Shown here: one piece after another, positions 1 through 64,000 of the stretch
Layout of the letters: every line of letters begins with the position of its first letter
Numbering within the stretch: position 1 is the first letter of the stretch
DNA from: Pristiophorus japonicus
Taxonomy: Eukaryota
DNA length: 64,000 nt
Assembly (NCBI RefSeq): GCF_044704955.1
Contig: NC_091989.1
Span: 85,498,001-85,562,000 of the forward strand
Direction: 5' to 3'
Program-made: the position numbers and the translations under genes
Notes under the pieces: model-generated
What the model was told of the DNA's origin: nothing
Seen by the model: only the letters and a program-made list of their open reading frames with translations
Databases searched by the model: none

Positions 1-389
1 TTTGAAAGTTTTCTGCTTTTTCCTCCTCTCCCTCTGGGTTAAAGTTGGTGTTGAAGCCCCTTCCTTCCTTTTCTTCCTGGGCTGGTCTCAGGGCTCTCCA
101 GGCAGGAGCACAGGTTGATGGCTGCTCTCCTCACTGCTCTCAGCTCCAACTGAGCAGGACACGCCTCCACTGCTCCACGATTGGTTCCTTGTGCATGAAA
201 CTCTTTTGAGTTTACCTGCAAAATATAAAAACATTAAACGGTGCCACCCGACCTGGGTGACACTCCAGACATTTACAAGGCCCTTTTTTTTCCCCCCCCT
301 TTTTTTTTTTTTTTGTGTTTTTCTTTTCTTTTTTTTTGTTTTTTTTTTGGGCACTAAAATCACAATTTTCCCCAGTGCCCCCTATAAAA

Positions 390-1099
390 GGGATCCTTGT
401 GCATGAATGACAGAAGGATAGTTTGCAGGTGTAGCAGGCAATCAGGAAGGCAAATGGAATGTTGGCCTTCATTGCAAAAGGGATGGAGTACAAAAGTAGG
501 GTGATTCTGCTGCAATTGTATAGGGTATTGGTAAGGCCGCACCTGGAGTACTGCATGCAGTTTTGGTCACCTTACATAAGAAGGATATACTGGGGGTACA
601 GAGACGATTCACTCGGCTGATTCCGGAGATGAGGGGGTTACCTTATGATGATAGATTGATTAGACTGGTCTTTACTCATTGGAGTTCAGAAGGATGAGGG
701 GTGATCTTATAGAAACATTTAAAATCATGAAAGGGATAGACAGGATAGAGGCAGAGAGGTTGTTTCCACAGGTCGGGTAGACTCGAACTAGGGGGCACAG
801 CCTCAAAATACGGGGGAACCAATTTAAAACTGAGTTGAGAAGGAATTTCTTGTCCCAGAGGGTTGTGACTTTGTGGAATAATCTGCCCAAGGAAGCAGTT
901 GAGGCTAGCTTATTGAATGTATTCAAGTCACAGATAGATAGATTTTTAACCAATAAGGGAATTAAGGGTTACGGGGAGAGGGCAGGTAAGTGGAGCTGAG
1001 TCCACGGCCAAATCAGCCATGATCTCATTGAATGGCGGAGCAGGCTCGAGGGGCTAGATGGCCTACTCCTGTTCCTAATTCTTATGCTCTTGTGTTCTA
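390..1099 (+). mobile_element. CR1 LINE, 5'-truncated 3' fragment (end of RT ORF2 plus 3' UTR and tail)
   Basis: Encodes CR1 C-terminal motifs (KANGMLAFIA, LVRPHLEYC, EFRRMRGDLIE) and ends in ggcctactcctgttcctaattcttatgctcttgtgttct, matching other CR1 tails in the window. Confidence 0.9.
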
Positions 1100-1148
1100 A
1101 ATGACTACTATCAACAAATGAAAACTGGCGCTGTAATTTCTTGCACAG

Positions 1149-1207
1149 ATCATCAGCCTCCTTCCCAAACACGGACCAGACAATGAATGAAACTGCCGGG
1201 AAACTAG
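1149..1207 (+). CDS. Possible penultimate cytoplasmic exon of an upstream gene (SSASFPNTDQTMNETAGKL)
   Basis: Acceptor tttcttgcacag, donor AG|gtaaat, open in phase 2->1. No homology evidence. Confidence 0.25.
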
Positions 1208-1376
1208 GTAAATGCTTCAAAAGTAACAATGATAAAAACAATAAAGTTCCTAATAATCCATTGCAAAAGTTTATCAGTGACATACTTTGCTTCGAATTTT
1301 GTGAATAGATACCAGCTTTGCTTGTTTTGAGCCCATCTTCACTGGCCCTCCGGATATGATTGTCTGTACCTCGTAG

Positions 1377-1414
1377 ATATGGCAAATAACCATATCTACG
1401 AGGTACCGACATAA
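1377..1414 (+). CDS. Possible terminal coding exon (D-MANNHIYEVPT*) of an upstream receptor gene
   Basis: Acceptor ttgtctgtacctcgtag. Phase 1 matches exon 1149-1207. Ends in a Tyr motif then TAA, followed by AT-rich non-repeat sequence resembling a 3' UTR. Confidence 0.25.
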
Positions 1415-2506
1415 CTCCACATGGCTCCATCTGCCTCTGACTCAATTCTGGCTGTTTGCGAGCTCCTTGCCAATTATGTCAAAAGTTAAGTTCTTAACCA
1501 TGCTTTAATGGGAATCCAGGTAGTGTTTTCATATAGGACGTAACCAATTTATTCCAGTCTCATGTTCAAAAAATGTTCTGCCATAAAAGTTACTGATTTT
1601 GTAGATTATGTTCTTAGATTTACGGTTCAACAGTTATGTTTATTTCAGATAACATATTTTCATTGTAATTGCTTTTGGTGTAATTTTGGTGTCACTCTTT
1701 CCTCCAAGTACTTCCCTTCCCCTTTTCCCTACAGATTTCATAACATTCATTTATCTTAGTTATTCAGTTATCCTGTTATTATTTTAGATTAACGTTTCAT
1801 TACTGATGCCAAAGATGTGTAACATACAGTCTTCGATACGATATTTCAATATATTCCTGATATAAAATCGCAAGAAATATATTTAAACTGGAATGTGAAA
1901 CTTTATTTTTGTTGTTCTGTAAGCTTCAGTTTTATCAGCAATAATACATAACGCAATCATATAATAAGCAGATTTTGGATTGATTATCTTGCTCCGATGC
2001 GAGTTGCCCTCAAGCATAAACATGGAAGTCCTAGACTGCTATAATTATCAATAGAGACAGTTTTTGTGCAGGTTAGGCCCATGAGTGAGATTAACCGAAA
2101 TCTATGAATGATGTCTTACAACATATTCTGGTTAATAGCGTTTTGCTGAATGAAAACTTATTTTGAGTTTGGGACATTACAGAGATTATCAAACCCATAG
2201 TTCCATTAATGATCTACACTCTCTCCAATTATTTTGATTTAATCCCTTAATGTCGCAATGGCATCACATTATGTAAAATTGGGGGTTGTGCAACGCACAG
2301 TGGAAAATCTATAGTTACTGAGCTTGAAATGACATCTGTAACTTTATAATATGAGATGTCGAATTCTAGCTAATTCCAACATGAGCACATACTTGAGAAT
2401 TATTTTGCAGAACTATTTATCTGTTTGACAAATGAACAAATGCAGCAGAACGCAACATTGGTGAACGTCAATTATAGTCTTATTGCATTTCCACTGCCTT
2501 ATTCAA

Positions 2507-2682
2507 GCATGAGAGAAGCGGTTGTGATGAGAGGCTGTAACGCACGAGGGAAACGGTTGTGAGGAATGGCTGTATTGCATGAGAGAAGCGGTTGTGACAG
2601 ATGTCTGTAATGCACGAGGGAAACAGTTGTGAGGAAAGGCTGTCTCGCACGAGGGAAGAGGTTGCGAAGAGAGTGCACACGC
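2507..2682. repeat. 35-bp minisatellite, about 5 copies
   Basis: Units start at 2507, 2542, 2577, 2612, 2647 (gcaYgagRgaaRcggttgtga...ggctgt). Confidence 0.9.
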
Positions 2683-3766
2683 TTGTGCAATGAAGATTCT
2701 GAAAAATAAAATCCGAACCTGAAAACGTGATTTCAGAAGAGCGGTGGAGCTTGAGGAATTAAATATAAATATTTAATATATTACATAATTAAATCGAGTG
2801 ATTATATAACTGATCAAATCGAGGGGAAATAAAGTAACTATATGTAAATAGATGGCACTAACATTAAAGGATTCCACTTTTCATTAAATCTAAATCTGAT
2901 ACTGATATATGTACATATACACAATAAATAGCAGTGAAGGGAATAATAACGTAAATGCATCGATAAAAAATATGCTAATGAGCTAACAATTAACCTGAAA
3001 TCAGACTATTCAAAATTGTTTAACATAATGTGGACGTCAAGTAATTGTATCTTGAACTGAATTAATTCAAATAAATATATACATAAATACATGAATAAAA
3101 GCTACAAATCGCAGGCCAGGCTTTTTGTCGGGATGGGAATAAATGGGAGTTGTGGATATTGACAAAGTCCAGATTGCCACATCTGCTGAACTGCTTCCAG
3201 AGAGAAGTCACACCTTAGAAGAACGCACAGGCGCAGGAAGGGGAGGGCATCAGTGTTCATCAGCAGGGGAAGGTGCAAAAAGCGGAGATAGAGAAGAATG
3301 ACACGGAGACTCTGGCCCTGTCCATACGGTGCAATATACTTGCTGCCTGTGATGCAAGCTGCAGGGCGAATGCAAGCCATAGCATCTTGGAGCTGGGGGA
3401 TATCCAGGGCTGGTGTATAAATAAATAGAACGTTTGTCTTCAAAGGGGATTTGAAAATTATGGGGAATAGGGGCTTCTGCATTACCACTCGTGAGTCCAG
3501 ACGGGTCCGTTGTCCGTCTGCAGCATTGCAGGATTGGAAAGATAGGGGAAGATGAGCAGCGAGAGATTGAGGCAGAGTTTCAGCGAGTGATTGAGGTGGA
3601 AGAGCGATGAGAGATCGTGGTTGAGATTTGGTGAGTGAACGTGGGGGAAGTTCGGCGAATGAGTTGCTTGGAGAGATTGTGCGAACGGGCGCTGAGAGGT
3701 CGTGGAGGATGTGGGACAAACGTTGTTGTGGCAGAGGAGAAGCGAGAGAAGATGGCGGAGATGCAG

Positions 3767-3910
3767 AAACATTGAAACATAGAAAATAGGTGCAGGAGTA
3801 GGTCATTCGGAACTTTTAGCCTGTACCACCATTAAAATAAGAACATGGCTGATCATTCACCTCAGTACATCTTTCCTGCTTTCTGTCCATACCCCTTGAT
3901 ACCTTTAGGC
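3767..3910 (-). mobile_element. CR1 3' end fragment
   Basis: gaaacatagaaaataggtgcaggagtagg... matches the 3' end of the CR1 at 48157. Confidence 0.8.
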
Positions 3911-4184
3911 AAAATAGAAAGTGATTGTGGTGGAAGAGTGCTGAGAGACTGTGCCAGAGGAGCAGTGAGAGATGGGGGTGGAGTTGCGCCAAAGCTTTTT
4001 CAGGCAGAAGAGCGGCGACAGATCATGTCAGAGGTGCATTACGGATCATGGTGGAGGTGCCGCGCATGTCTGTGGCAGAGGAGTGGCGGGAGGTCATGGC
4101 AGAGATGCTGCAAATGAGGTTACGGGGCCGAGAAGAGCCGAGGGCCCAGGGGCAGCAAGGGAAAGCCCACACTGTGAAACGTGA

Positions 4185-4434
4185 GATCATTAGGCTGTAC
4201 AGGTCTCCTGTCGTCCTGATTAACACTTGACACTGGTAAAGATCTAGCTATCTCAAGCCCATGTGGTGGCTGATTTGCAACAGTCACCACACGTCAAATA
4301 AAATCCACAAACAGACATCCTCCACCCCATCAATTGGAGTTCAGGACTGGAATATCAGGTCCTTCATTGCAACATCTGTGAACCCACGTGGAAGCAAGTC
4401 AACCTCGCTCGAGGGATTGCCTATAATGATGATG
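4185..4434 (+). mobile_element. RTE-related short retroposon/SINE with (ATG)n tail
   Basis: Ends gtggaagcaagtcaacctcgctcgagggattgcctataatgatgatg, recalled as the RTE-type 3' terminus; family assignment not searched. Confidence 0.55.
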
Positions 4435-4439
4435 TTGCA

Positions 4440-5220
4440 AAGAAAAACGGCAATTTATAGCAAATGTAAACATACTAGGGGAGGGAGACGATCTAGTAGT
4501 AGTGGTCCATGTAGAGAGCACTGAATTGGTGATGAAAAATGAATAGCTCCTGCTACGACAATATTGGAAGTTAGGATCTAAAGAAAAAAGCAGGACTTCT
4601 TGGTAGTCCAACCAGATCTACGTGGTAATTGTTACAAGGATAGTCAGATCATGGAGGTGAATGCGTGGTGTGGGAGGGAGTTGTTCAATTTAGTAGCACA
4701 TTTGCGCCAGAACTGGGGCAGGAAGGAACTGCAGAACTGGTACCTGAACCGGAGACGGCCCAGTCTCCTAGAAAAAAAGGAAGAATTCGGCTGTCTATAA
4801 AACTTTAAAGTAATAAGACAGCGGGAGTGTAATGATGAAGATAACATAGGAGTAATGTTAATATAAAAAACGCGATGAGAGTAAAGGTCAAGGCCAGGTA
4901 AGAAACAAAGGTAACATAAAGGATCTGGGAGCAGATCCGGTTAAAGAACAGACGTATAAACACACTGTTAAAACATATGTAAAAAGAGGAACTGCTGGAG
5001 ACGAATTAATCATTCTGCGCAGTATTGTACTCATCATCCAAAATGAAACGGGGAAATGGAGGCAATAATACGTAGCGAGGATCCAGATGCAGTAGGAATC
5101 GTCATCATCACCTTCATCATAACTTAAACATGGCTACATGAACAGAATTGGCAATGGAATATTGCAGGTTATATTGTTTGAAGCTGTCGGGATTTAAAAA
5201 CAGCCTGATTGTGAAGGAGT
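4440..5220 (+). mobile_element. Old, decayed CR1 fragment (ORF1 esterase end and start of endonuclease)
   Basis: Remnant EGDDLVVVVHV resembles ORF1 EGEQPVVMVHIG of the full copy; PDAVGI...TWL-like endonuclease start near 5080-5135. Confidence 0.6.
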
Positions 5221-5559
5221 CCCCAACATCAAAAACAGCCGGTGTGTCGATCTCTCGGGCTTTCAGAAAAAGATCGCCGCAGCAGAGCCAACTGACCTTT
5301 CAAAAGGCGAAGTGAAATGTAATAAAAATATGACGTCACAAAACACCAGGGAATAATTGTTTCTTCCATGTTACTTCAATCACAGGAAAGAGAGATAAAT
5401 ATTACGACATCCGGTTTAACTTTTTCCAATGAATTACTTTCTGATTCTAAATTAATTTAAAATTAATCCATGCATTATTTGATTTGACTTTACTATAATT
5501 AATCTTGATTTGGCTGATTCTACCATTGTAGAATCCTTACATAATTGTAGACTTCCTGT

Positions 5560-8500
5560 CGTACTATTTACCATGACAATTGTTTTTTTTTAATTTGTCG
5601 CCTGTGTCTATTTGCATACGCATTTCAGCTGCCACTTTGGAGCCAAGCCAATTATTTCTATTTACACTTCAATTACCTGCTTTTTCTCTTCTTCCGTCCC
5701 TGGTCAGTCTCTAATATCAGTTAACCGCCTCTCGTCTCTCCTCTCATGTATACTCTGTCCTCCAAAATCCCTATGCCAACACTTCATTATTTTACCACCT
5801 TCCTACTCTAGTGCTTCCGTCTCAGACTTCACTACATTTTGAACAAGACTGCAACCTCACTCTGTGCCTCTCTTGGCATTCTGCGAAGGGCACACCATTG
5901 CACTCGTCGTTGTCTCCTCAGAAGCACCAACCGAGACTGTCCAATACAAATCTCTCACCGATGTTATCGCCCATCTTACCCAGCAAGGGCTAACCATGCA
6001 CAATTCTTCCCGTGCAACTCATCCCTCCAAGCAATGACCATGTGTATTAAAAACATAAAAAGTTGGAAATCTCAGCGGGTCAGGCAGCATCTGTGGAGAA
6101 ATAAAAAGAGTTAATGTTTCAGGTCGATGAATGTTGGTCAGAAATGGTGAATGATCGAAAAGCACGTTCAAAATGAGCACTTAAATGAGGGGGTTGGGAT
6201 GTGGGGGAAGAAAAAGCAAAAGGGAACGATTGTGATGGGATGGAACGCAGCAGAGAATAGAGTGAAAAAATGGATGATGGGCCGAATTGAAATGCTAATG
6301 GAAGAAGATAGAAATATTTTAGGCCAGTTTGGGTCCGAATGGTGGAATAATGACTAGCTGTCATTAGAGACAAAGAGAAAAAAAGAAAACATTAAACTTG
6401 GGAGGGGGATGGAAAGTGAGCCAAAAATGGGCAGGGGTTATCTGAAATTGTTGAATTCGATGTTGAGTCTAGAAGACTGTAAAGTGCCTAAACAAACGAT
6501 GAGGTGCAATTCCTCGGGGTGGAATTCAGCTGCATTAGAACAGTGTAGGAGGCCGAGGACGGAGATGTCGGAGTGGAAGTGGAGCAGGGAATTAAAGTGA
6601 TAGGCAACCAGAAAATCCTGGTTAGGCTTATGGACTGAACGGATGTTCTCAGCAAATTTATGATTGGTCTCCGCAGTTTGGGGCCACCACATCGTGAGCA
6701 GTGAATACTGCATACAAATCCCTGTTTCACTTGAAAGGAGTATTTGGGGTGCAGGAGAGAGGGAAGCAAGGAGGTAAATGGGCAGGTGTTGCATCTCATG
6801 TGTTTGCACAGGACTTTGTCATGGGAAGGGGAGGGATGCAGGGAGTGAATGTGGAATGGACCAGGATTTCGTGGACAAGAATGGTCAATTCAGAATGCTG
6901 AGAGGGGAGGGGAGAGAAGGATGTGATTGGTGATGGGATCATTCTGGAGTTGGTGGAAATGGCAGAGGATGATCCATTGCATATGTAGATTGGTGGGGTG
7001 AATGGTGAGGTCAAGGCGAACCCTGTCCTGGTTCTGAGAGGGAGGGGAAGGGGTGAAGCAGAGGTGTGGGAAATAGAACACATGTGATCGAGGGCCATGC
7101 TAACCACGGCGGAGGGGAATCGTCAGTTGCAGAAAAAGGAAGACATGTCAGATGCAATAATGTGAAACGTGGTATCGATACATCAGATGTGACGGAGACA
7201 AAGAAACTGGGAGAAAGGAATGGTATCCTTACAGATTGCGGGGTGGGTGGAAGTGTAGTCCAGGTAACTGTGGTACTCAGTTGTCTTATTGTGGATGCTG
7301 GTCGATTGCCTATCCCTGGAAAGGGAGATGGAGAAGTAGAGGAAAGGAAGCGAAGAGTCAGAGATGGACCATCTGAAGATGAGGAAAGGTTGGAAATTGG
7401 ATGCAAAGTGAGATACATTTTCTAGTTCAGGGTGTCAGCAGGAAACGGCACTGACACATTCATCGGTATACCAGAAAAAGAGGTGAGGGTGTGGTCCCGA
7501 GTAGGACTGGTACAAAGAATGTTCCACATATCCCACGAAAAGACAGGCATAGCAAGAATCCATGTGGGTTCCATAGCAGCACCATTAATTTGTAGAGAGT
7601 GAGAGAATGGACAAGGGGAGCAAAATAGAGTCGAGTGAGGAATAAATAAGTGTTCTGGGGCAAGAACAGTCTGTAACGATGTGTCTACTAGGGCAGTCAT
7701 ATTTGTGGGTCTTGGGAAGGAAGGAATCTGGCCGTGCGTGGTTGGGGAACTATGAGTTTGGCGGCTATGGAGGGAAGATCTCCAGAGGGGATTAGGTCAG
7801 TGACGGTCTGGGGAATGATGGCTTGATGTTCAGTGTTGGGGTCGTGGTCCAGGGGAGGTAGGAGGAGGTGTCAGAGAGTTGGCGATCAGCTTCTGCATGG
7901 TCGAGGTCGGATTGCCAAACAAAACAGCACCACCTATGTCAGCAGGTTTAATGACAAAGTTAGGGTTGGATCTGAGCGAGCGGAGTGCTGCAAGTCCAGA
8001 GGCAGGTAGTTTGAAGTGAGTAAGGCGAGCAGAACAATTTAGACGGCAGATGTCTAGTTAGCATTTTGCAATGAAAAAATGTAGAGATGGTCAGACACCA
8101 GACGGAGGTGTTCAGGTAGATCGAGAAGTCTGAAAACGGGAGAAAGGGATATATATGGGAGGCCAAGATTCCTGGCCGAAAAATTGGGCATGGACGTGAA
8201 GGCGGCAGACATTTATTGAGGTGGGGGCATAAGGGGATGAAGCTCAATCCCCTGCTGAGGACAGATTATTCGGGGTCAGAAGGGATATTGAAAACACGGC
8301 AGGGAGTGAGATTGGAAGAAGGATTGGAATCAGAGAGAAGTATATGGGAAGAAGGTTCCGGAGGGTCGCTGGTGTCGCAGAGTTGTTGAAGTTTACAATC
8401 CTTCACACCTAAAAGGAAGGGGAAAAGGTTTTGGTTATAGCGCCGGATGAGGTGAAGAATGAAATGAAATGGCAGACCAGGTTAGCTAAGAGATTGAGTG

Positions 8501-11500
8501 AGTCAGTGCTGCTGAAGAGATAGATCGAGAGCGCGCATGTGGCAGTGCATAGCTTTGAGTGTAGATCACAGAACGTTGACTATCTCAGAGATATCTGTAA
8601 TGCTGCGTGGATCCAGAACATGAAGCGTAGAATTTCACTTGGAATCTACGTGGAATAAATCAGAGGCAGAGACAGTTACTGAGGAAAGAGATGTGTTTGT
8701 GAAAGTGAGTCTTGGCAAATGCTTAATCAAACATGAGGAGGGACACAGAAAGCAAAGTAGATGAACAAGGCATAAGAGACAAACGGAAAATCCGGCTGCG
8801 GGAAGAGCAGAACTTCTTGAGGGTGGGCATTCCTTGAAGAGAACTTGCAGTGAAATAAACACAAATACAAAATTTAAAATACTGCAGGTGCTGGAACCTG
8901 AAATAATAAACAGAAATGCTTGTAAATCTCAGCGGGTAAGCCAGCATCTGTTGAGAGAAAAATAGAGTTAAAGTTTCAGGTCGATGACCCTACCTCACAA
9001 TTGGCAAATATTGGAAAAGAAGATCCTTAAGGAGCACTGAAAGGGGGAAAGGCAGAAAGAACAAAAGGGAAGGTCTGTGATCATGCAGTGTATGCTTGCA
9101 GTGGATCAGCCATCACGTCTCCTCTGAAAATCTTTGTGCACAATGTCCATTCCCTTGTCAACAATGCCTTTGCTGTCCATGACCTTATCATGGATGACTG
9201 CATCGATGTCATAGCACTAATGGAAACATGGTTGAGGGAACATTACATAGCACCCCGAAGCCTCCCCTCCCGGCTACACGCTCCACCATTTGCTGCACCT
9301 AGATCGCAGTGGTGATTGCGTAGCTCTCATTAACAAATCATAACTTGGTCTGAGCCTGTAATCCTTTGGCACTTTCTCATCTGTTGAAAATTTTGCCTAT
9401 TCCACCCCTCTCAACTCTCATTCAAAACTATCGTTCTCTACGGCCCACCGAAGTATGAAAACAATTTTATCGTGGATATATCCTCACTACTTTCCTACCT
9501 CAGCCTTTGCATCGAGCGACTTTTTATCCTCGGTGACTTCAACCCCATCACAATTCATCATGCTCTTCCTCCTCTGAGTTGAATACCTTCCTGTCGTCCA
9601 TTAATTTCTCCCATTATGTACATTCTTCAACCCATATTTATGGCCATCCCCTTGAACTTGCAATCTCTCGTGGCCTTGCTTTTGAAAGATAAAACCATCT
9701 CTGACCATTTCCTTGGATCGCTCTCGACCCTTATCCCCCTTCCGCTATCCAAACCTACATCCTTCTGCATCTGCCGTGGAAAATACCCGCTGCACATTCT
9801 CTTACAACTGCACTTATCAACTCAAAACTGTCCAAACTTTGTCCCTATTTGAAATGTAATGTCTGCAGCCAATTATGTGCTCAACTGACCCTCTCCACAA
9901 CATTTGATGCCCTACAACCTATTGAAATGTTTAATCTCTCCCACAGTGGCCAGTCCCTCTGGTACAACCCTCATGTTTGTTCCCTCAATTCAAAGGGGCA
10001 CAGACGTGAATGGATGTGGCAGCCATCTGGTTTAGCCATTCACTGCAAGATCTGTCTCGAACACATAAACATTATCGGGTCCTACTCTTGTCTGCAGAAA
10101 CTGCTCCCTATTCAGAATCATTCTGGAAAACAAAAATAAACCCATCTCCTTAAAACCGTGTCCCCTGCTTCCACCAAACTTACCTCCAACAAAAAGTGTG
10201 AGAAGCGGGTGGACAAATTTGTCTCAAAGATTGAGACCATCTGATCAGCTGCCTCTGCGAGTTCTCTTCCTTCCCTTAGCCCACAGAGCCATACTTGCTC
10301 TGAGGCTCCCAGCTGCCCTTGCCCTAAACTTACATATTTCTCTAGTTTCTCTTTGATTTCCCATCTTGATCTCTCCAAGCTCATCGTGCCCATGAGATCC
10401 ACTTCCTGCTCCCTTCAACATATTCTGACTAAATTGCTGACCACCCAATTTCCTTTTTTGGCTCCCATGTTAGCCGACATTGTTAACGGTTGTCTCTCCC
10501 CTGGTATATTCCCATCTCCTTCAAATCTGCTGTCATTATCCCTCTCCTCAAACACCAACCCTTCACTTGACTTTGCTTGCTCGCTCCCGGCCCATTTTGA
10601 AGCTCTCTTTCCTGTCCAAGTACTTGAACCTGTTGTCGACTCGCAAATCCGTGACCATATTTCCCTGAATTCAATGTTTGAATCCCTTCAATTTGGTTTT
10701 CACCCCTGCCACTTTAACGGAACGGTTCTCATCAAAGTCACAAATAACATCCTTTGTGAATATGACAAAAGTCACCTATCCCTCCTTGTCCTTCTCAACC
10801 TGTCTGCAGCCTTGGACACAGTTGACCACTCCTTCCTCCGCCAAACCCTCTCAGCATTATCCAGCTAGGTGGGACCGCACTCGCCTGGTTCCATTCTTAT
10901 CTATCCAATCTTAGGCAGAAAATTTTCTGCAATGGCTTCTCTTCCCACTTCCGCATCGTTCCCTCTGGTGCGCTCGAAGGATTTATCTCTGTCCTCCTAC
11001 TATTGCTCATCTTTATTCTGCCTCTTAGCCATATCATCCGAAAAGACGGAGTCAGTTTCCACATGTATGCTGATGACACCCAGCTCCACATCGCCCCACT
11101 TCTCTCGACCCCTGCTTCGTATCTAATTTTTCAGTCTGATTTTTCAACATCCACTATTGGATGGGCAGAAATTTCTCCAATCAAATATTGGGAAAACCGA
11201 AGCCATTATCTTTGGTCCCCGCCACAAACTGTGTTCCTTAACCACTGACACCATCCCTCTCCCAAGCATGAATCTTAGGGTGAAGAAGACTATTCGCAAC
11301 CTAGGTGTCATATTTGACCCCTGAAATGAGTTTCCGGCAACATATCCACGGCATGACTAAAACTCCCATTCTCCACTGTAAAAATGCCCGCATCCGCCCC
11401 TCCCTCAGCTCTTCTGCTGATGAAACCCTCATTTTTATCTTTGTTACAACTAGACATGACTATTCCAAATCACTGTCGGCTGGCCTCCCACTTTGTACAC

Positions 11501-12030
11501 TACTTAAACTTGAGGTCATCCAAAACTCAGCAGCCCATGTCCTAACTCGCACAAAGCAACGGCCAGCTATCACCTCTGTGCTTTCTGACCTACATTTGCT
11601 TCCAGTTGAACAACGCCTCGATTTCATCCTTATTTGCAAATCAATCCATGGCCTTGCCCCTCCCTATCTCTGCAATCCTTATCAGACTCACAATCTCACA
11701 AGATGTCTGCACTCCTCAAATTCTGTGCTGTTGAACATCCCTCATTAAAACGGCTCAACCATCGGTGGCCATGTCTTCAGCTGTTTGTGCCCTAAGCTCT
11801 GTAACTGCCTTCATAAATATCTCTGCCTCTGTACCTCTCTTTCTTCCTTTAAGTCGCTTCTTAAAATTTACCTCTTTTACCAAGCTTTTGTTCTTCTGCC
11901 ATATTTCTTCTTTTGTGGCTCGGTGTCAAATGTATCTGTTTTGTCTTAAGCCACTGCTGATTAGCGAATGGGATGTTTTACTATGTTAAAGGCGCTATAT
12001 AAAAAAAGTAGTTTGTGTTGTTGCTATTGT
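5560..12030 (+). mobile_element. L2 LINE, decayed, split by a Penelope-like insertion (L2 parts about 5560-6046 and 9086-12030)
   Basis: APE motifs (HNVHSLVNNA, IDVIALMETWL, YGPP, LGDFN), RT motifs (LLNLSAALDTVDH, FHMYADDTQL), C-terminal IQNSAAHVL, and L2-type tail ggcgctatataaaaaaagtagtttgtgttgttg. The 5' part is less certain. Confidence 0.85.
6047..9085 (-). mobile_element. Penelope-like retroelement (RT plus GIY-YIG endonuclease), decayed, with direct terminal repeats (pLTR)
   Basis: Minus-strand remnants: GAAM (RT, GVAMG-like), CNTCPFTS...SFQVKQ...CSRCG (GIY-YIG region) and HFNS...DISVLGLLHC...EELHLIVCLGTLQ...NIEFNNF* C-terminus. Direct repeat ...aaatctcagcgggt...cagcatctg...gtttcaggtcgatga at about 6055-6145 and 8910-9000. 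Confidence 0.88.
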
Positions 12031-13814
12031 TATGAAATAATCAGAAAGGATAAGTGGTTGTACTAATCTGAGGTAACAGAATGGCAGTCTTAAAAATTGA
12101 CGCAACTACATTCAGGAACAGAATCCACATGGATTAAAGTAACAGATAACAGGAGATTGATCAAGCTAAATGAGCTATAACACAGACAGCTTAATGGTGG
12201 AAAGGGTTTGCAGGGAGAACTATACAATTAAATATTTGAAATGACAAAATGACATGAAATAATAAACTCCGGTGGTTTTAACAAAGCCCTACTAACTACT
12301 TAGAAGTGGTTTTGAAAAGCGTGAATGGACTAGAGTATTTTTTTTAAAGTGGACTGGATATCACGATCAGCACGATGGCATAATCTAATTCCCGAACTTG
12401 TGATCTGTCAACTTAAGAATGCACAGTGGCTTCGTTCCTGATTGAAATCAACGTGCTGTCTAAAAGGTGGACTAATTTTCCATCTACTCTGAAGAAATTA
12501 CACTTTCAATGTTTAAGTATTTTGCAAGCAGGCACACAAAGTTGTTGCAGAGTGTAAGGGGGCTGGATTATTTTTTTTTAAATTGGGAAGCGAAGTTCTA
12601 ACGAACAAAACAACATCGATTGCATATTGTATATCGATAGGCTATATATCCTGCAATGATATGGTTTAAAATCAGCAAGTTCCAGTTTAAACATTTTGGA
12701 GGTTTCTAGTTTTGTTTTGATTACATCATGAGGTTTATTTTTTATCTTTGTTGGTTCCAAACGTGTGTCACTAGTTGTAGTTACTGTGGAAATTGAGCTA
12801 AATATTTTGCAGCATATATGCTACGGAGGACAGTGAATATCTCTACTTCTACATTAACATAACCACATCACAGAATGATCTCGAGTCACAGCATGGACAT
12901 TTGTCCTATTTCTGTTCAAGAGTGAACCATGATGATTAATGCAGTTCGAGATGAAGTTGCTTTTTCAGTGAGTGTACAAATCTTTGTTTCAGAAGGCGTT
13001 ACAGTATGACACTCCAGTAAATGTCAGGCCGCCACAGTGCTGAGATAGGCACTAGCAATGATTATTCCAGCCACTTTGTTCAGTGCTGTAGATCAAATGA
13101 ATGCTATAGTACTTGTTCAGTTCTGCAAACAAAGTCAATTGATAGCTGCATCTAAGCACAGACACGCAGCATTAAATCTGGCGAGACATGGGAGAATAGC
13201 TTTTCGAGCAGGATGCAGGAGTTAAACGAACCACTGCACCACATTATCCCAGGTTCGCAAACCAGAGTGCTGCACTATCGGGCACACCACAGTGTTTTAA
13301 AGGAAGTCTGCACAGTGATGATGACTGAAGCTAGTTGTGGTTTCTTTGCGATGTTGGTGATGTACTCCTTACATTTGCTAACAACTATAAATTCAGGCCC
13401 ATTGTGTGCAGGACACATTTCTTTAACTGTGTGTAAAAAGCCAACCGAGAGTGGGAGCAGTTCTTTCTCCAGTAACATGAATTGCACCTGAACTGATGAG
13501 ATAAATAATGATAAATTCAAATCAAGGCAATTGCGATCATAACATATTGACCTGAAATTTAACATCATTTGGCCTATAAAAGTGAACATAACTTCAAGAT
13601 GTAGCACATTCACAGGCTAAAGTGGAACTCCAGAAGTGGCAGGCTGTCATTCCCTGTTTCTTCACAGGCTGAGCTTTGCTCCGCCTGCAATACAGAGCCA
13701 GCAGTCTGTTAAATCACAGAAAGTGATGAAGATGCTGGCTCTTCCGCAGTAATTAAATAACCAACTCTATTAGATTAGGTGTAACTGGGGTGTTAACAGC
13801 GTGTTGCTTTGGAT

Positions 13815-14280
13815 ACTGTAGCATAGTATTTACGTTACTAGACCTAATCTAATAATCTACAGACCTGGATTGATTATCCAGAGAACTGAATTCATAATCC
13901 CCCCACAGTAGCTGGTGAATTTGAATTCAATTAGTTAAATCAATCTGGAATAGAAAAAGCCAGTTTCGTTAGTGGTGGCCGTGAAACCACCACATTTCTT
14001 AATAACCTATCTTGTTCATTAATGCCCTGTATGTATGGAAATCCTTACCTGGTCTGGATTACATTTAAATCCAGACCCACAGTAATGTGGTTTATCTTTG
14101 GTGCCCTCTGAAAAGACTTAGCAGGCTATTCAGATGTACTGCTACAGCAAAGTTACTGTGGGGATACCTTTGCAACATGGATTTCAGCTTTTCAAAATGG
14201 CTGCTCACCACCACCTTCTTAAGGACAATTAAGGATGGACAATAAATACGTGTCTTGCTGGCAACACTGACACTGCATCA
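13815..14280 (+). mobile_element. tRNA-derived shark-type SINE with LINE-derived 3' end
   Basis: Decayed A/B-box-like head, central tccttacctggtctgg...ccagacccacagtaatgtgg, and tail ctcaccaccaccttct...caattaaggatggacaataaat, recognised as a common elasmobranch SINE. Confidence 0.6.
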
Positions 14281-16395
14281 TTTGTCTTCCCAAAGAAAGT
14301 GCGTATTGTTTGAACGTGACACTAAAGGAGGAAAGGGAAGTAAGGACAGGATAGCCATATATAGGTAAGATATATTTAAAGCATACACATTACTACAGTT
14401 GCCAAGTAACTTGGGCCAGATTTAAGTCATGCTACGTTGATGAAGGACGTCAATATAGAAGTAGCAGAGACATTGGTCACAATCTTTCAAACATCATTAG
14501 AAAGCTGGTAATGTGATAACATTATTCAAGAAAGGGAAGAGGGCTAACCAGGAAACTACTGGTCAGTCAACTTTCAAGCTACCTTATCAACAGATTGGTG
14601 AGTCTGTAGATGTTTGTTTACCTCCCCTGCATGATTCAGATGTCTTGTCTAGTGACCAGCCTACCAAATATAATTTTGCTTCATTATTCAGTAAAGGCAA
14701 TTCACAGACAACTCTAAGCGAAACCAACCAATAACCTATTCTTAACATCACTTTCTAACTTTACCTAGACTGTACATTCATACCAGCTAGATATATTTGG
14801 TCAATCGTGCCCAGATTATTCATATTAGTCTTGGGTGTACCCGCACATCTTTCCCTAACCTATTGAGTTTGGGTTCCATAATTAGTTGACGGTTGACCGA
14901 TTTAGTGGTGTCATTTTTCTGTTTCTATTTTTTGCCCTCAGTCTTGTCACCTCATCAAATTTATACATCTTAATCATGCATGAGACATGGAGGATTCATA
15001 CTGTCCAATAAACTAAAAATAAATTCCCCAGACACATGACTTAAAAGTTCCCAGGTTGGTCCAAAGTAATATTTATACTTTTGTTTAATTTATTGAAACT
15101 CTTCTTAGCCCTTACTTTGAAAACCTGCACACTATTGTTCATGAGTCCTTTTAAGCATTACAATTTTGTTCAATTCCGAACAGCAATCCAGTCTGCAAGA
15201 TGAAAGATGTTAGTTAAATGCATATAAATCTCCCTCGTGCAACACCAGCAACAGGTTCAGCCGTAACTGATATTATTGAACCAACAATACTTTTCAATGT
15301 TCAGATTAATATCCAAACAAATAAAGTTGCACACCAATGGGCAGGAACCGCCATACTGGGCTTTCTATATCTTAATTAACCATTGAACTAAATGTTACCT
15401 TTTCGATTGCATGAACAGAAACTCATATCAATATATCTTACCAATTTTTTTTCAAAAATAATGTCCGGTTACGGAGGTTCTACAATAGAAACAAGAGGAA
15501 ACTTCAAATTTCTCGCAAATGACGCATTCTAACACGGAAGATGAGAAATGAACCTAAATGTTTCAACACCGATGATTTGAGAGACAAAGTCTTAGTCCAC
15601 TTTGTCACCATTTAGTTGCACATGGGGAAGATAATCTGATGACTGCAGAATTCTTCTTAATTTTTCAACACCACTAGATTTCCTCTTTGCAACAACACCT
15701 TTGCAACTTAGGATGCTTAATAATTTTGTGAAGTTACCTTCATTTAAAATCAATATTTTCATTATTCTGTGACATCAACGTTGATTTGCCCCAGAATGCA
15801 TGGTCAAATATTAACAGAAACAGTGAGTCTATTGTAGTTCTTCTTGCGATAAATGAATAGATTAATTGTAAAGAGAGGCAAAACACATCTCGCTACCTGT
15901 TAATTATTCTGCAGCGGATCAGAAGGGATAGCTGCAGAATCACGCAGGTTACCCGTAAGCTTAAATAAGCTTTGCCGAAATGGAACATTTCAACATCCTT
16001 TTATCTAGGTTTAAGTTTAAATGTGTTTTACAATTAAAATAAGATTTTGACCTTGTCCAATGGAGCACATGCTCTACTAATAAATATTATATAGTGAGTA
16101 TAAATGCATATCAAACTATACTGCCTGGTGTGTTTAATCTAACAAGGGCCAGAATAGTATAGGTTGTTTCTATTCCTCCGAAATCAGGTAATATATTGCG
16201 TCTAAAAAGTTACTACTGATCAAAAAGAGGAGAGCGTAACAGGAGAAAGAATAGGCCTGAAAAAGCAAGGGGTTGGGGAAACATTTGATGGAAAGATGAA
16301 ATGTAGTTATTGGTGAAGAGGAGAAAGATTTCAATATTATCAGAATTTCTCGCACAGTGATTAAATAGGTCCATAATGCTCATATAGATTATAAC

Positions 16396-19300
16396 TGTTT
16401 TATATGTAAACTTGTATATACACTGTACAGTCACCAGAGGGCTCATCACCTGGAGTCCCAAGAGATCCCATCATGCCTTGGGAGCAAAGCTATTTAAGGA
16501 GCACTCACAGGTTGGAGAGGCAATCTGGAGACCTGCAATAACAGTCTAAGATCACAATTTACTTTCAGCTCACAGTATTGACTCTTACTTCATACATAAC
16601 AACTGGCGACGAGATACTGATAGTGAACCCAAAGATGCAGAGAACCGTGAGTTTCCTGCAGAAATTCTCGGTGGGAGATGATTGGGAAACATTTGTGGAG
16701 CGACTCGACCAATACTTCATAGCCAACAAGCTGGATGGAGAAGAGAACACTGCCCAATGAAGGGCGATTCTCCACACTGTCTGCGGGGCACCAACGTATG
16801 GCCTCATGAAAAATCAGCTTGCTCCAGCGAAACCTAGGTTAAATCATACGATGATTTGTGCACACTGGTCCGGGAACATTTCAATCTGAAGGAAAGTGTT
16901 CTGATGGCGAGATACCAGTTCTACACCTATAAAAGTTCTGAAGGCCAGGAAGTGGCGAGTTATGTCGATGAGCTAAGAAGTCTTGCAGGACATTGCAAAT
17001 TTGAAAGAAATTTGCAGCACATGGTCTGAGACTGTTTCGTACTTGGCATTGGCCATGAAACTATGCATCCTAAACTTTTGACTTCGCAAATCCCAACCTT
17101 GAATAAGGCCATAGCGAGAGCCCAGGCCTTCATTGCCACCAGTGACAATATTAAACAAATCTCTCAGCACACAAGTGCTGTTACAATTACTGTGAAGAAA
17201 GTGATGTTGTTTTCAAATCGCAACATACAAGGCAGTTTACACATGCCTGCAGCTGCACGTCCACAGATATCTCGGAGTCCACCATCAAGGATGATGAATG
17301 CAATAACACCTTTTTGGCGCTGCAATTCATGCTGCTTCAAAGGGTACGTTTGCAAGGGCATAGTAACAAAGTGACACCTCTAATGTATGTGCAGGCGAGC
17401 TGAAAATTCTGTTAATCCTGCAAAGCACGACGTTGCAGATGGGGACAGATCCATGGTGGAGCACGCCGAACCAGATCCTCAGACCGAGGAGGCAGAGGTA
17501 CATGAGGTGCATACATTTACCACAACGTTTACCCCGATAATGCTGAACGTTGAACTAAATGGACTCGTGGTTTCAATGGAGTTCGATACGGGCGCAAGCC
17601 AGTCCATCATGAGCAAAAAGACTTTCGAAAAACTGTGGTGCAGCAAGTCCTCAAGGCTAGTCTTAACTCCGATTTGCCTGAAACTAAGAACTTGTACAAA
17701 GGAACTGATTCTCGTAATCGGCAGTGCTATTGTAAAGATCCCATATGAAGCACCGGTGCACAAGCTGCCACTCTGGATGGTACTGGGCGATGGTCCCACA
17801 CTCCCTTGCAGGAGCTGGCTGGGAAAAATATGCTGGAACTGGGGAAGACGTCCGAGCACTATCGCCCGCTGACAACACTTCATGTGCCCTGGTCTTAAAC
17901 AAGTTACCTTCGCTGTTCGAACCAGGCATCTGGAAATTGCAAGGCGCAAAAGTGTATATCCACCTAATTCTGGGTGAACAACCCATTCATCACAAGGCGA
18001 GAGCAATATTGTACATAATGAGAGAAAGGGTAAAGATCGAAATGGAATGGCTGGAAAGAGAAGCCATCATTTCACCGATCGAATTCAATGAGTGTGCCAG
18101 TCCAATTGTCCCAGTCCTCAAGGGGGATAGTGCCATCAGAATCTGTGATGATTACAAAGTAACTATCAATCGTTTCTCCCTGCAGGACCAATAGACACTA
18201 CCAAAGTCGGCCAAAATCTTTGCAACGCTGGCTGTAGGAAAGACGTTCACGAAGCTGGATTTGACTGCAGCCAACATGAAAAAGGATTTGGAGGAATCAT
18301 GGAAGGGCCTCAGCTGCATCAAGACGCACAAAGTTCTCTTCATTTATAACAGACGCCTGTTTGGAACTCGATCAGTGGTGGCGATATTCCAGGGAAACAT
18401 GGAAAACTTAGTGAAGTCGGTCCCGCGCACTGTGGTCTTCCAGGACGACATCTTGGTTAAAGATTGGGACACAGTCGACCATCTGCAGAACCTGGAGGAG
18501 GTTCATAGTCGACTCAATCGCGTGGGGCTCAGGTTAAAATGCTCAAAGTGCATTTTCCTGGTGCCTGAAGTGGATTTCCTGGGGAGGAGGATCACGGCGG
18601 ACGGCGCAGGCCCAACAATTCGAAGACTGAGGCAATTAAGAATGTACCAAGGCCACCGAATGTGATGGAACTGCGGTAGATTCTAGGACTCCTGAACTAC
18701 TTTTGTAACTTCTTAACGGGTCTCTGCATACAGTTAGAACCACTGCATGCCTTAGTCGGTAAAGAGGATGAATGGGTATGGGGCAAACGCCAAGAAAATG
18801 TCTTTGTAAAAGCTAGAAAATTGTTATGCTCAAACAAATTGCTTGTGTTGTATGATCCATGTAAGCGTCTGGTATTAGCATGTGATATGGCGTCGGTTGT
18901 GTATTGCAACAAGCTACTGATTTTGGGAAATTGCAAACGGTTGCTTATGCATCCAGGAGTCTTTCTAAGGCTGAGAGAACCTGCAGCTTATTTGAAAAAG
19001 AAACGTTAGCGTGTCTATGGGGTAAAGAAAATGCATCAATATCTGTTTGGGCTAAAAATCGAATTGGAAACTGATCATAAGCCACTTATATCCCAGTTCT
19101 CCGAGAGAAAAAACCGATAAATACTAATGTATCGGCCCGCATCCAGAGATGGGCGCTCACGTTGTCCACACACAACTATGCCACCTGCCACAGGTCAGGC
19201 ACAGAAAACTGCGCTAAAGCTCTCAGTAGGCTGCCATTGCCCACCATGATTTAGTCATGGTTATGGAAGAACTTGAGAGTGAGCAATCACCTGACACAGC

Positions 19301-20903
19301 CCAGCAGATTAAAACCAGGACGTGCCAGAACACCCTATTGCCCCTGGTCAAAAACATTGTGTTTCACAGGAGCTGGTCCAGTGGCCCAGTGGAAATGCAG
19401 GAAGAGATAAAGCAGTTCCAGCGGCGCAAAGATGAAATGTCCATACAGGCAGACTGCCTTCCGTGAGTTAATCGGATAGTGGTTCCCAAGAAGGGCAGAG
19501 ACACCTTCATCAGTGAGCTCCACAGAACCCAACCAGGCATCGTAATGATGAAAGCGATAGCCAGGTCCCACGTGTGATAGCCCGGTGTCGATGTGTACTT
19601 AGAGTCCTGCGTGCACAGATGTAACACATGCTAGCAGCAAACCAAATTACCCAGGAACGCACCACTAAGCTTATGGTTTTGGCCCTCCAAACCATGGTCT
19701 AGGATCCATGTCGACTATGCAGGCCCATTCTTGTGTAAACTGTTCCTTCTGGTTGTGGATGCATACTCCAATTAGATTGAATGTGAAATAATGTCAGCAA
19801 TCACGTCCGCTGCCACCACTAAAAGCCTGCGGGTCATGTTTGCCACGCAAGGCCTGCACAATGACCTGGTGAGCGAAAACGGGCCATGTTTTACCAGTGC
19901 TGAATTCAAGGAATTAATGACCCGTAATGGGATCAAACATGTTACATCTGCCCCGTTTAAACCAGCATCCAATGGTCAGGCAGAGAGGGCAGTGCAAACC
20001 ATCAAGCAGGGCTTGAAGAGGGTAATGGAAGGCTCCTTGCAGACTGCCTATCCGGAGTCCTGCTTCGCGACTGCACGAGGCCCCATTCACTCACTGGTAT
20101 CCCACCTGTTAAGCTGCTGATGAAAAGAGTACTTAAGACAATGCTCTCGTTAGTTCATCCCGATCTACAGGAACAGGTAGAGTGCAGGCGGTTCCAACAA
20201 TGTCAATACCATGCTAGCGCAAATGTGTCATGTGAGATTTAAATCAACGGTCCTGTATATGTATTCAATTATGGACAAGGTCCCAAGTGGCTTCCTAACA
20301 CTGTTGTGGCCAAAGAGAGGAGTAGGATGTTTAGGGTCAAACTTTCAAATGGACTCATTCACCGGAAACACTTGGACCAAATCAAACTCAGATTCACGGA
20401 TTATCCTCTGCAACCCATTTTCGACCCTAGCTTCTTTGACCCACCAACACACAAACCAATGGCAACCGATATAGCGGTTGAACATGAAGCAGAACCCATC
20501 ATCCACAACAGCCCAGCAGGACTCACCACACCAGGAAGCCCAGCATGGCCAGCTGCACAGCAGCTCAGCGAAGGTCCCACAGATGATTTACCAATAACAG
20601 AATTTGTCCCAAGATGATCCACCTGGGCAAGAAGGGACCCAGACCGACTCATCCTGTAAATAGTTATACTGTTGACTTTGTGGGGCAGTGTTGTTATATA
20701 TGTAAACTTGTATATACTCTGTACAGCCACCAGAAGGCTCATCCCCTGGAATCCAAAGGGATACCATAATCCCTTGGGAGCACATGTATTTAAGGAGGCC
20801 TCACAGGTTGTAGAGGCACTCAGGAGACCTGCAATAAAAGACTAAGGTCACACTTTACTTTGAGCTCACAGTATTTAGTCTGACTCTTTCTTCATACATA
20901 ACA
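16396..20903 (+). mobile_element. Full-length Ty3/Gypsy (Mag-like) LTR retrotransposon, decayed
   Basis: LTRs 16396-16601 and 20692-20903 (TG...CA), perfect 5-bp TSD ATAAC (16391-95 / 20904-08), PBS tggcgacgag at 16604, purine tract before the 3' LTR. Confidence 0.95.
16635..20659 (+). pseudogene. Disrupted gag-pol of Gypsy element 1
   Basis: Gag DWETFVERLDQYF, protease MEFDTGASQS, RT VVFQDD, RNase H LVLACD, integrase SENGPCFTS...PASNGQAERAV. Many stops and frameshifts. Confidence 0.92.
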
Positions 20904-21104
20904 ATAACAGTGCCTAAAACTTGTTCAATGCTGAATGCTCATCGGATATTGCGACACAGTTGTAGGTATCGATAATATAATTTGACATTTGAGAGCTGAT
21001 TGTGAAAACATGTTTTGTATCTCCTCCTATAACAAATACATGCGACACAAAAAATGTAACGTTTCATTTTGAATATCACTCCATGTGTTTTTCTATCTCT
21101 TAAT

Positions 21105-21111
21105 CAATCTA

Positions 21112-21142
<31 letters not shown>

Positions 21143-21250
21143 CTCTATTTATCTATCTATCTATCTCTAAATCTATCTATTTTTCTCAATCTTTTTTTCT
21201 ATCTGTCTATCTGACTGTCTGTCTGTCTGCCTGTCTATCTATCTAAACAT
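21105..21250. repeat. (TCTA)n/(TCTG)n compound microsatellite
   Basis: Direct reading. Confidence 0.9.
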
Positions 21251-21804
21251 CTATTTCTAATTTATATTTCTTTCTAATTATCTTCTGAACCTTATTATTC
21301 TCAAACCGCTTGATCATTCCCCTAATAAAGGGATAACTGTTAAAATATTAGTTCTGACCTAGCAGGCAACAGGCTGTTAATGCACATTTGCTTAGAATCG
21401 GATACTGGGTTTGAGGTTTCTATTCCTTTGCACATAAATTATATTTTGAACTAAATTGGCAGTGGTGTTGAACGGATTTTCTTCTTAATTTTTGTTAAAA
21501 AATCTAACAAAAATGCTCTCCCTTTTTTTAATAATAAGTTGTGACCAGACCAAATCAAAATTGATCTACTGACTTCGCCTAGCTGCATCCTCAAATATTT
21601 TACAAATATATTTGCCTGCTCGGAATTTCTAGCAAAATTATAGATGTATTCATCAGAGGGCATGTACAAGTTAGTAGATATGAAAAGCGGATATGTTGAT
21701 GAATATATGTTTAATACTGCTTTTACGGATCGACCAATGTGATAGCTATCAACGAGCTCGATTAGTCAATAAAACACTCCTTTCCAAACATCAAAAGGCT
21801 ACAG

Positions 21805-21935
21805 TAACTGCAAATCTGAAAACAAAACAGTAAATTTAGGAAACGCTCGACAGGTGAGTCTGCATGTGCGGAGATGGGAAGATCATAGTCCTGAAAAGTT
21901 AATCACACTTTCCTCTCTCCACAGATGCTGCCTAA
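21805..21935. repeat. Short inverted (fold-back) remnant of the Penelope terminal repeat
   Basis: Forward ctgcaaatctgaaaacaaaacag... followed by the reverse-complement arm cctgaaaagttaa...ctctccacagatgctgcct of the repeat at 6055/8910. Confidence 0.55.
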
Positions 21936-22129
21936 TACATTACTTTTTTTAAAAAAAGAATCTTCGAATTTTAAGAAAACATAAAGTATTTCCATGCAAA
22001 ATTACTGTTTCAACAAGCTTATATCGACAGTTTCAAATATGTTTCAAGCCATTAAATATTGTGTCCTTCATCGTTCTGCTTTCTTTATCAACATTGTGGT
22101 ACCAATAATCCGGAGAAGAATTATATACA

Positions 22130-22880
22130 ACAGGGTATAATTCTTAATGCTGTGCATGGACCGAGAGACCTAGGGGTGTATGTCCACTAATCGTTGATGG
22201 TGGTAAGACAGATTGAGAAAGCAGTTTGAAAAGGCATAGTGGATCCTGGTCTTCGTGAATAGAAGTATGGAGTAAACATCCATAGAAATTATGATGAACT
22301 TCTATAGAGCACTGGTTCACCTCAACTTGAGTATTGTGTCCAATTTTGGGCAGAACTCTTTGGGAACAATGTGAATGCCTCAGAGTAGCTGCAGAAAATA
22401 TTTACAAGAATGTTTCCAGGGATGAGGGTCTTCAGTTGCGTGGATAGACTGGAGATGCTGGGTTTGTTCTCCGTAGAGCTGACAATGTTGCTAGAAGATT
22501 TGATGGAGTGTTTCAAGACCACGATGGGTCTGGATAAAGTAGATAGCGATAATCTCTTACCACTGTTGGAAGCGAAGAGAACCAGAGGATGTAGATTTAA
22601 GGCGATTTGCAAAATAATCAAATGCGTCAGAAGGAAAAAACTATTTTTCATGCAGTGAGTAGTTATGATCTACAATGAACTGCCTGAACGGATGGTGGTG
22701 GCAGTTTTAATCACTGCTTTCAAAAAGGAATTTGATAAGTAACTGAAAGGGAAAAAAATGCATTGGTACGGGGAAATGGCAGAGAAATGGCACTGGCTCT
22801 GCTGCTCGAACAGAGAGCCGGCACAGGCTCGATGGGCTGTAGTCCTTCATCCATTTTGCAACTATTCTATGATTCTAACA
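22130..22880 (+). mobile_element. CR1 3' fragment (older subfamily)
   Basis: RDLGVYVH, QLEYCVQFW, RLEMLGLFS, RTRG motifs; tail attctatgattcta. Confidence 0.8.
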
Positions 22881-24826
22881 CGAAACGATAGATTAAATTG
22901 GTGGGACACTGTAAACGTTTTCGAGAGAAAGGTTAATACCTGTTCATTTCCTAATCATTTACTTCATGACAATATCACACAGATCTTAAGGGGAAGTCAT
23001 GTTTGACAAATTTTCTGGAATTCTTTGTGGATGTAATGAACAGGCTGGGGAACAAGTGAATGTGTTGTATTTGGACATCCAGAAAGCATTTGACAAGGTG
23101 CCACATAAAAAAGAACTGCACAAGATTGATGGTATTATATTAGTATGGATAGATGTCTGGCTAACTAACAGAAAACAGAAAATCGGGATAAATTCTCGGT
23201 TTGGAAATGAATAGCTAGTGGGGTGCCACGTGAATCAATGATGGGACCCCAGCTATTTACAATTTATATTAGCGAATTGGAAGAAGGGACCGAGTGTAAC
23301 GCAGCCAAGTTTTCTGAAAATACAAAGATGGGAGGAAAAACAATAGAAGCATAGAAAATAGTTGCAGGAGTAGGCCATTCAGGCCTTCGAGCCTGATCCA
23401 CCATGCAATAAGGTCATGGATGATCATTGACCTCAGTATCCCTTTCCTGCTTTCTCTCCATTCCACTCGATCCCTTTAGCTGCCAGGGCCATATCTAACT
23501 CCCTCTTGAATATATCTAACGAACTGGCATCAAAAACTGCGGTAGAGAATTCCACAGGTTCACAACTCTCTGAGTGAAGAAGTTTTTCCTATTCTCGGTC
23601 CTAACTGGGTCAGCACTTTTCCGTAGACTCTGATCCCTAGTTCTGGACTTCCCCAACATCGGGAACATTCTTCCTGCATCTAACCTGTCCAGTCCCGTCA
23701 GAATTTTATATGTTTCTATGCGATCCCCTCTCTTTCTTCTAAACGCCAGTGAATACAGGCCTAGTCGATGCAGTCTCTCCTCATATGACTGTCTTGCAAT
23801 CCCGGGAATCAGTCTGGTGAACATTCGCAACTCTCCCTCAATAGCAAGAACGTCCTTCCTCAGATTAGGAGACCAAAATTGAACATAATATTCCAGGTGA
23901 GGCCGCATCAAGGTGCTGTACACCTGCAGTACGACGTCCCTTACCTTATACTCAAATCCCCTAGCTATCAAGGCCAACATACCAATTGCCTTATTCAACA
24001 CCTGCTGCACCTGCATGCCAACCTTCAAAGACTGATGTACCATGACACCCAGGTCTCGTTACACCTCCCGTTTTCCTAATCTGCCGCAATTTAGATAATA
24101 TTCTGCCTTCATGTTTTTGACCCCAAAGTGGATAACCTCATATCTATCCACATTGTGTTGCATCTGCCATTTGTTTTCCCACTTACCTAACCTGTACAAG
24201 TCACCCTGCATCCTCTTAGCTTCCTCCTCACAGCTCACCCCGCCACCCAGCTTAGTGTCATCTGCAAACGTGGATATATTACACTCAATTCCTTCATTTA
24301 AATCATTGATGTATATTGTAAATGGCTCGGATCCCTGAGCCCTGCGGCACATCAGTAGTCACTGCCTGCCATTCTGAAAAGAATCCGTTTATCCCAACTC
24401 TCTGCTTCCTGTCTGCCAACCAGTTCTCTATCCACGACAATACATTACCCCCAAAACCATGTTCTTTAATTTTGCACAAAAATCACTTTTATGGGACCTT
24501 GTCAAAAGCCTTTTGAAAGTCCACATACACCACATCCACTGGTTCTCCCTTGTCCACTCGACCAGTTATATCCTCACTAAATCCAGAAGATTTGTCAAGT
24601 TGATTTCCCTTTCATAAATCCATGCTGACTTGCACCGATCCTGACAATGCTTCGCTAATGCGCTGCTCTTTCATCTTTAATAATTGATTCCAACATTTTC
24701 GCCACTACCGATGTCAAGCTAGCCGGTCTATAATTCCCGTTTTCTCTCTCCCTCCTTTTTTAAAAAGTGGTGTTACATTAGCTACACTCCAGTCGAGAGG
24801 AACTAATCCAGAATCGATAGACTTTT

Positions 24827-27800
24827 TGTCATGTATCTCACATTATTATATATAACTGTATCCTAACATGTTATACATGACTGTAATAAGATATGACCTG
24901 TAACCACCAGCATACCTTACCACCTGGGGTGCACTTGCAAGAGACAGGTAGATAAGGACAGGTCTCAGGCAAGTGCAGCATTCCAGAGCTGTGAAATAAA
25001 GGTGCAGGTCCAGAGTGACCTTGATTTCACTACATGCCTCGTGTGAATCTGTACTGAGGGGACAGGCCTTTACAGCGGCAACGGGTTACGGGATTACAGC
25101 ATCCAGCAAATGGCGAACAACGGATCAGATGAAAAGTACAATGCGGGAGACAATTGGGAGGACTTTATAGAAAGGCTCCAGCAAATCTTTGTAACCAAAG
25201 ACTGGTTCGGCGACGATAAGGCAGACAAGAGAAGAGCCCATCTCGTGACCAGCTGTGGCTCGAAAACATACGCTTTAATTAAGGATCTGTTGGCACCCGA
25301 GAAACCAGCAAGCAAGTTGTTTGAAGAATTGAGCACACTGGTAAGAGACCATCTGAAGCCAGCGGCCAGCCTACACATGGCCAAACACAGGTTCTACAAC
25401 TACAGACGCTGTGTGGACCAGAGCATACCCGACTTCATGGTGGAACTTCGGAGGTTGGCTCGTTTATGTGAGTTCTCCAATGAACTGAGGAAAGAAATGC
25501 TGAGAGACTTTTTAATTGAAGGAATAGGCCACGCAGGCATATTCCGAAAGCTCATAGAGACCAAGAACCTGACCTTAGAGGCAGCAGCACTGGTTGCACA
25601 GTCATTCTTGGTAGGGGAAGAAGAAACGAGGTTGATTTACAATGCAGGTACGGCAACTAACGAAATATGGGAAGAAGTTCACAGCACTAAACAAGGTGCT
25701 AGCCCCACACACAGACAAAACCGAGAGAAAAGGATCTCGACAGCAGGCAGAAGCCATCAAGCTGCTACCCCCACACACAGACTAAACCGGGAGAACAGGA
25801 TCTCGACAGCAGGCAGAAGCCATCAAGGGCCACAGGAACGGCCTTTCACACCTCATCAACCCACAATGCGAGCAATCAACTACAAACTGAGAGAAGTTCA
25901 AGAGAGATCAGCCAGACGCAGCTCATTCTTTGGGAAATCTTTGAACAATGGAACAGGTCTGTGCTGGAGGTGTGGGGGTGGGTACACGTCAAGGGAATGT
26001 CGATTTTAGCAGGCTGTTTGCAGAAATTGTAAATATACAGGGCATTTAGCCCGCATGTGCAAAAAAACGGCAGCTCGGCCGTATACGAATCAGATGGGGC
26101 GGAAAGCGGACCAGAAGATGATGGGGACAGTACCCGGGACACCGGTGTAAAGCGGGTCAACACGATCAATGGCCACTGCTCCTACAACAGGATGCCTCCT
26201 ACAATGATGAGGGTCCTACTCAATGGAATATCTGTCAACATGGAGCTAGATACGGGAGCGAGTCAATCTCTCATGGGCGTTCAACAATTTGAACAACTGT
26301 GGTCGCATAAAAGAGACAGACCAAAACTCACAAGAGTCGACACCACACTAAGGACCGATACCAAAGAAATCGTACCAGTCCTCGGCAGCGCCATGCTCTC
26401 TGTCACACACAAAGGGACAGTGAACCGACTTCCCCTGTCGATTGTCCCCGGAGACCCCCCAGCACTGCTGGGGAGAAGCTGGCTAGCAAAACTAAACTGG
26501 AAATGTGATTGATGTCCATGCCATGTATTTAGAGGAACGGACCTACTGCTCAAAAGTTATAAAGCGATTTGAACATCTATTTCAGCCAGGTATGGGCACT
26601 TTCAAAGGGCCAAAGTCAAAATCTACATCACACAGGATGCTAGGCCGGTCCATCACAAGGCCAGAGCTGTACACTATGTGATGAGGGAAAAGATTGAACA
26701 CGAACTAGACAGGCATCTGCGTGAAGGCACTTTATCACCTGTGGAATTTAGCGACTGGGCAAGTCCCATCGTCCCAGTCATGAAGCCTGATGGATCCGTA
26801 TGAATCTGTGGGGACTACAAATCTACCATAAACAGAGTCTCCCTACAGGACCAGTACCCGCTGCCCAGAGCGGAGGAATTGTTTGCCACATTGGCTGGAG
26901 GTAAACTTTTCTCAAAATTAGACCTCATATCTGCGTATATGACGCAAGAATTGACCGAGGAATCCAAGCTACTCACCACCCTCAACACACATTGAGGCCT
27001 TTTCATGTACAATCGATGTCCATTCGGCATCAGGTCGGCAGCTGCCATATTCCAGCGCAACATGGAGAGTCTGCTCAAGTCCATCCCGGGGATGGTTGTA
27101 TTTGAATACTTATCACAGGCAGGGACACTGACTCCCATCTCAGTAATTTGGAGGAGGTACTAAAGCGGTTGGATCGGGTAGGCCGATGAGTCAAGAAATC
27201 CAAGTGCCTGTTTCTCGCACCCGAGGTTGAATTTTTGGGCAGAAGGATTGCCGCTGATGGAATCCGCCCAACAGAGTCAAAAACAGAAGCAATTCGCCTG
27301 GCACCCAGGCCCCGGAATGTCTCAGAACTGTGCGCCTTTCTTGGGCTACTCAATTACTTTGGGAACTTTATGCAGAACTTAAGCACGCTGCTGGAGCCTC
27401 TCCACGTGCTACTCAGGAAAGGGTGCGATTGGTTTTGGGGGGATTCCCAGGAACGCGCCTTCAATAAGGCACACAACCTTCTGTGTTCCAACAGTGTTTT
27501 GACTTTCTTTGACCCAGATAAAAAAACTAGTTTTCACATGCGATGCGTCAGCGTATGGGGTTGGGTGCATTTTGCAACATGTCAATAGTGCTGGCAAATT
27601 ACAACCCATAGCTTATGCCTCCAGGTCACTTTCGCGGGCAGAGCGCAGGTACGGAATGGTGGAGAAGGAGGCGCTCGCGTGCGTGTACAGTGTCAACAAG
27701 ATGCACCAATACCTTTTCAGGGCCAAGTTCGCGTTAGAAACCGACCACAAGCCCCTCACGTCCCTCCTATCTGAGAGCAAGGCAATTATCGCCAATGCCT

Positions 27801-29613
27801 TGGCGCGAATTCAACGGTGGGAACTCATGCTGGCGCCCTACGACAACACAATAAGGAACAGACCAGGCACAGACAACTGTGCCGACGCACTCAGCAGGCT
27901 ACCCCTTGCGACCACGGAAGGGTTTGACGAACAGGACTGTGAGATAGTCATGGCAATCAATGCCTTTGAGTCCACAGGTTCGCAATATGACGGCTCACCA
28001 AATAAGAGCCTGGACGGCCAGCGACCTCACATTATCCTTAGTAAAAAGATGTGTCCTAACCGGTAACTGGGCAGAGGCTCGCGATGCCTGCCCCAAGGAA
28101 TTAAAACCCTTTCACAGGCGTATGCATGAGCTATCACTACAAGTAGACTGCCTGATGTGGGGCAGCCAAGTAGTCATGCCTCTGCGAGGCAGAGAGGCAT
28201 TTGTCCGGGAGCTCCACCGCTCTCATGAAGGCAATAGCCAGATCCCACGTCTGGTGGCCTGGTATTGATGCGGACTTGGAGCTCTGCGTCCGAAGGTGCA
28301 CCATTTGTGCCCAACTCAGCAATGACCCCAGGGAGGCTCCACTGAGCCCCTGGCCCTGGCCTACCAAACCGTGGTCGCAGGTGCACTAGACTATGCGGGC
28401 CCATTCATGGGCAAAATTTTCCTCGTAGTTGTAGATGCATTTTCAAAGTGGAACAATTGCACCATTTTAAACTCGAGCACAACCTCCACAACCGTGGAGA
28501 GCCTCGCAACCATGTTTGCAATGCACGGAATCCCAGACACATTGGTCAGTAACAATGGTCCGTGCTTCACCAGCGCAGAATTCTAAGATTTTATAATTGA
28601 CCACGGCATAAATCACATCAAGACGGCATCGTTCAAGCCGGCTTCCAACGGCCAGGTGGAGAGAGCAGTGCAAATCATTAAACAAGTCATGCTTAAAATC
28701 CAAGGTCCCACGCTGCAGGACGCCTTTCACGACTGCTGCTGGCATACAGATCTCATCCGCACTCATTGACTGGGATCCCCCCACGCAATTGTTGATGAAA
28801 AGGACTTTAAACACAAGGCTCTCATCAATCCTCCCAGACGTGCACGAAATCATATAGGCAAAGCACCATAAGCTGACTGAGTACCATGAGAGAAATTCGA
28901 GGGGGAGATGGAATGAGATAGGGGACAAAGTGTTTGTACTAAACTAAGGCAGGGAGTCCAAAATGGCTTGCAGGGACAGGAACAGGCAAGGAAGGAAACA
29001 GGCTACTGGTAGTACAAATGGACAATGGCAAAACCTGCCGGAGGCATGTAGACCAAGTCAAAAGCATATTTACCAACAACACTGCGGAACCAGAGGCAGG
29101 CTACAATGTGGAACTTGCACCACACCTGATGGACAGACAGAGGGAACAACCTGAGGAAAGGGCAATCCCAACAGACAGCCCAGGCAAGTCAACAGCAATC
29201 ACACCAATCGAAACAGACAGCCCAGGCGAGATACCAGCAACCACACCAAAAGAAAAACAGACACCAAGGCAAACAACTGATCCACAACTCAGACGCTCCA
29301 CGTGAGAGCGTAGACCACCTGAGAGACTGAACCTATAACGACAATAAGACCTTAGGGGAGGATGATGTCATATATCTTACATTATTATATATAACTGTAT
29401 CCTAACATGCTAAACATGACTGTAATAAGATATGACCTGTAACCACCAGCATACCTTACAACCAGGGCTGCACTTGCAGGAGACAGGTATATAAGGATAG
29501 GTTTCAGGCAAGTGCAGCATTCCAGAGCTATGAAATAAAGGTGCAGGTCCAGGGTGACCTTGACTCCACTACATGCCTCGTGTGAATCTGTACTGAGGGG
29601 ACAGGACTTAACA
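24827..29613 (+). mobile_element. Full-length Ty3/Gypsy (Mag-like) LTR retrotransposon 2
   Basis: Two 248-bp LTRs (24827-25074, 29366-29613, TG...CA), degenerate PBS gcggcaacggg, PPT aggggagga, imperfect TSD ctttt/cgttt. Confidence 0.95.
25110..29337 (+). pseudogene. Disrupted gag-pol of Gypsy element 2 (gag open for 299 aa)
   Basis: Gag DNWEDFIERL with zinc knuckles CWRCG.../CRNCKYTGHLARMC (stop between them), protease MELDTGASQS, RNase H CDASAYGVG/LETDHKPL, integrase DYAGPF...SNNGPCFTS. The RT QDD codons appear deleted near 27100. Confidence 0.92.
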
Positions 29614-31899
29614 CGTTTGGAAAATGTTCACCAATGCATCAACTATTTCTAGGGCCACTTGGAATGCAGACTATCAGGCCTTGGGGAATTATCGGCCTTC
29701 AATCCCATCAATTTCCCTAACACCAATTCATAAGTAATAAGGATTTCTGTCAGCACTTCCTTCTCGCTATATCCTCTGTCCCCTAGTATTTCTGGAAGCT
29801 TATTCATGTGAGGATCACACACAAAAATTTGCAAAAGGACATATACAGGCTAAGTAAGTGGGCAGAAATTTGGCAGATGGAGTATAATGCTGGAAGATGT
29901 GAGGTCATGCACTTTGGCAGAAAATAACCATTTAACAATGTATTACTTAAATGAAGAAAGATTGCAATGTGCTGCAATGCAGCGGTATGTATGGGCACTT
30001 GTGCATGAAACACAAGAGGATAATATGCAGGTAGAGAAAGTGATCAGGAAGGCTAATGGAATCTTAGCCTTTATTGCAAAGGGGATGGAATATAAAAGCA
30101 GGAAATTATTTCTATAGTTATACAGGGTATTGATGAGTTCACACCTGGAATACTGCGTGCAGTTTTGGTTTCCATAGTTAGGAATGGATATACTTGCTTT
30201 GGAGACAGTTCAGAGAAGGTTCACTAGGTTGCTTGAAGAAATGAGGGAATTGACTTATGAGGAAAGGTTGACTAGGTTGGGCCTCTACTCATTGGAATTC
30301 AGAAGAATTAGAGCTGATCTTATCGAGACGTACAAGATTATGAGCAGGCTTGACAAGGAGGATGCAGAATCGATGTTTCCACTGATAGGGGAGATTAGAA
30401 CTAGAGGGCGTTATCTTAGAATTAGGGGCTGCCCATTTAAAACAGAGATGAGGAGACATTACTTCCTTCTGGTGCTTATGGATCTGTGGAATTCGCTGCC
30501 TCAGAGAGCTCTGGAAGCTGGGACATTGAATAAATTTAAGCCAGAAATAGACAGTTTCTTAAACGATTAGGGAATAAGGGTTATGGGGAGCGGGAAGGGA
30601 AGTGGATCTGAGTCCATGATCCTATCAGCAATGATCGTATTAAATGGTGGAGCAGGCTCCACGGGCCGTATGGCCTACTCCTGCTTCTATTTCTTATGTC
30701 CTTATGTTCTGATGTCTTGTGTTCACAATGCGAGAAAAACGCGATAAAATTAAGAAAGCTGTTTTGCAAGCATATCTGCAAGATTTAAAAGTAATATTAC
30801 AATTGCATTTTAGCGCTGAATAGAAAAACATCATTATGAATATTGGAATAACCCCGCAAACAATTAACTGATTAGCACAATGTGACACAAATTATATTCA
30901 GCAGTGGGGAAATTAATGTGTGGGCGTGCTGCTCAAAGCCAATTCTGAAGTAATATACGTCCAGGAAGTAGATGACCTTTCCAGTGTGTGGTTTGTTCCA
31001 CTAGGCTTGTAAGCCTTATCAAGTACTGATTAAACCACACGCGCATTGTTAAAAGCAAAGGAAGTTATTTATTACCTCGGCCCACTGCAGTAGCAGTCTA
31101 AGTATAAAATTATACCGTTGATTGCAACATCATGGAAACATACCGTTTGCCTATTAGGTATCATGAGATAGCACAAATATATTCGCATTTAATAGCGACC
31201 TACTTTCAATGTATTTTTTTCCATGACCCACTACCTGTAAAGTATATGCTGCTTCAGATCTGAATTCTCTTGCTTCTATCATCCTACAAATAGCCACACT
31301 TTTTTTAAAGATCGAAGTTCCACAACACCACACCATCTCCTCAGTTTGTCCTTTTGTGGAGGCACTAACCTATGTATTTTACTGGTTAACTGAAGATTTG
31401 CTTTACAAGGTCGCAACAGGGCAGGTACTGAGCACAGTTTGTTCTAGTATCGCATTTATATTTCTTACAATGTAAATAATTTTCAGCAGAAATTATATTG
31501 AACAAGTTACAAATTGTTACTTGGTTCGCTCAGATATTTTCTAAACAATGTCCAAAAAATGCAAATATGGTGAAGCTTATAACATTGAATGACTTCATAC
31601 TTCTTTGCTACAAAGATACACAACGCGTGTTATTTGGAGTGAAAAACACTAGAGATCGTCATTACCATTTATTTACCAACTCCATCGAGCTAAAAACCTA
31701 AGATCGTTCACTTTAATTCCTTCAGTGATGTTGTAGGATTTTAATATTTTCTGGGCCACAATTTGCAACGGGCTCTCCAATAATTATGTCACTATTCCCG
31801 TTAACCTTCCAGTTTTTTTCCAGTTAAGAAACCTATACTATGTAATCGAGACTTCCACATTATTTATTATATATCTTCTATTCTAGATTTACTGAATGG

Positions 31900-32330
31900 C
31901 ATCACCAAAGAGGTCTATCGGGTTATGTGGAGAGATTAAAAGAATGGGAATGTTAACAACAGAGCAGAGAAGGTTGATGGGAGATGCAATAGATTCAACA
32001 GCAAGTTCAAAACGTTTAGTTAAGTGTACATAGGTATATACTATTTCCACTGGCAGGAGAGGCCGCTAAAGAACTAGGGGGAGATGATAAAAACATATTT
32101 GTATAGTGCGTTGGATGCTGTGCAATGTACTGCCTGAAAGGCTGATGGAGGTACATTCAATCGTAACTTTCTAAGGTTAAATCGATGAAAACATGAAAAG
32201 GAACAAGTTTTGCAGGGATTTGGGGAAAAGGCCAGCAGAGTGGCATTAATTAGATAGGTCTTTGAAAGAGCCAGTCGCAGGACCATCGGCCGAATCGCAT
32301 ATTTATTTGTTGTAACATTCTATTATTCTG
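31900..32330 (+). mobile_element. Old CR1 3' fragment
   Basis: EQRRL(M)GD-like motif; tail cattctattattctgtga. Confidence 0.55.
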
Positions 32331-35285
32331 TGAATATCCAGAAGTGAACTGATGCATTTAATACTGTTAGATGAACACAGTACCCTCTAATCTCTATGCA
32401 AGCTCTTTATCCCTCTTATTGCCCTTTCCAGTTCTCCTCTGCACTGTCTATATTCTGCTTGGTCATTGGATATTGAACGTGGTATTAATCATCAGTCTTT
32501 TGTCTGTTTCACTAGAATCTCCATTGTTTTAGCGCACCAGGGAGCATTAGCTTTTAATTCCATTCGTTCCTCCTGATGGGAATGTCTTTATTCTGTATCC
32601 AACGTAAATCCTGCTTGAAGGTCCCTCATTGCTCAATTACTATTGTACGTGAGACTCTCGTCCATTGTATGTATATATCAACCTAATTGAGCTGTAGTCA
32701 TAATGAGGATTCCCGTGCAACACATATTTCATATACCGCTTTCTAAAATAACCGGTCTAGTTACTAGCTCTATCTTCCTGAAATTTGCGATTTTCTGTAA
32801 AAATATCATTACAATTATGTTAGGAGTTTTCAGTTATAATTTCAAGTCCAATTTCGTTATGGTCGCTACTCCATTCCCCTTCTATCACACAAATGTCTCA
32901 CTTAATGCAATTTTTGCCAGATCTGCAATTAACGCTTCCTTTGAACGCTTTCATTGTTGGAGTATAATAGACTGAAGAGGGAAATAGTCCTGGGTACATT
33001 GTCGTAATCTCAATTATCTTTTCCATTTAAATTAATTTCCCTGCTATCTGCATTTACATATTTAACGTTGCCACTCATTATGATCCTGATTTTGCTACAC
33101 TTTCTCAAACACTACACATCCCTTCCTTTAATTGTTACACAATTTCGACATCAACCTTATACTCTCGTGCGGTCGTGGAATACTTGATTATTCTGCCAAT
33201 AATGTTTAACACTGAGCCTTTCGATAGTGAAGACAGCATCTCTAAACATGCTAAGTTAACACACATCCTTCAGCATTTTGTGACTGGTTTATCCAATTTT
33301 ATTGAAATTGTATGTATAATTAATTAACCGCTGAAGTTATGTGTTTTGCAAAGTTACATGTAATGTTTCCTACATTTTTATTGTCTTATTTATGCTTGCT
33401 AGACCCTATCAAAATGTCATTCTAATTTTTGCTTCAACTTCTGGTTTAATTCTCCCCGCACATTAGTGCAAATCTACCCACAACGCGACCTACTCTCCCA
33501 GTGTGTATATTCATGGCAGCTTTGTTCTGGTGGCGCTCATTTGGCCTGTGCATATTAGAAGATCGGCTTCTAATATTACTGAAGTCTGAGTTTGTGCCAT
33601 CTACATCATCTCACCCTGCACGCACATGCCATATCTTATTTTTGCCACACGTAATAGTGAATGGAGTAATTAGTAAATGACTGTATTTGCGGCCCTGCTT
33701 TTAGATCGGCACCGAATTCGTGATATTCTGATTTCTTGCTGCTAGTCTTCCTTCAGCAGAATATTTTGCTGCTGCTCCATAATATCGATTACATTAGCCT
33801 GTGAGTTGAAATAGCACATTTGGGACACGGCTCTCATGTAATTATGGGAAATACTTTAAACTAACTCCAATTTTGCACTACATCTGATACTGATTGCGCA
33901 ACAGTTGACACTAGCCTGTTGAATGTGTGTCTGTCAATTTAAAAAGTCTCCAGCATGGCCTGAACTGCCTCACCTCTCCTCTTTCTCACTGAAAGAAAAA
34001 CTCACTATTTCACTTTTCACTAACTCACTGTGCCTGTGGAGTGATTGAATCCTGGTATGTGTGCTACACAATATCTTGCCTTACAAGATGTGATTGCAGG
34101 TCCCAGCTTTTACTCAAGGTCAGATATTTTCCACTCGAGTGCAAGCTGTGCTCGACGCATGCTGCATATGTAATCATCTGGGACGCATGCCCTATCCCAA
34201 CACTTCATAATGCTCAGAGATCAGACGTGTCACATTTCAGCGGTCGCCCATAAAAAAACAGAATCGTTTGTGCAAACATCAATGAACTTAAACAGAATCT
34301 CGTGGTTTATCGCTTAAATATAATTTTGAACACCAAAACTGAACTCCGTTGAGACTGGTTATCTACACGCTTCCTGCTGTGTACAGTTTTGTACCTGGTC
34401 AGCACTAATTAGTCGCTATTACACTGAAGGTGATCAATTAGCTGAAAGTTACATCTCTTCATTTTGACAAAAGTGCAAGATGCCACACGAAAGTTAAGGC
34501 AATTATTGCACAGCAGATCGCACAACCTACTAAGTCATTCAAATTATGTATCACCAACTCTAGCCAGACCAAAATCCAAAAATTTATCATGCAGTTCCCA
34601 GAGTTCAACAGCAAAATAAAATTCAACGAAAAAAAAATGTGCTGAAATAAACGTGTGGGAAAGCAGCATTGGCCGCACTGAAGCTAACGGCGCATTACCC
34701 AGGCAGCTTTAACTTTGTTGGTCACTTGCTGCTCAGTTAAACTGTTTTTTTTTGTTTCAGCCTGCATAGATCTCAAAGCACAACTTATTCTAAAAGCGAT
34801 TATTTTGCAATAGGAGACTGGCCATATATTTGCATTTCAATTGTAAGCAACATAGCAAATGATGGAGAAATACAATCTTTTGGAAAGAATGGCTTTCAGA
34901 CCCGCCCAAAAGCTTTCGCTGTCTTGTGTTGCAACATTTAGTCTGAACAGGCGATGATATTCAGATATCATTTACCCATTTGAAATCTTCAGCTTTCTCA
35001 CTTCTCTACATGGTCACAATCGACAATTTTGCACTTACAACTTGGCCAGTTCGCTGAATACTATTATTCCTATCACTGCAAGCAACGGTGGGAGGCTAGC
35101 TGTAGTTGGCAGTCAATAATCAGACCCAGCTAAAGTACGTCAACAGATTTAAATTTCCAAAGCAAATATTTTGATCAACTGTTTCATGTAGAAATCATAT
35201 TTAACTGACATAGCGGTTACAGGGTTTACCAGGTTGGCTTTTGTTTTATTTCAGCCAAATTCCCCTGCTTCTGATTTTTCAAACC

Positions 35286-35340
35286 ATGCAAAGGTCACAA
35301 TTACGACACATTGCAGCACTTTATTTCTTTCATTGCACGG
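35286..35340 (+). CDS. IgSF receptor gene, leader exon (MQRSQLRHIAALYFFHCT-G)
   Basis: aaaccATG Kozak context, 18 codons + 1 nt, donor G|gtgatt in phase 1 joins in frame to the V exon, giving a plausible signal peptide ...HCTGFGDA. Confidence 0.7.
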
Positions 35341-35662
35341 GTGATTTCTACTTGTGGTTTCACACGTCATTACTTCATGGTGTAAAGCAGATTAGCTGCA
35401 AATATGTGGATATAAAAGCATCTGAGTTTCTTGTTGATTGGCTGAAAATAATTATTTTCTTTGTTTAATATGTCTCTGCGCATTGTGCTTCAGTGCATCG
35501 TGGTCCTGGGGATTATCTCCACAAGTATTTTCCGCAATCACCATTTTTAATGCTACTTTTTGTGCATTTTCTGCCCGTCTATACATCTTCATGTGTCATG
35601 CATTTCCCGTCAAGTTTCATATGTTTAATTAATGTCTGCATGTTTTTAATTTTCTTTGTTAG

Positions 35663-35980
35663 GTTTTGGCGATGCCATCTTCCAAGTGACCCAAAGCCCG
35701 CAGCACAAGATTGTGAGGGTCGGCGGAAATATTACCTTCGCTTGTGCATTCCCTCCTTTTCCAGATAATTCAGAAGTGAATGTTTTCTGGTGGAGATTCG
35801 ACAAAAGTATATATCTGCAACGCGGCTCGGACAAGCGAAAACAGTATTTCATCAGGAAAGGGCAAGGCTCCTTGCAGATCCTCGATATCCGTTTCCAGGA
35901 TGCTGGGGTTTATTACTGCGGAGTAATCCAACAAGGAAACACGATTATAAACGGAACTGGATCAACGCTTGTTGTCCACG
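35663..35980 (+). CDS. IgSF receptor gene, germline VJ-type V-domain exon
   Basis: Acceptor ttttctttgttag, donor G|gtaagt, phase 1/1. Motifs VTQSP, B-strand Cys (ITFAC), Trp (VFWWR), LQILDIRFQDAGVYYC, J-like GTGSTLVV. Confidence 0.95.
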
Positions 35981-36463
35981 GTAAGTTATATTGCAGGGAA
36001 TTATCTCACATGTAATATATAACGGAAAACATGAATAAGTGAGGTAAAATGATTTGTTGTTGATTTTTTACATTTTGTGAGCTGTACATTAATCCTCAAT
36101 GTTCACGATAAAATTCTAAATGAAATACTTTCAGCGCACACAATGTAATCATAAACATGAAGCACAGTATAGTATTTATTTTAACTGTTTCATGTTGGTT
36201 TTGATGTAGGCAATGTACAGAGATTGCGAAATAATTTGAAAATAGTTTAATAAGGTTTTGACGGGAAGTATCTAAATCCGCTCTGATTGGCACTGCATAT
36301 ATTTGTATCGACGTGTTTCTGAAGAAAGTATTATATTGCGTACATTCAGGCGATCTTTTAAGTTCTGTTATCGATAAATGACTTACATCTTTATCGATCG
36401 TGAGGAGCCTTTTAGGAACTTTCTCAAACGCCAGATGCAATTTGAGGGTTTTTGTTGAGCGGC

Positions 36464-38150
36464 ACATATAATCATAGAATTATAGAAATTTGGAGCATAG
36501 AAGGAGGCAATTTCAGCACATCCTTTCCGCGCCGGCTATCCAAGAGCTATCCAGCCGAATGCCACTTAATCGGTAGCCCTGTCGGTTACGGCACTTTAAG
36601 TACACATCCAAGTATTTTTTAAATGTGGTGAAGCATTCTGCCTCTACCACCTTTTTAGGCAGTGAGTTCGAAAACCCCACCACACTCTGGGTAATGGAAA
36701 TTCCCCTAATATCCCCTCTATACCTCTCTGCAAACACTTTAAATCTATGCCCCCATATTTGTTGAACTCTCTGGCAAAGGAAACAGGCCCTTCCTATCGA
36801 CTCTGTGCAAGCCCTTCATAATCTTATACACCTCAACCAGGTCTGCACTCTGCCTCCTCTGTTCCAAAGAAAACAGACCGAGCTTCTCCCATCTTACCTC
36901 ATAGCCAAAATTATTCAGTTCACGCAACATTCTTGTAAATCTCCTTTGCACCCATTTCAATGCAATCACATCTTTCCTGTAATATGGTGACAAGTGCAGC
37001 AAACAATACTCTAGCTACAGTCTAACCAGTTCAAGCATATGGTCCTTGCTCTTATATTCCATGGCTCGACTAATAAGACAATTCTTCCATATGCCTTTTA
37101 ACGACCTTATCTAACTGGCCTACTACATTCAGGGATCTGTGCACCTGCACTCGAAGGTCCCTTTGTTCCTCTACACTGTTCAGTGTTGTACAATTTAATG
37201 TGCATTCCCTTGCCTTGCTAGACCTCGCCAAATCCGTTAACCCATGTTATTCGAATTGAGTTTCATTTGCCGCTGTTCTGCCGACCTGACCAGTACATTA
37301 ATATCTTCCTGCAGTACGCAGCTTTCTTCTTCATTATTAACCACACAGCCAATTTCAGTGTGAAATGCAAACTTCTTAATCATAGCCCCAACATTCAGGT
37401 CCAAATGATTGATATATACAACAAGAAGCAAGGGATCCAGCACTGAGCCATGAGGAGGCCCACTGGATAATGCCTTCTCATCACAAAAACACCTATTAAC
37501 CATTACCATTTGCTTCCTGCCTCTGAACTAACTTTGCATCCAACTTGTCACATTTCCCTGGTTCCCTTGCCCATTAACTTTCATGATTAGTCTGCCAGTT
37601 GGGACCTTATCGAAAGCTTTGCTGAAATAAACATACATTACATCATACGCATTGTCCTCATTGATCCTCGTGGTCATCTCCTCGAAAAATGTAATCAAGT
37701 TATTCAGACACGAACTTCCCTTAACAAATCTATTTTAACAGTTGTTGATTAATTCATGACATTCCAAATGAAGATTTATTCTATCCCTCAGGATTTTTCC
37801 CAATAATATTCCCACCACTGAGGATAGGCTGACTGGCCTGTGATTATTCGGTCTATATCTTTCTCTCCTTTTAAACAGATTTTAAACATTAGCAGCTCTC
37901 CTGTCCTCTGGCACAACATCTCTAGGTAGTGAGGACTGGAAAATGAATGTCAGACCCTCTTTAGCTTCTCTGAAGAGCCAGTGATACATTTCATCTGGAC
38001 CCAGGGATTTATCAACTTTTAAAGCTGCTAAGCCCCTGACTACTTCCACTCTCACTATGTTTATCTCTTCTAATATTAAACACTCCTCCCCCCTCAGTGC
38101 AATATCAGATGCACAGTATTCATTAAAAATCTTTCCCGCATCATCTTCCT
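36464..38150 (-). mobile_element. CR1 3' portion in intron 2
   Basis: Tail catagaattatagaa; VQRRFTRML, GPPHGSVL, KSLGPDEMY motifs. Confidence 0.85.
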
Positions 38151-39029
38151 CCACACATTCGGGGGTGGGGGTGGGTGAGTTGTGAGGGAGGAGAGCACCT
38201 CTTACAGAAGATAGATTTTTCACGGAATTAAGGACCAGAGTGATCTCCTGGACTAATTTCAATCGCCGAATTGGGTTGGAGAGTAATTTCCCATTTTTCC
38301 TCCCAAATTGGACTATGCTTATCTCACCTGTTTTCCCTCTCCGAGTAGGTCAGATGGTTTTGCGTCGGGATGAGTGTCTATGCACAAGGCGTCCCAAATG
38401 TGTGTAACCAACTTGGTGGGCCAGAGGGTCTTTACCTGTCTGTCGTTGTGCCTATATTGGTATGTTCGTAAAAAAAACCCACGATAAATGGCCAGACACT
38501 GGATTAAAGCTATACTTTTGGGAATTAACCAATAAACCTTCGTTGTTTCTTTCAGTCGAGACGGATTAGCGCTCCGTTGGACCTACTGTATTTGTGGTTA
38601 GAATCCAACCGAGTCCGGGCTGCTGGTCATTATAATGTTAAAATATCTTGCAGCGTTGCTGGAGCGAAAAAAAAGCATACCTCTGCTAATCAATATCGCT
38701 ATAAACAGACACACTGGTCATAAATATCATTGCAATTTTTTGTATTTCCTGTTTGAAGCATTGCTGTCATATTTGCTCACATCATGTAAATGATTTAATT
38801 GAAAATAATAACTGTATTTGAGACTTTTGTGACATTTGTGACAGATGTGAAAGTAATGCGAATGATTTTTGGGAAGTTGTGAAAGTACAGCATGGCCGTC
38901 AAGGACATGATATTTTAGCAATTCAGTTAAATGCAGGTTATGGATTATCTCACTTTGAATTACGATATAATAATGTTCTAAATTTAAAATATTAAACGTA
39001 TATATTATTTTCCCTGATCCCCTCTATAG

Positions 39030-39341
39030 CTGTGCCAGCTAACCCGACGATTGTCTTCAAATCACCTGGTGGAAATTCAAACAATTATCCTATTCTTGTA
39101 TGTGAGACAGTTGACTTTTATCCGAATACTATCACCTTCAACTGGTACAAAAATACAAGCAACGTTGTAACCGGGATAAAAACCACGAAGCAGCTGAACC
39201 CAGCGGGACTATATGAAGCTATAAGTTACCTGCAAGAGACACAGCCAGTTCAGATAGCGACTTATTACAGCTGTTTGATATCTCATCCCATGCTCCAGAC
39301 TCCAAAATTAGCTTTTTATGTGGTGTCTCATTCGAAACCAG
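39030..39341 (+). CDS. IgSF receptor gene, C1-set domain exon
   Basis: Acceptor ccctctatag, donor G|gtaaga, phase 1/1. C1 signatures LVCETVDFYPNTITFNW and YSCLISH. Confidence 0.95.
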
Positions 39342-40356
39342 GTAAGATTTCAAGAACGAGGTCTTTATTAACAGCGCGCAGCATCATTCAGTTGGAAATC
39401 GGAGGCCAAATTTTGGGGACCGCACATGTGCAGTTAAATGTGGAGCTCATTAAGTTGCTGGCCGAAATGCTCTGCTCCTATAAAATCTCTTCCAGTCTGG
39501 CTCCCGGTGTGAATTTGTGGTTCTGAACTGACATATACGAAAAGAGCTGGGGACAGATCCTGAACATAGTGGCTTGCTGAACATAGTGGCAACGCGAATT
39601 TGGTTACAATGTGAATTCAGTATAGAGGGGGAAGCGGGTGTGAATTTTATTAAACTAAGTGGCAACAATGAATAATAAATTACCGGACCAGTGGAGTTAG
39701 AAAAAGTGGTGACATAATCAAAACACAAAGAGGAGCGGCAGAAATTGAGGACGTTAATATATATATATATATATACTGGCAAGTATCTTGATATCGCTTT
39801 GTTTGTGTGATATCTTTGGTGTTTAATGTTAAGCTTAATTAGTAATGATTTAATACTATTGAAAGAAAGTTTAAGTCAAAGGAGTTAATGATGAATTCGA
39901 AAAGCATTTAAAATAATTGATGAAAAAGTGGTGTAATTAATCATAGTAACAAATTACTAATTGATTTAACATTAGCTGAAGGGTCCTGAAGTAAATCTAC
40001 ACTTCAAATGACTAATTCGTTAAATAAATAATCTAAATCAAACAACTAAGTAAAACAATTAATTAATAAATAATAAAATGACCATGCTGAGATTGTACTA
40101 TGTGGGAGATTGCAGAAAACGAGTCTGTAGCAGACTGCGACACTTACAGAAAAGTTATCTGCCTCGTGACAGTAATGCTCAGAGTCGTGGAATTGGAGTC
40201 CAAGCTAGACACATTCCGGCAAATAATGGAGCAGGAGGAGAAATCACTGGTTAATTTATTCTAGTGCACAGTTACACACCAAAGGAAAGCATGAGTGCAG
40301 GAAGGGGACGCTGTAACTGCCATTCAACCGAGTCATGGGAACGTTGGATAAGTGGT

Positions 40357-41830
40357 AACATAATAAGAACATAAGAATATAAGAAATAGGAACATGACGA
40401 GGCCATACGGCCCCTCGAGTCTGCTCCACCATGCATTAAAATCATGGCTGATCTGATCTTGGACCCAGCTACATTCCTCCCCCGCTCCCCATAACCCCTT
40501 ATGCACTTATCATTTAAGAAACATTCTATTTCTGTCTTCAATTTATTCAATGTCCCAGCTTCCACAACACTCTCAGGTAGTGAATTCCACAGATTTACAA
40601 ACCTATGAGAAAAGAAATTGCACCTCATCTCCATTTGAAATGGACGGCCCCTTATTATAAGATCATGCCCTCTAGTTCTAGTCTCCCCCATCAGTGGAAA
40701 CATCCTCTCTGCGTCCACCTTGTCATGCTCCCTCATAATCTTATAAGTTTCGATAAGGTCACTTCTCATTCTTCTGAATTCCAATGAGTAGAGATCCAAC
40801 CTAGTCAACGTTTCATCATAACTCAACCTCCTCATTCCCGGAATCAACCTAGTGAAATTCTCTGGGCTGCCTCCATAGCAAGTAGATCCTTTCGTAAATA
40901 TGGAAACCAAAGCTGCACGCAGTATTCCAGGTATGGGCTCACCAATACATTGTATAGCTGTAGCAAGTCATCCCTGCTTGTATACTCCATCCCCTTTGCA
41001 ATAAAGGGCGAGATACCATTGGCCTTCCTGACTATTGCTGTACCTGCACACTATCCTTTTGTGTTTGATGCACAAATAGCCCCAGGTCCAACTGCACTGC
41101 GGCACTTTGTAATCATTCTCCATTTAAATAATAACTTTCTCTTTCATTTTGTTATGCCGAAGTGCATGACATCACACGTTTGAGCATTATACTCAACCTG
41201 CCAAATGTTTGCCCACTCACTTAGCCTGTCTATGTCCTTTTGTAGATTTTTGTGTCTTCCTCACAAATATGCTTTTCCTCCCATCTTTCTTTGATCAGCA
41301 AATTTGGCTACGTTACACTCAGTCCGTTCTTCCAAGTTGTTAATATAGATTGCAAAAAGTGAGGTCCCAGCACTGATCCCTGTGGCAACCCGCTAGTTAC
41401 TGGTTGCCAACCAGAGAATGAACCATTTATCCCGACTCTCTGTTCTCTCTCAGTTAGCCCATCCTCTATCCATGCAAAGATATCACCCTCAATCCCGTGA
41501 ACATTTACCTTGTGCATTAACCTTTTAAGTGGCACCTTGTCAAATCCCATCTTGAATTCCAAATATACCACATCCACTGGTTCCCCTTTATCCACCCTGT
41601 TCATTTCTTCTTCAAAGAACTCCAGCAAATTTGTCAAACATGACTTCCCATTCATAAATTCATGCTGACTCTGCCTGACCGAATTTTGCTTCTCCAAATT
41701 TCCTGCAACTGCTTCTTTAATAATGGATTCCAACATTTTCCCAAACACAGTTGTTAGGCTAACTGTTCTATGATTACCTGCATTTTGTCTGCCTCCTTTT
41801 TTTAAATAGGGCCATTACATTTGCAGATTT
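40357..41830 (-). mobile_element. CR1 3' portion
   Basis: Tail acataataagaacataagaa; [30 protein letters not shown]. Confidence 0.88.
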
Positions 41831-42834
41831 CCAGATTTGAAGATAATGCTCCTGCGCTTCAGCTATAAACTATTCGATGCGAGTGATAAGTTAGAAGCAC
41901 TGTGGAGCAGGGGCTTTTCCAAGGGGTGGAGACATAGAATATTTATAATTGTACGGTTTTAAGACTTAGTAGTAGTTAGTTATTTTTAAATCAGAATCGA
42001 GATTAAGTGACATATCAAAACGGCTGGGAAATACCTGTAAAGAGAGGGATGGGATACAATTGTTGTACTCCATGTCGGAAGCAGTGATATGGGAAAGATT
42101 GAAAAGCAAGACCTCACGGGTAATATTCAATGAATTATTACCGCAACCAGTGCAAATTGGCGTAGGGACAATTAGATTTGGAATGTCAACACGTATCTAA
42201 AAGAGTTGAGTGTGAAATTGGGATACTGGCTCCAGTAGTGGAATAGGAAGGAGCTGGGCCATTGGCCGGTCTGCATCTGAAAAGGTCTGGCCAAGATTCG
42301 AGCAGAATGGTTAAATGGTCTGCAAAAATGATTTTAAACTCATAACAAGGTGGGACGAAACTGCCTTAAATTATCAAAAACCTAACAATAAAAGAGGAAG
42401 GGAAAGAAATTAAAGGACAAACTAAAGAAAAGAGTAAGGATAACACGAATGGCGAGAGATTGGATGAAATCATCGAGCATAAATAGAACACAATTATTAA
42501 AAACAAGCAGAGAGGAATAATAAGATAAACTGTTGGCACAGCAATGTATTTTGTACTCAAAACATGAAGGATGAACTAGAGGCAATAGTTTTCCATAAGG
42601 ATGCGAATATCGTAGGGATTACTGAATCATGTCTAAGTAGAGAACAGAATTTTCAACTTAATATTGCCAGATCCGAATCACTGAGAAAGAAAGGGAATGA
42701 AGGAAAGAGTGTGGAGTAGCTATACAAGATAGAGATAAAATATGGCGGTAGACAAAAGGGATGTAACTAGCACTAATAAAGCTACATAATCCATTGGAGT
42801 GAGTTAAAAATTAAGAAAGTAAGGATATTAAAAT

Positions 42835-44338
42835 AAGTGGCTGCAGAGATAGTGGATGAATTGTTAGTAATCAGCAAAATTCCCCGGATTCTGGAGATGT
42901 TCCAACAAAATAGAAAACCGCAAATTTAACCCCACTATTTAAAAAAGGAGGCAGACGGACAGCAGGAAACTAGAGGCCAGTTAGCCTAATATCTGCCGAT
43001 GGGAAAATGCTGGAGTACATTTTTAAGGAAGCAACAGCAGGATAATTGGAAAGCATGATTCAATCAAGAAGCGTCAACATAGTTTTATGAAAGGGAACAT
43101 GTTTGACAAATTTGTTGCAGTTCTTAGGGAATGTAATGAGCAGAGTGAATATAGAAGATACGAGTGGATGTGGTGTATGTGGATTTCCAGAAGGCATTCG
43201 ATAAGTAGCCACATAAAAGTTTACTGCACAAGATAAAAGTTCATGGGATTGGGAGTAAGATATTAGCATTCAAAGAGGATTGTCTATCTAACCAAATACA
43301 GAGTTGTGGGATAAATGGGTCATTTTCCAGTTGGGGTGCCGCAGGGATTGGTGCTGGAGCCTCAACTATTTACAATCTATATTAATGACTTGGATGAAGG
43401 AACCGTGTATAATGTAGCCAAGTTTGCTGATGATACAAAGATGGGTGGGAGAGGAAATTGTGAGGACACAAGAAATCTACAAAGGGAGATCGACAGGCTA
43501 AATGAGTGGGCATAAATTTGATAGATGAAGTGTAATGTGGAAAAATGTGAGGTTATCCACTTTACTGGAAAAATAGCGAAGCCAATTATAATTTAAATGC
43601 AAAAAAATTACAAAATGCTCAGTACAGATACACCTGAGGTTCCATGTGCAGGAAACACAAGAGGTTGGTACGCAGGTACAGCAAGTAATCAGGAAGGCAC
43701 ATGCAATGTTGGCATTTATTGCAAGGGGATGGATTATTAAAGCAGAAAAGGCCTCTTCCAGCTGTGTGATTGCTGAGGCCACACCTAGACGACTGTATAC
43801 AGTTTTGGTCTTCTCATTTAAGGAAGGATATACTTGCATTGGAAGCTATTCAGGGAATTTTCACTCAGTTGATTCCGGAGTTGGCTTATGAAGATAGGTT
43901 AAGTAAGGTAGGCATATGCTCATTGGAGTTCAGAAGAATGAGAGGTGATCTTATCTAAACATAGAAAATAATGAGGGGGCTCGACATCGTGGATGCAGAG
44001 ATGATATTTCCACGTAGGTGAAACTAAAACTAGGGAGCATTGTCTGAGTATAAGGGGCCGCCCAATTTAAACTGAGACGATGAAGAATTTCTTCTCTCAG
44101 AGGGTTGTAATTGTGTGGAATTCTCTGCTCCAGAGAGCTGTGGAGGTTTGTCATTAAATATATTTAAGGCGCATATTGGCAACATTTTGAACAATAAGGG
44201 AATAAAGGGTTATGGGGAGCGGGTAGGGAAGCAGAGCTGAGTCTTTGATCAAATCATCCATTATCTTCCTAAATGGCGGAGCAGGCTCTAGCGGCCAAAT
44301 GACCTACTCTTGCTCGTATTAATTACATTCTTATGTTT
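42835..44338 (+). mobile_element. CR1 3' portion inserted in the ancient CR1
   Basis: VAAEIVD start, AKFADDTKMGG, EFRRMRGDL; tail ttcttatgttt. Confidence 0.85.
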
Positions 44339-45409
44339 TAAAAGTAGTATAATTTAGATTATCAAACCACCAAATAGTTGAAGAGAATTGGCAGAAGACA
44401 TTTGTAGATGAAATCTACAAAGTGAATAGCAGTCATAGAATAATAAGCGTGGAGAGTTTCTACTGCCCCCAGATGAATTGGAAAGAAGAAGAAGCGAAAG
44501 GAAATCCCGGAATAACGTTTTTATATTTTATATATAGAAATCGTATCTCATTCAATACATAACTTCAAAAAGAAAATAATCTCGTTGGATCTTGTAATGG
44601 GCAATGAACCAGAGCAGGTAATAGAAGTGAAGGTATGATAGTATCTTAGTAGTAAAGATCACACCTTCATAAGCTTCAAGATTAAGATGTAGAGTGAAAT
44701 ATAAAGGACACGAATTAAGATAATAGATTACAAAAGAGCTAATTATGAGTTACTGAGTGTGGAACTAAAGAAGGTGAATGGGAAAACATTCTTAATATGC
44801 AATGAAGCACATGACATTGGGATATTGTGAAAAGTATAATCAATATGGTTCTCGGGAATGTTAATCCATGACATGTCAAAACAAGAAAACTGCTTATGGG
44901 CATCGTGAATGAATCCAGAACTATAGGGAACAGTGAATGTAAAAACAATGACAGTTAAGAACTATTGGTTACTAAATTGGAAGAGGGTAGAATGATATAC
45001 GAAGGAGAGAAGTTAATAAAACACCAGGAACACAAAGAGAACTTACGCATTCAAAATATGGAGGAAGATAAAAAGAAATAACAAACTGTTCGCTCGACAT
45101 AAAAAGAATAACATTAAAATTGAAGTCAGGATAGAGCTATAATGAATTATCAGGATAAACTCACGTGTAATGGCTCAGAAATGGCAGATGTATTCAATAG
45201 CTACTTGACTCAGTTTCTAATAAGGAGTGTAAATAAATAGACACTTCGTGACACGATGTGTTAATATGAATATTAAAAAAGTTGGGACAAAAAGAGAGAA
45301 AATAATTGACTTACTAGCAAAACGGAAAGTTGAGAAAACAGCCGATCCAGATAGTATGCAACCAAGCATACTCAAGGATTGTAGCGAGGAGATAGCGGAG
45401 GCACTCGTT

Positions 45410-46310
45410 TAAAAAAATGCAATTTACAGCAAAGAAACAAGCCATTAGACCCGACAGGTTCAGACCTTTGCTTATGCATCAGAAGAGCTTCCTTCCTCGT
45501 GCTTAACTAGCAACCCCTTTAAAGTTTCTATACTATTCGCCTCAACTATTCGCTGTGCTTGCGACATCCGCATTATCACCATTCTCTTGGTAAACAAATT
45601 TCAGCTGAATTCCCTTTCGAATTTATTAGCAACTATCTTATATTCATGGCACAGAAATCTGCTCTCGCCTGCAAGTGGAACCACCTTCTCTACGTCTAGC
45701 CTATAAAACCTTGCATTATATTGAAGATCTCGATCAGGTCATTGCTCAATCTTCAATTGTCAAGAGAAATTATCTAAAGGCTGTTCAATCTTTCCTGATA
45801 TCATCTGGTTACCTTCTGGTGTCATCCAGTAAATATGTTTTGCACCTTCTCCAGTGCCTCTGTAGCTTTTTTTTTATAATATGAAGGGCAGAATTCTTCG
45901 TAATGCTCCAAGCGTGACTGTATACAAGTCTAAGATAACTGATCTGCTTTTCAATGTGATCCCTCGAGAAATAACGGCCACTATATTGACAGCCTTTTAT
46001 ATAGCCTAATTGAGCTGCATCGCTACTTTTAGTGATCTGCATATCTGTACCCCCAGATAGCTATGCTCATTTTCTCCATTTAGATTTTATTTTCCAAAAA
46101 GTATGTGGCACCTTTATTCTTTCTAGAAAAATTACCTTCTTGTTCCCCAAGTTTATTAAGATCGTCCTGTATTTGCTGCAGTCTTGCCCTATATTAAGTG
46201 CACGTGCAATTTGAGATCATCTGCAAATTTCCAAATAAAACGTCTTCTTCCTGAATTGAAATCGTTTTTGCAAATGGTGAGCAAAAGTGATCCCACTGAT
46301 CTTTGTGGAA
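45410..46310 (-). mobile_element. Old CR1 3' fragment
   Basis: tcatctgcaaattt (KFADD on the minus strand) near 46220, with decayed 3' region to the left. Confidence 0.55.
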
Positions 46311-46511
46311 AACCAAGTCAGTTTGATGTCAGTGACAGGAAAGGTACTGGAATCTATATTTAATCAGTGATAGGGAGCATTTAGAGGCAGCAAATATAGT
46401 ACAACATATGCAGCATGAACCTAAAGGCGAAGAAAAGCTAAGTCCACCTCAAAGAATTCCTTAAAGAAGAAACACAAGAGTTGACCACGATAATGAAGTA
46501 GAATCATATAT

Positions 46512-47260
46512 TGGACCATCATTTGCGGCCCTTGAGGGTGTGTACAAGGAGCGCATGCGCCTGTAGCGAATGCAGACGTTCTGTGCTTATGCAAGTGCTG
46601 CCCATGTGCTAAAAGCCAGAACTGTGATCTGTCAAGCATTATCTTGTCCGATCCAATGCCTGCCTGGGAATAGTGCAAACGCGGGTGGAGATTTGATTAT
46701 TTTCCCTATTTCTGCCCAGCGAACGCCCGTGAAATTCTAACACCTGATAAAGACATCCGTAAGGCCTGCTTTTACCAGTGTTACTTTCTGACGTAATGAA
46801 AAATAAAATATTATCAACAATTTATACATTTAAAAACCTGCGAAATAAGCTAACTTTAGTTTTTGCCCCTTTAAACACATACATTAATTATGTCAAAACA
46901 GTAAAATGTTTAAATATTTAATTCAGTGCTATTTATATTTAATTCAAAGAGGTGATTTTTATTTATTTGAAGTTTAGAGATATTTTGGAGGGTTTACCCA
47001 TTCATATTTTTGGGGATTCCGTACACAGGGAATCTCCATGAGCATGAATTGGAATCGTTTTCATTTACTGGTTCGGCTGGCCCACATAATCAAAGGAATG
47101 CTTTCAAATTGTTCGCATCCCTGAGAAAGGTGGGCCTCTTGTACACACCAGGAGAGGCCCAGGACCGCAAATCTCCATACCTCCCTGATCACCATGCATA
47201 TGGGCATTCTATTTGTGGATTGGAGACATTTCTCTGTGCGGATTTTCAAATCGGTCTTTT
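46512..47260. mobile_element. Non-autonomous repeat related to the element at 47611 (putative MITE)
   Basis: Shares gcatg...aaa...tgatct.tcaa and gcct.ctttta blocks, an AT-rich core and an internal hairpin with the 47611 element. Confidence 0.45.
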
Positions 47261-48253
47261 ATAGTGTGTCAGACGGTAGATCGATCACAAAGGTTAAGGG
47301 ATGTGATGTCAGCGGGAAAATTTCTGGATGGATAGTAAATTGGCTGCAAAACCCAAAAAAAAAGTGAGAGTTGGTATATCATGGTTATTCAGATTAGAGA
47401 ATGGTAGAAAGCGGTGTTCTACGAGCATAATTCCTTTGGGCACTGAAATTGATACTTTACTTTAATATTTGCACTTAACGATAACATACTCAACATCAAA
47501 ATTGGCAGATGATAGCAAACTCAAGATTATAGCAAGCACCGGAAAAATGTAAGCTATTACAAGAATACGTTAGGATAATTGTAGAATGGGCAACGAACTT
47601 TGAACATAATGGCACTGACATTCCGATGTCCCAGGTCCATGCAAAATTTGTACCGACCCGACAAGGCTTTAGAAAAGCCGGTTTTCAGCTCGCGATGTGC
47701 ATGAGCTGAAAACTGGCTTTTCTGATCTATCAAATTTCTGGCCTGACAGATCTTGTGAATATCGGGAGCGAGGGCACTTGCAGGGCAAGATTTCCAATAT
47801 TTACGAATGTCTTGTCCAGCAAATGTTGTCAAAAATCCTGCACCTAAAAAAGCAGGCATATAGCCTACTTTTACAGGCGCTAGTGTTTAAAAATATGCAT
47901 TCAACAAGAAAATTTAATTAAATCAATACGCCTGAAAACATGTTTTATTGTTATAACCCTCCCCAATATGGTAAGGTTATGTTAAGGCATCTTTAAAAAA
48001 AGACGGGAAGATTTTTTTTTAAGAACTTTAATTTAACTGATTCTTAAATATGGAGTGGATTTTTCTATTTTTTATTAGTGTTTTGTGTATTTGGTAGGGG
48101 GTTTGTCATTCATAATAATGTGAACTCCAGCTTACGGAGTTCCCTTTATTATGAATAGAAACATAGATACATAGAAAATAGGTGCAGGAGTAGGCCATTC
48201 AGCCCTTCTAGCCTGCACCGCCATTCAATTAGTTCATGGCTGAATATGAAACT

Positions 48254-51145
48254 TCAGTACCCCCTTCCTGCTTTCACGCCATACCCCTTGATCCCCCGAG
48301 TAGTAAGGACTTCATCTAACTCCCTTTTGAATATATTTAGTGAATTGGCCTCAACTACTTTTTGTGGTAGAGAATTCCACAGGTTCACCACTCTCTGGGT
48401 GAAGAAGTTTCTCCTCATCTCGGTCCTAAATGGCTTACCCCTTATCCTTAGACTGTGACCCCTGGTTCTGGACTTCCCCAACATTGGGAACATTCTTCCT
48501 GCATCTAATCTGTCTAAACCTGTCAGAATTTTAAACGTTTCTATGAGGTCCCCTCTCATTCTTCTGAACTCCAGTGAATACAAGCCCAGTTGATCCAGTC
48601 TTTCTTGATAGGTCAGTCCCACCATCCCGGGAATCAGTCTGGTAAATCTTCGCTGCACTCCCTCAATAGCAAGAATGTCCTTCCTCAAGTTAGGAGACCA
48701 AAACTGTACACAATACTCCAGGTGTGGCCTCACCAAGGCCCTGTACAACTGTAGCAAAACCTCCCTGCCCCTGCACTGAAATCCCCTCGCTATGAAGGCC
48801 AACATGCCATTTGCTTTCTTAACCGCCTGCTGTACCTGCATGCCAACCTTCAATGACTGATGTACCATGACACCCAGATCTCGTTGCACCTCCCCTTTTC
48901 CTAATCTGTCACCATTCAGATAATAGTCTGTCTCTCTGTTTTTACCACCAAAGTGGATAACCTCACATTTATCCACATTATACTTCATCTGCCATGCATT
49001 TGCCCACTCACCTAACCTATCCAAGTCACTCTGCAGCCTCATAGCATCCTCCTCGCAGCTCACACTGCCATCCAACTTAGTGTCATCCGCAAATTTGGAG
49101 ATCTACATTTAATACCCTCGTCTAAATCATTAATGTACAATGTAAACAGCTGGGGCCCCAGCACAGAACCTTGCGGTACCCCACTAGTCACTGCCCGCCA
49201 TTCTGAAAAGTACTCATTTACTCCTACTCTTTGCTTCCTGTCTGACAACCAGTTCTCAATCCACATCAGCACACGACCCCCAATCTCATGTGCTTTAACT
49301 TTGCACATTAATCTCTTGTGTGGGACCTTGTTGAAAGCCTTCTGAAAGTCCAAATATACCACATCAACTGGTTCTCCTCTGTCCACTTTACTGGAAGCAT
49401 CCTCAAAAAATTCCAGAAGATTTGTCAAGCATGATTTCCCTTTCACAAATCCATGCTGACTTGGACCTATCATGTCATCATTTTCCACATGCGCTGCTAT
49501 GCCATCCATAATAATTGATTCCATCATTTTACCCACTACTGAGGTCAGGCTGACCGGTCTATAATTCCCTGTTTTCTCTCTCCCTCCTTTTTTAAAAAGT
49601 GGGGTTACATTGGCTACCCTCCACTCCATAGGAACTGATCCAGAGTCAATGGAATGTTGGAAAATGACTGTCAATGCATCCGCTATTTCCAAGGCCACCT
49701 CCTTAAGTACTCTGGGATGCAGTCCATCAGGCCCTGGGGATTTATCGGCCTTCAATCCCATCAATTTCCCCAAAACAATTTCCTGACTAATAAAGATTTC
49801 CCTCAGTTCCTCCTCCTTACTAGACCCTCTGACCCCTTTTATATCCGGAAGGTTGTTTGCGTCCTCCTTAGTGAATACCGAACCAAAGTACTTGTTCAAT
49901 TGGTCTGCAATTTCTTTGTTCCCTGTTATGGCTTCCCCTGATTCTGACTGCAGGGAACCTACGTTTGTCTTTACTCACCTTTTTCTCTTTACATACCGAT
50001 AGAAACTTTTGCAACCCTGCAAGCTTCTTCTCGTACTCCATTTTCCCTGCGCTAATCAAACCCTTTGTCCTCATCTGCTGAGTTCTAAATTTCTCCCAGT
50101 CCCCGGGTTCGCTGCTATTTCTGGCCAATTTGTATGCCACTTTCTTGGCTTTAATACTATCCCTGATTTCTCTAGACAGCCACGGTTGAGCCACCTTCCC
50201 TTTTTTATTTTTACGCCAGACAGGGATGTACAATTGTTGTAGTTCATCCATGCGGTCTCTAAATGTCTGCCATTGCCCATCCACAGTCAACCCCTTACGT
50301 ATCATTCACCAATATATCCTAGCCAATTCACGCCTCATACCTTCAAAGTTACCCTTCTTTAAGTTCTGGACCATGGTCTCTGAATTAACTGTTTCTTTCT
50401 CCATCCTAATGCAGAAATCTACCATATTATGGTCACTCTTCCCCAAAGGGCCTCGCACAATGAGATTGCTAATTAATCCTCTCTCATTACACAAAACCCA
50501 GTCTAAGATGGCCTCCCCCCTAGTTGGTTCCTCGACATATTGGTCTAGAACACCATCCCTTATGCACTCCAGGAAATCATCCTCCACCGTATTGCTTCCA
50601 GTTTGGCTAGCCCAATCTATGTGCATATTAAAGTCACCCTTTATAACTGTTGTACCTTTATTGCATGCACCCCTAATTTCCTGTTTGATGCCCTCCCCAA
50701 CATCACTACTACTGTTTGGAGGTCTGTACACAGCTCCCACTAACGTTTTTTGCCCTTTGGTGTTCTGCAGCTCTACCCATATAGATTCCACATCATTCAA
50801 GCTAATGTACCTCCTAACTATTGCCTTAATCTCCTCCTTAACCAGCAATGCTACCCCACCTCCTTTTCCTTTTATTCTATCCTTCCTGAATATTGAATAC
50901 CCTTGGATGTTGAGTTCCAAGCCCTGATCATCCTGGAGCCACGTCTCCATAATCCCAATCACATCATATTTGTTAACATCTATTTGCACAGTTAATTCAT
51001 CCACGTTATTGCAGATACTCCTTGCATTAAAACACAAAGCCTTCAAGCTTGTTTTTGTAACACCGTTTGTCCTTTTAGAATTTTGCTGTACAGTGGCCCT
51101 TTTTAATCTTTGCCTTGGGTTTCTCTGCCCTCCACTTTTCCTCAT
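48254..51145 (-). pseudogene. CR1 ORF2 (APE endonuclease plus reverse transcriptase); one stop and about two frameshifts
   Basis: CFNARSI, IMETWL, YRPP, GDFN, SDH; [28 protein letters not shown]. Breaks near 50306, 50010 and 49100. Confidence 0.93.
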
Positions 51146-51222
51146 CTCCTTTCTGTCTTTTGCTTTTGCCTCCTTTTTGTCTCCCTCTGTCTCCCTGCAT
51201 TGGTTCCCATCCCCCTGCCATA

Positions 51223-52161
51223 TTAGTTTAACTCCTCCCCAACAGCACTAGCGAACACTCCCCCTAGGACACTGGTTCCGGTCCTGCCCAAGTGCAGACC
51301 GTACTGGTCCCACCTCCCCCAGAACCGGTTCCAATGCCCCAGGAATTTGAATCCCTCCCTGCTGCACCACTGCTTAAGCCACGTATTCATCTCTGCTGTC
51401 CTGCGATTCCTACTCTGACTAGCACTTGGCACTGGTAGCAATCCCGAGATTACTACTTTTGAGGTCCAACTTTTTAATTTAGCTCGTAGCTCCTTAAATT
51501 CGTTTCGTAGGACCTCATCCATTTTTTTACCTATGTCGTTGGTACCAATGTGCACCATGACAACTGGCTGTTCTCCCTCCCTTTTCAGAATGTCCTGCAC
51601 CCACTCCGAGACATCCTTGACCCTTGCACCAGGGAGGCAACATACCATCCTGGAGTCTCGGTTGTGGCTGCAGAAACGCCTATCTATTCCCCTCACCATT
51701 GAATCCCCTATCACTATCGCGCTCCCACTCTTTTTCCTGTCCTCCTGTGCAGCAGAGCCAGCCACGGTGCCATGAACTTGGCTGCTGCTGCCCTCCCCTG
51801 ATGAGTCATTCCCCCCAACAGTACTCAAAGCGGTGTATCTGTTTTGCAGGGGGATGACCGCAGGGGACCCCTGCACTACCTTCCTTGCACTACTCTTCCT
51901 GCTGGTCTTCCATTCCCTATCTGGCTGTGGACCCTTCTCCTGCGGTAAGACCAACTCGCTACACGTGCTACTCACGTCATTCTCAGCATCGTGGATGCTC
52001 CAGAGTGAATCCACCCTCAGCTCCAACTCCACAACGCGAACCGTCAGGAGCTCGAGGCGGATACCCTTCCCGCACATGTAGTCGTCAGGGACACCGGAAG
52101 TGTCCCTGAGTTCCCACATGGTACAGGAGGAGCATAACACGCGACCGAGCTCTCCTGCCAT
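51223..52161 (-). CDS. CR1 ORF1p (zinc finger/coiled coil plus SGNH esterase-like domain), 312 aa
   Basis: CSSC...CGK, heptad-like LELLTVRVVELELRVDSL, IVIGDSMVRG, PGA, VHIGTND, GLHL. Confidence 0.9.
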   Translation of the reverse strand: MAGELGRVLCSSCTMWELRDTSGVPDDYMCGKGIRLELLTVRVVELELRVDSLWSIHDAENDVSSTCSELVLPQEKGPQPDREWKTSRKSSARKVVQGSPAVIPLQNRYTALSTVGGNDSSGEGSSSQVHGTVAGSAAQEDRKKSGSAIVIGDSMVRGIDRRFCSHNRDSRMVCCLPGARVKDVSEWVQDILKREGEQPVVMVHIGTNDIGKKMDEVLRNEFKELRAKLKSWTSKVVISGLLPVPSASQSRNRRTAEMNTWLKQWCSREGFKFLGHWNRFWGRWDQYGLHLGRTGTSVLGGVFASAVGEELN

Positions 52162-52343
52162 GAATTAATCCTTAGATTAACTTAAATTGGCAACACAATG
52201 TTAAACGTTACTGACTAATATAAAAAAGAAAAAGAAAAACTGCTCACCAATCACCAGCCAATCACTTACCCCCTAGGCTGTGACGTCACCATTCTGTTTC
52301 TTTCTACTTCTTTTTTGCCTTCTCCCTGTAGCTGCACCAGCTA

Positions 52344-52735
52344 GCCTTTTATTGACCTCTGTTGATCCCTGGACTCACGCCTCAGCGACCACGAACTCCC
52401 AATGCCTCTCGCGGCCTTTTATAGGCCTCTGTTGATCCCTGGACTCACGCCTCAGCGACCACGAACCCCCGGTGCCTCTCGCGGCCTTTTATAGGCCTCT
52501 GTTGATCCCTGGACTCACGCCTCAGCGACCACGAACTCCCGCTGCCTCTCGCGGCCTTTTATATGCCTCTGTTGATCCCTGTACTCACGCCTTAGCGACC
52601 ACGAACTCCCGCTGCCTCTCGCGGCCTTTTATAGGCCTCTGCTGATCACTGGACTCACGCCTCAGCGGCCACGAACTCCCGCTGCCTCTCGCGGCCTTTT
52701 ATAGGCCTCTGTTGATCCCTGGACTCACGCCTCAC
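52344..52735 (-). repeat. 70-bp tandem monomer array (about 5.6 copies) at the CR1 5' end
   Basis: gttgatccctggactcacgc recurs at 52361, 52431, 52501, 52571, 52641, 52711. Confidence 0.95.
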
Positions 52736-55700
52736 TGTCCCTTGACTCGCTGCCCAGAGCCATGTGACTACAGCCCCAGCCCTGCGCACATCTGACGTGC
52801 ACACGCTCCGATGCATAGGAGTAAAGGCCTCAGGCTCGGAAGTTCGAGCGGGAGCAGCAACAACAGGTAAGTGTGCATCTTTTTTTCCCTTTTTCACTCG
52901 TTTGCTTATGGGAAGACCTTGATCAAAATTTTAGGCCCAATAAGGAATTTAAGATATACATAAGTTAATACATTCTGTTTAGAAAACCGAAACACGATCT
53001 ACACCTTGGAAAATAAAACATTGAATGTTGCAGAAAAGAAAAGGCATCACGGGATACAGGAGAACAAATCATGGACAATCAGAAAAATAATTGAAATGCT
53101 AACAAAACAATGAGAATTTTTTGTAAGCCTATGAATTCAAAAGTAGTGAAGTTATTTAAACTTGTATGGGATGCTGATCAGGACACAATTGGAGAACTTT
53201 GCACAGTCGTGGTCTCCATACCACAAAAAAAACGGGGAAACACTGGAATAAAAGGCTAAAAATGCACGGACCTGTTCCAGCTACTGGAAAAGCTGGAACA
53301 GGTTGGTACTTTTTTCCTTAGAAAAGGGAAGAATTGGAGGAGACCTGATAGAGGTGTGAAATTATGAATGGTTGGAAGGCTAGATGTGGAGAAAATGTTT
53401 TCACTTGTGGGAGAATCAAAACTAAAGGCCATGAATATGTGATATTTAGTAATAAATCCCATAGGGAAATAAGGAGAGAAGTCTTTACTCAAAGAGTCAT
53501 GAGAATGTACAACTCGCTATCCCAAGAAGTGGTTTATGCATTCAAATATGAGAAAATGAGAGAAAAGATAATCGAATGCTCTGCACAAAGAATGAGCTGA
53601 AGTAGATGGAATGTGGGGGAAGAGCTTTGTCAGGAGAATGTCGACCGGCACAGAACATGCCAAGTGCTTTGCTGGATATTCTAAATAATTACCTGTATAA
53701 AGTTAGGGCTTTTCGCTTCCTTCTCAATGAGTGACAAGCAACTTCCCTGGCACTGAAAATTAAGTTTTACAAGAGTGCAGTCTCGTCCCTTCAGATTGAA
53801 CTTATTGGTTAAAATTTAAATCGTTAACAAATTTAAATATTTAGTTGACATTTAATTCAATGTTCTAACTGACAATTCTTGCAATACACATTGCGTTTCT
53901 CCTGAATGATCCTTCAATCTGACTGATTACCGAGACAGAAACAATTGTTTGAGTTTTTCCACAGGTGCCAGATATTATGTAGATGGCATTATGCTTTTGG
54001 ATCTGCGCTGAGAGCAAAATGTGGTCCATTCTTATGCTGAGCATAGCAAACACTAATGCAAAAGTTCTTCAAAAGTACTTGCAATTTCTGGTTCCATACT
54101 GGCTATGTCACGGATCAATGGCCTGGTTCCAGCATATGTTCAAAATAGCAAGAGGCAAAAATTCTGTTGATCTCCCGCTGTTACTTGGCAAAAAATAGAT
54201 GGAAAACATATGGAATAGTGGTTGATGCTCTTTCAACGTGGTTGCTGCTAATCACGGGACATAAGAACATAAGAAATAAGAGCAGGAGTTTGCCCCTCGA
54301 GCCTTTTCCACCATTCAATAAATTCTGCCTGATCTGATCTTGGTTTCAACTCCTCTTTCGTGCCCGCTCCCCATAACGCCTTGACTCTCCTATCGTTCCA
54401 AAAGCTGACTAGCTCCACGTTCAATACATTCAATGAACCAGCTTCACAGCTCACTAAGGTAAAGAATTCCAAAGATTCACGACCATCTGAGAGAAGTAAT
54501 TGCTCCTTTATCTGCGTTTAAATGTGGAATAGATTATTCAGAAATATTCCCCCGTAGTTGTACTTTCCCACACGAGAGGAAACATCGTCTCTGCATCTAT
54601 CCTGTCATGCATGCTCAGAATCTTACACGTCTCAAAAGGGTCACCTACCATTACTCTAAACTCCAATGAGTAATTGCCCAACCTGCTCAACCTTTCTTCA
54701 AAAGACAAATCCTTCATATCAGGAATCAACTTAGGGAACTTTCTCTGAACTGCTTTCATTACAAGTACAACCCTTCTTAACTAAGGAGAACAAAAGTGTA
54801 AACAATACTCCAGTATGGTCTCACCAACGCCCTGTACAGTTGTAGCAAGATTTTACGACTTGCATACTGCATCCCCCTTGCAATAAATTTCAATATTCCA
54901 TTTGCCTTCCTAATTATTTGCTGTAGATGTATGCTAAACTTTTGTGTTTCATATACACGGATACCCAGATCCCTCTGTACCACAGCATTTTGTAGTCTCT
55001 CTTCATTTAAATCATAATTTACTTTTGTATTCTTCCTCTCAACGTGGATAACCTTACATTTTCTCGCATTATATTCCATTTGCCAAATTTTTGCCCACTC
55101 ACTGAACTGATCTATTCACCTTTACCGATTCTTTGTGTCCTTTTCGCAACTTTGTTCCCCAACTATCTTTGTAATTTCAGCATATTTGACTATATTACAC
55201 TCGGTCACTTCATGCATGTCATTAATATAGATTGTAAATAGTTGAGGTCTCAGCTCTGATCCCTGTGGCACCCCACTAGTTAGAGTTTGCCAAACTGTAA
55301 ATAACCCATTTATCCCGATTCTCTGTTTTTCAATCCTCTATCCATGCTAATATATTACCCGCAACACTGAGCTTTTACCTTGTACAAAAACCTTTTGTGT
55401 GGCACCTTAACAAATGCTTTCTGGAAATGGAAATGCACTACATCATTGGTACCTCTTTATGAAGCCAGCTTGTTTATCCTCAAGGAACTCTGGCAAGTTT
55501 GTCAAACATGATTTCCCTTTCATAAACCATGCTGACTCTGCTTGATTTTATTGTGGTTTTCTAAATGTCCTGCTGCTACATCCGAAAGAATGGACTGCAG
55601 AATGTTCCCAATTTTAGTTGTTAGGTTAACTGGTCTATAGTTTGCAGCTTTTGTCTCGTTCCTTTCTTGAATAGGTGCGTTATATTTGCGGTTGTTCATT

Positions 55701-56894
55701 CCAGTGGGAACTGTCCAGGATCCAGGGAATTTTGGTCGATGCCAACCAATGCATGCACTAACTCTGCACACACTTCTTTTAAGACTCGAGGATGCAGGCC
55801 ATCATGTCCATGGGCCTTATTCACCTTTATTGCCACAAGTTTGTCTAATACATTTTGTCTAGTGAAAGAGATTGATTTAAGTTCACGCTCCCAATAGGCT
55901 ATTCATTATCTATTATTATTGGGATGCTTTTAGTGTATTTTACCATGAAGACCAATACAAAATACTTGTCAAATCTCTGCAGTTTCCCTGTTTCCCATTA
56001 TTAATTTCCAAGTCACATCCTCTCAGAGATCAACTTTTACCTTAGCGACAGTTTTCCTTTGTACATATCTGAAGAAGCCCTTACTGTTTGTTTTTGTTAA
56101 TGTTATGCGTGATTACTCTCATAAATTTTCTTCTTTCTCTTTCTTTTTTTTAGTCGTCCTTTGATGGTCTCTAAGAATTTTCCAAACCTCTGGCCTACCA
56201 TTAAATTTCGCAACAATGTATGCCTTTGGTTTTAATTTGATACCAAAATTAACTTCCTTATATTAAAACTGGTGGTTCCACCTTCTCCTAAAGTCTTTCC
56301 TTCTCACTGGAATATGTATATGCTGAGAGTTATAAAATATTTCCTTAAAAGTCTGCCACTGCTCATCTACCGTCTTATCCATTAAGCTATTTTCCCAGTT
56401 CACTTTAGTCAACTCTGTCTTCATATCATTGTAAATGTCTTGATTTATGTTCAGGGCATCGTTTACGACCCAAGTTTCTCAGCCTCAAACTGAATGAGAG
56501 ATTCTAAAATGCTAAATTCACTTTTCCCTAGGCGATTACTATGAGATCATTAACTAAGCCTATCTCATTACACATTACCAAATCTTAAATAGCCTGTCCC
56601 TGGTTGGTTCCACAATGTATTTATCTGAGAAGACATGTTAAATACATTCTATATCAAATCGTCCTTAGGATAGCTTTTCAAATTGGATTTGTCCAATATA
56701 TCAGAAGATTAAATCACCTATGGGTATTGCCATACCATTCAGACAAGCCTCCAAAATGCTTTGATTTATATTCTGTCCTACAGCTTAACTACTGTTGGAG
56801 CAAGATATAGATTTATCCCACTAGTGATATCTTACTCTTACAATTTCTTAGCTCTACCCAAAATGATTCTACATCTTGATCTTCTGCGCCAAAT

Positions 56895-58810
56895 TAGAAC
56901 ATAAGAACATAAGAAATAGGAACAGTAGTAGGCCATATGACCCCTCGAGCCTGCTCCGTCTTTTAATAATATCATGGCTGATCTGATCATGGACTCAGCT
57001 CCGCCTACCCGCCCGCTCCCCATAACATAGAAACGTAGAAAATAGGTGCAGTAGTAGGCCATTCGGCCCATCGAGCCTTCACCGCCATTCAATGAGTTCA
57101 TAGCTGAACATACAACTTCATTACCCCATTCCTGATTTCTCGCCATACCCCTTGATCCCCCTAATAGTGAAGACTACATCTAACTCCTTTTTTAATATAT
57201 TTAGTGAATTGGCCTCAACAACTTTCTGTGGTAGAGAATTCCACAGGTTCACCACTCTCTGGGTGAAGAAGTTTTTCCTCATCTCGGTCCTAAATGGCTT
57301 ACCCCTTATCCTTAGACTGTGACCCCTGGTTCTGGACTTCCCCAACATTGAGAACATTCTTCCTGCATCTAATCTGTCAAAACCCGTCAGAATTTTAAAC
57401 ATTTCTTTGAGATCCCCTCTCATTCTTCTGAACTCCAGTGAAGGCAAGCCCAGTTGATCCAGTTTTTCTTGATATGTCAGTCCTGCCATCCCGTGAATCA
57501 GTCTGGTGAACCTTCGCTGCACTCCCTTAATAGCAACACTGTCCTTCCTCAAGATAGGAGACCAAAACAGTAGATAATACACCAGGTGTAGCCTCACCAA
57601 GGCCCTGTACAGCTGTAGTAACAACTCCTTGCCCCTGTACTCAAATCCCCTCGCTATGAAGGCCAACATGCCATTTGCTTTCTTAACCACCTGCTGTACC
57701 TGCATGCCAACCTTCAATGACTGATGTACCATGACACCCAAGTCTCGTTGCACCTCGCCTTTTCCTAATCTGCCATCATTCAGATAATAGTCTGTCTCTC
57801 TGTTTTTACCACCTTATCCCCTTATCTTTTAGAAACTGTATATTTCTGTCTTAAATGTATTCAATGTACCAGCTTCCACTGCTTTCTGAGGCAGCAAATT
57901 TCACTGATTTAGAATCCCCTGAGAGAAGAACTGTTTCCTCATCTCTGTTTTAAATGGGCGGCCCCTTATTCTAAGATCACGCCAAGATTTCTAATCTCCC
58001 CCATCACTTGGAACATCCTCTCTGTATCCCCCCTGTCAAGCTCCCTCGTAATCTTATACGTTTCAATAAGATCACCTCTCATACTTCTGAATTCCAATGA
58101 CTGGATCCCAACCTTCTCAACCTTACAAATAAGTCAACACCCTCATCCCAGGAATCAACCTAGTGAACCTTCTCTGAACTGTCTCCAAAGCAAATATATC
58201 ATTTCGTAAATATGGAAATCAAAACTGCATGCAGTATTCCAGATGTGGCCTCATCAATACCTTATATAGCTGTAGCAAGTCTTCCCTGCTTTTATACTTA
58301 TCCCCTTTGCAATAAAGGCCAAGATTCCAATGGCCTTCCTGATCCCTTGCTTTACCTGCACAATTTCCTTTTGGGTTTCATGCACAAGTACCCCCAGTTC
58401 CCGCTGCACTTTGCAATCTTTCTCCATTTAAATATTAACTTGCTCTTTAATTTTTTCTGTCAAAGTGCATGACCTCACACTTTCCAACCTTATACTCCAC
58501 CTGCCAATTTTTTGCCCATTCACTTCGTCAGTCTATGTCCTTTTGCAGATTTTTTGTGTCCTCCTCACACATAGCTTTTCCTCCCATCTTTATATCATCA
58601 GCAAACTTGGCTATGTTACCTCAGTCCCTTCTACCAAGTCATTAATATAGATTGTAAATTGTTGGGATCCCAGCACTGATTGCTGCGCCACTCCACTAGT
58701 TACTGGTTGCCAACCAAAGAATGAACCATTTATCCTGACTCTGTTTTCTGTTAGTTAGACAATCCTCCATCCATTCTAATATATTACCCCCAAACCCGCG
58801 AACTTTTAAT
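56895..58810 (-). mobile_element. CR1 inserted in the previous element, itself split by a younger CR1
   Basis: Tail agaacataagaacataagaa; 3' UTR ...cccataac continues as ttatccccttatc at about 57812. Confidence 0.8.
57025..57811 (-). mobile_element. Young 5'-truncated CR1, same subfamily as the 48157 copy
   Basis: 210-aa ORF nearly identical to the C-terminus of ORF 48254-49075. Confidence 0.92.
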
Positions 58811-60094
58811 TTCTCAATAATGCACTGATCTCATCCTTTATTAACAGAGTTACCCTACCTCATTTTCCTTTCTCTCCATCTCTCCGAAATGGCAAATACC
58901 GCTGAACATTCAGTTCCGAACCTTGGTTAGCTTGCAAGCAGGTCTCTGCAATGGCAATCAGATCATACTCATTTATTTATTTGTGTACCTTCAACTCATC
59001 TATCTTGTTACGACTGCTGCATGCATTCAGACAAAGAGGTTTTAATGTTGTTGTTTTCCCATTTTTCCCTATCTAAGTCTTCTTTCTAGTGCACGATGAT
59101 AAATCCACGCTCTGTCCCTTCCTGTCACATGTGGTTATCATTACCCCTATCGCTACCCTTCATTATTGGCTTCTCCTTTGTCTTTCAATTTTTAAATTCC
59201 CCGTCACATGAATCCTCCTCCCCTACTATATAGTTAAAAAGCCTAGCTACAGCCCTAGTTATTCGATTTGCCAGCACACTGGTGGGAGCATGGTTCAAGT
59301 GAACCCAGTAAATTGGAACAGCACTGTCTTTCCCCAGTACTGGTGCCAGTGTTCTATGAATCAAAATCCATTTCTCCCACATCAATCGTTGAGCTACGCA
59401 TTCAGCTCTCTGATCTTATTTACACTCTGCCCAATTATTCGTGGTTCACGTAGTAATACAGACATCATTACTTCCGTGGCTCTATTTTAAAATTTAGTCC
59501 CTAGCTGCTCCTAGACCCTCAGCAGAACCTCATGTCCTACCTATGTCGTTGGTACCTGCGGGGTGCACGACAACTGGATCTTTCTCCTCCCACTCCAACT
59601 TCTTCCCCAGCCCAGTGGATATGTTATGGCGGGAAATATGGGAAACTTGAGAAATATTTTATTGCACAAAATATTTCACTGCACAAAACATACAGCAATC
59701 TGGATGCAAGCATAGCGATAACTGTCTCCCAATAAATAAAGACATACAGGCTGAGCGAACGGGACATAAATCTCAGTTCACCAGATATTTAATACCAAGT
59801 TACGTCGGTTTGCAAATTGTGCAAGAGATCCAAGATATTTTATCGGATTCATAACGTAATTACAATGTAAATGATTACTGATACAAAAGCAAGTTGCCTC
59901 ACAGTGGAACAACAATTATTATGTAAATTAATTCTCAAATTATATTATTGTTAGTAATTCTCATGCTGATTTCATTCTTGATTGAAAACTCTCCCTGTAG
60001 ACATTTGCGTGTGCTACTATCAAAGTTATACCCATGTACGTTTCGATCGAGTACCAGCAGCTTGTACCTCTGTTAGAAAATTCAATGTTACATA

Positions 60095-60590
60095 GAATTT
60101 ACAGCTGAGAAGCACAGCTTTGGCAGATCCGCCCGTGTTGATGCTCCACCCGAATCTCGTGCCGCTCTATTAACTTCATCACATTCTCGACAGCTGCTTC
60201 TATTCCTTTGTTCCTCATATATCTATATAGATACCGTTTTGATGGATCTGTACTCTTCAGCTCAACCATCCCTGAGATAGCGAGTTCGACATTTTCACCA
60301 ATCTCTGACAAAAATACATTTCATGTGAATTGGTTATTGGATTAATCAGTCAGTCTTATATTAATGACCCATTGGTCTGGACTCACCACCACGATAAACT
60401 TCTGATCCATGCCTACCCTAACCAAATTCTTCATAATTTTAAGGCACCTACAAGTACACCTCTGATTCTTGTATTTTCCGGAGAAAAGAACCCCAGCCAC
60501 ATAATTTTTGTTGATAGTTATACCTTTCAATTCTAGAATTATTCATGCAAATATTTTTTGCACTGTCTCTAGTCCCTCTATATCCTATCA
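60095..60590 (-). mobile_element. Old CR1 3' fragment
   Basis: catagaatttacagc tail; decayed RT C-terminal region. Confidence 0.55.
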
Positions 60591-61532
60591 AGGCTCTCTC
60601 TCACACCAAGAGTTTTTCTTCAACTTCAGATCTTTCTCTTCGCCTGCCATATATTTTCTCTAAGCTGTAGCCAGTGGAATTTGTAAGTTCTTCAAAAGCT
60701 TCAAACTTTTAAATTTTGATGTTTTCAAATTTGCGGCAAACACGATTTCCTAAAAGAATTGATGGCGTTTTATATTCTCTTTTGCTTCCTGTGGCCTCGA
60801 CTCCATCTCCTGGTAGGATTCTCCAAGGCGCTTTGTTTGTCTCTGGCTCTTCGACTGGCTTCAGTCTCAAATTACCATGATTCTTTTCTAACTGTAGTAA
60901 TCCCAGCTGCTGGTGATCCTGCCGACCCAATGCCATCAGGTTTCCTGTCAGTTTTACTGGTTCCAGCAATATTATTCCCGCGGACTGTGCCTCCCTTCCT
61001 ATAAATGATTGAACTATTTAGACCAGGTCCAGAACAAGTCAGGTGCCCCAAAGCTCAGATCAATATACAGGTAAAGCGTGCTATAATTGGATCTATATTT
61101 CTTATTAGCGGAAAATATCAAAACTGCGACTTGTCTGCTGTATATTGTGCTGAGGTGGGTCCAAGCAATTGCACGGCACAGCTGGATTCGGTCAGGTAGA
61201 AGGCTTTCACTTGCAATATCCAACATTAGACTTTGAACCAAACACACAGAAAAAATGAACACCCAAATCAATGAAAGGGGCATTGGGGACGTGCCTGTGA
61301 TAAATACCAATAATCAAGCCTAATCTCATCAAAATGTAGTTTATTATATTTATAAAAACTTTTCAGTTCCGATACTCCAAAGTGAAATGAACTTCATAAA
61401 AATAGAGTTTAAATAAATGGATGACCTTAATTAATACTGTTGCAGTACCGAAATTTCAGTCTTTTTTGTGTTTTGACTATATGGTAACTCCTAAATTGCA
61501 CAGCTTCTAAGTTACATTTATTAATCTTACAG

Positions 61533-61646
61533 GAATTGACATTAAAAGCAAAAACTTAATTACAGTTGCATGTATAGTCAGTGGACTCATATGTCTAGTG
61601 CTGGGGATCATGATTGGAAAACTATGCCATTTACGGAATCACATAG
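61533..61646 (+). CDS. IgSF receptor gene, transmembrane exon (G-IDIKSKN-LITVACIVSGLICLVLGIMIG-KLCHLRNHI)
   Basis: Acceptor ttaatcttacag, donor AG|gtaagg, 114 nt, phase 1/1, in frame with the C1 exon. 21-aa hydrophobic helix followed by basic residues. Absent from the ORF track. Confidence 0.85.
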
Positions 61647-62138
61647 GTAAGGAATGGCTTCACTTTTTAGGAATAACAAGCTCAATAAAAATATAAGGGC
61701 TCGTCAGTAGGTCAAGAGACGCGGCCTTACTTTTACAATCAGTAATGGTAATGTTTTAGTGGGACTAGAAGGGATGTCTGATAACTTGAATAGAGAAATC
61801 CTGTTTCCGTCACGAATACAAGATACATGTTTGTATGTTTAAGCAGCTGAGATGAATGTTTATTTAAAATTGACTTAGAATTCTGTTACAACATTTTATG
61901 CTTTCTTTTAGTAGAGGTACAATTCAGGGTCTGTGATTTTGAGCAGCTAGTTATAGAAATGCTTGCATGAATTATCATACAGGATAATTAAGATGCATTG
62001 AGATATATGTTGAAGTGCCATCACAAAATATTGACAGATATTAGGCTAAGTCGACTTCGTATGTATGTCTATTTGCTCACTTGCTCCGTAAACACGAAAC
62101 TCAATTTATTTCTGCACTTTTTATTTTGCTGAACACAG

Positions 62139-62176
62139 AGACAATTCAAGATGGATCTCATAATTGTGAAGAGCTG
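62139..62176 (+). CDS. IgSF receptor gene, cytoplasmic exon (E-TIQDGSHNCEEL)
   Basis: Pyrimidine tract ...ttttgctgaacacag, donor CTG|gtatgt, phase 1->0, in frame with the TM exon. Confidence 0.65.
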
Positions 62177-63517
62177 GTATGTTCACAAATTTTACCCCTT
62201 GTTTGTAACATAAAGCGACGGTATTATTTTAAAATAAACATTCGTCTATGTTAGGTCAATGTTAAGTAAATGTATAGAGCTTAATATTTGATGTTGTATA
62301 TATGTTCAATCTGATGCACTACGTGAGATTTACAAGATGAAAGCAAACTACCGTAGTCTCCTTTATCTTTATCCTTGTAAAGTACCAGAGATGTTTTAAC
62401 TGGAAACCGAACCAACTCTGTCCTGATTTCATGAAATCCGAGCTAGAAAAAAATTCACACGTCACAACAGTTCCACAATTTTCGCTTCGGACACTTTACT
62501 CTCACTGTGGTAAAATTGCAAGCCATTCTTATTAGTGTTAACTTGCTTATGTTACTACTTTACCGCATATTTCACATGGATTGAGATTTACTATGCCATC
62601 AGAGGCCATGCAAAATCTGGGCTAATACACAATTTAAGCTCATGTACAGCAAACGAAATAAAGAGAGGGAAAGATTTATGAGATTAAGAGAATAATGAAA
62701 AAGACACAAACGAAAAGCAAAATAATAAATTAATGTTTTTTTAAAAATCACCAACTTTTGTAAAATTACATCTTTAGTGCCGGAGAGATTGTATTGAAGA
62801 AACGAAAAGTTATCACACCGTTAAAAATTCACATATACCTGAATTCACAAGCCCTAACTGCTTCTATCATGTATAGTGGGCAACTGGTGGGGAAGTACTG
62901 AAACTTAGCATCTTTACATATAATTCAATGCCGAGTCGATCGGCAATGTATGGGTGTCAGGAAGCTTGTGGAGCTGCAGGGCAAATCGGAAAGCAATTTC
63001 ATGATTTCTTGGTTTATTGTGCATGTGCGGAGGCCAGACGTTGCTGTCCAATTGACTTCGTAACAATGGTGAGCACGGATAGCCTCACTATTATTTTAAC
63101 GCAAAAGTCCAGCTAACATTACACGATAGGACGTGGAATAGAAAGAGCTGAGAAAAAATTATTGCACAGTTTTGCTGCTAATCTCCAAATCCCATGCTAA
63201 TGTCGACTAAAAATCGACAGGGATACTGAAGAAAAGTCATCAATGTGCATTCGTTTTTTTTGCCATGTATCCCTTTAATCAGGGTTCTACCATTCTTCGG
63301 CCGAATAATTGCTATCGAATTTAGAGATGATTTACTCGTTGAACTTGGATGATACCAGAAAATGAGGTCTGCTTTTTTATCCCTGAGTGTCTTTCTGTTT
63401 CGGATGGAGACAGATGAGGCTTTGGGATTGTTGTTGATGATTTTTTTGAAAACTTCCACGTAAAATGTTGTAGCAATGACGTAAGAAAAACAATAACTAA
63501 AATAAATTCATTTACAG

Positions 63518-63533
63518 CGAAGAAGGACGGACG
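63518..63533 (+). CDS. IgSF receptor gene, probable 16-nt cytoplasmic microexon (RRRTD)
   Basis: Acceptor ttcatttacag, consensus donor G|gtaagt, phase 0->1, open after exon 62139-62176. Confidence 0.45.
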
Positions 63534-63611
63534 GTAAGTTCGAGTAGTAGCGCCTTGAATTTAGAAATAAAATTGAATTTGGTCAAATTTACAGCTGACA
63601 CCAAACTCGCA

Positions 63612-63985
63612 AGGGAGGGAGCGAAAGGTAGGGGAGAGAGATTTAGGGGGAGGTAGAGGGATGGGAGGGAAGGGGAGAGGGCGGGATGGGAGTGAGAGGA
63701 AGGGCGAGAGGGGGTGGAGAGTGAGCGAGAGGGAGGAGAATGACAGTAGGGGAGGAAGAAGGAGAGGAGGGACGGGGAGGGAGCGCAGATGAGTGAGAGG
63801 GAGGGGACGGATAGGGAGGGGCGAGGGAGAGGAGGGATGGGAGAGAGGTGAAGGAGAGGAACGGACTGAGAGGGAGGCAGATGGAATGGAGGGAGAGGGA
63901 GGGTATGGAGGGGAGGTGAGGGGAGGTAGAAGGAGAGGATGGTGGGGGAGGGACCAGAGAAGAGGGAGAGGGAGGGAGAGTGACA
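63612..63985. repeat. GA-rich low-complexity tract
   Basis: Direct reading. Confidence 0.9.
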
Positions 63986-64000
63986 TTTGGCGAGACAGCA

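Follow-up and report, generated by a model that had tools for sequence, protein, structure and literature searches.

Witnesses of the origin of Ig and TCR are actively searched for among non-rearranging genes that pair a VJ unit with a true C1 domain, and a case of this kind has been made for SIRP, for UrIg and for UrIg2 (PMC2785349, PMC12227049). A locus in the sawshark Pristiophorus japonicus, contained in a stretch of 64,000 nt (hereafter, the window), raises the question of whether this cartilaginous fish retains another one. The present analysis indicates that the locus is very probably the P. japonicus orthologue of a conserved shark gene, present once per species, that belongs to a large family of chondrichthyan receptors. 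By analogy, its product is most likely an inhibitory receptor in the style of SIRP-alpha and PD-1.

A preliminary description of this DNA had proposed six exons. The four central ones, all on the plus strand, stand with the sizes, phases and AG/GT sites given to them. The V exon, which includes a J-like strand, occupies positions 35663-35980 (318 nt; acceptor TTGTTAG, donor GTAAGT; phase 1 to 1). It is followed by a C1-set exon at 39030-39341 (312 nt; CTATAG, GTAAGA), by an exon at 61533-61646 that encodes the stalk, the TM helix and the stop-transfer sequence (114 nt; TTACAG, GTAAGG; phase 1 to 1), and by a first cytoplasmic mini-exon at 62139-62176 (38 nt; ACACAG, GTATGT) that reads (E)TIQDGSHNCEEL. 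The TM helix, LITVACIVSGLICLVLGIMIG, had been correctly recognized: it appears as an uncharged segment in a hydrophobicity scan, and its exon is matched by the TM segments of the orthologues P0158 and P0160 (tblastn, E = 5e-9 and 2e-9). This exon is phase-symmetric, and the reading frame is kept if it is skipped. The mini-exon is used by a public model of the locus, P0163, and is homologous to TESNQDGSHSEEP in P0160.

The two outer exons of that proposal did not fare as well. Judged by homology, the true leader is the plus-strand exon at 35470-35524 (55 nt, phase 1), with its ATG at 35470 and a GTATTT donor at 35525; it encodes MSLRIVLQCIVVLGIIST plus 1 nt. Alignments (tblastn) of the orthologues P0160 and P0151 start at residue 1, i.e. 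at 35470, and about 20 of the 31 N-terminal residues in the leader region are shared identically with P0160. This exon fits the signal peptides of the orthologues. It replaces the former candidate at 35286-35340 (MQRSQLRHIAALYFFHCT), which was rejected as poorly hydrophobic and devoid of a homologue. The 16-nt exon proposed at 63518-63533 of the plus strand (RRRTD plus 1 nt; TTTACAG, GTAAGT; phase 0 to 1) has perfect splice signals and the right phase, yet P0163 reads KKERT at that place, and a search of 61000-64000 found KKERT encoded nowhere in the window. The 16-nt exon is thus unverified, and the one actually used is probably another. As had been noted before, the gene is incomplete at its 3' end, which lies beyond base 64000. 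The locus is set in LINE and LTR debris, and one intron spans 22 kb. The window contains no other gene and no further C1-like ORF; there is a single C1 exon.

The gene is real and expressed. An 812-nt contig from X1, a public run whose type and tissue are not on record, joins V to C1 exactly (35980 to 39030, GT..AG) with 0 mismatches, and it is colinear with the germline over V and the J-like strand. The same contig runs 400 nt past the C1 donor at 39341, which indicates that this donor is used. RNA-type contigs span 35712-35979 of the V exon, and the introns are uncovered by X1 contigs except at repeats. A lack of spliced reads linking V, C1 and TM had been named as one finding that would speak against the proposal; the V-C1 contig supplies such a junction, and the other junctions, including that between C1 and TM, are predicted, as are the signal peptide and the membrane topology. 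With the C1-TM junction a predicted one, the main product could be a form that lacks the TM helix.

P0163 shows that the locus is already in UniRef (UniRef100_UPI00398F7CEA, P. japonicus), where it is named “NCR3LG1-like”. The model is identical to the window gene over the V and C1 exons, with the V exon corresponding to its residues 37-141 (100%). Its first exon is LINE-derived and maps to 22485-22592 of the window; P0163 therefore comes from the same assembly. The tyrosine-motif tail is known from P0163 alone, a flawed model with a wrong 5' end that skips the TM exon (61533-61646), and comprises an ITIM (LTYAAL) followed about 20 residues on by an ITSM (TEYAAI), encoded by an exon outside the window.

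The domains themselves are well defined. The V exon is recognized by the Pfam V-set model (E = 2.7e-10) and encodes a short domain with 57 residues between its two cysteines and without a C'' region. The J-like G strand, NGTGSTLVV, lies within this exon, and neither an RSS heptamer (CACAGTG/CACTGTG) nor a nonamer occurs in 35600-36100. The gene is non-rearranging, with V and J-like strand in a single exon that lacks an RSS, and the preliminary description was accurate on this point. It was equally so for the C1-set domain, which the corresponding Pfam model recognizes at E = 8e-11; the butyrophilin-type Ig-C model gives E = 0.02, below the cut-off of that model. The V consensus of the family, built from 34 members, comprises WW[KR] after strand C, DAGVYYC and NGTGSxLxV, and the window exon carries FWWR, DAGVYYC and NGTGSTLVV. 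Similarly, the family has a single C1 with the pattern LVCxTxxFYP ... WYKN ... GLYE ... YxCxVSH, followed by TM; the window exon carries LVCETVDFYP, NWYKN, GLYEA and YSCLISH. In an AF2 model of the orthologue P0158, the V and C1 domains mostly have pLDDT values above 90.

The window gene belongs to a nine-tip, one-per-species orthogroup of sharks with a support of 1.0, in which the branching largely follows the species tree. Within this orthogroup, identities to the window gene are 52-72% for V and 54-66% for C1, and those of paralogues are at most 50%. The orthogroup is nested inside a large, clustered multigene family of V(J)-C1-TM receptors, which has both inhibitory long-tailed and short-tailed forms. 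ITIM/ITSM-type motifs are present in 40 of 85 complete members sampled, and others combine a short tail with basic residues at the TM. Searches with the V exon retrieve the family at E values of 1e-34 downwards, and P0163 matches the family profile at 4.6e-93. All but one of the 55 profile matches (54) come from sharks, rays or chimaera, all 20 clusters looked up among the V-exon matches are chondrichthyan, and the profile search recovered no bony-vertebrate intermediate or teleost homologue.

Mislabeling by annotation pipelines, which had been anticipated, is evident: the orthologues bear the automatic names “immunoglobulin lambda-1 light chain-like”, “tapasin-related-like”, “CD276 homolog”, “NCR3LG1-like” and “PTPNS1 (SIRP-alpha)-like”, and RefSeq labels across the family include IgL-lambda-like, tapasin-like, SIRP-alpha-like, B7-like and more. 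Our literature search found no paper that describes a chondrichthyan V(J)-C1 family, the members of which exist as RefSeq models only. A whole family with the VJ-C1 layout in cartilaginous fish is apparently undescribed. Clear orthology to a described gene, which would have spoken against the preliminary description, was not found.

We propose a type I membrane protein as the product. It would comprise a signal peptide, a short V domain, one C1 domain, an uncharged TM helix and a cytoplasmic tail, the last mostly encoded beyond the window and carrying one ITIM and one ITSM. The V domain would bind a conserved ligand. SIRP-alpha and PD-1 act through phosphorylated tail tyrosines that recruit SHP-type phosphatases. 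The motifs LTYAAL and TEYAAI resemble the tyrosine motifs of SIRP-alpha, and the arrangement of an ITIM and, about 20 residues on, an ITSM of the form TEYAxI is similar to the tail of PD-1. By this analogy, the phosphorylated tail tyrosines would recruit SHP-1/SHP-2-type phosphatases and damp the activation of the receptor-bearing cell, and skipping of the TM exon may give a soluble form; tail signalling, ligand and soluble isoform are all postulated. A “SIRP-like” label for this molecule refers to architecture and motifs, its V domain matching the SIRP V domain no better than other V domains. In that architectural sense, the earlier assignment to a SIRP-type-like molecule of a cartilaginous fish agrees with the V-C1-TM layout and with the source of the DNA, P. 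japonicus.

Several known systems share parts of this layout. In NKp30 (NCR3), too, the V domain is non-rearranging and includes a J-like GxG strand. This receptor is not known to have a C domain, and a charged residue in its TM serves for signalling, whereas the sawshark gene has a C1 exon spliced to V, an uncharged TM helix and an inhibitory-type tail. The teleost NITRs are likewise non-rearranging V(J) receptors, inhibitory or activating, whose genes make up a large, clustered family restricted to one lineage, but they are not known to have a C1-set domain like that of the shark family. NKp30 serves in published work as a VJ relic linked to the MHC. The ectodomain of PD-1, a member of the CD28 family, is a single V domain without C1, unlike that of the sawshark gene, which has a C1 domain besides V. 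UrIg is a secreted molecule with three C domains, and UrIg2 contains as many as 9-11 (Flajnik et al. 2025, PMC12227049). Linkage to the MHC or the Ig/TCR complex is taken as a further mark of this pair. These elasmobranch genes resemble ours in their single-exon VJ, split leader, C1-type domains and automatic annotation as IgL, and UrIg2 (PDB 9dmx) ranks second among the PDB matches of the C1 exon and likewise among those of the family profile; however, the sawshark gene has one C1 domain rather than at least three, is equipped with a TM helix and an ITIM/ITSM tail, and is part of a large multigene family rather than a single-copy pair. With Ig light and TCR chains it shares the V-J-C1 order, the leader intron and the C1 motifs FYP and YxCxVxH, but it differs from them in having an ITIM tail, no RSS or separate J segment, and a predicted V-C geometry that is extended rather than elbow-bent.

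An important question is whether any of these resemblances reflects a closer kinship. A stronger claim than our main explanation, but one compatible with it, is that the family is a true chondrichthyan orthologue or co-orthologue of tetrapod SIRP, i.e. an expansion of the same ancestral gene and not an independent lineage. The common layout (V with J-like strand, C1, TM and ITIM), the pairing of long-tailed with short-tailed forms, many RefSeq names (“PTPNS1-like” or “SIRP-beta-1-like”) and matches of the family profile across V-C1 to SIRP-alpha (2wng, E = 2e-31) and SIRP-gamma (1.4e-27) point this way. Mammalian SIRPs have two C1 domains, and their family comprises the inhibitory SIRP-alpha and the activating SIRP-beta (Hatherley et al. 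2009, PMC2785349). The sawshark gene, by contrast, has one C1 domain and a short V domain, and its family is much larger and was seen in chondrichthyans only in these searches. Further, Ig lambda and UrIg2 score equally well or better with the same profile, SIRP is not in the top 60 matches for the V exon or for the V profile, the fold search ranks SIRP-gamma 42 (Z = 13.8), under B7-H6, Neph1, PD-L2 and butyrophilin, and a bony-vertebrate intermediate was not recovered. No sequence closeness to SIRP above other V-C1 proteins emerged from the profile, V-exon and fold searches, and we consider SIRP orthology possible but rather unlikely. Descent from near the root of the antigen receptors is more doubtful still. 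Under that reading, the pre-RAG precursor would have left a close relative in this gene, and Ig/TCR would be more closely related to it than to SIRP, B7 or NKp30. A VJ contained in one exon, with its GxG strand, then a genuine C1 and then a TM is indeed the layout predicted for the ancestor; the best PDB matches of the C1 exon are the Ig lambda C domain, UrIg2 and MHC II beta2; the nearest Atlas cluster of the V exon is automatically named “putative antigen receptor”; and VNAR, CD79b and TCR V are the nearest folds to that of the V domain. The similarity to Ig/TCR is nevertheless generic (19-26% identity, with near-tied Z scores), the predicted V-C geometry is extended like that of B7/nectin rather than Fab-like (rmsd 9-10 Å to light chains), and the gene has very many paralogues, in a family whose ITIM-bearing or activating tails are of the kind usual in innate paired receptors. 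By sequence and by fold, the V and C1 domains are about equally distant from Ig/TCR, UrIg2, SIRP, MHC class II and B7, and these comparisons could show no special closeness to Ig/TCR, SIRP or UrIg. The special “proto-antigen receptor” of the preliminary description is therefore not supported, given this equidistance, the many paralogues and the presence of the gene among database predictions. It is similarly improbable that the family is an independent, ancient lineage of the pre-RAG precursor, sister to Ig/TCR/UrIg and not an offshoot of SIRP/B7; the slowly evolving single-copy orthogroup, which has a conserved V domain and an ITIM/ITSM tail, would then stand nearest to the ancestral inhibitory receptor and have a conserved self ligand.

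The remaining readings carry less weight. The names “NCR3LG1-like”, “CD276 homolog” and “PD-L1-like” suggest a B7-family or NCR3LG1 (B7-H6)-like ligand rather than a receptor; PD-L1 provides the best single-domain PDB matches of the V exon (E about 1e-7), and the leading two-domain fold matches (Z = 15-16) include B7-H6, B7-H3 and PD-L2. Proteins of the B7/butyrophilin family have a B7-type IgC domain besides a V domain that is devoid of a J-like GxG strand, and serve as ligands of CD28-family or NKp30 receptors. Yet the PD-L1 alignments end before the G strand, which carries the J-like GxG motif in the sawshark gene, those Z scores are tied with unrelated adhesion molecules such as Rst and Neph1, the constant domain scores better with the C1-set than with the butyrophilin-type model (E = 8e-11 versus 0.02), and the ITIM and ITSM are typical of receptors. 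These facts make a ligand very unlikely. Even less credible is that the gene is a pseudogene in decay, or that chance has lined up ORFs among repeats: the LINE/LTR surroundings, the 22-kb intron, the defective public model and the 3' end outside the window might suggest it, but the four core exons are all open with consensus splice sites, a spliced contig exists in run X1, and conservation in nine shark species is strong. Finally, a germline-joined immunoglobulin light-chain gene would accord with the V-J-C1 order, the split leader, the RefSeq name “immunoglobulin lambda-1 light chain-like” of orthologues, and the lambda chain that is the best single V-C stretch in the PDB for the family profile (71 bits). 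The TM exon and cytoplasmic ITIM/ITSM tail, the V domain without C'' but with the family-specific WW[KR] and NGTGS motifs, and the one-to-one shark orthogroup, unlike the multi-cluster IgL, leave this reading with almost no credence.

The sawshark gene by itself leaves the picture of antigen-receptor origins unchanged. The analysis does yield a corrected gene model for a mis-annotated gene, and it indicates that the labels “IgL-lambda-like”, “tapasin-like” and “NCR3LG1-like” in shark genomes often conceal this V(J)-C1 family. At least one member of the family has been kept single-copy across sharks; this suggests a conserved ligand and a checkpoint role like that of SIRP-alpha or PD-1. The window gene is a tractable candidate for ligand hunting.

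The gene in the window is well conserved but otherwise an ordinary representative of a large chondrichthyan receptor family. The preliminary description had taken it for a non-rearranging VJ-C1-TM gene and a candidate proto-antigen receptor. The first part of that proposal stands, as the gene is real, expressed and non-rearranging; the idea that it is a unique proto-antigen receptor does not. The four exons at the core of the gene, all on the forward strand, had been placed exactly: the V exon at 35663-35980 (318 nt, phase 1-1), the C1 exon at 39030-39341 (312 nt, phase 1-1), the stalk/TM exon at 61533-61646 (114 nt, phase 1-1) and a cytoplasmic mini-exon at 62139-62176 (38 nt, phase 1-0). Consensus AG and GT(A/G) sites flank all four, and their phases are mutually compatible. 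The V exon encodes a V-set domain (Pfam, E 2.7e-10) in which just 57 residues separate the cysteines, and the G strand, NGTGSTLVV, lies inside the exon itself. The RSS heptamer is absent from 35600-36100, as had been claimed, and so is the nonamer. The C1 exon specifies a true C1-set domain (Pfam, E 8.1e-11), again as described, in which both canonical motifs, LVCxxxxFYP and YxCxxxH, are present. No charged residue interrupts the TM helix (LITVACIVSGLICLVLGIMIG). The window contains no runs of N, and neither second copies of the V, C1, TM or cytoplasmic exons nor paralogues of the gene were found within its 64 kb. In the J-like strand of the V exon, NGTGS, which is invariant in the family, doubles as an N-x-T glycosylation sequon, so most members may carry a glycan where the G strand begins.

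Both ends of the gene differ from those first proposed. The leader assigned to 35286-35340 (MQRSQLRHIAALYFFHCT) is unconvincing, and it is replaced here by an exon at 35470-35524 (+; 55 nt, phase 1), which reads MSLRIVLQCIVVLGIIST, has the donor GTATTT and aligns to the signal peptides of orthologues. In tblastn searches with the shark orthologues P0160 and P0151, the alignments begin with residue 1 at 35470. The leader intron is then 138 nt, a classic split-leader layout. At the 3' end, the proposed sixth exon (63518-63533, 16 nt) has ideal splice signals and the right phase, but it reads RRRTD, whereas P0163, the public model of this gene, has KKERT. No exon encoding KKERT is present in 61000-64000; thus, the true 3' exons, among them that bearing the signalling motifs, lie beyond base 64000. 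The 63518-63533 segment could be either a pseudo-exon or an exon used alternatively. It resembles the KKERT-D of P0163 offset by one residue and encodes KKERT in no frame, and it may derive from the real mini-exon by decay or duplication. The tail of the gene, whose exon is outside the window, is taken from P0163: LTYAAL fits the ITIM consensus, and TEYAAI, 23 residues further on, fits the ITSM consensus.

Transcript evidence comes from X1, the only public run in which the V exon is present; it was examined as Logan contigs, and its run type is not on record. An 812-nt contig with no mismatches covers 35881-35980 and then 39030-39341, spanning a GT..AG intron. It runs on for 400 nt past the C1 exon, and those 400 nt are absent from 39342-41199. 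Coverage of the intron in this run is confined to repeats, with unique intron sequence bare. These facts establish that a spliced V-C1 transcript exists and that the C1 donor is used. The preliminary description had called for spliced reads linking V, C1 and TM; the read evidence covers the V-C1 join and the C1 donor, and the leader-V, C1-TM and TM-cytoplasmic joins are predicted.

Searches were made with individual exons of the window, and the orthologue P0158 and the model P0163 represented the complete protein. The V exon, compared with 1.84 billion representatives, returned single-domain matches that were 40-60% identical and lay in proteins 220-420 residues long, and all of those looked up were from sharks, rays or elephant shark. 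P0163 (UniRef100_UPI00398F7CEA, Pristiophorus japonicus), named “natural cytotoxicity triggering receptor 3 ligand 1-like”, shows no difference from the window across both Ig exons. Its first coding exon (MLLEDLMECFKTTMGLDKVDSDNLLPLLEAKRTRGC) is found at 22485-22592 (+), 13 kb upstream of the V exon and within an ORF derived from a LINE. Given this identity and the location of the first exon inside the window, the gene has already been predicted. The prediction is nonetheless defective: its N-terminus is repeat-derived, with no signal peptide, and it leaves out the TM exon. A TM-less form is also annotated in Chiloscyllium plagiosum (isoform X2, P0164, versus isoform X1, P0209), so that public models of two species, P. 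japonicus and C. plagiosum, omit this exon. Because the TM exon is 114 nt long and phase-symmetric, a soluble V-C1 isoform produced by skipping it, with the cytoplasmic peptide still in frame, is plausible.

Repeats are found around and within the gene. The 22-kb C1-TM intron harbors a nearly intact LINE on the minus strand (48254-52161), whose ORF1 has a GDSL-esterase-like domain (51223-52161); its APE-type endonuclease (50306-51145) and its reverse transcriptase (48254-49899) are split by a frameshift or stop. Related RT-tail fragments occur at about 23516-24352, 30184-30570, 40272-40910 and 57121-57753. Two LTR-retrotransposon-like stretches on the plus strand (about 17000-20700 and 25100-29300) contain stop-broken ORFs for gag (zinc knuckle), aspartyl protease, RT-RNase H and integrase. 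At 63600-64000, beginning about 70 nt after the 63518-63533 exon, lies a low-complexity tract rich in purines (GA/GGA). Its minus strand reads as a long proline/serine/leucine ORF (63561-63986), although the tract is probably simple-repeat sequence and not coding.

The family to which the gene belongs has a tightly conserved ectodomain. An alignment of 34 members displays the motifs WW[KR], DAGVYYC, NGTGSxLxV and VPPTPL, together with LVCxTxxFYP, WYKNG, GLYExSS and YTCxVSH. A profile of the family retrieved 55 proteins at E <= 1e-10, 54 of them chondrichthyan; the remaining match is a Polypterus protein, P0205, which is not an orthologue but a B7-H6-like model with more C1 domains fused to it. 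Mislabelling by automatic pipelines, which had been anticipated, does occur: members are called IgL lambda-1-like, tapasin-related-like, NCR3LG1-like, TCR-beta-like, MHC class II-like, PTPNS1/SIRP-alpha-like, SIRP-beta-1-like, CD276 homolog and PD-L1-like in RefSeq, and the family has no curated name. Full-text searches, covering mainly papers outside subscription, found no paper describing it; it is database-predicted and apparently unpublished. The members of one species mostly share a single chromosome-sized contig, as expected if the family is clustered on one chromosome. Maximum-likelihood analysis of 85 V-C1 ectodomains places the gene in a clade of nine tips (support 1.0) with one sequence per shark species and a species-like topology: Heptranchias, Pristiophorus, Heterodontus, Mustelus, two Scyliorhinus, Chiloscyllium, Stegostoma and Rhincodon. 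Identity to the window gene within this orthogroup is 52-72% for V and 54-66% for C1, compared with 50% or less for any paralogue.

The relationship of this gene to known families is less sharply defined, for the evidence singles out no one relative. The V exon is closest to the V domain of PD-L1 and to I-set-like domains, with TCR V lower in the ranking, and the C1 exon is closest to Ig lambda C, UrIg2 (PDB 9dmx, E 2e-10) and MHC class II beta2. A V-only family profile was swamped by multi-Ig adhesion proteins in the PDB and was non-discriminating; its best coverage through the G strand was of VNAR, TCR V and CD79b. The family profile spans V-C1 of a lambda chain in one stretch (71 bits), as well as V-C1 of UrIg2 (E 5.5e-36), SIRP-alpha (E 2e-31) and SIRP-gamma. 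For the shark orthologue P0158, the AF2 model has pLDDT values above 90 across most of both Ig domains, and its V domain has no C'' strand, in agreement with the 57-residue cysteine spacing. Taken alone, this V domain superposes best on skate VNAR (Z 14.9) and the C1 domain on HLA-DP/DQ beta2 (Z 15.0 and 14.5). Together, the two domains adopt an extended arrangement, like those of Rst/Neph1, B7-H6, B7-H3, PD-L2 and butyrophilin (Z 15-16.7), with UrIg2 (Z 14.0) and SIRP-gamma (Z 13.8) ranked lower. Many families tied in a wide VIA search (Z 14-16), and Foldseek against the PDB returned mostly Fab light chains (TM ~0.43, rmsd 9-10 A). Homodimer prediction with two copies of P0158 residues 22-228 scored 0.23, against a mark of 0.32, a result that weighs on neither side of the question of pairing.

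Some candidates can be dismissed on architecture. UrIg and UrIg2, whose description is among the closest literature (PMC12227049; PMC10751288), have at least three C domains, and NKp30 has no C domain. A rearranging or germline-joined IgL is ruled out by the TM, the ITIM tail and the absent RSS. SIRP-alpha is alike in both architecture and tail, and the paper on its structure, also among the closest literature, makes a case for its connection with the evolution of antigen receptors (PMC2785349). The sequence comparisons did not reveal a specific relatedness to SIRPs, and for that reason membership in the SIRP family proper should not be considered established.

ITIM- or ITSM-like tail motifs occur in 40 of the 85 sampled members. 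Others (e.g. P0014, P0016 and P0063) are short-tailed and have basic residues in or beside the TM. Judged from their sequences, these long motif-bearing and short basic-TM forms match what is seen in paired receptors, one type inhibitory and the other activating. The tail of the window gene is read as inhibitory by comparison with SIRP-alpha, PD-1 and receptors like them. By this analogy, the phosphorylated tail would recruit SHP-type phosphatases, making an inhibitory receptor the likeliest function. Further, a V domain so well kept among sharks suggests that the endogenous ligand is conserved too. The analysis demonstrates the structure of the gene, its V-C1 splice, the types of domain and its place in the family; the signalling and the ligand are inferred. 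The gene is thus most likely an inhibitory checkpoint-type receptor, and it is of moderate interest for the evolution of immunity.
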